Source of the DNA: Heterodontus francisci
Taxonomy: Eukaryota
Assembly (NCBI RefSeq): GCF_036365525.1
Contig: NC_090383.1
Coordinates: 53,857,378 to 53,921,377 of the forward strand
Length of the DNA: 64,000 bases
Reading direction: 5' to 3'
Part shown: positions 1 to 64,000 of the stretch, in pieces
Layout of the letters: every line of letters begins with the position of its first letter
Position numbering within the stretch: position 1 is the first letter of the stretch
Notes under the pieces: generated by a model
Seen by the model: the letters and a program-made list of their open reading frames with translations, nothing else
Told to the model about the DNA's origin: nothing
The model's database searches: none
Made by a program: the position numbers and the translations under genes

Positions 1-437
1 TTCCAATGACTGCCCTCGGTGACAATGTTGGGATGGATGAGCTGCTGGCCCTTTAATTGGCTGGCAGCTCTTGGAGGCGGGATCCCTATTCAGAAATGGA
101 CAGGGATTCTGACGCTGGGCAGTTAATTGCCGGGGGTCCACCAAAGGGCCGAGGCAGAATTTCCTCGCCTTTTGGGCCTGTTGTCGGGACCCCTGCGGCT
201 GCAAAAATACAGCCGAGGGAGTTAAGACTAAAGTGTAGTCTTCCTGTGAATCAAGGTTTGAGTGAGGGCAAGGGCAAAGTGGAGCAGACCACACAGGTGT
301 AATTCAATCCCCAGTTTAAAGTCATTATGCTGTAGTGCTTTCACTGGCAGGATGCCATTACATCCTCACAACTCTACATGGGTAGTTTCCATTCTAACTT
401 TGGAAATTGGAACTAATAATGAATAAAATACCAGGAA

Positions 438-3400
438 GAGCTGGATTTTATCCAGCCAGCAAGAGCAGGAGCAGCGGCACAGGGCCAAAAAACTAGGGCG
501 GACACGTTCGCTCAGAAACCCAACCTCATGACATGGGTTGCGGATTTTTTCAGTGGTGGGAAATTTTAAACGTGGCGCTGTTGCCCCAATGGGGCAGGAC
601 TGCAATTTAAATTGGTGAACAGCTAGTTAGAATGCATTTGCACTGAAGTGAATACAATTTTATGGAGGGCTTTAAATTTAGTTAACAGCGCATTGGACCA
701 TGTGCCTTCATCTCTGCCGGTTTAAAGGTGGTGGCACCAAGGCAAGGCCTTTTAACATCACGGGAAGGCAGCCATGGGGAGCAGTGGATAAGGGAAGATG
801 GGGAGCGAAGGCCATTGTAGTCCTGTGGTACTAGACACATTGCAAGGGTGGCTTCGGTGTCGGGTTCAAGGGTCGGGTGGGCTCACTGTCAGGTACTGGG
901 CTCTCTGGAAGGGTGGGCATGGAGAGGCAGCAGCGCATATTAAGAGGGGACTAGCAATGGGAATGTGCCAAGGCAAGTTCATCTTCGCAAGGATAGTGCT
1001 TGTGTGGGGTAAACATCAGCTGGCATGGGTCTTACACACGCAGTCTTTGTGGACTCCCATATCGCACAGCAGCAGCTCAGAGGGAGAGAGGGCACGGAAC
1101 CAGCTGGGCCCAACCGTAAATCCCCAATAGGAGATTGGCAGCAGCAGGCCACACAAGAAGGGCTTACATGCGCCAGAGAGTGTACCGGACTCAGCTCAGC
1201 TAACTCCCAATGTCCGAGCAGCAGTGTCAGCGAAAACTGTGGCTCTCCAGGGAGGCCTTCACTGTCTTATGCGCCATGCTGCAGGACAAGATGTGACCTA
1301 TGGGCTTCAGTGGACACCCAATGCCCATGAGTCTGAAGATCACCAGGGCAGGTCAGCTTGTACACATCTGGCTTTTTCCAGGGATTCACTAGGGACATGT
1401 GTGGGCTCTTTCAGGCAGCAGCCCACTGCTGCATCAAGGAGATGACCAATGCCACGTTCAAGAAAACCGGTGACTATGTGTGGTAGGGGACCAACCCCGA
1501 CAGTCAACCTGATGAAGCTACAACACAGGACAGCTTGCGTGCCAAACAGCATAAGCAGCATGCGAAAGACAGAGCTAAGCGATCCCGCAACCAACGGATC
1601 AGATCTAAGCTCGACAGTCCTGCAATATCCAGTTGTGAATGGTGGTGGACAATTTAAAAACTAACTGGAGGAGGTGGCTCCACAAATATCCCCATCCTCA
1701 ATGATGGGGGAGCCCAGCACATCAGTGCAAAAGATAAGCTGAAGCATTAGCAACAATCTTCAGCCAGAAGTGCCGATCCATCTCGGCCTCCTCCTGAAGC
1801 CCCAGCATCACAGATGCCAGTCTTCAGCCAATTCGATTCACTCCACATGATATCAAGAAATGACAGAAGACACTGGATACTGCAAAGGCTATGGGCCCTG
1901 ACAACATTCCGGCAATAGTACTTAAGACCTGTCCTCCAGGACTTGCTGCACCCCGAGCCAAGCTGTTCCAGTACAGCTACAACACTGGCATCTACCCAGC
2001 AATGTGGAAAACTGCTCAGGTATGTCCTTTACACAAAAAGCAGGACAAGTCCAACTCGGCCAATTACTACCCCATCAGTCTACTCTCAATCATCAGTAAA
2101 GCGATGGAAGGTGTCGTCGATGGTGCCATCAAGCGGCACTTGCTTAACAATAACCTGCTCACTGACACTCAGCTTGGGTTCTGCCAGAGCCACTCAACTC
2201 CTGACCTCATCACAGCCTTGGTTCAAACATGGATAAAAGAGCTGAACTCAAGAGGTGAGGTGAGAGTAACTGCCCTTGACATTAAGGCAGCATTTGACCA
2301 AATATGGCATCAAGGAGCCCTAGCAAAACTGGAGTCAATGGGAATCAGGGGAAAACTCTTTGCTAGTTGGAGTCATACCTAGCGCAAAGGAAGATGGTTG
2401 TGGTTGTTGGAGGTCAATCATCTGAGCTCCAGGACATCACTGCAGGAGTTCCTCAGGGTAGTGTCCTCGGCCCAACCATCTTCAGCTGCTTCATCAATGA
2501 CCCTCCTTCAATCATGAGGTCAGAAGTGGGGATGTTCGTTGATGATTGCTCAATGTTCAGCTCCATGTCTTTGCAAGGACTTCGCAGATATTGAAGCAGT
2601 CAGTAGAAATGCAGCAAGATCTGGACAAAATCCAGGCTTGGTCTAATAAGTGGCAAGTAACATTCACGCCACACATGTACCAGGCAATGACCATCTCCAA
2701 CAAGAGAGAATCTAACCATCTCCCCTTGACATTCAATGGCATTACCATTGCTGAATCCCCCACTATCAACATCCTAGGGGCTACCATTGACCAGAAACTG
2801 AACTGGAGTAGCCATATAAATACCGTGGCTCCAAGAGCAGGTCAGAGGCTAGGAATCCTGCGGTAAGTAACTCACTACTGACTCCCCAAAGCCTGTCCAC
2901 CATCTACAAGGCTGAAGTCAGGAGTGTGATGGAATACTCTCCACTTGCTTGGATGGGTACAGCTCTTACAACACTCAAGAAGCTCGACATCATACAGAAC
3001 AAAGCAGCTCACTTGACTGGCACCTCATCCACTATCATTCACTCCCTCTACCACCGACACAGTAACAGCAGTGTGTACCATCTACAAGATGCGCTGCAGC
3101 AACTCACCAAGGCTCCTGCAACCTCTACCACCTTGAAGGACAAGGTCAGCAAATGCATGGAGCACCACCACCTGCAAGTTCCCCTCCAAGCCACACACCA
3201 TCCGGACTTGGAACTATATCGCCGTTCCTTCAGTCACTCCCTTCCTAACAACGCTGTAGATGTACCTACCCTACATGGACTACAGTGATTCAAGAAGGCA
3301 GCTCACCACCACCTTCTCAAGGCAATTAGGGATAGGCAATAAATGCTGGCCTAGCCCACGACACCCACATCCCAGGAACGAATAAAAAAAGTCAGGCAGA

Positions 3401-6215
3401 GAGGGCCATCGACTTCAGCACCATCACTGGATTCCTCCAGGTGCAAGGTGGCATCAAGTTACGCTCGGAGCAGCCAGCGGCCTTCATCAACAGGAAGAGC
3501 TTCCATTCCATCAAATGTCCAACTGGTTTGTGGCCATCGAAAGTGTTTCCTGCAGGTGTATGCCTACTTCCCGGGAAGCAGCCATGACGCCGACATACTT
3601 GGACAGTCCCAGGTGCCACAGCTTTTCAGTCCCCCCACTTGTTGTCAGGGATGGATTCTCAGAGACAGGGGTTACCCATTGAAGACATGACTACTCACAG
3701 CTGTGAGAAGCCTTCATACTGCAGCAGAAGAGAGGTATAATACCTGCCACAGCTCCAACCAAGCAACCATCGAGCAGGCCATTGGGATACTGAAGATGAG
3801 ATTCCTGTGTCTCGATCAATCCGGCAGAGTGCTCTAGTTTGTCCCGGCAAGCATCTCGCGTATTGTGGTGGTCTGCTGTGCTCTGCATAATCTAGCACTG
3901 TAGAAGGGGGAGACCTTACATGACGAGGACATGACTGATCGCCACTCCTCATCTGATGAAGTGGATGTGGAGGAGGCTAATGAGCAGGCGCCATTGAATC
4001 TTGCTTCCCTTGCACCAGAGGCGAGGGCCATTGAGAGGCACGCAAGAATCTCACACATACCTGCTTGCTGCCACACAATGGCCTCTCAAAGCGAACTCAA
4101 TAAAGTTTCACCTCACTGCCTGTCACCTCTTCCCTATTGCACTTCGGTGTCTAGCAACCACACACTTTGGCACATCTGAGATGCTGACCAAACGTGGCCT
4201 GTATCTACACTGGCAGCCCATTGAGGGAGCAAAGGTAAGGTTGCATCTCACAATTCAGCTTTGAAAGCATGAGCTTTTTACAGCAATGCATCTGAAATCT
4301 ATTTATTACAACAATTGCAGAAACGATTGCAAAGGCTGCAGTTAATGCACCTGTGAAGCGCCAAGTGTGTCTCGATGCTCTTTTTACGTTTTTGTGTGCT
4401 TCTATACAGTGCAACCCCTGTGTTGGCAGCTGAGGCGGAGGAAGGCTGCTAATTGGGCTATTACTTGGCCTGAAATGACTTTGGCGGGTGTCCCTGGCTG
4501 GCTGAGGATTGCTGTACAAGTGCAGGAGCATCCTCAGTCATTGCGGCTACTGAAGCTGGGGTCACCTGCAGAGGGGCTGAGGAGCTGCTGTCCACACTCG
4601 GAGTGCCCTGAGGGGAGACATCAGATGTGCAGGTCAGCCTTTCAAGGCTCATTTGAACCTCCCAGATGACCGAGAAGGACAAGGACCTGCAGAAGACCCC
4701 AGGCATCTCGTCCTTCTCTCACCTCACCACTGCTGATTTGAGCTCATGGCCAAGGCAATGGTATGCAGGTCTATGCACATCTGTGGGATCTGGCTCTCCA
4801 TGAGGCTCACCAAACCTTCAATGGAGGAAGCCATGCGCTCACATGCCTGAGATATGGCAGCACTCATGGCATGGATGGACTCCTGCCTCGTTCACTGATG
4901 GCCACATGACCTTTGGCAGCTCTGCCAGATGTTGCCCTCTCTCTGTAATTCCAGAGTCTTCTATTTTGCCAACACCAGAGGTTCGTCATCAGCCTGGGCC
5001 TCAGCATAGGCCTAGCCACCCACAATCCTCTGACTGTCAGTGGGCTCAGCCTCCATCAACATCCTCGGCAGTGTGTGTGGTGCCCTGAGCAGCCTGTGAC
5101 TCTGAATCTAAGCCTGAACACATACCCACTTACGTGAAAGTATCTGTGATGGTGGAGGGTGCAGGGGAATGATGTGATGGTGCATCCTCTGACTGCTCCT
5201 CCTCCTCAGAGGTCGGTGACAGGCCACCTGGCCCAACGGCTGCACTTGTCTCTGAAGTGCCATGACCTGCATGACAGAACACAGACATTTGTGGGTTATG
5301 TTGTTCAGATCTCCTCATGCCAACCATGCGTGATGTAGATCTTCAGAAGTGTGGTGGAGGACACATTAACACAGAATCCCCTCACTCTCATGTGGACACT
5401 CCAGTATCACCATCTGCAATTGCACGGCCACCTGGGCTCCACGAGCTCCAGAGCCTCCTCCTCTACCAACGTCAGAGGATACACACCACCAGTCCTTGAT
5501 GTCTCCCTGGTGTTATGGGTCTGTTTCTCCTGCAAGAGGGAAGAGGGACATAGCTTGACTTCACACGAAGAACAGAACACTGATACTAGTGGCAGCCCCT
5601 CATTCCCTGATGGGATCTCCGACATGGCTCCTCCCCACATCCACTCTCAGGGAAGGAAATGGGTTGAGCTCTGGAAGAAGGCGGCCTTGTTGAGATGCAG
5701 TCATGCATCTGACAGGATGTGGTGATACCTCACCACTTGCTCCTGCCTTTGTGGTCGCTCCCTCCCCTAGTAGTGCTCCCTTCCATGTAGCCGCAAACAG
5801 GAGATGGGTATGGAGGACTCACCTTGACGAAGTGAAAGTGGTTACACATCCTGTTGCAGCACTGGAGCCAGTTCCTGGGATGACTCCATGGCTGCTGACC
5901 CCCTCTGCGATCACCGTCCAGGCTTGGTGATCAGGCACAAGGATCTCTTCATGTCATCCCTTGGAAAGAGGACCTCTCGCCTTTTCCTTGCAGCCTGCAG
6001 GAGAATTGCTTGCGATATCTCGTTAGACCGTGGGCCATCTGGTGGTTTGCCTCTGACATGGACCTAGCTCAATCCCGCAGTGTCTGGACAGTCTGTAGTC
6101 CTAGTGCAGGATAGCAGGGAGGTGCAACAGCAGCAGCAGTGGTAGAGGGGGGTCCAGGAATTACAGCAGCAGCAGCAGAAGCCAGGACACGCAGCAGACT
6201 GACAAAATTCAACCC
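438..6215. mobile_element. Decayed autonomous-type PIF/Harbinger DNA transposon (transposase on +, Myb/SANT-like gene on -)
   Basis: Termini gagctggatttt (438) and aaaattcaaccc (6215). HARBI1-like remnants at about 1250-1500 and 3391-3950 (NVQLVC..FPGSSHD..RDRGYPL..IEQAIGILKMRF..CCALHN). A Myb-like N-terminal remnant (LLQAARKRREVLFP) lies near 5960-6060 on the minus strand. Confidence 0.75.
1503..3390 (+). mobile_element. 5'-truncated CR1-group LINE (family 1) inserted in the Harbinger transposase
   Basis: RT motifs MGPDNIP..YYPISLLS..GVPQGSVLGP..FVDD; ends in aataaaaaaa; gtca at both junctions. Confidence 0.88.
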
Positions 6216-6729
6216 AAAATGTGCAAAAAGTAAGTTTTTTAATATAGTACTGACTTATGAAGGCCCAAAAATAACTTAATTGCTCAAAACAGGGAAAAGG
6301 GATATTTGGAGCACTATTAAATGAGCACAATAGTTTGGAACCAAGACTAGTAGATGGGAGTTAAGAAACAGATCAGCCATGATGTAATTGAATGCCAGGA
6401 CAGGCTCGAGGGGCTGAATGGCCTACTCCTGTTCCTATGTTCTTCAGTACTATGCATCACATTTTTATGTTATTTTCCACTTTTTCTTCTGACAACTTCA
6501 GATGTCAAAAGAATGCTTTGATGTTCACTATGTATCTTCAATATGGATACTAATGGTGATTAATAATGACATGCAGTATTAACTAAGAAATGAATATCAA
6601 CATTGAAAAGTAATCAATATTACAAAGTTCTGAAATGATCAATTTCAAAGGTTTGGGTTGATAAAGAGAGCTCCTGTAAAATATAAATGTTATTTCTAAA
6701 TCTAGAAGTGTAGTTAATGAAACACTCAC

Positions 6730-6909
6730 CGACGATGGACATTATTGTTGCAATCATTAGAAAGGCATAAAAGATGCTCAAAACTGCAGCAATATTGATC
6801 TGGGTATCTGATTTGACTTTGTAACAGATCAGTATGTAGATGGCAGGAGGAATGATGCCAAGGGCCAGAGCAACATTTCCATTCCATTTAAACACAAAGG
6901 TAAATGCTC
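6730..6909 (-). CDS. chs: CHS-A exon 12 (post-catalytic TM helices)
   Basis: GAFTFVFKWNGNVALALGIIPPAIYILICY...FLMIATIMSIV; cag| and |gtgagt boundaries; phase 1/1. Confidence 0.9.
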
Positions 6910-9900
6910 CTGTAAAAGTTAATGTTTCGTAAAAAATTATCTGCATTATATTAAAAACATATTATTAAGACGGGATAAAACAAAGAACAAATTTATCCAA
7001 TAAGCATTCTTATACCAGTCTTATGACTTTAGTATTAATCAATATTTGAAATATCATATTTGGAGACTTTCCTACTTTTCATTCACCAATGCCAAGCATA
7101 GTCTTTTCGAGATGTGTTAGACCAGTTAGGAATATCCTCAAAGTTACTCACCCTGGGACACCTTAACTTCACCGGAAACAAATTTTTCATTGCACCTCTG
7201 GCAAAATTAAGATGGCAAAGTGGGAGCAACTTGAAGGCAGTTTCTGGCCCATGATTCGATCACCACCCTTGCCTTTTCCACTTTTGCTGCTTGGTGTCCA
7301 TTTCCCACCACTGCCAACACCACCCCCCCCCCCCCCCCCCCCACCTCTCTGTGACACTCTGTGGGGTGTTTTTCTATATTAAAGCTATTGTATAGTGAAA
7401 TTTGTTACTGTTGTCGACTTGGTTCACTTTGCTGCAGTAATGTGTATCGGCTCTGACCTTCAGAGGGCACCCTCTCCCAGCAAACAACATTGATGGTTTG
7501 ACATGATACATGGTTTTGGTGTGAGTGAAATTCTTTACCAAGTGCTCGGTGGCCATTGACTGACTGCATGAAAATGTGTTTGGTAAACTTGTTGGGCTGA
7601 ATTCTGGTGGGCCGCACGCCAAAGAGACACTGCGATTCCAGGCCATTTTTAAAGGGCAGTCAGCCCTACCAGGACATTTAAATATTGAAAGTGAAACTGA
7701 TCTAAATTTAATAGACACATCTCATTTGACCCTCTCCCCCCACCATATAACAATTAAATTATTTATTTTCCCTTTCCCCACCATAACACTGACCTTTATT
7801 ATCTGACCTTCCCCCCCAACAACTGCACAAATGTTAAACTATCACCCTTCCCACCATCCCCTACATCCATGACATTAATTTGGCCCTGACCCCCACCTCC
7901 CACACTGAGGAACTGACCTCGTCCCCCCTCCCCACCAATGTTGCACCTCATTTCCCCAGACGGGGATCCGAAGACACAGCACTGCTGGCTGGCGGGATGA
8001 AGATCACAGCGGGACGTCATGAGGAGATGGGAGATTCATTAATGCAAGTATTTTAATTTATTTACATATTTAGATTGCCTTCCCTTTGCAGAAAGGCTGG
8101 GGGCCGCCACAAGGCCTCGCCCCACCAGCAATATCGGGCCGGGCCCTGCCGGTGTCGAGGTTTGTGGCAGGTCTCATCCGGGGCCATCTTCAGCACCGCC
8201 CCCAGCCATGGATCCCGACACTGAGTGCTCTATACCATCCAGCCCATTGTGTTTGTCTGGCAGTAATGAAAATCCATGATGATGACAGGTGCAAATGACA
8301 CCATTATGTGTTTCAGTCTGATGTATGACAATACACCACATAGTAAACTGGCAATCCTACATTCCCAGTTGGGAACCTTGCTTGACCGGAATGGAGGGCT
8401 GAGGAGTTGGTGCTGCAGGTTGGTAGGCAATTTACACTCCAATCAAGCAATATTTCTTGTTGGGAGCACAGGATTGCTGAATTTACCCTCATGTGTTTGT
8501 AAGCAAATCAGACAAGGTTTGCCAAATCATTTTTTTTTAAATGAAAACTGTGACCTTTGGTGTGATTCTGAATGTTGGACAGTTTGGGGTGTGTATCCCC
8601 ATGAGGCTGTATAGAAATAGCAGAAATCTCTAATGGTATCATTCATTTCTGCGACTGAACCCGAAGGCCGTCTGGCATCTAAGATACTATATTATTATTT
8701 TGACAGTTCCTGATGCAGCACATCAGTGGATGACTATGTATCGGCACAGCCTTCACTGATGCAGAAACTTGCACACTCACTATTTGGGGCAAAGAAAGCT
8801 TGTGTTGCTTCATTTGTGTGCAGCTAAATACGATCACTGATACATTTGTGGCACTGATACTATTTTAAGATAACATTGCAGAAATTTCACAATATGATAC
8901 AGAAAAGCACAGTAACCTGCTATCATCAAAACCACAGTGGCAGGGCCCAGAATTGATGCTGCTGTTCCAATAATCTGGAACAGAATGTAGAGTTTTGAAA
9001 TTGAGGGGTTCTTCCTGGACGTTTGTGCTCCACTGTTTAGAAGGTCGATTGTATTTGCCAAAGTCGATGCTCCCCAGCGGCGTCGTTGATTGTAGAATTC
9101 GTTGAACTCCTGTGGTGCGTTTGTGTAGGCATCTGAAGCTGCGTTGTATTCTACACGCCAGCCCTGCTGTAGTAATAATGTACACAGCCAACGGTCTTCT
9201 CCTGTTGGAATTGATTGGTGCATATTTCTGTAAAAGGTGCGTACTAGCCCATCATACTAAGACCAATCGTTTAAATCATTCAAAAATGTGAGATTCTCTT
9301 GATACAAAGAACATCCCTGCCTTCAGTAAAATATGCATCCTAGGTGATTCATATACTAAACAATTAGTGCATGGTTAAACTAATTGTACAATCACACATA
9401 TGGTATAATTGGTCCTTTTTGACTGATTGTTCCTGACTGTAGCTCATTATTACAAGGTGACAGTGAATGATGGCTATGGAAACTTGATGTCGTCGCCTCA
9501 GTAGTTCACTGATTATTTTTTCCAAATAAAGCTTTCCCTGTCCTACCGAGACATGTCCTCATACACATGAGGTAGAATTACCACATGGGCTTGCCCAATC
9601 TCCCACCATACATTTGATGGAAGAACGGCAAAACCTTCTTCAAAATAACAAACAGCCATTTACACTATTCCCTCCAATCGCCTGCCAGGGTTGTGGCGGG
9701 AGATCTGTGGAAATTCTAGCCCACTGTAGAAGTGAAAGTCAGCAGATTTCATACTTTAGTTTTACCTTGATCATATTGGACAAAATGTTGAGCTTCAGTT
9801 GCTTTGGTGGTGTATTTTTTCACAACATTATCATCCAATAGAGCTGCTGCCCTGAACAAACTGAAGCATCCTGGACTACACAGTACGCATCCCAACACAT

Positions 9901-12900
9901 GTTCAGCTGTCTTCTGCAGCCAGTGACCAATGGCGTATTCAAACTTCTGGTACCAGACCACAGGACCTTTGAGAGGAAGGAGGTTACAAAATGTACACTT
10001 TACAGTTCAGCCATATTTATAAAATTTGATGACTTGCCATAAGAAAATATGGAACAAAGACAGACATTTTGTTGATCAAGCCTGCGTGTTCCAAAATCAA
10101 CCTTACCATGGGACTGTACCCTGTCTGAGGAGAAACTCTGGGCCGGATTTTAAGCGTGGTAGCGGGCAAAAAAAATGGTGGCCTGCACGCCCGGGCTGCG
10201 TGTCAGTGATATCTTCTGTGCGGAAGCACATTTAAATATTCCAGTCGGTCCGCCCACCCCCCCCACCCCCCCCCCCAATCACATGGAGGGGGTGGGAACG
10301 CTGACGCCAGCAAAGGCATCAGCTGCCTGTGTGCAGGCACTGGTGCCATTTATAAAAAGCAGCCAGCCCTGTTGGCTAATTTAAATTTTTAAAGAGATAC
10401 CCCCAACCACCGCCCGCCCCCCAACCCCCGCCACAATGTACCGAGTAAAATTTTAATGCCCCTTTCCCACCCCCCAATAATAAAATTCAAGTATCTGCCT
10501 TCACCGCCCCCAAACACTTACCTTACAAATGAGACCTCCCTGCACCCTCCCCTGAATGTGCAAAGTTCACCCCTTCCTACCATCCCCTACACTGATGACG
10601 ATAATTTGACCCTGTCCCCACCCCCCACATTAAAAATCTTACGTTCTCCCCTTCCCCACTAGTATCGCGCCCGCTTTCCCCTGACGGGGAAGTGAAGGCA
10701 TGGGAGTGCTGGCCACCACTCTGAAGATCGTGGCAGGCCTGTAAGATGGCAGGTAATTATATTTTAATGTATTAATTTTATTCATTAACATATTTATATG
10801 CAAGTGTCGTCGCCCAGTGATGGTGGGGCTGCCATGGAGCCCTGCCACTGCCAGGATAATCGGTCCTGACCCTCCTGGAGTCAGGCTCCATGGCAGGTCA
10901 CTGTCGGAACAATCTTCCGGCCCCCCACCCCCTGTCACGGTGCCCAACTTCGGGGGCCCTGTAAAATCCAGCCCTCTCTGTCACTCTCTGATCCCTAAAG
11001 TTAGTCATGCATCATTGCATATCATCTATGGGTTTTGAATGACAGTCTCAGTGAGTATTCTTCAATCTGATTGGTTGAAGAGACTCACTTGCCCTGCTCA
11101 CATATGCTGCAGATATCCTGTAGAGGTTGCCAGGCTGAAAATGCTCTCTAAATACTGTAAATTGCTGCTCAAAAGCCCACAGAAAGCTGGACGGCTGTAA
11201 ATATAATAAATGGCGATTGCCATTCCTTCATCACTGCCTGAGAAATTCGGACCATTGGCATTTTTAAAACATTCACAATAACAAAAACCTTTCTTTTATT
11301 TGGATCAAATGCTTGCCCAATTATCGTAATCAAAATGTTAAAATAAAAAGGAAAACCATCTTCAGCTGCTTCATCAATGACCTTCCTTCAATCATAAAGT
11401 CAGAAGTGGGGATTGTTTGCTGATGATTGCACAATGTTCAGCACCATTCGTCACTCCTCAGATACTGAAGCAGTCTGTGTAGAAATGCAGCAAGACCTGG
11501 ACAATATCCAGGCTTGGGCTGATAAGTGGCAAGTAACATTCATGCCACACAAGTGCCAGGCTATGACCATCTCCAACAAGAGAGAATCTAACCATCTCAC
11601 CATGACATTCAATGCATTACCATCACTGAATCCCCCACTATCAACATCCTAGGGGTTACCATTGACCAGAAACTGAACTGGGATAGCCATATAAATACCG
11701 TGGCTACAAGAGCAGGTCAGAGGCTAGGAATCCTGCTGCAAGTAACTCACCTCCTGACTCTCCAAAGCCTGTCCACCACCTACAATGCACCAGTCAGGAG
11801 TGTGATGGAATACTCTCCACTTGCCTGGATGGGTGCAGCTCCAACAATACTCAAGAAGCTCAACACCAGCCAGGACAAAGCAGCCTGCTTGATTGGGTCC
11901 CCCTCCACAAACATTCACTCCCTCCACCACTGCCCCCAAACCCCCTCCGGTTAAATCTGAAATCAGCATGTTCATGGTAGGTGAGGTTAGGTTTCCCATT
12001 TAAATCTCACCCCAGCCACTCTCTAGGCCATCCTGACAGGTTAATTTCCCTGCCTACGTACTCATCTGCCTCCAAGTTTGCAGTAGCTGAATTTATTGTG
12101 CAATTAATTATATACAAGTAAAAAAAAATGACAGGATTTAAATGCTCTGATTTTAAACAATTTCCAGTCTTTCTCCAAAAATATTTTTTTTAAATGAATA
12201 AACACAAAAAGTAGATACTCGAAAAATAATAACCTGTAATGGAACTTAGAATTACAGAATCTTTTAGCTGATGTTTTTATTCATTTACTGCCCTATGTTG
12301 TATAGATGGAGATAACTGGTGAGTTGTTTTAATTCACAGTTTTAATATTTTACTTAAACTGCAAATGACAGTGGCAGCACCAGTTTCTTCATCTCACGAA
12401 CACATTGATATTAATGGTATGTAGCAATTTAAGATCCTGTCTTGTTTTTTTTGTGCTATGTATACTGCGAAATGAAGATACGTAAATAAATAGCTAGAGA
12501 GCTAAAGATAACTTCATACCAGTTCCAGTTGGATGTATTCTACCACATGCAGCCCCGACATGTGGATATCTTCTAAGCCTGTCAACTAACAAGATCACAG
12601 CTGAGGGTTGGAAGTCAGTGTCCCCATCCAAAGCCAGAATGTAAGTGTTTTCCTTCTCAGTCTTTCAAACAAAATAAAAACATAAAAAGTGAGATCTATA
12701 ATGCTCTTGAATAGAAAAGTCAGAAACTTACTGTGCATGATGGAAGCATGTATAACATTCCTATTTACTAGAGACATAAAGGCCCTGATATTGACAGGAA
12801 CGGGTTTGGCATGCAGGGGACAGGAGGCAGAGTTTTGGACAGGATTCACGGAAACCTGTTTTTCTTTGACAGGATCCCCTCCCAGAAGTCAGCCTGAACA

Positions 12901-15900
12901 AAAGACTTGACTTCCAGGTGGGTGGCAAGCAAGCATGAGGAGGTAAGAAGAAGCATGCAGCTGCTACTAGGAGTGTTTTGGGAGGGAGCTGGGAGCAGTC
13001 TGATCCCCACTCCGGGCGAGAGATGGAACCCATGGGAGCGTTCAATCCTTCAGGTGGGGAGTGTCTGATTCCTGATCCCAGGTGGATTTGATCCCCTACC
13101 TTGGATGTCTTTGTATGAGGGGGAGGGGACTGATGGTGGGGGTGCTGATCCAAGGAAAGAAAGTAAGCGTGGGGCAGGGGGAAGCATTCGTGCTCCTCCT
13201 GGCCTCAAGCAGTACTGCAAAACTTCTCTCCAAAGATGCCCTCACCTAACCATGAACTGTCTGAGTTTCCCAGACCTTGGGGAAACCTTTCAGCCAGGCT
13301 TTAATGGCTACCAGCCTCATTAAAATATTTAAATTACTCACCCACTCCCTGAGAGAAGGTTGGCAGCCCACTCCTTGTCCCATCTCCGTTAATCCCAAAA
13401 TGTGGGGGTTGGAGTCAGGTTTGAAATTTTTAATGTTTCAACAGCTTACTTGACTCAACCCCACCTGTTTTGGGGGGTTAAATTTCACCCCTAACACAAA
13501 GATATTAATACCTCAGTTAAAATACCAGACAGAGAGAAACACACTGCGTATCTATACACTGCTATCACACATCATCATTTTGAGGCACTAGAGAGCAGAA
13601 GTGATTCTTTACTTTTAAGGCATTTGCAGTTGGCGTTTCATCTTCAAATTTGCCTAATAAGGTAATGTGCTTTCTCTTTAACTTCCATCCCAGCAGATAA
13701 TACATGTACATGGTCTGAAAAGAAATATACAATATATCAATAAAGAATGCTAGCATACACAGGGCAGGCCAATTCATAGAATATTCCCCTACTGCTGCTG
13801 TAGTCATGCTATTCAACTCATGAAATGTTATATAACTGAGTCAGAGTGCACAAAGATGAATCTCATGCCTCGGATCCAGTTGATCATGGGCTCAGATCTC
13901 AAAATACGTCTCAAGCTCCTCTTTTGCTTTGAAGCTGAGTTTTTCCAGTTTCCAACCAAGTTACTAACAGAGTCCAGGAGCCAGAAATATCTGAATAGGC
14001 TTCAAATTTAGATCTCCAATACTTTTTGTGCACCAGACCTTGAGATTTCAAAAGAGACTTACTACTAATATGAACATTGAGAACCAAAGGCAGCTTTGAT
14101 CTCAAGTGTCAATAGGGAACCATTTGCAGACTACTAAATCTATTGTTGCCGCTCACCACTTGACTATTTTAAATTGGGCACAGATTATCTCTTCTGCATG
14201 CAGCTGCCCTGAACACCTTGAGCATCCCAAATTCCCAACAGCATGCCCAATCAACCTCCTGGAAATCAGAGCCACAGCTAAAGCACTCGGAGGGTGGAAT
14301 TCCGGAGCGGTAAGTATAAAAAAAACTTACCTCGGAGATTCTTGGAGTAGACTTGGAGGGCGGAGTTCCAGAGCGGTAAGTTACCTCGGGTGGGGAAAAT
14401 AAAACTGAAAAAGTGACGTCACAGGAAAGCTGTGACCTGATTGGCTGGTAGGGAATCTGTACCAAATTTGAAAATAAAACTGATAAAAAATGATTAAAAC
14501 ACTAATTAACTAATTAATAAGTAGAGTAGCTAAACCAGAGGGAGGAGATTACTGTATTTAGATAGCATTTAGTATTGTAGAAATCTAGCACTAGGGACCA
14601 CATAGTTAAGTGTATCATAATTTAGTAAGGATTTAATAAGTACATAATTATTTTATATTAATTAACTAATTAGTGCTAGAAATGACAGTTAGAGGGGTGA
14701 AGTGCTTCACCTGTGAGATGTGGGAGGTCCGTGACGCTTCCAGCGTTCCGGGCGACTCCATCTGCAGGAAGTGTACCCAATTGCAGCTCCTCACAGACCA
14801 CATGGATCGGTTGGAGCGGCAACTGAATGCACTTAGGAGCATGCAGGTGGCAGAAAGCGTCATAGACAGGAGTTTTAGAGAAGTGGTTACACCCAAGGTG
14901 CAGGCAGATAGATGGGTGACCACTAGAAGGGGCAGGCAGTCAGTGCAGGAATCCCCTGTGGCTATCCCCCTCTCTAACAAGTATACCGTTTTGGATACTG
15001 TTGGGGGGGATGGCCTATCAGGGGAAAACAACAGCAACAGCCAGAGCAGTGGCACCACGGCTGGCACTGTTGTTCAGCAGGGAGGGACAAAACGCAGAAG
15101 AGAAATAGTTATAAGGGACTCTATAGTCAGGGGCACAGATAGGTGCTTCTGTGGACGTGAAAGAGACTCCAGGATGGTATGTTGCCTCCCTGGTGCCAGG
15201 GTCAAGGATGTCTCTGAACGGACAGGGGCATTCTGAAGGGGAAGGGTGAACAGCCAGAGGTTGTGGTACACATCGGTACCAATGACATAGTCAGGAAGAG
15301 TGATGAGGTCCAGCAGGGGGAGTTTAGGGAGTTAGGTAGTAAGTTAAAAAACAGGACCTCTAGGGTTATACTCTCTGGATTACTCCCTGTGCCACGTGCC
15401 AGTGAGGCTAGAAATAGGAAGATAGTGCAGTTAAACACGTGGCTGAGCAGCTGGTGTAGAAGGGAGGGTTTCAGATATCTGGACCATTGGGCTCTCTTCA
15501 GGAACAGATGGGACCTGTACAAGAAGGACGGGTTGCATCTAAACTGGAAGGGCACTAATATCCTGGCTGCAAGGTTTGCTAGCGTCACTCGGGAGGGTTT
15601 AAACTAGTGTGGCAGGGGGGTGGGAACCAGAGCAGTAGGACAGCTAGTGAAATAAATGAGGAGGACATAGTAAATAAGGCCAGTAGGACTAAGAGGAAGA
15701 GCAGGCAGGGAGATGTTGCTGAGCACAGCGGGACTGGTGGTCTGAAGTGCATTTGTTTCAATGCAAGAAGTATAACAGGTAAGGCAGATGAACTTAGAGC
15801 TTGGATTAGTACTTGGAAATATGATGTTGTTGCCATTACAGAGACTTGGTTGAGGGAAGGGCAGGATTGGCAGCTAAATGTTCCAGGCTTTAGAAGCTTC

Positions 15901-18900
15901 AGGCGGTATAGAGGGGGATGTAAAAGGGGTGGGGGAGTTGCATTACTGGTTAAGGAGAATATCACAGCTGTACTGCGGGAGGACACCTCGGAGGGGTCAT
16001 GCAGCGAGGCAATATGGGTGGAGCTCAGGAATAGGAAGGGTGCAGTCACGATGTTGGGGGTTTACTACAGGCCTCCCAACAGCCAGCGGGAGGGAGAGGA
16101 ACAGATATGTAGACAGATTTTGGAAAGATGTAAAGGTAACAGGGTTGTGGTGGTGGATGATTTTAATTTCCCCAATATTGACTGGGACTCACTTAGTGCT
16201 AGGGGCTTGGATGGGGCAGAATTTGTGAGGAGCATCCAGGAGGGCTTCTTGAAACAGTATGTAGATAGTCCAACTAGGGATGGGGCCATTCTGGACCTGT
16301 TATTGGGGAATGAGCCTGGCCAGGTGGTCGAAGTTTCAGTGGGGGAACATTTCGGGAGCGGTGACCATAATTCCATAAGTTTTAAGGTACTTGTGGATAA
16401 GGATAAGAGTAGTCCTCGGGTGACGGTGCTAAATCGGGGGAAGGCTAATTATAACAATATTAGGCAGGAACTGAAGAATTTAGATTGGGGGTGGCTGTTT
16501 GAGGGTAAATCAACATCTGACATGTGGGAGTCTTTCAAACGTCAGTTGATTAGAATCCAGGACCAGCATGTTCCTGTGAGGAAGAAAGACAAGTTTGGCA
16601 AGTTTCGGGAAGCTTGGATAACGCGGGATATTGTGAGCCCAGTCAAAAAGAAAAAGGAAGCATTTGTAAGGGCTGGAAGGCTAGGAACAGATGAAGCACT
16701 TGAGGAATATAAAGACAGTAGGAAGGAACTTAAGCAAGGAGTTAGGAGGGCTAAAAGGGGTCATGAAAAGTCATTGGCAAGCAGGATTAAGGAAAATCCC
16801 AAGGCTTTTTATACATATATAAAGAGCAAGAGGGTAACCAGGGAAAGGGTTGGCCCACTCAAGGACAGAGATGGGAATCTATGTGTGGAGCCAGAGGAAA
16901 TGGGCGAGGTGCTAAATGAGTACTTTGCATCAGTATTCACCAAAGAGAAGGACTTGGTGGATGATGAGCCTAGGGAAGGGAGTGCAGATAGTCTCAGTCA
17001 TCTCATTATCAAAATGGAGGTGGTGTTGGGTGTCTTGCAAAGCATTAAGGGAGATAAGTCCCCAGGGCCTGATGGGATCTACCCTAGAATAGTGAGGGAG
17101 GCAAGGGACGAAATTGCTGGGGCCTTGACAGAAATCTTTGCATCCTCATTGGCTACAGGTGAGGTCCCAGAGGACTGGAGAATAGCCAATTTTGTGCCTT
17201 TGTTTAAGAAGGGTGGCAAGGATAATCCAGGAAATTATAGGCCGGTGAGCCTTACATCAGTGGTAGGGAAACTATTAGAGAGGATTATTTGGGACAGGAT
17301 TTACTCCCGTTTGGAAACAAACGAACTTATTAGCGAGAGACAGCATGGTTTTGTGAAGGGGAGGTCGTGTCTTACTAATTTGATTGAGTTTTTTGAGGAA
17401 GTGATGAAGATGATTGATGAAGGAAGGGCAGTGGATGTTATCTATATGGACTTTAGTAAAGCCTTTGACAAGGTCCCGCATGGCAGACTGGTACAAAAGG
17501 TGAAGTCACACGGGATCAGAGGTGAGCTGGCAAGATGGATACAGAACTGGCTCGGTCATCGAAGACAGAGGGTATCAGTGGATGGGTGTTTTTCTGAATG
17601 GAGGGATGTGACTAGTGGTGTTCTGCAGGGATCAGTGCTGGGACCTTTGCTGTTTGTAGTTTATATAAATGATTTGGGGGAAAATGTAGCTGGTCTGATT
17701 AATAAGTTTGCGGACGACACAAAGGTTGGTGGAGTTGCGGATAATGATGAGGATTGTCAGAGGATACAGCAGGATATAGATCGGTTGGAGACTTGGGCAG
17801 AGAAATGGCAGATGGAGTTTAATCCGGACAAATGTGAGGTAATGCATTTTGGAAGGTCTAATGCAGGTGGGAGGTATACAGTAAATGGCAGAACCCTTAG
17901 GAATATTGACAGGCAGAGAGATCTGGGCATACAGGTCCACAGGTCACTGAAAGTGGCAACGCAGGTGGATAAGGTAGTCAAGAAGGCATACAGCATGCTT
18001 GCCTTCAATCAGTCGGGGCATAGAGTATAAAAATTGGCAAGTCATGTTGCAGCTGTACAGAACCTTAGTTAGGCCACACTTAGAATATTGCGTGCAATTC
18101 TGGTCGCCACACTACCAGAAGGACGTGGAGGCTTTGGAGAGAGTAAAGAGGAGGTTTACCAGGATGTTGCCTTGTCTGGAGGGAATTAGCTATGAGGAGA
18201 GGTTGGAAAAACTCAGATTGTTTTCACTGGAATGACGGAGATGGAGGGGCGACATGATAGAGGTTTACAAAGTTATGAGCGGCATGGACAGAGTGGATAG
18301 TCAGAAGCTTTTTACTCGGTTGGAAGAGTCAGTTACTAGGGGACATAGGTTTAAGGTGCGAGGGGCAAAGTTTAGAGGGGATGTGCGAGGCAAGTTTTTT
18401 ACACAGAGGGTGGTGAGTGCCTGGAGCTTGCTGCCAGGGGAGGTGGTGGAAGCAGATACGATAGCGACATTTGAGAGACATCTTGACAAATATATGAATA
18501 GGATGGGAATAGAGGGATATGGGCCCCGGATGTGCAGAAGGTGTTAGTTTAGGCAGGCATCAAGATCGGCGCAGGCTTGGAGGGCCGAATGGCCTGTTCC
18601 TGTGCTGTACTGTTCTTTGTTAATTGGACACAGTTCTAAAAAAAATGACCAGAATAATAAAAGGATAATTGAGAAAAGAGCCAGAGGAGCGATAGGGTGA
18701 ATATTTTTTTATGCAGCATGTTGTTGTGTATGCATGGCCTGAACGGTTGATGGAAGCAGATTCAATAATAACTTTCAAAATGGAATTGCATGCTTGGAAA
18801 GGAAAATTTGCAAGGCTATGGGGAAAGAGCAAACAAGTGGAACGAATTCGATAGCTCTTTCAGATAGCTAACACAAGCACCATAGGCTAAATGGCCTCCT

Positions 18901-21900
18901 TCTGCGCTGTATGATTCCATGATTTTACATAAAGTCAGCTTTTATTGTAATAGCTCTGCAGCCTGCTTGAAGGCATTTACCATGATTTATCATGATATTG
19001 AAAATGGCAGTGTCCTCAGACAAATGGCCATTGAGAATGTATGGTGCAAATAAAGTTAGCATACCAAGTCAAACCTCATGCTTTTCAAGTTGGCAAAATT
19101 GGCTATTATTATTGAATCTTCAATGTTACAGTTGGAATCACTTGAGGATACCTAAACCTATCCAGATCTTACACTCTTTTATTGTTTACTCTTCAGTGGG
19201 CTATTATCCTGTAAATACAGTAGCTGAACAGCTACAAACTTAAACTGAACTGAATAAAAACACCGTCAACAATGTTATTTACCAGAAGGCTTATTGCCAG
19301 ATGATATCTTCTTACAGGTAGCAGCACACACCTAAATGAAAAGCTTACTATGCATTTTATTTACTTACAAAGTGACAGAAATTCAAAACTCCCATGAAAC
19401 TCACTACAAACTGTCATGGTATTGTACTAAGACTGTATAAAAGAGGAAGTGGTTTGTCAATATAATTATTAACAATGAGAATTACAGCTACTGCCCATTG
19501 TGGAAAAATATATTTTAGATTTGTTATGTTTATTTTTATGTCAGCCATATTTCAGTGAAGAACTTTCTTTGATGTCTCTGTTATCTTAGAAAATGGGTAT
19601 CATAAGTTCTGTAAGTTATTAAACTGCTTCAGGCTATATTTCCTGCACAAAGAAAAGTTTATCTTTTCCTACAGTAAAAAGATTCAGTAATGTAAATAGG
19701 AGGGGAGTGCAACACTTAAGAGGAATTGCTGAAAATAGAGACATGTTGTCAAAGCTTTTCGTCTTGCACTCTTCAGGGCAATGCGCAAGAATAACCAATG
19801 TAAATGTAATGTAATGTAATTTCCACTAACAGGATGCTGCCCTCAAGCCAAAAAGACGTCCTGCCTATCACACAAATGAGTCATGTGATAGATGAATTTC
19901 AACGCTGGTGTGATGCTAGGTATATAGGTCATAGGTCCCAAAGACTGGTGGATCGTATCAAACAATATGGCCCCTCCACTGTTCGCAATGGACAAGGTAC
20001 AGGCCGTACCCAACCAGCCCGTGCTTGCAAAACTCAAAACAGTGTCCAACATTAGATGTGATTCCGTGATTGGACAATATTTGCTAAATAATCCGCAATG
20101 TGCTAAGAATTACGCTTACAACCAATTTAAGATTGTCAGTAGGGCTCACCGTGTGGTACATTTGCGCGTATTAGAAGTTACATATATTAATACACAGGGC
20201 CCTGTTCTTTGCAGACAGAAAGAGCATGTACCTACATTACGCCTGTTTCAGCTGAACAAAATAAGTGACGGCCATTTGCTGGCTCATTCCGCAGGGCAAT
20301 GCCTTGACCAATCAGAGTCAAGCTGCCTGGTTTAAATTTCAAACAAAGCTTGGCAGTTAACTGTCAGTCACCATAAACTGATGTATTCGCCATGACAACG
20401 TCTCTACCAATCAGAGTTCACTTGCCAACCAATCAGCATTCTCTTCTCAAGCAGTATAATTTGTTGTTTTCCCTTACATTGGTTATTCTTGCATATTGTC
20501 CTGATGAGTGCAAGACAAAAAGCTTCGACAACATGTCTCTATTTTCAGCAATTCTCAAGTTCTGTACTACCAAACAACTACATGAGAGGAACCTAGTACA
20601 TAGTCTCAGAGCACCACGAAAAAGTCTGTTTTAAAGCACCAGACGATCATATATTTGACATTGTGCCGTATCAGTCTGCACACTTAGGAATGATTTCTGC
20701 TTCACATTTCTATTTGTATGGCCTACATTAATTTTATGCCGTGTTCATTATTTAAACGTACTTGAGACCATCTCTTCTTGTGTCGAATTTTCTGCTTGTC
20801 TTTCAAATGAACATACAGTGTGTTTCCATACGGAAGGGTGTAGCTAATTCTTCCACCATAAGGCGTCTCCATTATGGTTTGCTTTACCATGTCATCATCT
20901 TCCTGTTCATCCTCGGAAGTCTGTTTTTCACGTGAAAATATCCTGAATGATAAAAGGTTTAATTCCAAACATTTAACTGCAGGTCCCTTCTGGAAATTGG
21001 AATCCATCTTATTTTATTCCTCAGCAGTGTGACAGATACATGTTACATACTCTCATGGAACTGCAGCATACTTGTCGTTGCAACTGCATGTTCACACAAC
21101 TCCTAAAACTATTTCAATACTATTTCTTTTCCATTTCTGATTTCCTTTTTTACTTCCCTTCTGAACTTTCTATATTTAGTTGTATCACCAGTCTGACATC
21201 TGTCGGCATTGGGGCGGCACAGTGCGCAGTGGTTAGCACCGCAGCCTCACAGCTCCAAGGACCCAGGTTCGATTCTGGGTACTGCCTGTGCGGAGTTTGC
21301 AAAGTTCTCCCTGTAACCGTGTGGGTTTTCGCCGGGTGCTCCAGTTTCCTCCCACAGCCAAAGACTTGCAGGTTGATAGGTAAATTGGTCATTGTAAATT
21401 GCCCCGAGTGTAGGTAGGTGGTAGGGAATATGGGATTACTGTAGGGTTAGTATAAATGGGTGGTTGTTGGTCAGCACAGACTTGGTGGGCCAAAGGGCCT
21501 GTTTCAGTGCTGTATCTCTAAATAAATAAATAACAACCTCTTTTCTGCTTCATCTTATTCTCTACTCGCTACCTCTCTTGTTATCCAGGGAGCTCTGGCT
21601 TTAGTTGTCCTACTTTTCACCCTCCTTGAAATCTACTTTGTACGCAAACCATGTCCTCGTTAAAGACAGCCCACCGTTCTGTTACAGTTTTAGGAACATA
21701 GGAGCAGGAGTAGGCCATTCAGGCCCTCGAGCCTGCGCCACCATTCAATTAGATCATGGCTGATCATCTACTTCAATGCCATTTTCCTGTGCTGTCCCCC
21801 TATCCCTTGATGTCATTAGTATCCAGATATCTATTGATTTCTGTCTCGAACATGCTCAATGATTGAGCTTCCACAGCCTTCTGGGGTAGAGAATTCCAAA

Positions 21901-24900
21901 GATTCACATCCGCTGTGCAAAGAAATTCCTCCTCATTTCAGCCTTAAATGGCCTGTCCCTCATTCTGAGACTAAATCCCGTAGTTCTAGATTCAGAGCCA
22001 GGGGGAAACTTCCTATCTACATCCACCTTGTCGCACCCTGTAAGAAGTTTGTTAAGTTTCAATGAGATCACCTCTCATTCTTCAAAACTCTAGAGAATAC
22101 AGGCCCAGTTTCCTTAATCTCTCTTCATAAGACAATCCCACCATCCCAGGGATTAGTCTGGTGAACCTCTGTTACACTCCCTCTAAGGCAGGTACATCCT
22201 TCCTTAGATGAGGAAGCCAAAACTGTACACAATACTCCAGCCGCAGTCTCACCAAGGCTCTATACAATTGCAGCAAGACCTCTTTACTCCTGTACCCTTG
22301 CGATGAAGGCCAACATACCATTTGACTTCCTCATTGCTTGCTGCACCTGCATCCTAGCTTTTAGTGACTCATGAATAAGGATACCCAGGTTCCTTTGGAC
22401 ATCAGCACTTCCCAACCTCTCACCATTGAAGAAATACTCTGTCTTTCTGTTTTTTCTACCAAACTTGTTAATTTCACACTTAGCTGCCAATCATTGATTC
22501 CAATTTACCTGGAACAGATCTGTTCACACTCCACTGAAATTGGCCCTCCTCCAATTTAATATTTTAACTCTAGATTGCTCCTTGTCCTTTTCTATAGCTA
22601 ATTTAAACCTTATGATACTATGATCTAATGATACTACCATTCAGGTGCAACCTGTCCAGCCTACGTAGGTTCCATCTCTCCCTGAACCAATCCCAATGTT
22701 CCAGGAGTCTAAGTCCTGCCTTCCTGCACTGTCTCTCCATCCACGCATTCATCTGCTCTATGCTCCGATTACTATACTCAGTAGCACGTGGCACCAGGAG
22801 AAATTGGAGATTACTACCTTTGTGGTCCTACTTGCTAGTCCCTTTGAACACCTTCTGGAATGTTCCCCCTCCCACCAATAATACCACCTACTTAAACAAA
22901 AACAAAACTTCAAAATGAAATTGGCATCAGTCGTCACAAACAAACCAAAGAATAATATTTCTGTTTCATTAATCCTATTCTTTTAAAGTATTTAGTTTTT
23001 AAAAGCTGTAATGATAATGATGCTATCTTAAGTGGTTACTTCTGTAAGGGTAGGCAAGGCTCGTGGTTTGAATTTTATCATGCCATATTTAGCTGATTCA
23101 ATATTTAGTTGAAATGTTACTACAGTTAACAGCCATTATTATAAAATACTATCAGAAAGCAGAGAATAATGAAATTACAGGCAAACAATTTTTATGTGTT
23201 CTAGTATTTGAACAATTATTAATTTAAATGCTATATAAATTAAATGTATCCATTTTGTAATTTTGAACTATATTAGATGATAAAATTTGTAATTATAAGT
23301 TATGTTTTATGAATTTCTGCACACTTAGATAATAAACATCTTGCTTTGGTTCAGCCATTTCAGTACTTGAATGAAATCTCAGAAGCTAGTGCATAGTTTT
23401 AGGATTTTTGGTAATTTTTTTCAAACTGAAAGGATTCAAGTTATGTTTAAGTGTGTTTTAGAACAAAGTCAATTTTCACAGATTTAAAAACGGCTTGGGC
23501 CACAAGATTTGAAGGTGTGCATCAAAGCCAAAGGAGCCTATTTATGGAATGTCATAGCTCACTTTCTATTTGAAACTGACATAATGAGGGTCTATTGTCT
23601 CAGCCTTGGCCCATTAACCAGGATGGTCTCTTCCAATTTTGAGAATAGCAGAAGATATTTTCTTTAAACTTATAACCCAAGGGGAGGAGGGAGAAGTAGC
23701 CGATGATATTGAGAGGCTTACTGGTGAATTATTAAATGGAAAGGAACTTAGAGTAACTGGCCAGGACTAGAGGAAAAAGACAATTGGGACAGTTACACTG
23801 CAAATGGCAATTTTTAGATTGAAGTTGGAAGCTAAAATTCAGGTCAGCTTTTCCAGTTAGAAGTTGTTCAGAAAGAAAGGGATTCTAAAGACTGGTAAAT
23901 CAACCCACAAACATGATGGGGCTTTTTTCCCATTTTTCAAGGAAAGAATTGAGATTGATTGAAGTAAATGGAATTTGTTTTGACTGTTATCTTGTGTGTT
24001 CACTGTCTGTCTATAAAATTAAGCAGATTAATGATTCAGTAAACGTTTCAATCCACCTTCAGAAAGAGCAGTGAACTGTACATGCCCACTTGTGAAAGAC
24101 ACATTACCAGGTCAGAATGCTTGGAGGTCCAATTGCTACAACCTGGGGTAACTCTCCCATATTATTAGCTATTAAGCAATATGAGCACAAACCTGAACAA
24201 AGAACCCTCACCACATACTTAGGGTCACAAGTATCATTATACCCAAGAGAATATCTAAGGCAGTCCTGAAACTTGTAACAAGAATTTATATCTATTTTCT
24301 AAGCTCATTTTCTAACGTTAAGTGCAGATGGTAGTCAGTAGTTTGTTGATATTATGATGAGTTTTATATACAGGGACCATGAATTCATAATGAAGGCAAG
24401 ATAGATTCAGTACCTGTAAATTTTGTCTATCGTGCAAACAAGGCTCTTCACATATTCATTCACAACTCTTTCGTGCACATTGTTAACTGGACTGGTGAGA
24501 TGAAAAGCATCATCAAAATAAACGTGTACTTCAAAGTCAAAATTGTCTTTATGCGATTTTGAAGAGTTTGGTTTGTATTTGTCCAATCTGCAAAAAAAAA
24601 GGTAACATTGACTAAATGAACTTTAGAAATACCAAAGCTTTTACTTGTAGGTCTCGGCACAATTTCCCTCAGGCTTGCTCTCTCTGACTCCCCACTTTTA
24701 CATGTTGGTTTCCAGCACTATTTCCCTTCAGGCTCACTGGGCTTAATTTTCATCCTGAGATGGAGGCTGGACTGGAAGCGGGCGTGCTGGCAATTTCTCG
24801 CTACCAGGCAGCGTGCCAGTCTGCTGGCATATTCCCACCTCTGGCCTATTTCCAGAAGGCAGTTTCTAAGCGCCAGGGCAGAGGGAGTGTGGGGGTTGAT

Positions 24901-27900
24901 GGCTACCTGATCAGCAGACCAAGTCCAGTCTTCACACTGAGGATACCCCCAATCATGTTGTGCGGCACTTACCACTGTGCTAAATGCGATAGATTCAGAA
25001 CAGATCTAGTCGCTCAAAACTGGGCATCCATGAGGTGCTGTGGGTCATCAGCAGCAACAGAATAGTAGTAATGGTAATGGTGATCTGCCCAAGGGCAGGT
25101 CCTCTGCTCATTTTTCCAAGCCTCATGATCCTTCACTTTCCTCTTCAGTTGCTCCTCAGAGCCTCCCATTGTTTCACTTCCATGAGAAATGAGAAATATG
25201 ACTTGGGAAAATGTACATGAGGTGGTTTCCCATTGCCTTTCTCATGTGTACTTTAAAGGAAACACAAATGCTTTTCCCGAAGGATCCTCCACCTGTAAGC
25301 AGCCATTGTCCCTCGAGGATCTAGCTCTTCCACTATCACCACCTACAATTCTCTGGTTCTGCCATTGGCCGTGACTCATGACCCTGAACATGGGAATTGT
25401 ATTCAACCAGAATTTGTATTCTCATGGCCTGACATATTCCTCACTCTACCACTACCATCAAGCCAGGGGATCAACCGTGGTTCAAGTAGGAGTGCAGGAG
25501 AGCATGCCAGGAACAGCATCAGCATCAAAATATGAGGTGGTAACTTGGTGAAGCTACAGCACAGGACTACATGCATGCTAAACAGCAGAAGCAGCATATG
25601 ATACACAAAGGAATGCAATCCCACAACTAATGGATCAGATCAAAGCTCTGCAGTCCTGCAACATCCAGTCGTAAATGGTAGTAGACATTACAACCACTAA
25701 CCAGAGGAGGAGGCTCCACAAACATCCCCATACTCAACAACTTTGGAAAGTGTGAAAATAGATAAGTCCCCTGGGCCAGATGGGATTTATCCTAGGATTC
25801 TCTGGGAAGCCAGGGAGGAGATTGCAGAGCCTTTGACCTTGATCTTTATGTCGTCATTGTCGACAGGAATAGTGCCGGAAGACTGGAGGATAGCAAATGT
25901 TGTCCCCTTGTTCAAGAAGGGGAGTAGAGACAGCCCTGGTAATTATAGACCTGTGCGCCTTACTTCGGTTGTGGGTAAAATGTTGGAAAAGGTTATAAGA
26001 GATAGGATTTATAATCATCTTGAAAAGAATAAGTTCATTAGAGATAGTCAGCACGGTTTTGTGAAGTGTAGGTCGTGCCTCACAAACCTTATTGAGTTTT
26101 TTGAGAAGGTGACCAAACAGGTGGATGAGGGTAAAGCCATGGATGTGGTGTATATGGATTTCAGTAAGGCGTTTGATAAGGTTCCCCACGGTAGGCTATT
26201 GCAGAAAATACGGAAGTATGGGATTGAAGGTGATTTAGTGCTTTGGACCAGAAATTGGCTAGCTGAAAGAAGACAGAGGGTGATGGTTGATGGCAAATGT
26301 TCATCCTGGAGTTTAGTTACTAGTGGTGTACCGCAAGGATCTGTTTTGGGGCCACTGCTGTTTGTCATTTTTATAAATGACCTGGATGAGGGTGTAGAAG
26401 GGTGGGTTAGTAAATTTGCGGATGACACGAAGGTCGGTGGAGTTGTGGATAGTGCCGAAGGATGTTGTAGGTTACAGAGGGACATAGATAGGCTGCAGAG
26501 CTGGACTGAGAGATGGCAAATGGAGTTTAATGCGGAAAAGTGTGAGGTGATTCACTTTGGAAGGAGTAACAGGAATGCAGAGTACTGGGCTAATGGGAAG
26601 ATTCTTGGTAGTGTAGATGAGCAGAGAGATCTTGGTGTCCAGGTACATAAATCCCTGAAAGTTGCCACCCAGGTTAATAGGGCTGTTAAGAAGGCATATG
26701 GTGTGTTAGCTTTTATTAGTAGGGGGATCGAGTTTTGGAGCCACGAGGTCATGCTGCAGCTGTACAAAACTCTGGTGCGGCTGCACCTGGAGTATTGCAT
26801 GCAGTTCTGGTCACCGCATTATCGGAAGGATGTGGAAGCTTTGGAAAGGGGGCAGAGGAGATTTACTAGGACGTTGCCTGGTATGGAGGGAAGGTCTTAC
26901 GAGGAAAGGCTGAGGGACTTGAGGTTGTTTTCGTTGGAGAGAAGGAGGAGGAGAGGTGACTTAATAGAGACATATAAGATAATCAGAGGGTTAGATAGGG
27001 TGGATAGTGAGAGTCTTTTTCCTCGGATGGTGATGGCAAACACGAGGGGACATAGCTTTAAGTTGAGGGGTGATAGATATAGGACAGATGTCAGAGGTAG
27101 TTTCTTTACTCAGAGAGTAGTAGGGGCGTGGAACGCCCTGCCTGCAACAGTAGTAGACTCGCCAACTTTAAGGGCATTTAAGTGGTCATTGGATAGACAT
27201 ATGGATGAAAATGGAATAGTGTATGTAGGTCAGATGGTTTCACAGGTCGGCGCAACATCGAGGGCCGAAGGGCCTGTACTGCGCTGTAATGTTCTATGTT
27301 CTAATGGAGAAACCCAGCACCGTCAGTGCAAAAGACAAGGCTGAAGAATTTTCAACCATCTTCAGCCAGAATTGCCAAATGGATGATCCTTCTTGGGATA
27401 CCTGCTAAGATTCCTGGAATCACAGATGCCAGTCTTCAGCTAATTTGATTTACTTTGCATGATATCAAGAAATGGCTGAAGGCACTGAATACAGCCAAGG
27501 CTTTGGGCCCTGACAACATCAGAGTTGAAGTGTTGAATGTGTGCTCCAGAATTAGTCGTGTGCCTAGCCAAGCCATCCCAGTACAGCTACAGCACCCCAC
27601 AATGTGGAAAATTGCCCGTGTACATCCAATCTACAAAAAGCAAGACAAATCCAATCCGGCCAATTAGCGCTTTATCAGTCTACTTTCAATCGTCAGCAAA
27701 GTGATGGAAGGTGTCATGGACAGTGCTATCAAGCAGCACCTACTCAGCAATAACCTGATAACCGATGCTCAGTTCAGGTTCCGCCAGGGCCATTCATAGT
27801 CGTTTGGTAGTGGAGAACTTGAGTGTTCCTGAAAATAGAAACATATTGTTAAATCTTTTCATCTTGCACTCATCAGGACAATCCGCAAGAATATCAATGT

Positions 27901-30900
27901 AAGGGAAAGCAATACCTGTGTTGGGATTCTTACAGTTCCACGTGCTATAAGATTGGCCTTATCGGCAACCTTGTAAATCGAGCCTCAGCCATTTGATCAC
28001 CATGTAAGCATGATGCTGAAATAAGGTGAATCAAAAGGTATCCTGCATGACAATGGTTACCCTGATGACATCATCATTTCTCGCTGTATATCACGCAAAC
28101 TTATGAACGGGCCTAAGGCCAACATTTTCGGCCCTGTAAAGTGTCCAGTCTACCTCAAATTACCCTGGAAGGGAAAGGTATCCCAAAAATTTGAACAACA
28201 GATAAAGCTAGCTGTTTCACGCTGCTACTATACAGTAGCAACACGTGTGGCGTTCGCCACTAACAGGATGCTGCCCTCAAGCCAAAAAGACGTCCTGCCT
28301 ATCATACAAATAAGTAACATGATATGTGAATTTCAATGCCAGTGTGATGCTATGTAGATAGGCCGTATGTCCCAAAAACTGGCAGATCGTAACAAAAAAC
28401 ATGTCCCTTCTGCTATTCACAACTGTCAAGGTACAGACCGTACCCAACCAGCCCATGCATGCAAAACTCAAAACACAGTGTCCAACATTTGATGTGATTC
28501 CGCGATTGGACAACATTTGCTAAATAATCCACAGTGTGCTAAAAATTACGCTGACAACCAATTTAAGATTGTTGGTAGGGCTTGCAGTGTGGTGCAATTA
28601 CACAGACTGGAAGCTACAAATATTAATACACAGGGCCTTGTTCTTTGCAGACAGAAGAATATGTACAAACTTTGTGCCTGTTTCAGCTGAACAAAATAAG
28701 TGACAGCCATTCGCTGGTTCATTCCTCAGGGCAATGCCTTAACTAATCAGAGTCAAGCTGCCCGGTTTAAATTTCAAACATAGTTTGACAGTTAACTGTC
28801 AGTCACCATGAACTGGTGCGTTTTCCTTGGTAACGCCTCTACCAGAGTTCACTTGTCAACCGTCAGCACTCTCTTCTCATACAGTATAAAGTCATTGCTT
28901 TCCCTTACATTGGTATTCTTGCATATTGTCCTCATGAGTGCAAGACGAAAAGCTTCAACAACATGTCTCTATTTTCAGCAATACTCAGGGCCGCTCAGCT
29001 CCAGACCTTATTACAGCTGTGGTCCAAATATGGATATAACAGTTGAATTCCAGAGATGAGGGAGAGTGACTGCCCTTGATATCAATGCAGCATTTGACCA
29101 AATGTGGCATCAAGGAGCTCTATCAAAATTGAAGGCCATGGGAATCTGGGGAAAACTCTGCACTAGTTGTAGTCGTACCTAGCACAAAAGGAAAATGGTG
29201 GACCAATCATCTCAGCCAAGGACATTGCTGCAGGAGTTCTTCAGGGCCCTAGGCCCAACTATATTTAACTGCTTTATCAATGAGCTTCTCGTCGTCATAA
29301 GGGCAGAAGTGGGGATGTTCGCTGATGATTGCACAATGTTCAGTACCATTCGTGAGTCCTCAGATACTGAAGCAGTCCATGCCCCCATACAGCAAGACCT
29401 AGAGAACATTCAGGGTTGGGCTGCTAAGTGGCAAGTAACATTTGTGCCAGGCAATTACCATCTCCAACAAGAGAAAATCTAATCCTCTCCCCTAGACGTA
29501 CAATGGCAATACCATCACTGAATCCCCCATCATCAATTTCCTGGGAGTTACTGTTGACTACAGACTTAACTGGACCAGCCATATAGATACTGTGGTTGCA
29601 AGAGCAGGCCAGAAGCTGGGAATTCTGCAGCAAGTAACTCACCTCCTCATTATCCAAAGTCTGTCCACCATCTACAAGGCACAAGACAGGAGGGTGATGG
29701 AATACTCTCCACTTGCCTGGATGAATGCAGCTCCAACAACGCTCAAGAAACTCGACACCATCCAAGACAAAGCAACCCACCCACCACCTTCAACATCACC
29801 CCCTCCACCACTGGTGCACAGTGGTAGCAGTGTGTACCATCTACAGGTTGCACTGCATCAACTCATCAAGGTTTCTTCGACAGCACCTTCCAAATCCATG
29901 ACCTCTACTACCTAGAAGGACAAGGGCAGCAGACGCATGGGAACACCATAGCTGCAAGTTCCCCTCCAAGACACACACCATCCTGACTTGGAACTATATT
30001 ACTGTTCCTTCACTGTCACTGGGTCAAAAAACTGCAACTACTTCCTAACAGCATTGTGAGGGTACCTACACCACATGGACTGCTCAAGAAGATGCTCACC
30101 ACCATGTTCCCAAGGGTAATTAGGGATGGACAACAAATGCTGGCCTTGCCAGCGATGCTCACATCCCATGAACGAATGAAAAAAAAAAAGACCTGCCTTG
30201 TGCGTGATCCCCACAGCTCTACATTTCCCCCCAACTGAGCATAGCTCATGTTTCTGGTAGATGATGCATTTGACTGCCGTGACAGTGCTGCTTCAAATGC
30301 CTCTTTCTCCTCTGACGTTGTTGCTGAGGCTCCCCCGTACAACTGGCCCTCTGGGAAACATAAGACTTTGGTTAGGAAAGCTCTACTCTGTTCGTAGTTG
30401 CTTTGCAGAGCTGCAGCTGCCCATTACAGATTATGCAGTGGAATGGATTCATCAAAGAAGGACTGAGCTCCATTCCCATCACATGGAAATGGCAAAATCC
30501 TTTCACCCTGTCTTGGACGGACACCCATCCCGTGCCCGACAATTTCCTGCCGACCTGCCAATTTCAAAGGCCTCCCCCTCCATGGCCATTAGTATAGCGA
30601 TTTGCGCCACTTCACTGATCTCTTTCTCGTGTATTGTGTGCACTTTTTACCTCCAAAGTCAAGAGTGAGACAGTTAAGATCATGGTGCTTCCGTCACCCC
30701 ATCTGGTGGCTCACTCACATGTGATGTCCATGGCTCCAGTGTCGCCTCCTCCACAAGTGTTTGTGGACTGAGCATTGCCCACAGCTCAGCAGTGCACCTG
30801 GGCACACGTATCCTCACTGTTCCAGAGCACTATACAACCTTAGCATGCTAAGCTCATTGGCTTGCTGATGACTCCAGAACTGGAGGCTTGTCATCTGGGT

Positions 30901-33900
30901 GTAGCTTTGCACTCACATCGCCAGACCTCAGAAGGTTGTTGAAGTGCTTCCTACACTGCACCAAGGTCCTGCTGACCACATTGTAGTTGCTCACCTCCTG
31001 AGCGACCTCCATTCGAGCCTGCTTTGTCTGACTGGCTGGCTTCCTCCTGCCGCTCCCCAGAAACAGGACGCTCCTCCGAGCTGCCACCACCTCTAAAAGC
31101 ACCTTGAGGGAGGCATGTGCCTTTCCAACCATGCATGCCATGCTGTTGCTCCACTGCATTCAGGCCTCTGCCATCGCCCAGGATGTTGGCATTCACAGTT
31201 ATAGCAGCCAGTTGCCCTTTAAATTGGGCCTGCCATGATGAAGCCATGATGACACGCTGACTCTTCCACCCCTAATTTGGACAGTGAACGTGCCATCGGG
31301 GCACTAATTGGCTGCCTCCTTCAAAATACCATTGGACTTCCAGCACCGACAGGGAACAGGGTCAGGTCCCAGAAATGGTCCTGATGTCAGAGTCCCAACT
31401 CTGGAATGAAAATGCAGCCCACTCCCTCTGACTCCCAGCTTTCACCTGTTGGTCTCCAGCACTGTTTCCCCTCTGACTCACTCTCTCTGTCTCACAGAAT
31501 CACATTACAAAATTGATGGGGAACCTGGTGACATGGCTCCCTCCTCAAAGAAGGAGGATAATGAACAACCCACAACTGAAACGTGCTAAATAACTGATAA
31601 CCAATGAATATTCGCCCAGTAATGCTCAAAGTCACAGAATGAAAGATAGGTTTGAGAGATAAGTGGAATGGAGAAAAATATCAAAGGAGTCACATCTGGG
31701 CAGACCTTTAGTTGGACTGGTACAGAGGCACTGGAGGCAAACTTTGAGCTGGCAATTCATCTGACCGGAAGACAGCACAGCAATTAGAGTCAGGCACAAT
31801 GGAGATGGGAATAACTTCCCAGAGAGAAAAAAATAGCTTAACCACTTGATCAATATTCTAACTTTAATTTGCTCCCCCACCATAATAAGCAATAATTTGG
31901 GGCAGTCCACCTCCTCGCAGACAATCCTCCCTATTAATGAAGCTGCCATATCTGTAAAAACTGTTCAAGGGCCTGGATGCCGATGCTCCCTCCTTTTTTG
32001 CAGGATGTATTCCTCAGCAACACAACCAAAATTGGAGGGAAAGTATCACTGAACCCACATCCTGCTGTTAAAAGGCATTGTAACACCAACACACTCCAGA
32101 TCTTTCAAAGAAGCAGAAACAAAATCAAAGATCAGGGATTTACACTTGCAGACAGGGTTGTCACTGCACTTCTGTCAAAGTTACAGCAGCAGGGTGAAAT
32201 CAGGTGCAAGGAAATTGTTCGAAATCCTCACAATGTGGTGAGATGTTGTGCAAACGGACACCATACCAGACGAAAGCATTCACCTACATAAACAACCTTC
32301 AGCAATGACATTTAATTGTTACTATTGCTTTGTATAGAGAATACACAATGTTTGAACAGTAGCTGTTTGGTTAAAAACCTTGAAGGGAAACTTCCATATT
32401 GGTTTAGATGTTAGTGATAACATAAACTGGTTCCACAGGATTTACCTGAATATTGAAGTAAGGATCTTTCCCATTTCGTCCACTGTTTCATGCCACATTG
32501 TTGCACACAGATATATCATGACGTGGTCCGATTTCCTATTCAATAAATTGTTTTCATATTTTATTGTTACCAAATCTGTTCTAAATACTATACAATGCTA
32601 GGAATTCTTAGAAACTGTGATTATATAATTATATTTAGGTCAGTTAACCTTTCAGGAAATTACTTTTAAATTCCAATTATTTGGGAGACATTTTATGGGG
32701 ATAAATTTCCTAAGCTTTGCCCCCAGGGAATGCCTACTCCGCAGGTACAAAGGAAAAAGATGGAAGATCTCTAATACACCAGGTCCTCCCTAACCCTCTC
32801 TCCCACTTTACATTAACCCCAGATTTGGAGCTTCCCATTAGCTGGGCGTGCATCTGCTGTAGACACAGACCCTGCATTCAGATGTTAAAGCTGGCTTTGG
32901 TATTGAAGTCAGGATGTCCCTCATATCAGATGGTCAGAAAGTCCTGGCGGAAAGCCAAAGATTATTCCCAAAATTAGGAGCCATTTGTTAAAGCATCTGC
33001 CACATCTTTGAGTATTAGGATTGTCAGCTCTCGTTGGACGTAACCTGGAGAGTTCATCACCTGACCTCCCATCTCCAAGCACCTTGACCCCTCACTCCCT
33101 CTATTGGTTGGCTGGCCTGTCCATCTTCATGTCATCCCACCTTCCCATACCAATTGAATGCAAAGGATGAACCTTGGTCTTTTTACCATCTCTGATTTTT
33201 TCAATCTGTTCAACAAAGATTATTTCAGTGTCCTTATGCTTTTTCTCTTAGGTTACTTGGAGAAGTGTCCTGGGAATTAACCTTTAATTCTTGGAAACTC
33301 CAAGACATCCTTGGAAAACTGGAAACCCTCTTTGGTATTGGGGTCTTTCGGCTGTTACTGTTTAACAGCAGCCAGAAGGCCCCCAGCCTGCCAACTAGAC
33401 CCACAACTACAAGTCCCTGCACCTCTTTTTCCTGACCAGTACAAGGACCAATACCTGTCCTGCACAGAAGGCAGGCCTGTATCATGGGTATGACTGGACA
33501 GGCACAATGCTCTTCAAGCACACTGCACCTGTCCAGCACGCGAGCAGAAAGTGGCACCAGGAAATCAGGCTCTGTTTATATGAACTGGAACATTGTAATA
33601 TGTTCAATCTTCTAACTCCCACTAGAAATGATGAGAATGCAAGATTTGTTCTATTTAGCATCAACAAGTACATTTATTGGCGTTAATGCACTACATTTGT
33701 CATTTATAGTTGTCTGCTGCAATTAGATTAAATACAATTAGTTATAGCTGAATTACAGGATAGTCTACAGCTTCACACAATATCAATATTTTATCGAGGA
33801 AGAGTGAAATTGTTTGCATCCGACCAGCTCCATACTTCATAAATTACTCACTATCGATTCTGATGGTGCTTTTAGAGAAATGTACACAAGGAGATGTGTT

Positions 33901-36900
33901 ACAATCCCTAAAGCAGGCCATGTCACCGCAGCAGGCCTGGTGGGGAACAGAAAGACGTAATTTCAAAAAAACGAAGAGGCTGGTCATCCAGCACTGCACT
34001 GTGAGTACTGTGTTGCACAGAAGATCTTTGCAGACTTAGCTGTGAATTGTTCAAAACAATTTCCCTCGGGGTAAGGGATAAGAGAGCCAGAGAATGAGAT
34101 TTGTTTTTTCTTGGCACCTATTTTTGTCTCTCAATAAGGCATCAAGCTCTTAAATCCATCTCCACAATAGAATCGTAACAGTGTAGTCAAGGGTATTGCA
34201 TGCAGGCTCTCTTGTTCTAAAATAACTTTGGAGAAAGATATCTTTAAGAGATCAGTGAGAAAGTATAACAGACGACTGTACCTTTTAATTTTCTCATCTT
34301 TCTTTTTCTGGACCCGTGTGTTGAGCAGCATTGACTGTTCCATGAAGGCTGCTTCGTACAGCCGTCGAACAAACAGCTGGGATGTCCTTTCAATCCTTTG
34401 AATGTGTTGGCCCCACACATAGAATGTTGAGAAAAACAGCCCTAGCCAAAAGCATATTGCCAAGGAGCCAAGCAGTGCCAAGCCAACTCTGTTGGAATCT
34501 ACTATTACCTGCGCTCTGCAAAGGCTGCGAGGGATTTCTAAAAGCAGGATTTGTAGAGCGTCGCTATCATTGGAGGTTTTTAAAGTGTGGCAGAGGGCAG
34601 TCAGGTTAAAAGCAGCCGCTTCGCCATATTTAGTGGAACTGTCGTACATCACAATCAAAAAAGCAAAAAGCACTATTGGAGTGGCTAATATGGAAGGCAT
34701 GATGAAGCTGCGTCTGACTGCATGCATTTTACACACCAGAACCCCAAACCAGTGGCAAAGAGCAGAAGAAATCACTTGTACACCAAAGAGGCTCAAGATA
34801 ATGTTTACATCAAATTGCGAGACTGTTTTTACATCTTCCCAGTTATACTCCTTTATTGGAATCCATGCTGCCACTACAGCACCTGTAACTAGAATTCTAA
34901 TTGTACTGGTACAAACATACATGATGTTTCTGGTGTGTCGCAAACTTTCCCTTATATTTTCCATCACACCAATTTTACAGTACAATGTAAAGTTTTCCCA
35001 CCAATTGAAAGATACTAGTACTAAAGAAACTATTGCAAGGGCCACGTATGGTTGAATGTATTTAACCTCCTCTGTATGCTGTTGAGGGTTGTGAGCTAAA
35101 ATAAAAAGCAAGAGGCCCAGGAAGACAAAGCCAAAGCCTACCAGTGGGAGTAACATAGAAGGTTTGAGGGGTTTCAGCTGAAATGCTACTTGTAGAAGTG
35201 AGGGAAGGAGGCAAACGCCATTCAAAATGTGCAGATTGGTTATAATGTCAAAGTGAGGCATGCAGACCAGCACCAGGACTGAAGTGCCAAAAGCAACAAC
35301 TGCTTCAATCAAGCAAACCTGGCAAGAAAAGGGGCGGGGGGAACAAAAAAGTCAGAAAAGTTAAATTATAATGTTGCAATGCACTTAAAAATCAAACTTT
35401 GGAGTAAAGTGTTGATGAATAAGATACTTCGGTCATGTTCAGTTAGTTCCATCTGTTTTGATGGATAATTTCTGAATTTTATAGTACAGGAAAACTCCTC
35501 TCACACTGGGCTGGCTGCTTCGGTACATTTTCAGCTCATTGTCGTCAATGGAATTAAATATCAGGTGCTGTGTAGAAGGGGCAGCCAATCAGATTCTACC
35601 TGAGCTGAAGTTCTACCCCAAGGAGTTTATGAACCTCCATCTAGTGGTAGAAATGTGCAGCTGCAGGCAGGACTTTGCACCACAGAATGGTGAGATCCAA
35701 ATAAGGAGTGTGAGGTGTACTTGTCATATTTAATATATCATAGATTAGATATTTAACTGACCTTTTTTCTTTCTGCCTCTTTACCAGCATTTATTGCCCA
35801 TCCCTAATTGACCTTGAGAAGGTGGTGGTGAGCTGCCTTCTTGAACCGCTGCAGTCCATTTGGGGAAGCTATACCCACAGTGCTGTTAGGAAGGGTGTTC
35901 CAGGATTTTGACCCAGCGACAGTGAAGGAACGGTGATATAGTTCCAAGTCAGGATGGTGTGTGACTTGGAGGGGAACTTGCAGGCGGTGGTATTCCCATG
36001 CATTTGCTGCCCTTGTCCTTCTAGTTGGTAAAGTTTGTGGGTTTGGAAGGTGCTGTCTAAGGAGCCTTGGTGCATTGCTGCAGTGCATCTTGTAGATGGT
36101 ACACACTGCTGCCACTGTGTGTCGGTGGTGAAGGGAGTGAATGTTTGTAGACGGGGTGCTAATCAAGCGGGCTGCTTTGTCCTGGATGGTGTAGAGCTTC
36201 TGGAGTGTTGTTGGAGCTGCACCCATCCAGGTAAGTGAAGAGTATTCCATCACACTCCTGACTTGTGCCTTGTAGATGGTGGACAGGCTTTGGGGAGTCA
36301 GGAGGTGAGTTACGCACTTCAGGATTCCTAGCCTCTGACCTGCTCTTGTAGCCACGGTATTTATATGGCTACTCCAGTTCAGTTTCTGGTCAATGGTAGC
36401 CCCTAGGATGTTGATAGTGGGAGACTCAGCAATGGTAATGCCATTGAATGTCAAGGGGAGATGGTTAGATTCTTTCTTGTTGGAGATGGTCATTGCCTGA
36501 CACTTGTGTAGTGCGAATGTTACTTGTCACTTATCAGCCCAAGCCTGGATATTGTCCAGGTCTTGCTGTATTTCTACACGGACTACTTCAGTATCTGAGG
36601 AGTCACGAATGGTGCTGAACATTGTGTAATCATCAGCGAACATCCCCACTTCCGACCTTATGACTGAAGGTAGGTCATTGATGAAGCAGCTGAAGATGGT
36701 TGGGCCTAGGACACTACCCTGAGGAACTCCTGCAGTGATGTCCTGGAGTTCAGATGATTGACCTCCAACAACCACAACCACAGATGCTGCCAGACCTGCT
36801 GAGTATTTCCAGCATTTCTTCTTTTTATCACTGAAGATTAAAGTTGTCCCTTTGTTCGGGTTTGCTGATTTCCACTCAGATAAAGCAGATTCGTGAGTAG

Positions 36901-39900
36901 TTACTATTTCCTCAAGCCTCCTGCTTTGTGTCGACTCCTTGTCAATACATCAGATCGAAAAGTATAAAAATATTTGTATAACTTAAAGAAACATTTAAAT
37001 TAGACAATTTTTTTCTTTAAAATAAAGAAACACTTAGAGTGGCTAAAAGAGTCATTAATCCCTTTAAAATGAATAAATTAAACATCTGTAATTCTCATTT
37101 ATTACTTTATAATTTCAGGTTCTAAAAACAGAACTATGCGAAGTGATTGATGAATAAGCTTTATCCCCAAAATTTTACATAGAAAAATAGCATTGGTTTC
37201 TCTCCAAGAGTTTTTTTTTTAAAGAAAACCTGAAAATGACTGGAATTTTTTGTTAAAAATAATGAAAACTAAGGAACAGGAGGTTCAGCTTACCATTCCT
37301 AGAATACTCAGGGGGGGAGTATTGGATGATCCAAATGATGTTTTCCATAAGGCCTTGACAAATGCCAGAACATTAGGCACCAGTAATGCACAAGCTAAGA
37401 CAAGGTGAGTGAAAGGCTTATTTGCAAAAGGTGATTGAGTGTTTGAAGTGCTGATCAGTAAGAGAAGGCTGGTCTGCAAAACATAAAAGTATGTTTCTCA
37501 GTACTGACATCACTCACTTCAACATGGCAAAAAAGTACAAAATGGTGACTCTAATTTCATAAGATACTACCACAGTAGGTACAGCATCAAAAGTGATGAG
37601 CTCCCTTTATAAGGGGGCTAATCAGTGAAAGATAATGGAACAATTTCCGGCATCTTCCATGCTAGGACTGCAAGGCTGGAGATGACAAAGGCCTCAACTT
37701 GTCCTCTTAGCTGACCTTTATCTCAAGTTCATCGCAGCATCAGGTTGCTGGGTAGAAGGGACACTAGTGCTGAGGAAATTCCTAGTCTGGAAATCTCTCC
37801 ACTCAGCCCTGCATGATTCACTGTCATAAGCCAGGTTTGGATTGGATGCCAATTGCTGGACCAGACTGAGACCTGACAAATTTGAGTTCTGTTCAAATTC
37901 CCTGGGTTTGCTCTGTCCTGCGGGACAACTTACATCAGGAGTGCACTGTTGACACCAAGGAATGTTGGAGCCTTTATGTCTTCGTAGCTTATTTAATTGG
38001 AGAGGGTATTGTCATGACCAGGTGAGGAAGGGGTCTCAGGCTCCCCTTTCGTCCCTTGTCTAGTTTGACTGCAACAGGGTTTATCCTTTTTTTTTAACAT
38101 AGTGATTGAACTTGCCACCTCAGTGAGCGCTTACCCCTGTTCCTCTAATATAATTGCAAATGAACCAATCAGACAGGTTTCCTTGAGTTTAAAAAAGAAA
38201 GGTGTAAGTTTATTATCCTCAACACTCTAAACCGGTTAAAACTACTAAAATATAGTACGGATTCACACCCACATGAGAGACACACACACAACAAGTAGAT
38301 TACAGAAAGAAAACAGAGTTGGGTGGTTGGTGTAGAGTCTGAAATAAATGAAATTTAAATACTGTTCATCCGTCCCAGAGTCCTTAGTTGAAATTGTAGT
38401 CCTGTAGCTGGGCCACGAGCACAGTTTGGCCTTGCTTCTCAGGCTCCGAAAGGCAGAAGAGGGGTTCTGGTCCTTGTCCCCCAGTTGTTGGTTGTGGTGG
38501 TCTGTAGACTTGGCTTTACCAGCTGCAGCTGGGTCTTTTCTGGGTCTTTACTAGAGACAGAGAGAGTGCTGCTCTCTTGATGGCTGACTGTTACTGCCCT
38601 GCTTTCTGACTCGCAAAAGCTCTGACTCCCCAGAGTTGCACAGCCATCACACGACACTCCCAAATGTCTTTGTGTCTTAATGAGGCCTTCTGGAGCCAAT
38701 GTAGCTCAGCAAGCACAGGGGTGATGGGGAATGGGACTTACTATGAGTTAAGACATGGGAGCAGGGTTTTTGATGAGCTCAAATTTACAGAGAATGGAAT
38801 ATGGGAGACCAATCAGGCCCACACTGGAATACTCAAGTTTAGAGGTAACAAAGGCATGAATGAGGATTTCAGCAGCAGATGAGCTGAGACAGGGACAAAG
38901 TTGGCAATGTTACAGAGGCAGAAATAGGCAATCTTAGAGACGGCGCGAATATCAGGTCGGAAGCTTATCCCAGGGTCAAATGTGACACCAAGGTTGCGAA
39001 GAGATTGGCATAATCTTAGACTGCTGCCAGGGAGAGGGGACGGAGCTTGGAGCGGCAAATTTCTGCTCATCCAGTACTGAATGTCAGATAAGCAGTCTGA
39101 TAATTTAGCAACAGTGGAGGAGGCAAGAGAAGTGGTGATGAGGTAGAGCTGAGTGTCATCAGCATATATGTGAAAACTGACTGTGCTTTCAGATGATGGG
39201 CTGAAATTTCTTTTCCCACTGTTGAGAGTGGTGGCCCACACACATGGGCCAGGCACCATCACTCTGCCATGATCTAGCATGCAGCAGCTCATTTAAATAT
39301 GCAGGGTGGGCCACCACCCCCCCCCCAATCACAGGGTGAGGGCAACCTCACTGATGCCATGAACGGGTCTGTGGTTGCCATCTCACCTCTGAGTCGGCAG
39401 GTTGTGAGTCCAAGCCCCACTCCAGAGGACTGTGCACCAAATCTAGGCTGGCATTCCAGTGTGGTACTGAGGGAGTTGAGGGAGTGCTGCATAGTCACTG
39501 GTACACATCTTTGGGATGTAACATTAAACCGAAGCCCCTGCCTGTACTCTCAGGTGGGTGTAAAATATCCCATGGCACTATTTGAAGAGGAGTTATCGCA
39601 GATCCTGGCTAATATTTATCTCTCAACCAACACTCAAAAACAAATCATCTAACCATTTATTTCATTGCTGTTTGTGTACATCAAAAACCACTTCATTGGT
39701 TATAAAGTGCTTTGGGATGCCTTAAGGTCCTAAAAAGTGCTATAGAAATACAAGCTATTTTTCATATTATCATCCACAGATCTGCAGCAAAAAAATCACC
39801 ATAGTACTGTTGTTTAACAAACTTATTCAACGGTTTACAACATAACACAAGATGCTAAGCAATTCAAAGGTTACTTTTATTTCCAGTACTGTTTTTTCAA

Positions 39901-40782
39901 GCATTTACTGACCTTGCTGAGAAAGATAAATCCCAGCACACAAACTCCAAAGATAAAGCAGACTGTATACTGCAGGAATCGCACAAATTTCCCAGTGACT
40001 TCTTCTTCATCATTTACTGTTTTAAACATAAACGGATCCCATGTTTTCCTGAAACTAAATTTTTTAAAAATATATAATATTGCACCTGCTGTACATTGGT
40101 CTTTGAAGATTAATCACTGTAAATGTAATGTTTGGTAATTTTTGTTTTCGGTAAAATTGCCTAATTTTTTACATGACATTTCAACTACAACACAATAATG
40201 ATGACTATTAATAGCTGAAGCACAGGAGATATTAAGATGAACAGTGCAAATCAGAATTTCTTTACAGTAGAGCATCTATTACACATTCTTGAAAACAACA
40301 ATATTCAACTTAAAATTCATTGCAATTAATTTGATTTAAAAAGAAAACCAATTATCACATAACCAAATATTAGGGTTTTATTTACTTTGCTATCGTAAAG
40401 GGATTTCTTTTATATTGTTTGGCAGTTTTTCTATGCCTTAGAGTATTTTTATGTAAAGGCCTTTCCCCTTCACACAATGCATCCAAAACTTGCAACTTTA
40501 CCTGGTAGCAGAATGTGTTGTTTCAAATAGACATGGTGCTCTAAAACGTACAATTACTTTTTTAATTTACCAAACCAGCTATAAAACCTGATATTTACTG
40601 TCAAATAGTTAGGGGCCAAATGCCAAATCACATTTCAAATATTTTACAGAATTATTTATATGTCTATCTGTGTATCATTTTTGGAAATAATAAATTAATA
40701 TCACATTAGTGAAATGAAAAACGATTTACCTGTTTCCGTACAATCTTTTTACCTCATTGATATCCTGATTTTTACTCTCCAT
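6730..40782 (-). CDS. chs: Chitin synthase CHS-A (multi-exon gene span; 12 exons in window, 3' end beyond left edge)
   Basis: Spliced exons 40782-40730, 40048-39913, 37473-37294, 35318-34282, 32535-32446, 24587-24414, 20942-20762, 13714-13613, 12661-12520, 9966-9766, 9201-8917 and 6909-6730 all have GT-AG boundaries and join in one open frame (2761 nt). Motifs present: WDPF, CATMWHET, FDDAF, TPYGG, HKKRWSQ, LDGD, QKFEY, CSPGCFSLFR, QYDQGEDRW, QRRRW. Confidence 0.95.
7594..8277. mobile_element. Degraded Harbinger-type MITE
   Basis: Starts gggctgaatt and ends aaaatcca; C-rich interior resembles 10140-10974 and 42660-43213. Confidence 0.5.
8917..9201 (-). CDS. chs: CHS-A exon 11 (EDR and QRRRW catalytic motifs)
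   Basis: GEDRWLCTLLLQQGWRVEY...FYNQRRRWGASTLAN...MIA. Confidence 0.96.
9766..9966 (-). CDS. chs: CHS-A exon 10
   Basis: PVVWYQKFEYAIGHWLQKTAEHVLGCVLCSPGCFSLFR...FVQYDQ. Confidence 0.95.
10140..10974. mobile_element. Non-autonomous Harbinger-type MITE
   Basis: TIRs gggccggatttt / aaaatccagccc; 3-bp TSD tct. Confidence 0.8.
11355..11930 (+). mobile_element. CR1-group LINE family 1 fragment (RT C-terminus)
   Basis: FADDCTMFS..MQQDLDNIQAWADKWQVTF; closely similar to 2476-3060. Confidence 0.85.
12520..12661 (-). CDS. chs: CHS-A exon 9 (DxD motif)
   Basis: TEKENTYILALDGDTDFQPSAVILLVDRLRRYPHVGAACGRIHPTGT. Confidence 0.94.
12780..13491. mobile_element. Probable Harbinger-type MITE
   Basis: Degenerate termini (ggccctgatatt / aaatttcacccc) flanked by taa. 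Confidence 0.4.
13613..13714 (-). CDS. chs: CHS-A exon 8
   Basis: TMYMYYLLGWKLKRKH...ALK; completes the WSQxMYMYYLLG motif. Confidence 0.88.
14673..15607 (+). pseudogene. CR1 ORF1 (Zn finger/leucine zipper plus SGNH esterase), one frameshift near 15230
   Basis: CFTC..CRKC, IRDSIVR (GDS-like), CLPGA, VHIGTND, DGLHL. Confidence 0.85.
15607..18547 (+). pseudogene. CR1 ORF2 (APE endonuclease and reverse transcriptase); 807-aa open stretch, then a frameshift and a stop
   Basis: CFNARS, ITETW, GVYYRPP, DFN, GDH; KSPGPDG, NYRPVSL, DFSKAFD, QGSVLGP, FADD. Confidence 0.92.
19746..19781 (-). ncRNA. Minimal type I hammerhead ribozyme motif (Penelope pLTR)
   Basis: Reverse strand ttgcc-CTGAAGA-gt gcaag ac-GAAA-agct-TT-gacaa: core intact, one stem I mismatch. 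Confidence 0.65.
20496..20531 (+). ncRNA. Minimal hammerhead ribozyme motif, core mutated
   Basis: ttgtc-CTGATGA-gt gcaag ac-AAAA-agct-TC-gacaa; GAAA is changed to AAAA. Confidence 0.55.
20762..20942 (-). CDS. chs: CHS-A exon 7
   Basis: IFSREK...ETPYGGRISYTLPYGNTLYVHLKDKQKIRHKKRWSQ|gtacgt. Confidence 0.94.
21211..21531 (+). mobile_element. tRNA-derived V-SINE (HE1-like) with CR1-derived tail
   Basis: A-box gcagtggttagc, B-box ggttcgattc, V-domain-like core, tail gggcctgtttcagtgctgtatctc(taaa)n. Confidence 0.85.
21690..22830 (-). mobile_element. Fragmented CR1 LINE pieces
   Basis: Reverse tail taggaacataggagcaggag; KCEINKFGRKN..LGILIHESLK; ORF1 esterase piece near 22650-22830. Confidence 0.75.
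24414..24587 (-). CDS. chs: CHS-A exon 6
   Basis: LDKYKP...FDFEVHVYFDDAF...VVNEYVKSLVCTIDKIY; phase 2/2. Confidence 0.92.
25741..27302 (+). mobile_element. Young 5'-truncated CR1 LINE (uninterrupted 533-aa RT ORF)
   Basis: ORF 25743-27344 with KSPGPDG..FADD; tail (aatgttct)(atgttct). Confidence 0.92.
27797..28985 (+). mobile_element. Penelope-like element with inverted pLTR and two hammerhead-like motifs
   Basis: YLKLPWKG..EFQCQCDA..IG (GIY-YIG-like); homologous to 19726-20584. Flanks are cagggccattca / cagggccgctca. Motifs at 27846-27881 (-) and 28926-28961 (+). Confidence 0.8.
32446..32535 (-). CDS. chs: CHS-A exon 5
   Basis: KSDHVMIYLCATMWHETVDEMGKILTSIF(R); carries the animal CHS signature CATMWHET. 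Confidence 0.93.
33016..33329. mobile_element. Possible hAT-like MITE remnant
   Basis: Termini resemble agggttgccaact / gttggcaaccct, but are degenerate. Confidence 0.3.
34282..35318 (-). CDS. chs: CHS-A exon 4 (N-terminal multi-TM region)
   Basis: 1037-nt open exon, VCLIEAVVAFG...SFNWWENF...RIERTSQLFVRRLYEAAFMEQSMLLN; donor AG|gtacag. Confidence 0.93.
35785..36780 (-). mobile_element. CR1-group LINE family 1, 3' fragment
   Basis: GVPQGSVLGPTIF..FADD and C-terminal ORFs at 35804-36781. Confidence 0.88.
37294..37473 (-). CDS. chs: CHS-A exon 3
   Basis: TSLLLLISTSNTQSPFANKPFTHLVLACALLVPNVLAFVKALWK...ILGM; 180 nt; cag| and |gtaagc boundaries. Confidence 0.9.
38010..38656. mobile_element. Partial LTR related to 56662-57573
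   Basis: Begins tgtcatgaccaggtgaggaaggggtctc, like tgttatgaccagatgagaaaggggtctc at 56662. Confidence 0.55.
38810..39195 (-). mobile_element. L2-type LINE RT fragment
   Basis: FHIYADDTQLYL..CLSDIQYWM..RNLGVTFD. Confidence 0.75.
39365..39756 (+). mobile_element. Deu-domain SINE (SacSINE1/AmnSINE1-like)
   Basis: tRNA-like head, core ..ttaaaccgaagcccc..aaaatatcccatggcactatt, tail gtgctttgggatg..gtgctatagaaat. Recognised from memory of this family. Confidence 0.6.
39913..40048 (-). CDS. chs: CHS-A exon 2
   Basis: Acceptor tttcag|G. Encodes KTWDPFMFKTVNDEEEVTGKFVRFLQYTVCFIFGVCVLGFIFLSK. Donor gtcagt. Confidence 0.88.
40730..40782 (-). CDS. chs: CHS-A exon 1 (start codon)
   Basis: ATG...MESKNQDINEVKRLYGN(R), then donor AG|gtaaat. 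Phase 2 matches exon 2. Confidence 0.7.
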
Positions 40783-41609
40783 TTTTGTTTCAATAGTTAG
40801 CAGAGAAATCTTATCTATATGGGTATTCAGCTCGAGTAAGCCAAACACACTGAATGACCATACATACTTTCAATTTTTCCTTATAGGTGTGGTGTTCACT
40901 TTACATATTCAGCCACACCTATCTTCTCAGCTATGCCAAAGATAGTTTTTTTGAAGTGAACCAATTTACATAACCAGCTACAGCTACAGAGAAAAGATTT
41001 CTTACCATTTCCTTAATTATTAGAATGTTTTACTTATTCGAATATTTAATGGTTGTATGCAATAATTATAAATACACACTCAATGCCAGTGGGGGGCACT
41101 AAGTAACCTGACTAAGATTAGAAGTATATCTTCACTGAAATTGCACAGATTTCTTTGGTTACAGTTTCAACAAGTAGTCACCCAGTTCACCATTTGATGT
41201 CTATCATTAATCTGAAATCCAGAGCTTGAGTTTTCGGAATGTTTGTTTGTTGAATTCACTTGCCTTGGCTGAGTGGGTTTCGTGAAGCTTTAGCCAGGTT
41301 GCTACACAATGTCTTTTTACTAGTTTCTTTGTATAAATTAAGTAGCTGATGTGTGACACCATTTTTCACAGTTGTTGGCCCAGCCACTATAACAAATTCA
41401 TAGCACTGACCTGTTTGTTAACCTCTAGATCCAAACAGTGGACAAAATAAATAAAGGGCAACTGAAGAATTGATTCTACAAGTCAGAAAGATCAGATATC
41501 TCACTCATAACAATGTTACCAAAATCTCTTTCATGATTAAAATGAATACTGTTTTCACAGTTCTCCATTGCATACTGCACTGAGACCACAAGTTACAATG
41601 AAAAATAAT

Positions 41610-42430
41610 GGACTGGATTTTACAGGGCTCCCGACATCGGGCTCCGTGGCGGGGCTGGGGGCTGGAAGATCATTCCGGCAGCGGCCCACCGTGGAGCCTG
41701 ACGCCGGAAGGGCCAGGCCCGATCTTCCCAGACGCGGCGAGATACCGTGGCGGCCCTCCACCACCCCCCCCACCCAATGGGCGACGGGACCTGGATTAAC
41801 ACATGGTAATTAATTAAATGCATACATTTAAGTACACTTACCTGTGATCTAACGGTTGGGCCACTATCTTCAGAGCGGTGGCCAGCTCACCCACGCCTGC
41901 ATTTTTCCGTCTGGGGAAAGAAAACGCTGTAGTGGTAGGGAAGGGGAGAAAGTGAGATTTTTAGTGGCAGTGGGGTGGAGAATGGGGAATGGGTCAAACT
42001 TTATGATTAGTGTAGGGGATGGAGGGAAGGGGTGAACTTTGTTCAGTTTGGCAGTAGGAAGGTCAGATTTGAAAGGAAAGTGTGTGGGGGAGGAAAGGAT
42101 AGATACTTAATTTTATTGTGGGGTGGGAAAGGGGCGATAAAATTTTGATTTGTACAGTGGGGTGGAATTTAAGAATTTAAATTCACTAGCAGGGCTGGCC
42201 GCCCCTTAGAAATGGCGCCAGTGCTTGCACACAGGCAGCTAATGCCATTGCCAGCGTCGGAGGGCTTGCCCCTCCATGTGATTTGGGGAAGGGGTGCGGG
42301 CCAACCGGGTATTTAAATCAGCCACCACAAGGGAGATCGCGGTGGCATGACGGCGAGCAGCTCGCGCATGCGGGCTGCCAATTTTCTCATCCGCTGCCGT
42401 TCTCGGCGGCAGGCGCTTAAAATCCATCCC
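41610..42430. mobile_element. Harbinger-type MITE (same family as 10140-10974, opposite orientation)
   Basis: TIRs ggactggatttt / aaaatccatccc; TSD aat. Confidence 0.8.
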
Positions 42431-42659
42431 AATGTTTGCATTTTGTTTTAACCCCACTTGGCAAGTTCAAAGGGAGCTGTGAGAGCATGTCAAGGATGTC
42501 AAAGCAGCTCACACTCTTTATATGACTTTTATCTGTCTTTGCTTTGATTACCTTGCTAAAAATCATTTAAGCATAGGTCTAGGTTACACAACATGAGCTG
42601 TTACACCCAACTAGCGAGAGGAAATATCTCATTCTGCAATTAAATAGTGCTTATACAGT

Positions 42660-43213
42660 GGGCTGGAATTTATGTTGCCACTGACGTGATCAGTGACGGC
42701 CGTAAACTATGGTGGTCTGCCTGTGCGGACTGCTCTTCGTGGAACCGCCGTGATATTAAACGTGGCAGCTCATTTAAATGGCCGGGGCGGACCGCGCCCG
42801 GCAATGACAGGGAGGGGGCGGGCAGTCCATCCCCGGCAATGGTGTCAGGCGCCATTGCGCAGGCACCGACACCATTTTTAAAAGGCTTCGAGCCCTTCAA
42901 CTTAGTTTAAAAAGTTAGAGTTATAGGAATTGTAAATTGATTAAAAGAATTAAATTAATGTTTCTAGCCCCTCTCCCACCCCACCCCCAATATCCATTCA
43001 GTTCATTCCTTGCCCTCACCCCTCCCCCCACCAAAATACTCACCTCGTGTCCCTGACCTCCCTCGCCCGCCAAAGTTTATGAACTTTTAACCGCAACCCC
43101 TTCCCGCCATCTCCTACACCAATCAGATTAGTTTGAACCCACTCCCCACCTCCTGCACTGAAATACTTACCTGGTTCCCCCCTCCCCACCAGTGTCCTGC
43201 ATCGGAACTCCGC
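42660..43213. mobile_element. Truncated Harbinger-type MITE
   Basis: Left TIR gggctggaattt; interior resembles 10140-10690; right end missing. Confidence 0.6.
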
Positions 43214-43285
43214 ACAGGCAGTACCCAGAATTGAACTCGGATCCCTGGAGCTGTGAGGCTGCGGTGCTAACCACTGCGCTGCCCC
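43214..43285 (-). mobile_element. HE1-like SINE head fragment
   Basis: Reverse strand gcagtggttagcaccgcagcctcacagctccagggatccgagttcaattctgggtactgcctgtgcgg. Confidence 0.75.
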
Positions 43286-43288
43286 ATT

Positions 43289-44449
43289 TTAACTACATGA
43301 TAATTTTAACACATACAATATGACAATCAGTTGTGCAATTACTAGTACATGTGAAGCAATTCGAATCCAGGACGAGCTTTCAATATTAAATCCAATATCC
43401 CACCAAGGTGGGATACTAATTCCCCTGATCTCATCTCTTGTGTCCCTGTTTTTCCTCTTCGAGAGTATATTAATGCTTTTGGGAGAGTTCCACTTCCTTT
43501 ACCAGTTTTGCCAAATGCTCGGGTAACGATGGGATATCATACCCAAAATGGACTATGTATTCGTGAAGGTTTGATAAAACATCGCTCACTGTTAGATTTA
43601 CTGAGGCATGGAAGGACTGAGATAGGGATAATCCTTTCCTGTGAAATTGTACCTCTCTCTGGGGTTTTAAACAAAAGGTTGTGTCGTAAACTGAGCACCA
43701 TGTGTCATTGTGTATCCTATACTGGTAGTGGCACAGTAGGTTGCATTACCCTCATGTGCAACCTGCGGAGGGACATGGTTCTGAGCTATCACCTCCATAG
43801 TACAGTTAATGGGCTGTGTACTTTCAGACTCAAACCCACATACTGGTTGGTTGAACTCATTTAGGTGATATGGACTGAGCACTTCATGTGTGCCCCTTCC
43901 CCGACACCCCTTCAGATCAGTGCCAATCATAGAGTTCCCCCACTTAGCCACATTAACCCCTTGATCCTCCTTCCACCACTTGTTCCAACACAATTTCACA
44001 CCCTCCTTTATCCCTGTAGTCCATCTGTATGTGTTCCCAATCCCCGAATTCATCACCCTTCGCCTCATCTGTTTTATGTAACCACCACCACCAACCCACG
44101 GGGATGCTTCCCTGACATTCTAGACCACCTGCTTTCCCTCTGTCACCTGTACCTTGTTGGTTGTGATATATAATTTTGAGCAGAGCACTGATGCTTCAAC
44201 GAATGTGTACCAGTATGATTGGAATACTTGGTTGAATTTGACCCCAACCAACCCTTCCCTCATGGAAGTATGTAGCTATCCCGTCAGTGCCCTGTGTCTT
44301 ACCCCACTGTGGGCCTGGTTCCTCCCATACACCCGTAAGTGAAAGACATCTCGATGCCCCCTCGATCCGTCTGTCCTGCTCCAACAGGATTATCATCACA
44401 CTCAGCCACAGGGTACATCCCGTCTTGTGTTCCTGGCTCGACTTTGCTT
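43289..44449 (-). pseudogene. Decayed viral envelope/fusion glycoprotein-like remnant
   Basis: Reconstructed across frameshifts: signal-like TLWLSVMIILL, Cys-rich ectodomain with NCT/NAT/NLT sequons, a helical region, PPWWDIG, then the TM segment WIRIASHVLVIAQLIVILYVL. Confidence 0.5.
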
Positions 44450-45006
44450 CTGCAGAAAAGGAAAAGGAAAGAAAATAGCACTGCTCTGTGAGGGGTCTTC
44501 CCTCTACAGGTCAGACTTAGGTTATGTACAAATTTACACTACCTGAGAGATCTTCTCTCCACAGGTCAGACTTCCTTTTATGTTACTTTACACTGTGTGC
44601 CGCAATCACCGTGTCCCCTTTTTGTTTTTCCCAGGTTGGGACTTTTTGCGGTTCGGGATCGGTGTGCAAGGAGGCGTCCAGGGCACCCTGGATCGGGGTG
44701 TCCAACTACTCCCTCTTACCACCCTGCTCACTGGGTCTTGCTTTTAAACAAAGGAAACTCCCTTCTCAAAAATTAAAACTCTTTTATTTAAAAAAACATT
44801 TTCCCAAATTTAAAATTTTATTTTATCTGTTATTTACCTTTTTTAAGTGTTAGTTCTTTTTACAGATCTACCTTAACTCTGGTGTCCTAAGCTAGCTATT
44901 AGCACATTGTCCCTTACATGAAGCACCTACCAACCAATCAACGTACTAGTTTCCTGTGATGTCACAGTTGTTTTCTCACTCAGTTTCTCCAGCAGCTGAA
45001 AAGGCT

Positions 45007-45135
45007 CTGGGCTGTATTTATATAGGTAAGGCCACGCTCGAACCCTGGGCTGTATTTATATAGGTAAGGCCGCGCTCAATCCCTGGGCTGTATTTATATA
45101 GGTAAGGCTGCGCTCGATCCCCAGGCTGTATTTAT
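45007..45135. repeat. Tandem repeat, 38-bp unit x about 3.4, inside a minus-strand CR1-like 5' UTR
   Basis: Units at 45007, 45045, 45083 and 45121 (ctgggctgtatttatataggtaaggcc..). 44925-44966 matches the reverse of CR1 5' UTR 14413-14452. Confidence 0.85.
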
Positions 45136-45174
45136 GGCACACCCGGCTCCCGACTGCCTTTGCTCTGCTTTGCT

Positions 45175-46193
45175 CCAAGTTATGGTTATTGGAGGCCAAT
45201 TTTCTCAGCCCCAGGACATCAATGTAGGATTTCCTCAGGGTAGTATCCTAGGGCCAACCATCTTCAGCTGCTTCATCAATGACCTTCCCTCCAACATAAG
45301 GCCAGAAGTGGAATTGTTCACTGATGATTCCACAGTGTTCAGTGGCATCAAGTACTGAAGAGCAGTATGCACACCATGCAACAAGACCTGGGCAGCATTC
45401 AGGCTTGGGCTGATAAATGGCGAGTAACATTCACGCCACACAAGTAGCAGGCGGTGCCCATCTCCAAAAAAAGAGAATATAACCATCGCCCCTTGACATT
45501 CAATAGCATTACTATCACTGAATTTCTCACCATCAATATCTTGGGGGTTACCATTGACAGGAAATTTAACTGGGCCAGCAATATAAATACTGTGGGTACA
45601 AGAACAGGTCAGATGCTGGGAATATTGAGGCAACTAACTCATCTCCAGACTCCCCAAAGCCTGTCCACCATCTGTAAGGGGCAAATGAGGAGTGTGATGG
45701 AATATTCTCCACTTGTCTGGATAAGTGCAGCTCCAACATCATTGAAGTAACCCGACACCATCCAGGACAAAACAGGCTGCTTGATCACCACCCATCCACC
45801 TCTTTAAACAATCACTCCCTCCACCATTGGCATACAGAGGCTTCCATGTGTACCATCTACAAGATCCCCTGTAGCAACTCACCAAGGCTTCCTCAAGAGC
45901 ACCTTCCAAACCCACGACCTCTACCAACTAGAAGAACAAGGGCAGCAGACACATGGGAACACCACCACCTGAAAGTTCCCCTCCAAGTCACACATCATGT
46001 AACTTGGAATTAGATCACCATTCCTTCAATATTGCTGGATCAAAATCCTGGAACTCCCTCCCTAAATGCACTGTGGGTGTACCTACACCACATGACAGTT
46101 CAAGAAGGCAGCTCACTACCACCTTCTCAAGGGCAATTAGGAATGGGCCAGTCTTACCAATGATGTTCAAATCCCATGGATGAATAAAAAAAA
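45175..46193 (+). mobile_element. CR1-group LINE family 1, 3' fragment
   Basis: GFPQGSILGPTIFSCFINDL..FTDD; tail gaataaaaaaaa. Confidence 0.85.
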
Positions 46194-46553
46194 TGATTAA
46201 CAGTACATTGTTAAATGTGTGTACACAACCAATGTATCAGATGGAAAATGTGCAAAACCACATGTGAAGTGCAACTTTTAATAAATTCAGCAGTAAGAGC
46301 CAGAATTACCTAGGCACGTAGGGTGCTGCATGAAATAATTTTCCTCAGAAAATCTGGATAATGGATTTTGAAGTAATGCCCTTGTTTTCTTGATGCTATG
46401 CAAGCTTTAATTGTACTTTGTTGTTGCTGTGCGAAATGGTTTGGCGCATCTTATGTCGAAGAGAACATTTAGCAAACGTGTGAATTTTTTAGCATTGTCT
46501 GAAATCTATGAATTTTATGTAAGCGATTGTTTTAAATTATATATTTTTGTTAA

Positions 46554-46685
46554 ATCTGGGATCAGTTTGTTGCTTCTGCAGTTAACACTGAAGAAGAAAC
46601 CGCCTCAGAATGTATGACCATAATCCAGTTCTCCTGCTGCACAGTGCTTGGCATCTTAGGGCTTGGTCTGGCCCACTTAAGCAAG
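46554..46685 (+). pseudogene. chs: CHS-B exon 2 homologue
   Basis: IWDQFVASAVNTEEETASECMTIIQFSCCTVLGILGLGLAHLSK|gtgagt aligns with CHS-A exon 2. No AG at the expected acceptor (ttttgttaa|atc). Confidence 0.75.
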
Positions 46686-47509
46686 GTGAGTTGGTTCCAT
46701 CATGTAATCTATTGTTTTATTAATAACTAAGAACATTTGCCTACATTTTTGACCCAGAGTTTGTGAGGTAGGCCCAATCATGCAGATGGCACATTTTCGG
46801 TTGTTTATTTATTGTATCATATTTCAGAAATACTGTTATGCAGTATCCCACCCAAAAAGGTTAACCTACCTTTTTCTTGAAGATGCTAACTCACTTGCTG
46901 TATATTTCCAATATTTTCTTTTTTTAATTCTAGATTCCTAGCATTCGTTGTTCATCTTTTTTATCTCTACTGTCTCACTTGAAGCTCACCAATTTTAAAA
47001 ACACTACCTTCTGTTCTTCTGCTTTCTCCATTTGTCTATGCCTGTCAGTGTTTTTAAAACTTCATCCTCAGTCATGTCCCTTCTCAGTCTTCTTTTCTTC
47101 TGTTAAAGATTTGTAAATCTCTTTTTAGAACTTTTCCTACATTACAACGACGACAACAATTCAAAAGTATTTCAGTAGCTGTGAAGCACTTTGGGACATC
47201 CTGAGGTCATGAAAGGTGTTTTATTAAATGCAAGTCTTTCTTTCTCCATTTGTCAAGCCAATTAAAAGTAAAAGCAAATACAGGTGAAAACTGAAGCTAA
47301 TACATGCTGAACAATGGTAGCAAGACATGAGCATTAAGGTTAATTTTAGAATCAGCGTAATGCATATGACCTCTTTTTGAGGGGCGGGAATGAGTTGTGT
47401 GGAATTTAGCATAGCATCATAGAGTGCCCCAATGCATTATACAGTAGAACAGTGTTAAAATGGCCAGAATGTTACATATTAGTTCACTGACAACATTATC
47501 CCGGTGAGG

Positions 47510-50500
47510 TAAATGTTCACCTCCTGCCCCTTACCTTAAATCTATGCCCCCTGGTTACTGACATCTCTGCTAAGGGAAAATGTTTCTTCCTATCTACCCT
47601 ATCTATGCAGTCATAATTTTGTATACCTCAATCAGATACCCTCTCGGCCTTCTCTGCTCTAAGGAAAACAACCCTAGCCTATCCAATCTCTCTTCATAGT
47701 TGAAATGCTCCAGCCCAGGCAATATCCTGCTAAATCTTCTCTGCACCCTCTCCGGTGCAATCACATCCTTCCGAGAGTGTGGCAACCAGAACTGTACACA
47801 GTACTCGAGCTGTGTCCTAACTAGCGTTTTATACAGCTCCATTATAACATAAGAACATAAGAACTAGGAGCAGGAGTAGGCAATTCAACCCCTCGAGCTT
47901 GCTCCGCCATTCAATACTGGCTGCTGTCATCTCGGCCTCAACTCCACTTTCCTGCCCGTTCTCCATAACCTTTCAACCCATTACTAATTAAAAATCTGTC
48001 TATCTCCTCCTTAAATTTATTCAATGTCCTAGCATCCACCACACACTGGGGTAGTGAATTCCATAGACTCATGACCCTTTGAGAGAAGTAATTTCTCCTC
48101 ATCTCTGTTTTAAATCTGCTACCCCTTATCCTAAAACTATGACCTCTTGTTCTAGATTGCCCCACCAGAGGAAACATCCTCTCTACATCTACTTTGTCAA
48201 TCCCCTTAAGCATCTTATATACCTCAATTAGATCTCCTCTTATTCTTCTAAACTCTAGAGAGTAACGGCTTAAACTGCTCAATCTCTCTTCATAAGACAA
48301 AGCCCCTCATCTCTGGAATCAATCCAGTGAACCTCCTCTGAACTGCCTCCAATGCAACTACATCCCTCCTCAGGTAAGGGGACTAAAACTGTATGCAATA
48401 CTCCAGCTGTGGTCTCACGAATGCCTTGGACAGTTGCAGCAACACCTCCCTACTTTTATACTCTATTCCTTTAGCAATAAATGTCAAAATTCCATTTGCC
48501 TTCCTTATTACCTGCTGCACCTGTATACTAGTTTTCTGCAATTCATGCATGAGGACACCCAGATCCCTCTGCACTGAAGCACTCTGAAGTTTCTCTCCAT
48601 TTAGTTAGTAATGTGCCTTTCTATTCTTCCGACCAAAATGGATAACCTCACATTTATCCACATTAAACTCCATCTGCCAAATTTTGGCCCATTCACCTAA
48701 CCGATCCATATCCATTTGTAAATTTCTTATTTCTTTATTGAAACTTACTATTCCACCTATTTTAGTGCCATCTGCAAATTTGGCTATAGTACCTTCTACC
48801 TCTGCATCCAAGTCATGAATATAGATTGTAAATAGTTGGGGCCCGAGGACCGAACCCTGTGGCACCCCACTAGTTACATCTTGCCAACCAGAAAAAGATC
48901 CATTTATCCCAACTCTCTGTTTTCTGTTGGTTAGCCAATCCTCTAGCTAAGCTAATAAATTGCCCTTAACCCCATGTGATCTTACCTTGTGTATTAACCT
49001 TTTGTGCGGCACCTTATCAAATGCCTTCTGGAAGTCCAGATATACCACATCTACAGGATTCCCATTATCCACTTTACTTGTTACATCTTCGAAGAACTCT
49101 AGCAAATTATTCAAACATGCTTTACCCTTCATAAAACCATGCTGACTCTGATGGATTGCATTTTGACTTTCTAAATGTCCTGATATTACTGCCTTAATAA
49201 TGGATTCTAACAATTTCCCAACAACAGATGTTAAACTAACTGGTCTATAGTTTCCTACTTTCTGCCTCCCTCATTTTTTGAATAAGGGCGTTCTATTAGC
49301 ATTTTACCAATCCACTGGAACCTTTCCTGCATTCAGGGAATTTTGGAATATTATAACCAATGGATCCACTATCTCCGCTGCCACTTCCTTTAAGACCCTG
49401 GGATGTGGGCCATCAGGCCCTGGGGACTTGCCTGCCTTCAATCCCAATAGTTTGCTCTTTACCTTTTCCCTAGTGATGATGATTGTTCTAAGTTCCTCCC
49501 TTTCTATAACCTCTGAATTACTTGTTACTATTGGGATGGTACTAGAGTCCTCCACCATGAAAACTGAGGCAAAATCAAAAACTGATTTAGTTTCTCCACC
49601 ATTTCTGTGTTCTCCACAATTAGTTCCCAGTCTCATCCTCCAAGGGACCAACATTCACTTTAGCTACTGTCTTCCCTTTTATATACTTATAGAAGCTTTT
49701 GCTATCTGTTTTTATATTTTGCACTAGTTTTCTTTCATAATTTACCTTTGCTCTTCTTATTACTTTTTTAGTAACCCTTTGCTGATCTTTAAAATTTTCC
49801 CAATCTTCCAGCCTGCCACTGGCCTTTGCAATATGCTATGCCTTAATTTTTGGTCTTTATGTTATCCTTAACTTCCTTGCTTAGCCAGGGATGTTTTTTC
49901 CCCCTCTTAGAATCTTTCTTCCTCTCTGGAATATATTTTAGTTGGGAGGAATTGAATATCTCCTTAAACATCTGCCACTGCTCATCAACTGTCCTACATT
50001 TCAGTCTTCCTGCCCAGTCCACTAGGGCCAATTCTGTCCTCATGCCTATGCAATTACCTTTGTTTAACTCCAGAACGCTGGTGTGGGACTCCAGTTTCTC
50101 GCCCTCAAACTGAATTTGAAATTCTAGCATGCTATGATCACTCTTCCCTAGAGGATCCTTAACATGAGATCATTTATTAATCCCACCTCATTACACAATA
50201 CGAAATCTAGAATAGCCTGCTCCCTGGTTGGTTCCACAACATGTTGCTCCAAAAAAAAATCTCTAACACATTCAGTGAACTCACCCTCAAGGCTACCCTT
50301 GCCAATATGATTAATCCAGTCCAAATGCATATTAAAATCACCCATGGTTATTGGTGTACCCTTCTTACAAGCCCCCAGTATTTCCTGGTTTATACTGGGG
50401 CCCACTGCGGAACTACTGTTTGGCGACCTATAGATTACTCCCACCAGTGACTTCTTTCCCTTGCTACTTCTTGTTTCTACCCAGACTGCTTCTACGTCCT

Positions 50501-51950
50501 GATCTCCAGTGCATATATAATTTAGGGCGGCACAGTGGCGCAGTGGATAGCACCGCAGCCTCACAGCTCCAGCGACCCGGGTTCAATTCTGGGTACTGCC
50601 TGTGTGGAGTTTGCAAGTTCTCCCTGTGTCTGCGTGGGTTTCCTCCGGGTGCTCCGGTTTCCTCCCACATGCCAAAGACTTGCTGCTTGATAGGTTAATT
50701 GGCCATTATAAATTGCCCCTAGTATAGGTAGGTGGTAGGGAAATGTGGGGACAGGTAGGAATATGGAATTAGTGTAGGATTAGTATAAATGGGTGGTTGA
50801 TGGTCAGCACAGACTCGGTGGGCCGAAGGGCCTGTTTCAGTGCTGTATCTCTAAAAACTAAAACTAAAATTTCTCACTACAGCATTGATCTCTTCCTTTA
50901 CTAACAAAGCTACACCACCTCCTTTTCCTTCCTACCTATCCTTCCGAAATACTGAGTACTCTTGGATATTCAATTCCCAAACCTGCAACCACGTCTCAGT
51001 AATCACCACTAAATCATACCCATTCGTCTCTATTTGCGCTGTTAACTCATTAATTTGATTCTGAATGCTTCGTGCATTCAGATACAAAGCTTTTAAGTGT
51101 GTTCCTCCCTGCTCTTATATTCTATACCTCGACTAATAAAGGCAAGTATCCTATATGCCTTCCTACCTGTGCTGCTGTCTTCAGTGATCTATGGACAAGT
51201 ACACCAAGATCCCTCTGACCCTCTGTACTTCCTAGGGTCCTACCACCCATTGTATATTCCCTTGCCTTGTTAGTCCTCCCGAAATGCATCACCTCACACT
51301 TCTCAGGATTAAATTCCATTTGCCACTGCTCCGCCCATCTTACCAGCCCATCTATATCGTCCTGTAATCTAAGGCTTTCCATCTCACTATTTACGACACC
51401 ACCAATTTTCGTGTCATCTGCGAACTTACTGATCATACCTTCTATATTCACATCTAAATCATTAATGTACACTACAAACAGCAAGGATCCCAGCATAGAT
51501 CCCTGCGTTACACCACTGGTCACAGGCTTCCAATTGCAAAAACAACCCTTGACCATCACCCTCTGCCTCCTGCCACTGTCAATTTTGATCCAATTTGCCA
51601 AATTGCCTTGGATCCCATGGGCTCTCACCTTATTAACCAATCTCCCATGCGGGACCTTATCAAAAGCCTTACTGAAGTCCATGTAGACTACATCAACTGC
51701 TTTACCCTCATCTACACACCTCGTCACTTCCTCGAAAAATTCAATCAAGTTTGTTAGGCATGATCTCCCACTGACAAAGCTATGCTGACTATCCCTGATT
51801 AATCCCTGCCTCTCCAAGTGGAGATTAATCCTGTCTCTCAGAACTTTTTCCAATAGTTTCCCTACCACTGATGTTAGACTCACCGGCCTGTAATTACCTG
51901 GTTTATCCCTGCTACCCTTCTTGAATAATGGTAACACATGGCTGTCTCCA
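47510..51950 (-). mobile_element. Nested decayed CR1 LINEs (47846-about 51105 inserted into an older copy at 47510-47845 / 51120-51950)
   Basis: RT and APE fragments (ORFs 48605-50564 and 51122-51937); reverse tail aacataagaacataagaac at 47846. Confidence 0.85.
50525..50869 (+). mobile_element. HE1-like V-SINE inserted in CR1
   Basis: Same structure as 21211-21531; tail (aaaact)n. Confidence 0.87.
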
Positions 51951-52793
51951 GCCTACCACGAGCAAGATCAAAGGCAATGGGGAGGAGAAATGGTCAGAGA
52001 AAGCCTCAGCTTGCAGCAGTTTGCAGTATTCTTGTGGAGCCAGAAGAAACACTTTTAAAATGTTTTGTGATCACTTCTTGAGCAGCATCCAGTGATCCCT
52101 TTAAGAATTGGTGGTTAGGCCACTCAAGGTTTAATGTAGCTAGGCAAGCTTGCATGGCACAGGTGGGCCCATTTGTACCCTCATTTTGCAGTTGAAGTGT
52201 TATAACCAGCAGGAGGATGCCGATTTGTATATGTAATGTGCTTAACACCTGTTTCAGCCAGTCATCCTGTGCAGTTTATTGGCACCTGCTTCCGATGTGC
52301 CAACTGACTCTCTTGCAGGGCAAATCACATGCGGGAGGTCACCCTATTGTTCATCATCATATTGCCAAGATGATGTGTTTTGCGCCCAAATAACAACAAA
52401 ATCAAAGATGTTTTCACTTGTGGGGAGGAAACCAAAACCAGGGGCCATAATTATTAGATAGTATTCAACACATCTAATAGGGAATTCGATGGAAACTTCT
52501 TTACCCCAGAGAGTGGTTAGAATCTGGAACTTGCTGTCACAAGGTGTATCACAAGGCAAATAATGTTGATATATTTAAGACAAAACTAAATAATTACATG
52601 AAGGAGAAGAGGATAGGAGGTTAAGGTGATAGGCTGAGATGAATTGGGGTAGGAGGGGGCTTGTGTCGAGCATAAACACCAGCATAGACTGGTTGGACTG
52701 AATAGTCTGTTTCTGTGTTGTGTATTCTATGAAATTACTAAGAGTGCAATTTTATTACCTTTCGTCACAGATTTACTGTCCTATATTTTCCAG

Positions 52794-52976
52794 GTTTCTG
52801 TTTTACTCTTGATTTCTGCCACAGGTGATGATTCAATCCATTTTACCAATAAACCCTTCAGTCATCTGAGACTGGGTTGCACACTGTTAATTTCCAATAT
52901 TCTGACTATTGCAAAGTGTCTGTGGAAACTTTCATTCCGTTCTGAATCTATGATCTTCACATACAGCCTGATAACA
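52794..52976 (+). pseudogene. chs: CHS-B exon 3 homologue (open)
   Basis: ttccag|VSVLLLISATGDDSIHFTNKPFSHLRLGCTLLISNILTIAKCLWK...|gtaagt; aligns with CHS-A NKPFTHL...KALWK. Confidence 0.85.
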
Positions 52977-53704
52977 GTAAGTGAATGCATAGTAAGGCAA
53001 AATAGCGATTGAAATTGGGGGGATGATTCTGGGTAAAGATGGGATTGGGATCGGTTTGATAGCCAATAGGGTACATGTATCCACTGACTAATTGCCCACA
53101 TTCATATTTGCGGTTTGTCCATTTTGGTGAAGTAAGTGGGATGCTGTCACTCCAGACCCCACAGCAGAAATGAGGGATAGTGAGTTTCAGGAAGAAACCA
53201 GACAGGTACTTGTCAACAAAGCAGATTCAGGGTTATTAGAAATATTGGGTTATTAGGAAAGGAATACTTTGGATAGGTGGTTTGGTGAACCAAAGGTCTT
53301 CTCCTGCCTGAACCTGTTACTATGTTATGATTATCATGCATTCATTCAGCCCATTGTGCTTGTGCTGACTCTTTAAAAGAGATATCCAAATCGACCCACT
53401 TCCCTGCTCTTTCCCCGTAATGCTGCAAATGTTTCCTTTTCAAGTTTATATCCAGTTTTTGAAAAATTACTATTGAATTTTCTTCCACCACCCTTTAATT
53501 CCAGATCATAATAACACTTTTGGGCCAAATGTTGTTGTTGCAGGCCATCAACAGTGTTTGTCATTAGTTAGACATCCTCTTGCATGTTTAGGTTGTTTCA
53601 TTTTTTCCATGGAAAATTGCTGAAAGTGTGAGCAGATAAAGTCGCAGCGAGGGTGTAGGGCGTGAGAGCCCCCTGCAGAGTCTCACTTAGGTTCGAAGTT
53701 ATAC

Positions 53705-54566
53705 TGTAGATGTAACAAGAATAAGGGGCTCAACACCAAATAATGTGTTAAACAGTAATTTTATTGAGTAATTATTAAACAATTATTCATGATAAAAAGG
53801 AAATATAAGAGTATAGAAAGACAAAATAAACTTGTACACACTGCTATAACACCAAATCAGTCAGTTCACAACAGCTCTCTAAAATGGTACTATTCCCCCT
53901 TGGTATGTATATATCAAGTCTCTGGAGAACCTTGCATGGGGTGGACTCTCCGGTCAATCACTCCGTCGATGTCTCTTCCTCCGTAGCCTTCAGTGGTTGA
54001 CTAGTCCATTCCGGCTGCAGCCCCGAAAGTTGGATGCTGTTCCCCTTTAAGTCCAATTTCTGGCTCCATTCCAGCTTTCTGAGGTTTCCATCCAGACTTT
54101 CTCAAAACAAAGGCCCGACAACCTTGAGTCCTTGTCAAATTCTTCCCACAGGCACTACAAGGCTGTTTAGGTTGTTTACACATCCTTTAATAATGTCTCT
54201 CACCTGCCATCAATTAGGTTATACCATCAATCAATTAAACTCCATCTTCTGACTTCACACCATAGTGGACCACCCCATGTGCTGGGTTATCCATTGTCCT
54301 GGCTTGTAGTTCAAGGGTCATAAAACACCATAAGAACTGACTTCTGTTTAAACAACGAGAAAGCAACTGTTATTTTCAAGGAGAGAAAAACAGTAGTTTA
54401 GACAAAACAACAGCTGTGCATGGTCTGGCCTGACCAGCATGAAAACAAAAGGAAGAAGTTCTTGGAAAAATACAAGTTCATAATGAATAATATACCATTG
54501 ATTACATAATTGATTAATTACTTAACTCAAAGCACAATCACACTTAGTTTTCAATCAATATCTACA
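53705..54566 (-). mobile_element. Possible solo LTR
   Basis: tgtagat ... atctaca inverted termini; minus-strand AATAAA near 53760; no clean TSD. Confidence 0.4.
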
Positions 54567-55474
54567 AAGTAATCTTTAAAAATTCATTACAGGTTTAAAA
54601 CAGTTTTTTTTTTAAATCAAAGCAAAGCAAAAGCATGACAGAAGTAAAAATGCAAAAACTTACAAAACGTAGTAGCTGCAGGCTTCAGGCCTACAAGGGA
54701 AACAAGGTATCTGGAACCTGAGTAAACAGGACTACCGACTGTGTTTCTCCTTAACCAACCAGATTGAAGGATTGTGAAATTAACAGTGCAAGAAGGGAAA
54801 GTGTAAGCTAGAATGGATGAATTCAATGTCAAATCAGGTACATAGAGAAATAAAGAAAGGGAAAGAAAGATTAGATTAAGAGAGTGAGAAAGGAAAAGAA
54901 AAAAACATGTTTTAAATTTGACAGTTTTAACAACAATTAATATCTGAAGGAATAAGATGTCACATTTGGAATATTTAATTTTCAGTGCCAGAGAGGTTGA
55001 TAGGCAGTAATGAACACTTAGCACATTGTTAGAAGAGTACTAAGACTGGAATAGACAAGACTTAACTTTCTGTGCTGAATTTAGTTTGTATCTATTGTGA
55101 AAATACAGCAGTTTCATACAATTCAATACATTTCAAGGATGAAGCAGTCAACGAACTGTTGTTTTCACAAAGCTAACAACAGAATGGCACAACTCAGACA
55201 GCAACGTTTTAATATTTGAGTTAAACCATGCATCTGCCCCTCACCTGAATTTGCTGCATAAATAAAAGTGAGCGCCATTAACCTCACCGTTATTTTGACA
55301 GGAGAATCTGGACCACTGTTGTCAATGTAATCATTATTGTCGAAGTAATGAGAAATCAAGTCATTGAGAGGAGAATCTGGCTCAGCGGAGTTATATATTT
55401 CCTGCAGCTTCTGAATTATGAAGAATTTATTTCAAATGCATCAGAAGTTAACCAGCTTCTTGCTTTTCTTTCAG

Positions 55475-56505
55475 GTCTGCATTCTGGAAGCATTCACATT
55501 CCTCGGTACAGCATCCCTGATTGTCATCTGCCTGCCCCACTATGACAAATTGACAACTGTGTTCCTTTCTAACAGTATTAGTTTAATTCCATCCGTTCTA
55601 CGAGTGGTATCTCAGAAAACCAGCCGACAGCTCAGTGTGACAGGACCTCTGTCAGGGTTGCTCCTTCTCTTGTGCAGTTACATATTCTTTCTATTTGTCA
55701 ACGTTTGGATCTAAAGGAATATGATAGTGTATACTTGGGACTCATCACATTTTTCTCTGTTTTAACATCTCTGAGTTGGTGGGAAAATTTTAATTCAAAT
55801 TGGAAGTATCCAATATTTAAACTTCTAAGGTTTGTGCATGATAAATGCAGGAATATGGTGAGCCTCTGGACAAGTGTAGTGAGAATTGTTATTACTGCTT
55901 CTGTAGTGGGAGCTGGGATTGCTACTAAGGAATTGGAGTGGGAAACTGTCAGTGATGTTGTATCGCATGAAATCAGAATAATTCTGGGTCTTTTTGCAGT
56001 GCAGGCTGGTGCATCAGTACTTTGTTCCTGGATTGGGATGGTTGCATGTAAGATCCATGCAATGAGACAATGTTTCGTCCTTCCTTCAGTTTTGAATACA
56101 CCGTGGTACTCTTTTTCTGGTGGTTTTTAGGATTCGCTACAATGACTTTTTACAAACAGACAACAAGTTCAACCTCTCAGATCTCTGTGCTTATTCCACA
56201 AATCGTGTGAATAATACACTTAGTGTAGAGATCCTTTATTCAGAAATCATTCGCAGCATTTGCAGCCTGCAGGGTGGTACATCAAATCAAGCCAGTGTTT
56301 GGTTAGTAGGGGTGGTTGGGGCATGCTGGTGGGTTGGGCTCATTCTTCCAACGATCTACCTGTGGACTCAGAATATCAACAGAATACAGCGGACATCAGA
56401 GATCTTTGTTCGGAGGATGTATGAAGCTGCCTTTCTAGAACAATCCATGCTGCTGAACAAAAGAATTCACATTAATCCACATCAGCCTGCGGAAAGTAAT
56501 CCAAG
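55475..56505 (+). pseudogene. chs: CHS-B exon 4 homologue, frameshifted
   Basis: VCILEAF..., SLSWWENF..., ACKIHAMRQCF... and RIQRTSEIFVRRMYEAAFLEQSMLLN lie in ORFs 55418-55714, 55672-56130 and 56120-56536, with frame changes near 55705 and 56100-56115. Confidence 0.88.
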
Positions 56506-56661
56506 GGATAAACATAATGGAATGTTTCATATTTAATTAGCAGGAGATTCCCAGATTGCCATTCAGATCAAGATATCCAATTTATTTGGTAACATGAATG
56601 TTCATAATTCTGTTTTCCAGCCCAGCATAAAAACCAAAATGCAGGATATACAGAAGCATAT

Positions 56662-57573
56662 TGTTATGACCAGATGAGAAAGGGGTCTCGGGTTCCCTAT
56701 CAGCCTTCACCTGGTTTTACCGTAACAGGGTTTAATTTTAAACACACCTTTTTTTTAGCTCCCCCTTAGTGAATCCTTGTTCACTGCTTTCCAATTATAA
56801 GGCAAATAAACCAGTCCAAACAGGTTTTCTTAGGTTTAAAGAAGAAAGGTTGAAATTTTATTAAACTTAAACTCAAATTCAGTTAAAGCCTACAGATACA
56901 TGATGCGCCCACACTCGCATGCATACGCGATACACACATGCAGATAGAGACAGAAAAGAGCAGAAGAAAAATAAAGTGGAAAAGTTTGAGGCAATATCTG
57001 AAGAGGGTTCTTTGAGCTCACTGTAGAGTCCTTGATTGAAGGTAGATCTTGCTTTTCGCTGGGGCCCAGTATTCTTCTTAAACCTTGTTCGCTGTAGGAG
57101 ACTTTTCTCTCTTGGGGTTCATGTGTCTTCAGTGGATTTGGAGTTCTGTGAGAAAGAGGTGGGAGCAGACAGGAGAGGTCTTCTTCAGTCCAGGAGCATT
57201 TTGCGGTCTGAGTTCAAACTTTTATACAATTCAGAAAAACCAGGTTGCCAAGCAGGTTAGTCACATGACCAGCTGGTCTGATCACGTCTGTTTATGGATT
57301 TGGCCATCCCAGCAGTCATCCTGAAATTTGAGCTCACTCACCTTCAATGTCTGGTCCTCAAAGTCCATTGTGGGTTTAAATTGAATAAAGGAAGTAACCC
57401 CTTTGTCTCCACAAGCACTGTCTGTTAATATTCAAATGTCTTTCCAGCCAAGGGCCTGGTGATTTTTTAAAACAAGTTATTTCTTCACTTCAGCAACAAT
57501 TTTCAAACCAATGTCCATATGACAAAATTAATATACCTCATTCTTGGCAGTTGTGGGGGGGATCTGCATGACA
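56662..57573. mobile_element. Solo LTR (Gypsy/ERV-like), 912 bp
   Basis: TG..CA termini (tgttatg / catgaca); 4-bp TSD atat. Confidence 0.75.
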
Positions 57574-58149
57574 ATATTAATATTAAAAAAGGAAGAAGCA
57601 AACACCACCTTTGTGAATAAATAGGTGTACACACTTTAACGGCATGTTTTACATGTAAAATGAAATATTATTATATTTTGGATAAAGTTACATCTATCAT
57701 TGTTATGTTAGCAAGTAACTTCTAGGAAGCAAGTGCATACTGTTGTCAGCTGCTAGCACCTCACAAACTGACTTGCAATAGAATAAAAATTTCAGTTCAG
57801 GCTAAATCTTCCTAGAAAAGTGTTCGCATATTCGCGACATATGTCATTATTAAAGCCCAAACTGACCAGCAACTTTAGGAGATTTAAGAGATACACTGTG
57901 AGTCATGAATCTCCAGACCTTGCTGGTTGATTTATGCCACTCCACTGCTTGCTTTGCATACATGGCCATATCACTCTTAACCTTCCCTTTATTCTTCAGA
58001 ATTTGCTGGGTTTGCACACTAATTACCTCCAAAATTCTCCACAGTAATGCAGGGCTCATCATTAATAGTGTAAGTACCCTTTTAACAATAATTGTTAATG
58101 CACTGCTAATCAACCCCTCTGGCCCAGAAAGGAAACAATTTAAGACATT

Positions 58150-58803
58150 GGCTAGAAGTTTACGTTGGGCAGGAAGCCCCGCCCACCAATCAAAAAGTCG
58201 GGGGCGAGACCGCCTTCACTGGGCCTGGGGAGTCATGCTGGGATTTTAAGCTCCCCAGGCCCTTAACTAGACTTGGGCGGGACTTCTACCTCTCTGAGGC
58301 AGCAAGTCCCACCTAATGGAGCTGCCGGGAATGGTGGCCACTGCTGGGACTGCACCTAGCCAACAGCAGGATCGTGGACACCAGCCCCGGAACAAAGGTA
58401 AGTTTTGGGGCCTTGCCAGGGACAATCGTCCAGGCTCCGGTGAGGCAAAGGGGGTTCAGTTGGGCAGGAGGGGTAAGTGTTGTTCAGTGTTTGGTTGGGC
58501 TGTGGGGCGGTGTCCGCTCAGGAGGGCACCCTCAGCCCACAAGGAGGCCGCCGGGTTGGGGGACCTCAGCCACCTATCCAGTACTTGTAAAATTCCATCG
58601 GCGGGGGGAGGAGGCCCTTAAGTGGCAGTTAATTGGCCACTTAAGGGCTTTGATTGACCTGGAGCAGTCGGGCCGTTTCATGCCGCTGTTACCCCTGGTA
58701 AAATTGCAGCAGAGGCTTAAAGACATCGGAAAAGGCCTTCGACTCAATTTTATGACTCCCCCGCCACCAGTCCGCTCCTGTGGTGGGGTGTAAAGTTCCG
58801 GTC
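58150..58803. mobile_element. Harbinger-type MITE
   Basis: TIRs ggctagaagtttac / gtaaagttccggtc; TSD att. Confidence 0.65.
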
Positions 58804-58963
58804 ATTGACAAGTCATTCCCATGTGCAGTAAATTGTTGTTAGAGATTTAAAAGATTTCAAATTTTATATCTGAATTTTTTTTTTACTTTTTCTTTCTGTC
58901 TCTTTTTTTCGCTCTCCAATGCAATCTTTCTTTCCCTCTTAATTTTTCTTTCAGAATCTGGTT

Positions 58964-59447
58964 TGTCATGCTGGCCCCCACCTGCCAAGAATGAGGCACT
59001 TTGCCACATGGACATTAAATTTTGAAATTGTGACTGGGAAGAAAAGAAGGCCTATTATAAGGGGTTGCCAAGCTCCTGGCTGGAAAGACAATACACTGAC
59101 GAGACCTGGTCAACCCAGTCAGTCACATGACCACCTGCTGGCCAACTAGGGGAGTTTTTATTTGGAGATACAGTGTTTGATGACAGAAAGCTGTTTGTTC
59201 CTGGACTGACAAGACCTCTCGTGGCTGGCTTGCCGCCACCTCTCCTGTCTGCTCTCATCTCGCTCTCATGAGCTTCAGAAACCATTGAAGACATATGAAC
59301 CCCAGAAGAAAAGTCTCCTACAGCGAAAAAGGTTCAAGAAGAATACTGGGCCCCAACGAAAAGCAAGGTCTACCTACAAGCAAGGACTGCAGCGTGCTCG
59401 AAGCACAGTAACAAAAACCCCTCGTCAGAGATTGCCTCAAACCTCTC
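58964..59447. mobile_element. Partial LTR, inverted relative to 56662-57573
   Basis: tgtcatgc..cctgccaagaatgagg resembles the reverse complement of 57535-57573; gaatactgggcccca matches 57060-57075 reversed. Confidence 0.65.
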
Positions 59448-59551
59448 GATAATAAAAGCAAAATACTGCAGATGCTGGAAATCTGAAATAAAAACATGAA
59501 ATGCTGGAAATATTCAGCAGGTTTGGCAGCATCTGTGGAGAGAGAAGCAGA

Positions 59552-59581
59552 GTTAACGTTTCAGTGACCCTTCATCAGAAC
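59552..59581 (-). ncRNA. Minimal hammerhead ribozyme motif in a short Penelope-derived repeat (59451-59581)
   Basis: Reverse strand gtt-CTGATGA-ag ggtca ct-GAAA-cg-TT-aac; all core nucleotides present. Confidence 0.6.
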
Positions 59582-60150
59582 CAGTCCATAACCCCCAGTC
59601 CTCATCAACCACCCCCTCGTCGGGACCTGTCTGACTGGCCCCGGCGACCCCAACTCTACTTCCCTTGGTCTCAGGGTGGTCTCCCAGATGCTGCTCTGGC
59701 CACCGTTCCCAGCAGTAGTGCTGGGACTGCTGAGATGTCAACCCTCTGATTGGCCTTCTCGTCGCTTAAAGGGGATGGAAATCTCGACGACAGGCAGTTA
59801 ATTGCCTGCCCACCATTGAATTTGGCCGGGGGAGTCGACAAATGGGTGAGGCGGGGTCACTGCCCCCTGCTTTCTGACCCATTGCAGGCAACCCCCCTAC
59901 CAAAATTAAATTCAGCCAAATGTTGCTGCCTCATTACTGCAATATCACATTAAAAATCTGAGAAGCTAGTTTCTGAACAGATGTGAGAAACAAATCATTG
60001 GTCCTAATTATTTGTTGCCATTTTCTATTTGATTATCTACACTAGTTAATGTCTTGAACACAAACGATGGGGAAAATAATGGCTTAGAAGTCTATAGTGT
60101 TTAATGTTATATTCCTGACGCGTCAAAATGGTTCCTGTTTAATTTTACAG

Positions 60151-60240
60151 GAAGACAAGAAAAATGATGATTTATGTGGGTGTGACTATGTGGCATGAAA
60201 CATTGGACGAAATGATTCGAATAATATCTTCATTGTTCAG
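60151..60240 (+). pseudogene. chs: CHS-B exon 5 homologue (open)
   Basis: ttttacag|...KTRKMMIYVGVTMWHETLDEMIRIISSLF..|gtaagc; 90 nt, the same length as CHS-A exon 5. Confidence 0.88.
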
Positions 60241-60519
60241 GTAAGCTTCTTTGGAATATATGTCTCTTTGTATCAAGGATTCTACCATAGCTAATATTTA
60301 CTAGTTAAAATCATTAATAATCCACAGCAACCATCAGCCTGTTAGTTTATATTATATTTTTAGTCAAAGTAAAACACTTAAATGTTTCATCTGTTACAAG
60401 ATAATTCTTGTTAACATTTGTATGGCTGGAATTTTACCTTATAAAAGTGGACATCCTCAGAGGTGGGGGGAGTGAGAAATGACGGGTCATGACGTCAGCT
60501 CAGGCCACCGATGTCATGA

Positions 60520-62525
60520 CGCCTTTATTCTTTCATGGAATGTGAGCCTTGCTGGCAAGGCCAACATTTGTTGCCCATCCCTAATTGCCCTTGAGAAGAT
60601 GGTGGTCTGTGTGGTGAAGGTACACCCACAGGCTATTGGTCTGGGAGTCCTATGATGCTGGCCCAGCGACAGTGAAGGAATATATTTCCAAGTCAGGAAG
60701 CTGCGTGGCTTGGCGGGGAACTCATCTCTTGATATTAGGTGGAGCGAATTGAATTGGCTGAACATCTGTGATGTTGGGGACCTCAGGAGAAGGCCAAGAT
60801 GGATCATCCACTTGGCACATGTGGCTAAAGATGGTTGCAAACACTTCAGCCTTGTCTTTTGCTGGGCTCCGCCAGCACTGAGGTTGGGGATGTTCATGGA
60901 GCCTCTTGTTAGTTGTTTTAATTGTCCACCGCCATTCTGACTGGATGTGGCAGGACTGCAGGGTTTTGGTCTAATCCATCGTTTAGCTCTGTCTTTAGCA
61001 AGATTCTTCTGCTGTTTAGCATGTATGTAGCTTCACCGGATTTGCATCTGTTTTAGGCACGCCTGCTGCTGGTCCTGATATGCTCTCCTACATTCCTCAT
61101 TGAATCCAGGTTAATCCCCTGGGTTGATGGTAAAGGTAGAGTGAGGAATATGCTGGACCATGAGTTTGCAGATTGTGGTTGAATACAATTCTGCTATTGC
61201 TGATGGCCCATAGGACCTCGTGGATGCCCAACTTTGAGCTTCTTGATCTGTTGTGAATCTATCCCATTTAGCACGTTGGTTGTGCCATACAACACAATGG
61301 AGGGAGTCCTCAGTGTGAAGATGGGACTTTGTCTCTTTAATGACTGTGCTATGGTCACTCCTACCAATACTTTTATGGACAGATGCTTCTGCAACAGGTA
61401 GATTGGTGAGGAGAAAGTCAATTTTCCCCCATGTTGGTTCTCTCACCACCTGCCACAGGCCCAGTCTGGCAGGTATGGCAAATTATTTTATTTTGGTAAA
61501 AGTGGACTAGAAACAGCTACTTGAAGGTAATCAGAGCAATGGGAGGTAGTTAAAGAGGAGATAGAGAGGGTCCAGAACAAATATGTTTCCATAAGGAAAG
61601 AAGGTGGAACTCCCAAATCTAGACTCCCCTGGATGTCAAAGAGCATATGGAGTAAGGGAAGTCAAAAAAGGGAAGATTGTCAAATACTGAGAGATCAATA
61701 CTTCAGAAAGCCTAAAGCAATATAGAAAGTGCAGTGGTGAAATTATAAAGGAAATTAGGAAAGCAGAGGAAAACATTACAAAATATTGGCAAGGAAAATC
61801 CAAAAATGTTTTATACATAAAGATCAAGAGGATAACTCAATTAAAAAGTACTTGGATATGCACTTGAAGTGCTGTAACCTACAAAGCTACAGACCAAGAG
61901 CTGGAAAGTGGGATTAGACTGGATAGCTCTTTTTGGTTGGTGCAGAAACAATGGACTGAATGGCCTCCTTCAGTGCCATAAATGTTCTATGTTTCCATAT
62001 GTACTTCAGGATTCAGCCAGTTCGGTCAGCAGTGATGTTACTAAGTCACTCTTGGTGATGAATATTGAAGTCCTTCACCCAGGGTACATTCTGTGCCCTT
62101 GCTACCCAAGTAGTATTCATCATGGAGGAGTACTGATTCATCAGCTGAGGGTCCAGAATCACTGTTGAGGGCTCCCAGGGCCACTCACTCCTGACTATAT
62201 AGCATTGTGCTGTCTGCCACCTCTGGTCGTTCTGTTCTGTCAATGGGACAAGACCTACCCTGGGATCATGATGGAGGAGTCTGGAACATTGGCTGTAAGG
62301 TATGATTCAGCGAGCATGATTATGTCAGGCTGTTGCTTGATGAGTCGTAAGGCAGCTCTCCCAATTTTGGCACATGTGCCGCGATGTTAGTGAGGAGGAC
62401 TTTGCAGGATTGACTGAGCAGGTTGTGCATTTTACAGAGGGTGGAAAATAATGGGCTGGCCAGGAATGCATTCAAATAGTCAAGTCTAAAGGTAACAAAG
62501 GTGTGGATGAGGGTTTCCACAGCAG
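60520..62525. mobile_element. Cluster of decayed LINE fragments (CR1 family 1 on -, CR1 on + at 61500-61990, L2 on - at 62440-62525)
   Basis: IGRSDH endonuclease piece, DFNIHH, TLIHTFVTFRLDYLNA. Confidence 0.65.
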
Positions 62526-62582
62526 GTCAGCAGTCTGATGATGGTGACATTTTTGTGATTGTATTTGTTTATTTGCTAACAG

Positions 62583-62768
62583 GTTGGACCAATTCAAGGA
62601 AAAATGTCGGAAGGCTGCAATCAAAAGTGATGACAGCTTTGATTTTGACATTCACATTATGTTTGATGATGCATTCAGGAATGTTACCGATAAAGAGGCA
62701 AGCACCAAGAAGAGGGTTCTTAATGAATATGTTGAGTCAATTATCAAAACAATAGATGAAACTTATAG
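62583..62768 (+). pseudogene. chs: CHS-B exon 6 homologue (open)
   Basis: LDQFKEK...FDFDIHIMFDDAF...VLNEYVESIIKTIDETY..|gtatgt. Confidence 0.88.
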
Positions 62769-64000
62769 GTATGTCTTTATTGATTATCCTTGAAATTCAC
62801 TCTTTCAAGTGTGTGTAAAAATTAATAAATTCTTCTCAAGATATTTTGGGTGCACAAATGTCAAGTTAACCTCAGTAGCTGCCCTTTCACCTGTGGGAAA
62901 GTTGTCAAAATATATAAATGCAGATAAATGGGCTGATTAAATGTTGCATATGAGTGCAGGGGGAATGTGGCATGCAGGCCTTACCAGTTAACTTCCTGTT
63001 CCCTCCCATCCCTCTTGCTTCCTCCACCTTCCCTCATTTCCATTGCATTCCCTATGTCTGGCTACTAGCTGTTCATTTCCACTGCTTCTCCTCCCTCTTT
63101 GAACTGTCCATGCTGAAGTACCCTCCCCATGTCCTCCCTCACCCCTCACTGCACTGTTGTAAATAGGTCAAGGTGAATATTGTTAGTTTTCTGACAAAAA
63201 CCATGATCAGACACCAACCAGAAACAATACAAAACTGTCTGAGGGCACGTGAGAGATGGAGAGCAAATAAAAGCTGGAATGGGACCTGTCAGTAAGCGAT
63301 TGGTCCGAGACTGAAGTGTAGGTGGGCCCTGGCCCCAGCTGGTTAGTAGAAATAAAGCAAATCAAGAGTGAGGTGTGCACGGAGTATTAAGCCCACGATC
63401 AAATGCAGAGCCCTGTGAGACCATGCAGACAGAGGAAGCAACCAGGAAAGGAAGATTTATGAGAGCAGCAGCAGGTGAGTAAATTTCAGCATAAATTAAA
63501 GTAAATTGAAATAAAACTTACCTTGCAGCAGCAGAATATCTAACCTCATTTATCTTTGAAAATTCACTTGAAGAGAACCAAGGTTTTTTTTCAGGCTGCT
63601 GACAACGCAACCACTAGGTGACGCAGTGCTAGCACATGTGCAAATGCAGCCTTTTCCACTGAAACTTCACCGTCTGTAACATTTCAGGCAGCTGCCAGGA
63701 TTAAAGATCAATTTATCAGAAAAAACTAATTCTACCCTAAAATCCCCTCAATGGCTGCCATCACCGCCTCCATCCCACCCTCAACAGTCCCTCACTCCTT
63801 CCCGCAATCGCGCCTCTCTTTGCCACTTCCTCCTGCTCCTGTATTCTCAGCACTGGCTCCCTGCTGCCTTCCCTTAGCCACCCGCACCGGCCTCACCGCT
63901 CCCCACCGCATCCGACTGCTCGCTTTGCTCCCCCCCCCACCCTGTCAGCTGCTTGCTCCAGATCCCGCCACCACCCCATCCCCCCCACCACTCCGGCCGA

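What the first reader, a model, noticed from the sequence alone, without database searches (positions are those of the whole stretch)
6730..40782. Intact-looking chitin synthase gene in a cartilaginous-fish genome
Seen in sequence: 12 exons join into about 920 open codons with every GT2 chitin synthase motif (CATMWHET, DGD, QKFEY, EDR, QRRRW), despite introns loaded with transposons. Established: chitin synthases are retained in fishes and amphibians and lost in amniotes, and chitin has been reported in the ampullae of Lorenzini of chondrichthyans. Inference: this is a functional enzyme under purifying selection, a candidate for electroreceptor gel, gut or skin chitin.
Basis: partly seen in the sequence, partly recalled or inferred. 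Interest (0 to 1): 0.75.

Follow-up and report, generated by a model that had tools for sequence, protein, structure and literature searches.

The report
Shark chitin synthase gene in cluster
This is an intact shark gene for the enzyme that makes chitin, of a kind already known from sharks, rays, bony fishes and amphibians, and it is one of several neighbouring copies, some intact and some broken, so which copy works in which tissue is still open.

Summary
Observation confirmed. Twelve minus-strand exons (40782..6730) give 922 open codons with all five motifs; seven more exons left of the window complete a 1,219-aa protein with SWGTRE, 18 of 18 introns GT-AG. It is a chitin synthase by Pfam, PDB sequence and fold, not hyaluronan synthase. 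It is already in RefSeq as a horn shark 'chs-2-like' model, truncated at both ends, and orthologues occur across chondrichthyans. Purifying selection is supported: dN/dS 0.37 against a sister copy 349 kb away, though this copy has more changes at conserved shark sites (15 vs 4, post hoc). No spliced transcript was shown; tissue is untested. New context: all six catalytic-exon matches in the genome lie in one ~600-kb cluster of three lineages. Two A copies and one C copy are intact; three B copies are broken, one of them inside the window (46.5-62.8 kb, +). B and C recur in other elasmobranchs and may be older than the shark/bony-fish split (unresolved, p-AU 0.084). The ampulla, gut or skin role cannot be pinned on this copy.

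The parts
40730..40782 (-). CHS-A1 exon 1 (ATG at 40782)
   Evidence: GT donor, phase 2; 14 of 15 residues match the Cetorhinus N-terminus
39913..40054 (-). CHS-A1 exon 2
   Evidence: absent from database model P0005
37294..37473 (-). CHS-A1 exon 3
   Evidence: absent from database model P0005
34282..35318 (-). CHS-A1 exon 4 (1,037 nt, hydrophobic helical N-terminal region; database model starts inside it)
   Evidence: only 7 nt differ from copy A2
32446..32535 (-). CHS-A1 exon 5 (CATMWHET)
24414..24587 (-). CHS-A1 exon 6 (YFDDAF)
20762..20942 (-). CHS-A1 exon 7 (TPYGG, KKRWSQ)
13613..13714 (-). CHS-A1 exon 8
12520..12661 (-). CHS-A1 exon 9 (DGD)
9766..9966 (-). CHS-A1 exon 10 (QKFEY, LCSPGCF)
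8917..9201 (-). CHS-A1 exon 11 (GEDRW, QRRRW; Ala812 where 153 of 154 vertebrate CHS have Pro)
6730..6909 (-). CHS-A1 exon 12; exons 13-19 continue left of the window (window coordinates -6866 to -21533)
46557..62769 (+). CHS-B3 pseudogene, head to head with A1; exon matches at 46557-46691, 52791-52979, 55472-56533, 60149-60241, 62581-62769; continues to about 99,200
   Evidence: deletions of 1, 1 and 4 nt at 55698, 56103, 56112 relative to copy B5; frame ends in a stop at 55714; further stops and shifts beyond the window
15583..18030 (+). LINE-like endonuclease/reverse-transcriptase open frame (815 aa) in intron 7
   Evidence: label from my reading of the translation
25701..27344 (+). LINE-like reverse-transcriptase open frame (547 aa) in intron 5
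   Evidence: label from my reading of the translation

Best explanation
The gene (A1) is one of two recent tandem copies of the conserved chondrichthyan chitin synthase (lineage A) and encodes a working 1,219-aa membrane-bound GT2 enzyme. Shown: intact frame, splice signals, motifs, fold, orthology, dN/dS below 1. From established knowledge of chitin synthases (recalled; the solved relatives are those): the cytosolic GT-A domain binds UDP-GlcNAc and Mg at the DGD region, the Asp of EDR (D770) is the catalytic base, the Trp of QRRRW (W810) lines the acceptor site, the SWG loop gates the channel, and the beta-1,4-GlcNAc chain is pushed through the enzyme's own membrane helices. Inferred by analogy only: it is expressed in a secretory epithelium, the ampullary canal wall (as in skate) and/or the gut (as in teleosts and Ciona), and supplies a chitin scaffold for gel or mucus. 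A1 has probably been under somewhat looser constraint than A2 since the duplication.
For: 1,213 codons with no stop over 18 exons plus a last exon with stop. Pfam Chitin_synth_2 96.6 bits. PDB sequence search: 6 of 7 hits are chitin synthases (E 7.5e-15 to 1.1e-7), hyaluronan synthase last at 9.1e-5. Fold search: ranks 1-19 as listed are all chitin synthases (rank 8 has a generic title but is named Chitin synthase 1), hyaluronan synthases start at rank 21. Trees put A1+A2 inside a clade with Callorhinchus, shark and ray CHS. A1 vs A2: 38 synonymous differences at 794 sites, 52 non-synonymous at 2,845, dN/dS 0.37; 0.26 in exons 6-11 (Fisher p 1.2e-5 and 2.6e-4). Flanking introns differ by about 8.6% (573 of 6,651 aligned sites in the flanks that passed my filter), exons by 2.5% (90 of 3,639). 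In simulated neutral substitution 11 of 600 (d 0.025) and 3 of 600 (d 0.04) frames stayed open. A1 departs from consensus at 5 of 325 vertebrate-conserved columns, the median for 154 proteins. CHS in situ signal in skate ampullary canal epithelium (10.1101/687301); gut expression in teleosts and Ciona (PMC10234404; PMC6109156).
Against: dN/dS is a pair value pooled over both copies; no outgroup DNA was available to split it by branch. A1 carries more derived residues than A2: 31 vs 19 (p 0.12), 15 vs 4 at columns where all or all but one of the chondrichthyan orthologues agree (p 0.019, criterion chosen after seeing the data). These include P812A two residues after QRRRW, seen in 0 of 154 vertebrate proteins and 0 of 126 motif occurrences in the representative hits. 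The RefSeq model of A1 is truncated at both ends while that of A2 reaches the C-terminus. No spliced transcript was demonstrated. The AlphaFold model is moderate (pLDDT 71, pTM 0.64) and covers the truncated database protein only.
Confidence: 0.78

Rival explanations
1. A1 is a redundant duplicate in early decay: the frame is still open, but A2 (and C1) do the work and A1 is weakly expressed or weakly active.
For: 15 vs 4 derived changes at conserved shark columns; unique P812A; changed C-terminal residues in the last exon; truncated RefSeq model; neighbouring B copies from the same duplication are already broken.
Against: All 18 introns keep GT-AG and there is no indel against A2 over 3,639 nt; a neutral frame rarely stays open at this divergence; 5 of 325 conserved-column departures is the vertebrate median. 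If synonymous changes split evenly (my assumption), A1's own dN/dS is about 0.5.
Confidence: 0.14
2. A1 is a diverging duplicate with a new tissue or product (chain length, processivity); the extra substitutions are adaptive.
For: Changes near the catalytic motifs (I620T, M744L, P812A) and a group in exons 17-19; both copies are kept intact while B copies were lost.
Against: Relaxed constraint explains the same counts; total asymmetry is not significant (p 0.07-0.12); exons 4-5, 12 and 15 are nearly identical between copies, with near-identical intron flanks beside some of them, which suggests homogenisation; no expression data.
Confidence: 0.06
3. A1 and A2 are one gene assembled twice (haplotype duplication), so the pair statistics mean nothing.
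For: Same contig, same strand, 99% identity in the catalytic exon.
Against: Intron flanks differ by about 8.6%; intron lengths differ widely, e.g. 1,975 vs 8,946 and 7,047 vs 2,099 nt; 51 amino acid differences; no N gap in the 824 kb; neighbouring B copies show similar divergence, about 92%.
Confidence: 0.02

Closest known systems
RefSeq XP_067901783.1, chitin synthase chs-2-like [Heterodontus francisci] (P0005, 923 aa)
   Different: The record starts at a Met inside exon 4 (lacks the first 144 residues) and leaves the gene after exon 14 for a short tail at window -10,430, missing exons 15-19. The genomic frame supports a full 1,219-aa protein.
Chondrichthyan CHS lineage A (Callorhinchus, Heptranchias, Cetorhinus, Scyliorhinus, Amblyraja, Leucoraja XP_055495972.1 and others)
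   Same: 69-88% identity over the whole length, same clade.
   Different: Here duplicated into A1 and A2; A1 has lineage-specific changes such as P812A. Scyliorhinus canicula also has two A copies, which group with each other, so a separate duplication.
LeCHS of little skate (Phillips et al., 10.1101/687301)
   Same: A chondrichthyan CHS expressed in ampullary canal epithelium where chitin probes bind (whole main text read).
   Different: The probe sequence is in a supplement I could not see, so whether it is lineage A, B or C is unknown; skates have both A and C.
Teleost and amphibian CHS; Ciona CHS
   Same: 51-53% overall identity for zebrafish, Xenopus and reedfish; the same motifs (PMC10234404 passages); gut chitin barrier role (PMC6109156 passages).
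   Different: Gut expression is shown in those animals, not in this shark.
Solved chitin synthases (S. cerevisiae Chs1, C. albicans Chs2, P. sojae Chs1)
   Same: Best sequence and fold matches; QKFEY/QNFEY, EDR, QRRRW and SWG align.
   Different: About 16-20% identity in the structural alignments; TM-score by query about 0.4; the long N-terminal helical region of the animal enzyme is not covered by the sequence matches.

Membership tests
Chitin synthase (GT2; Pfam Chitin_synth_2) | Pfam PF03142 above curated cut-off | tested here: met
   96.6 bits vs 27 on P0005; 34.6 bits on window exon 11 alone
Chitin synthase (GT2; Pfam Chitin_synth_2) | Catalytic motifs DxD, EDR, QRRRW and SWG(TRE) | tested here: met
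   residues 665, 769, 806, 989
Chitin synthase (GT2; Pfam Chitin_synth_2) | GT-A core flanked by membrane helices, closest to solved chitin synthases | tested here: met
   model; fold search; no dedicated membrane-topology predictor was run
Chitin synthase (GT2; Pfam Chitin_synth_2) | Makes beta-1,4-GlcNAc polymer from UDP-GlcNAc | not testable with these tools
   needs an enzyme assay
Animal (insect-type) CHS | CATMWHxT and QKFEY signatures | tested here: met
   residues 481 and 707; signatures as stated in PMC10234404
Chondrichthyan CHS lineage A | Groups with the Callorhinchus, shark and ray A proteins | tested here: met
   support 100 (FastTree) and 99 (IQ-TREE quick)
Hyaluronan synthase | Best sequence and fold matches are hyaluronan synthases | tested here: not met
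   ranks below all chitin synthases; one of the 120 rows (P0116) is named 'Hyaluronan synthase 3' by one source but 'chitin synthase' by another and is 1,169 aa with CHS domains
Functional (expressed) gene | Uninterrupted frame with canonical splice sites | tested here: met
Functional (expressed) gene | dN/dS below 1 | tested here: met
   0.37 for the A1/A2 pair; not split by branch
Functional (expressed) gene | Spliced transcript | tested here: inconclusive
   see Tried and rejected
Ampulla-of-Lorenzini chitin synthase (LeCHS orthologue) | Orthology to the skate probe and expression in canal epithelium | not testable with these tools
   probe sequence and catshark tissue tables lie in supplements that could not be read (bioRxiv supplements closed)

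The most novel reading that the evidence does not exclude
Elasmobranchs keep a second, ancient chitin synthase lineage (B/C) in tandem with the ordinary one. It split before sharks and bony vertebrates parted, was lost from bony vertebrates, and serves a different chitin product (for example ampullary gel versus gut barrier). In this shark B has died in all three copies while A was duplicated and both copies were kept, with A1 diverging, giving a natural test of which lineage makes electroreceptor chitin.
Probability: 0.2. Interest if true: 0.6.

Novelty: already known. Interest (0 to 1): 0.3.

Why it matters
The gene itself is ordinary: vertebrate and chondrichthyan chitin synthases are known and this one has a public model. 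Two things are useful. First, a corrected full-length model. Second, the paralogue map: three elasmobranch lineages (A, B, C) that databases all call 'chs-1/2-like'. I found no description of this arrangement in the held library (searches; subscription journals and theses are largely missing, and the 2020 paper announced a fuller treatment elsewhere). The map makes the open question of what makes ampullary chitin testable with lineage-specific probes, and warns that one probe or one gene name cannot assign a tissue.

Tried and rejected
Expression: the look-up of sequencing runs on exon 4 listed 4 runs and no RNA holder on record. Laying those 4 runs on 32300-40900 was swamped by intronic repeats; none of the 15 joints shown (670 more not shown) joins exons. 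One X1 contig of 231 nt, depth 5, lies on 35100-35319 with 1 difference and leaves 11 letters unplaced at the exon 4 acceptor. That fits a splice to exon 3, but the letters were not shown, the run's RNA status is a guess and the organism is coded, so I count it as no verdict. Tissue tables: the catshark atlas paper (PMC11979771) has 0 mentions of chitin in its main text, its supplement was too large to read, and the preprint text also has 0. PMC9671328 passages use chitin only as a lectin-blocking reagent. Position of B/C: the free trees place it outside A plus bony-vertebrate CHS (support 96 in FastTree; 92, unstarred, with lamprey root), but a single chondrichthyan clade is not rejected (p-AU 0.084) and the B/C stem is long; the first full-length IQ-TREE run did not finish. 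Hyaluronan synthase: rejected. Haplotype artefact: rejected. Loss in amniotes was not tested; PMC10234404 states loss in mammals, the wider claim is recalled. The search of earlier findings returned nothing. My first splice attempt had off-by-one boundaries and gave false stops, corrected; likewise for A2, corrected. No complex prediction was run, as no binding claim is made.

Full report
Observation. A six-frame scan found the motifs on the minus strand where stated, and CHS-like motifs also on the plus strand near 60-63 kb. After fixing boundaries, 12 exons from 40782 to 6730 join into 922 codons without a stop, all introns GT-AG. The window is G000:C13:53857378-53921377. In the neighbouring DNA, exons 13-18 lie at window coordinates -6866 to -17693 and bring the frame to 1,213 codons, SWGTRE at 989. 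A 21-nt last exon with the stop begins at -21513. The protein is 1,219 aa over 19 exons and about 62 kb.

Identity. The catalytic exon is 100% identical to P0005, named by its source as chitin synthase chs-2-like of Heterodontus francisci, and the next single-domain hits are other sharks, rays and Callorhinchus at 91-94% (120 of 2,225 hits listed). P0005 is XP_067901783.1. It begins inside exon 4 and exits after exon 14 into a short tail at -10,430, so the public model is truncated at both ends. Pfam, PDB sequences and the fold of a predicted model (pLDDT 71) all rank chitin synthase above hyaluronan and cellulose synthases. Whole-length identity is 84-88% to four sharks (Cetorhinus, Heptranchias, Pristiophorus, Scyliorhinus), 81-83% to two carpet sharks, 74-79% to four rays, 69% to Callorhinchus and 51-53% to zebrafish, Xenopus and reedfish.

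The cluster. Two different catalytic exons each gave 6 matches in the 6-Gb assembly, all on C13 within about 600 kb (13 of 13 and 36 of 36 candidates scored). In window coordinates: C1 (-, about -182 to -292 kb), B2 (-, -113 to -164 kb), A1 (the finding), B3 (+, 46.5 to 99 kb), broken C-like fragments on both strands (109-153 kb), B5 (-, 252 to 168 kb) and A2 (-, 391 to 340 kb). A2 is intact (1,213 codons plus last exon) and is XP_067901787.1 (1,153 identities to my A2 model vs 1,109 to A1). C1 is open over 1,206 codons in exons 2-18, with one GC donor; I did not locate its first or last exon. All three B copies are broken: B3 has deletions at 55698, 56103 and 56112; B2 and B3 share a stop in the KKRW exon and a shift in the QKFEY exon and are 92-97% alike in inverted orientation; B5 has two stops in the matched segments, one in GEDRW. 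B2/B5 and A1/A2 are collinear at 87-95%. My inference: a tandem duplication of a (C)-B-A block, and a later inverted copy of the already broken B2.

Selection. A1 vs A2: dS 0.050, dN 0.0185, ratio 0.37; exons 6-11 0.26; without exons 4-5 0.42, each significantly below neutral. Intron flanks differ by about 8.6% after dropping flanks with under 250 aligned sites or over 25% mismatch and those of exons 15-18. Against the reading: A1 holds 31 derived residues vs 19 in A2 (1 ambiguous; 12 orthologues; p 0.12), and 15 vs 4 at near-invariant columns (p 0.019, post hoc). P812A is found in none of 154 vertebrate proteins. For the reading: A1 departs at only 5 of 325 vertebrate-conserved columns, two of them shared with A2, equal to the median. 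So A1 looks functional but is the faster copy. Exons 4-5, 12 and 15 are almost identical between copies, with some flanks at 1-2%, which suggests gene conversion and lowers dS there; this was not tested formally.

Lineages. No B/C protein of a bony vertebrate or holocephalan appeared among the listed rows, which is weak evidence. Trees separate A, B and C with high support. With lampreys as root, B/C falls outside A plus bony-vertebrate CHS at 92 (unstarred), but holding all chondrichthyan rows together costs only 8.2 log units, p-AU 0.084. The age of B/C is unresolved.

Mechanism. The enzyme chemistry is taken from established knowledge of processive GT2 chitin synthases (recalled) and from alignment to solved fungal and oomycete enzymes: all catalytic positions are present. 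The tissue is inferred only by analogy. Phillips et al. (10.1101/687301, whole main text read, supplement not seen) show chitin probes and CHS in situ signal in skate ampullary canals and say a detailed treatment of chondrichthyan CHS genes will be reported elsewhere. PMC8379299 (passages) proposes chitin as a scaffold in the gel. PMC10234404 (passages) and PMC6109156 (passages) show gut expression in teleosts and Ciona; the latter cautions that chitin-binding-domain staining is not specific. Tang et al. 2015 and Zakrzewski et al. 2014 were seen only as citations. Expression in this shark could not be shown (see Tried and rejected). Supplements I could not see (skate probe, catshark tissue tables) bear directly on the tissue claim.

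Verdict. The gene is already known and annotated, so interest is modest (0.3). What is added is a full-length model, a measured dN/dS and a three-lineage cluster with lineage B dead in this genome, which I did not find described in the library searches.

Noticed in passing
window 46557-62769 (+), continuing to about 99,200: Broken B-lineage chitin synthase head to head with the finding; an inverted copy of B2 that shares its lesions.
   Followed up: yes
G000:C13, window coordinates -182,191 to -292,256 (L057-L072): Apparently intact C-lineage chitin synthase (1,206 open codons, one GC-AG intron); no database protein for it appeared.
   Followed up: partly
G000:C13, window coordinates 390,953 to 339,625 (L038-L045): Intact sister copy A2; its RefSeq model XP_067901787.1 has a different N-terminus from the orthologue-supported exons 1-2.
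   Followed up: yes
window 34107-35416 and 6231-7032: A1 and A2 are 98-99% identical over these stretches including intron flanks, against 83-94% for most other aligned stretches; possible gene conversion.
   Followed up: partly
window 15583-18030 and 25701-27344 (+): Long LINE-like open frames in introns 7 and 5, absent from the aligned A2 introns, so probably inserted after the duplication.
   Followed up: no
window 45007-45135: Tandem repeat, 38-nt unit, 3.4 copies, between the starts of A1 and B3.
   Followed up: no
database proteins P0121 and P0007: Public models of shark CHS appear to include repeat-derived false exons; the P0121 N-terminus matches many scattered places in the region.
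   Followed up: no
P0013 and P0129: Scyliorhinus canicula has its own duplicate of lineage A, with one copy on a much longer branch (0.079 vs 0.010), the same kind of asymmetry as A1/A2.
   Followed up: no
window 40054 and 40048: Exon 2 has two in-frame AG acceptors 6 nt apart; the upstream one fits the orthologues.
   Followed up: no

Follow-up and report, generated by a model that had tools for sequence, protein, structure and literature searches.

Two chitin synthase (CHS) homologues stand head to head in a stretch of 64,000 nt of the horn shark (Heterodontus francisci) genome, hereafter the window, and the locus raises the question of whether they form a co-regulated pair of working genes, as a preliminary description of this DNA had supposed. 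The geometry is genuine, and the reading as a pair of working genes is not. The locus is a record of gene loss and, in all likelihood, an old elasmobranch CHS cluster in which one working gene is accompanied by a divergent, duplicated (intron-containing) pseudogene. The horn shark evidence is the assembly sequence of one haplotype.

By tblastn, the two homologues, CHS-A and CHS-B, are transcribed away from one spacer, and positions 39913 and 46685 are exactly where coding exon 2 ends on its 3' side in CHS-A and CHS-B, respectively. Intron phases agree over exons 2-6, whose sizes are 142/180/1037/90/174 nt in A and about 141/183/1031/90/186 nt in B, with exon 5 being 90 nt in both, as first described. 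The proteins are indeed divergent (214 of 521 aa identical, 41%), which rules out CHS-B as an assembly duplicate of CHS-A; the sole exon-level DNA match of B to A is a 48-nt stretch in exon 5. The spacer length originally given, about 5.8 kb, holds for a span that begins at A's ATG and stops midway through B exon 2 (5,774 nt) and not for the start-to-start distance, which is 5,458 nt given the candidate B exon 1 at 46241-46263.

CHS-A is an intact gene of 12 coding exons on the minus strand (40782-6730), which runs on past the window start, its 3' end lying outside. Its coding exons are as follows.

40730..40782, minus strand: exon 1, 53 nt, with the ATG at 40782, a match to the N-terminus of shark orthologues and a GT donor
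39913..40054, minus strand: exon 2, 142 nt, phase 2-0
37294..37473, minus strand: exon 3, 180 nt, phase 0-0
34282..35318, minus strand: exon 4, 1037 nt, phase 0-2, hydrophobic N-terminal region
32446..32535, minus strand: exon 5, 90 nt, CATMWHET motif
6730..24587, minus strand: exons 6-12, holding DGD, QKFEY, GEDR and QRRRW
24587-24414, 20942-20762, 13714-13613 and 12661-12520, minus strand: exons 6-9
9966-9766, 9201-8917 and 6909-6730, minus strand: exons 10-12

All junctions are GT-AG, 922 codons run without a stop, and the 2,767 coding nt carry no lesion, in the same window as B. The CATMWHXT, DGD, QKFEY, EDR and QRRRW motifs all fall within one open frame; PMC10234404 gives EDR, QRRRW, QKFEY and CATMWHXT as vertebrate CHS motifs, and PMC3942024 defines the type II chitin synthase class. 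CHS-A is identical at 778 of 778 residues to P0001, an H. francisci protein annotated in RefSeq as “chitin synthase chs-2-like”, which shows the same motifs and type II class, and whose Pfam Chitin_synth_2 / GT2 domain scores 96.6 bits against a cut-off of 27. The RefSeq model lacks exons 1-3, intact here, and about 165 C-terminal residues: it carries WGTRE yet ends about 165 aa before its orthologues. The part of CHS-A that would hold WGTRE and the last membrane helices lies beyond the window. Judged by these features, CHS-A is a metazoan type II chitin synthase. Its product, of about 1,220 aa, would be a membrane GT2 enzyme, expected from family knowledge to convert UDP-GlcNAc to chitin and export it. 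Relaxed selection on CHS-A was not seen, its departures at conserved sites (4/56 and 4/161) being on par with those of other sharks.

CHS-B, on the plus strand from 46241 to 62768 or beyond, shares the exon layout of A at 41% identity.

46241..46263, plus strand: candidate coding exon 1, 23 nt, phase 2, weak GT donor
46545..46685, plus strand: exon 2, about 1 nt short, 5' boundary inferred by alignment to A, homologous frame from 46557
52794..52976, plus strand: exon 3, 183 nt, open, GT-AG
55475..56505, plus strand: exon 4, 1031 nt, two frameshifts, a stop and donor GG
60151..60240, plus strand: exon 5, 90 nt
62583..62768, plus strand: exon 6, 186 nt, any surviving catalytic exons (7-12) lying past the window end

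The candidate exon 1 consists of an ATG, seven codons, 2 nt and GT, is as long as the stingray orthologue P0130 predicts, and has a score reached by 3 of 1000 shuffles and by none of 21 other real tiles. Downstream, at least four independent inactivating lesions are spread over exons 2-4. The exon-2 acceptor is lost, with AT at 46543-46544 in the position homologous to A's AG, and an in-frame TAA stands directly upstream of the conserved W-D codons of this exon. In exon 4, a -1 frameshift near 55693 leads to a stop at 55712-55714, a second net frameshift follows at about 56104-56113, and the donor is GG (56506-56507); because the two frameshifts net to -6, the exon nevertheless appears in phase. 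Exon 5 reads GVTMWHET instead of CATMWHET and so departs from the CATMWHXT motif, at which the B2 proteins of rays also vary (CVTLWHE). CHS-B is thus a pseudogene without a canonical open frame, a lack that had escaped the preliminary description when it took both genes to be working. It is moreover of the duplicated, unprocessed kind: the exon-intron structure of A is kept, exons 2-6 with A's phases, and the gene is inactivated here while its orthologues P0130 (1249 aa) and P0129 (1222 aa) are intact. Any transcript of B would stop in exon 4, upstream of several junctions, and would be expected to be degraded or to yield a short non-catalytic peptide.

The lesions might instead be assembly or consensus errors in an animal that carries an intact B, and the second frameshift does touch a run of five T, a site type prone to long-read indels. 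This explanation is nonetheless extremely improbable, given that the separate lesions, at least four, differ in kind and include two splice-site substitutions, that A has none over 12 exons, and that the other horn shark B copy, P0121, is truncated too. The latter, a RefSeq protein of 586 aa without the Pfam CHS domain, is 86% identical to window B, and its model skips the segment matching the second frameshift of window B. An allelic relationship was rejected, the 86% identity being spread evenly over exons 3-6, as against 100% between A and its same-species model; by this comparison P0121 is a separate paralogue of window B. Two further unnamed proteins, P0327 and P0337, were discarded as B-type candidates, matching sturgeon CHS and teleost chs1. 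Substitutions speak only weakly for relaxed selection in CHS-B: at B-invariant sites window B departs at 26/211 against 8/211 for P0130 (Fisher p=0.002, a contrast biased by relatedness), with a ray-only site set the counts are 44/234 for window B and 31/234 for Heptranchias, and at family-conserved sites the intact P0129 departs at 10/60, as often as window B.

The spacer bears on the second half of the original claim, shared regulation with tissue-specialised chitin synthesis. Its features are listed below.

40783..46240: start-to-start spacer, 5,458 nt, at least 42% of which matches repeats recurring elsewhere in the window
41601..43279: GC- and CpG-richer spacer centre, made of dispersed repeat copies
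41933-43191: imperfect 1.26-kb palindrome inside the CpG-richer centre
43206-43279: short repeat of 74 nt inside the CpG-richer centre
45007..45135, plus strand: tandem repeat of a 38-nt unit (3.4 copies), with a TATA-like and a splice-donor-like motif in every unit
45179..46193, plus strand: truncated LINE (reverse-transcriptase fragment), 74-79% identical to four other window copies

The LINE, whose RVT_1 fragment (E 2e-6) is below the curated cut-off, ends about 50 nt upstream of the candidate B ATG. A CCAAT box at 44932 lies near the 38-nt tandem repeat, and the two may be left over from a promoter or 5' UTR that belonged to B itself. Eight spacer ORFs gave no credible Pfam match (one at E 0.077), and Rfam gave 0 matches in the window. 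A CpG island was rejected for the spacer, its CpG-richer tiles falling mostly inside dispersed repeats and the palindrome. CDX-like motifs are uninformative: the window has 20, with a single one upstream of B and none upstream of A.

Evidence for a shared promoter was not found in the spacer sequence. A shared or homologous promoter was rejected on the alignment of the 200-mers upstream of A and B, whose score of 36.5 was reached by 29 of 1000 shuffles and 75 of 1271 real tiles. The reading of two functional paralogues with common regulatory elements, dividing chitin synthesis by tissue, draws on their divergent orientation at 5.5 kb, the matching exon layout and a TATA-like motif upstream of each ATG; a functional pair could hold in rays, where B orthologues are intact. 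For the horn shark it is very unlikely, and the claim falls on both counts: B, its frame shifted twice and cut short by a stop and two of its splice sites dead, cannot encode protein in this genome, and the 5.5-kb spacer is at least 42% dispersed repeat, its CpG-richer centre included, between upstream regions without detectable similarity, their likeness being equalled by those 75 random window tiles. Most likely, A and B have, or had, a promoter each, located at their respective ends of the spacer. Bidirectional promoter pairs, in the usual definition, consist of two expressed genes whose transcription start sites are no more than about 1 kb apart and often lie on a CpG island. The CHS pair shares with them divergent transcription from one intergenic region and differs in having a repeat-derived centre and a pseudogene as one partner; its ATGs are 5,458 nt apart, and its TATA-like motifs, at 41074 (minus) and 45015 (plus), about 3.9 kb. 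As a regulatory arrangement, CHS-A/CHS-B is ordinary.

Support is 100/100 for clade A (9 rows) and likewise for clade B (8 rows); B is confined to elasmobranchs (8 proteins, 6 species), and the CHS of the chimaera Callorhinchus nests inside clade A. Because of this nesting, the A/B split predates the separation of chimaeras and sharks, and by the tree a local duplication gave rise to the two lineages before the chimaera and elasmobranch lines separated. Stingray (P0129, P0130) and skates have full-length B proteins that carry the QKFEY, GEDR and QRRRW motifs, and QRRRW is followed by DPSK in 5/5 near-full-length B proteins. The B lineage later split into B1 and B2, and B1 duplicated again in the horn shark line to give window B and P0121, both of which look disabled.

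Whether the split is older still depends on the placement of B, which lies outside A and all bony-vertebrate CHS in five of five trees. The grouping of A with bony-vertebrate CHS is supported at 99/98 under a site-heterogeneous model, and on full-length sequences the AU test rejects an A+B grouping (p=0.0137). With the catalytic core and invertebrate-like outgroups, the deep placement of B has an SH-aLRT of 85 and A+B an AU p=0.094. A split before bony and cartilaginous fishes parted is probable on tree topology, favoured and not proven. Long-branch attraction could mimic the outer placement, the B stem being 0.59 against 0.28 for A and lamprey composition being atypical. An alternative that concerns the dating only, in which the duplication is confined to cartilaginous fishes and a fast-evolving B is drawn to the tree base, is a serious contender, if somewhat short of an even chance. 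Besides the stem lengths and the catalytic-core result, which does not reject A+B, it gains from the 10-24 departures of B proteins at 161 conserved core sites (1-6 in A) and needs fewer losses, with no B-type among 345 retrieved proteins outside elasmobranchs; against it stand the placement common to all five trees, the 99/98 support and the full-length AU test.

The proposal of an old duplication that formed a CHS cluster stands as far as the separate, fully supported A and B clades and the nested chimaera sequence carry it, and as far as A and B share a longest-contig value in 4/4 species with both retrieved (horn shark, sevengill shark, skate and stingray), a measure of linkage at chromosome level only, not of coordinates. 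A refuting outcome named at the outset, copies falling in different clades, came true in part, B not being sister to A in five of five trees. One could accordingly imagine A and B as old unlinked paralogues, such as genome-duplication copies, joined by a rearrangement in the horn shark line. That they are not sister clades agrees with this; the equal longest-contig values also in sevengill shark, skate and stingray make it quite unlikely, and by the same token the A/B linkage predates the shark-ray split.

It is tempting to go further, if tentatively and at less than even likelihood, and to suppose that the jawed-vertebrate ancestor had two linked CHS lineages, that all bony-vertebrate CHS descend from A, that B survives in elasmobranchs only and that the present pair is their relic. 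The relic would then be more than 400 million years old. Rays and skates would keep B intact and in two forms (B1, B2), the horn shark would show it in decay, and most other sharks and chimaera would apparently have lost it; B would be an enzyme that rays retained, its active-site neighbourhood being distinct (QRRRW-DPSK), and would make a separate chitin structure, while A alone would supply the electrosensory gel. Only A-type protein was present among the proteins retrieved for catshark and Callorhinchus, and the absence of B from other sharks is weak evidence, because one protein search missed P0129 and P0130, which another found.

Vertebrate chitin is a recent finding, and the gene behind the chitin of shark electrosensory organs was left open (10.1101/687301). 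The likeliest source of ampulla-of-Lorenzini chitin would be CHS-A: ampullary chitin has been reported in catshark and ratfish (10.1101/687301), the retrieved CHS of Callorhinchus, a ratfish relative, is A-type, and B seems to be missing from the species that have ampullary chitin, so that A is the predicted ampullary enzyme. B1 and B2 are then expected to mark some other tissue in rays. Cartilaginous fishes hold at least three CHS lineages with differing fates under one generic annotation, and the locus cautions that matched exon phases are no sign of two working genes. Its value is modest, as gene-family history.

A description of the chondrichthyan CHS repertoire or synteny was not found in the literature searched, most subscription papers being outside the search; in their accessible portions, PMC6109156 does not mention sharks, PMC11979771 does not mention chitin, and PMC9316214 places tilapia chs1 near csmd1. 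RefSeq applies one generic name to all shark copies and does not tell the A, B1 and B2 lineages apart. A close functional parallel is LeCHS, a chitin synthase that the little skate expresses in the epithelium of the ampulla canals, likewise a chondrichthyan CHS tied to endogenous chitin; the work on it treats one probe and defers the chondrichthyan CHS genes as a whole (10.1101/687301). A close genomic parallel comes from salmonids, whose MHC class Ib region holds a tandem CHS cluster; it likewise comprises several neighbouring CHS genes, in a copy number that differs by species (PMC1971071, PMC7853315). That cluster is attributed to an insertion and later duplications, is lineage-specific and has its genes about 45 kb apart, whereas the horn shark genes are 41% identical, divergently oriented, 5.5 kb apart and far older, and one of them is dead.

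Gene A, on the minus strand, was approached from a large open exon at 35318-34282 (-), which as search seed pulled out chitin synthases (CHS), with the RefSeq Heterodontus francisci "chitin synthase chs-2-like" protein (P0001) as top match. Orthologue mapping on the window combined with splice-site fixing gives 12 coding exons that span 40782 to 6730 (-), each with GT-AG splice sites, and within the window the frame stays open for 922 codons. Its translation agrees with P0001 at all 778 common residues and contains CATMWHET, DGD, QKFEY, GEDR and QRRRW; P0001 itself passes Pfam Chitin_synth_2. Departures at family-conserved sites (4/56 and 4/161) fall within the spread seen in 12 further A proteins. 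With its open frame and motifs, A most likely encodes the horn shark's working chitin synthase, an activity predicted from sequence. The P0001 model begins at residue 145 although exons 1-3 of A are intact, and it ends ~165 residues short of its orthologues, the corresponding 3' part of A lying beyond the window; mis-annotation is probably responsible, the alternative being a broken or absent 3' end.

The divergent arrangement with gene B (+) is real: exons 2-6 of B, at ~46545-62768 (+), keep the phases of A, including a 90-nt exon 5, and the two proteins are clearly divergent, as first described (214/521 residues identical). For exon 1, a candidate at 46241-46263 (+) agrees in length with what the stingray orthologue predicts; 3 of 1000 shuffles equalled its match. 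Exon 4 of B, however, reads through three frames vs the single open frame of A, with two frameshifts:

near 55693 (+), first frameshift, -1, giving a stop at 55712-55714
~56104-56113 (+), second frameshift, frame restored

The net change is -6, so the apparent phase is kept. The exon-4 donor is GG, the sole in-phase GT nearby being a poor site 18 nt downstream; exon 2 has AT at the site homologous to the A acceptor and TAA just upstream in the homologous frame, and exon 5 reads GVTMWHET in place of the conserved CATMWHET. Because B carries at least four independent lesions and A none in 2,767 coding bases, a pseudogene is much likelier than an assembly error, judged on the assembly sequence. 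B yields no enzyme in the horn shark, and any in-frame transcript from it would run into a stop early in exon 4; its catalytic exons, if present, would fall past the window end. Protein-level contrasts for relaxed selection are mixed, with 26/211 for B vs 8/211 in a relatedness-biased comparison, 44/234 vs 31/234 in a fairer one, and 10/60 conserved sites changed in B, equal to intact P0129 (a stingray B-type protein), which suggests a fairly recent death of B.

The ~5.8-kb spacer of the preliminary description holds to the middle of B exon 2 (5,774 nt) but not from start codon to start codon, where the distance is 5,458 nt. At least 42% of this interval matches repeats present elsewhere in the window, and its features are as follows:

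spacer centre, GC- and CpG-richer, a repeat-derived 1.26-kb imperfect palindrome
ending ~50 nt before the B ATG, a 1-kb LINE fragment
41074 (-), TATA-like motif
44932, CCAAT box upstream of a 38-nt tandem repeat
45015-45091 (+), TATA-like motifs in the 38-nt tandem repeat

The repeat itself (38 nt x 3.4, 45007-45135, +) has a TATA-like and a donor-like motif in every unit. The A-side and B-side motif regions show a likeness no greater than that in 75 of 1271 random window tiles, and in the spacer Rfam found no family and Pfam no credible domain. One shared promoter is not supported, and A and B would each have had a separate one; the co-regulated working pair proposed at first is not supported either.

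The CHS introns also hold long LINE remnants at 15583-18030 (+), 25701-27344 (+) and 47600-50600 (-); the first two include open stretches of 815 and 547 aa with RVT_1, the first also an endonuclease domain. DDE_Tnp_4 and Myb/SANT-like fragments at 3355-3690 (+) and 30854-31159 (-), at or under curated cut-offs, are typical of Harbinger-type DNA transposon remnants.

Relatives of B were sought with a piece of its exon 4, which matched 8 of 885 candidates (search 1), and the C-terminal region of a skate B served as a second query (search 2; best 120 of 2294). Together these gave eight B-type proteins from six species; local BLAST over all 345 retrieved proteins revealed no further B-type.

B-type proteins found
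Horn shark, P0121: 586 aa, 86% identical to window B, without CHS domain
Sevengill, P0122: 1060 aa, model without both ends
Mobula: 420 aa
Rhinoraja: 1140 aa
Amblyraja: 447 aa and 1042 aa
Hemitrygon: 1222 aa and 1249 aa, both full length

P0121 is a third horn shark CHS copy, of B1 type, with the same chromosome-length value as A; its model starts in an alternative frame in exon 2, skips 21 exon-4 residues and lacks the catalytic domain, and it is probably a second pseudogene. In the Heptranchias perlo model (P0122), exons 1-3 are missing, as is the C-terminus, and there is a LINE-like insert; this sevengill B may be damaged or simply mis-modelled. An A protein was found in 13 named chondrichthyans and B also in four of them, A and B having equal chromosome-length values (values, not coordinates) in 4/4 species giving both. 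The retrieval of A without B in Cetorhinus, Pristiophorus, Mustelus, Scyliorhinus, Rhincodon, Stegostoma, Pristis, Narcine and Callorhinchus is weak evidence for B loss in these nine genera, since clusters hide species, protein sets omit pseudogenes and search 1 missed two B proteins of search 2.

Trees were built from 58 rows (FastTree), from 34 of these (IQ-TREE LG+C20) and from a 508-column core with more distant representatives, the many other teleost matches being excluded. Clades A and B each received 100/100, and Callorhinchus is the first branch within A, so the A/B split predates that of chimaeras and elasmobranchs, bearing out the old duplication suggested initially. B lies outside A plus bony-vertebrate CHS in 5/5 trees (99/98 in an LG+C20 tree). 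An A+B clade, a hypothesis taken from the preliminary description prior to the trees, is rejected by the AU test at full length (p=0.0137) but not on the core alignment (p=0.094; SH-aLRT 85). As the long B stem and the atypical lamprey composition leave open that long-branch attraction places B deep, a split older than that of bony and cartilaginous vertebrates is somewhat favoured. Should the B lineage be that old, and functionally distinct in rays, the finding would gain in interest.

Within B, the core tree separates B1 (sevengill and Hemitrygon P0130) from B2 (skates and Hemitrygon P0129); the full-length tree places Mobula in B2, and window B was assigned to B1 from exons 2 and 5. In Hemitrygon akajei P0129 and P0130 are identical at 311/344 residues in exon 4, vs 17/48 in exon 2 and 22/60 in exon 12 (35-53% across exons 2, 5, 12 and the C-terminus), a signature of exon-limited gene conversion between B1 and B2 as neighbours, or else of a chimeric gene model.

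The locus thus appears to combine a functional A with a pseudogene from an old paralogue lineage of elasmobranchs that is apparently uncatalogued. No account of chondrichthyan CHS paralogues was found in the largely open-access literature covered, and their undescribed status is provisional; the ampulla paper (10.1101/687301) itself postpones their treatment. It reports chitin and CHS expression in skate ampullae of Lorenzini, and chitin in catshark and ratfish. Since catshark and Callorhinchus gave A-type proteins alone among those retrieved, A would be the parsimonious ampullary chitin enzyme.

Non-teleost ray-finned fishes (Erpetoichthys P0113/P0052, gars P0048/P0151) occur in both the long chs1 and the chs2-like clade. 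If these correspond to the two teleost subclades in PMC10234404, which covers teleost CHS evolution and gut expression, their split predates the teleost genome duplication proposed there; type II CHS classification is treated in PMC3942024. The two Erpetoichthys (reedfish) genes have equal contig-length values, and the same measure places multiple CHS per chromosome in Bombina (4), Chanos (3), Danio, Polypterus, Lissotriton, Conger and Sardina; linked CHS copies, as in the horn shark, look like the vertebrate norm. PMC1971071 and PMC7853315 describe tandem CHS genes in the salmonid MHC Ib region.
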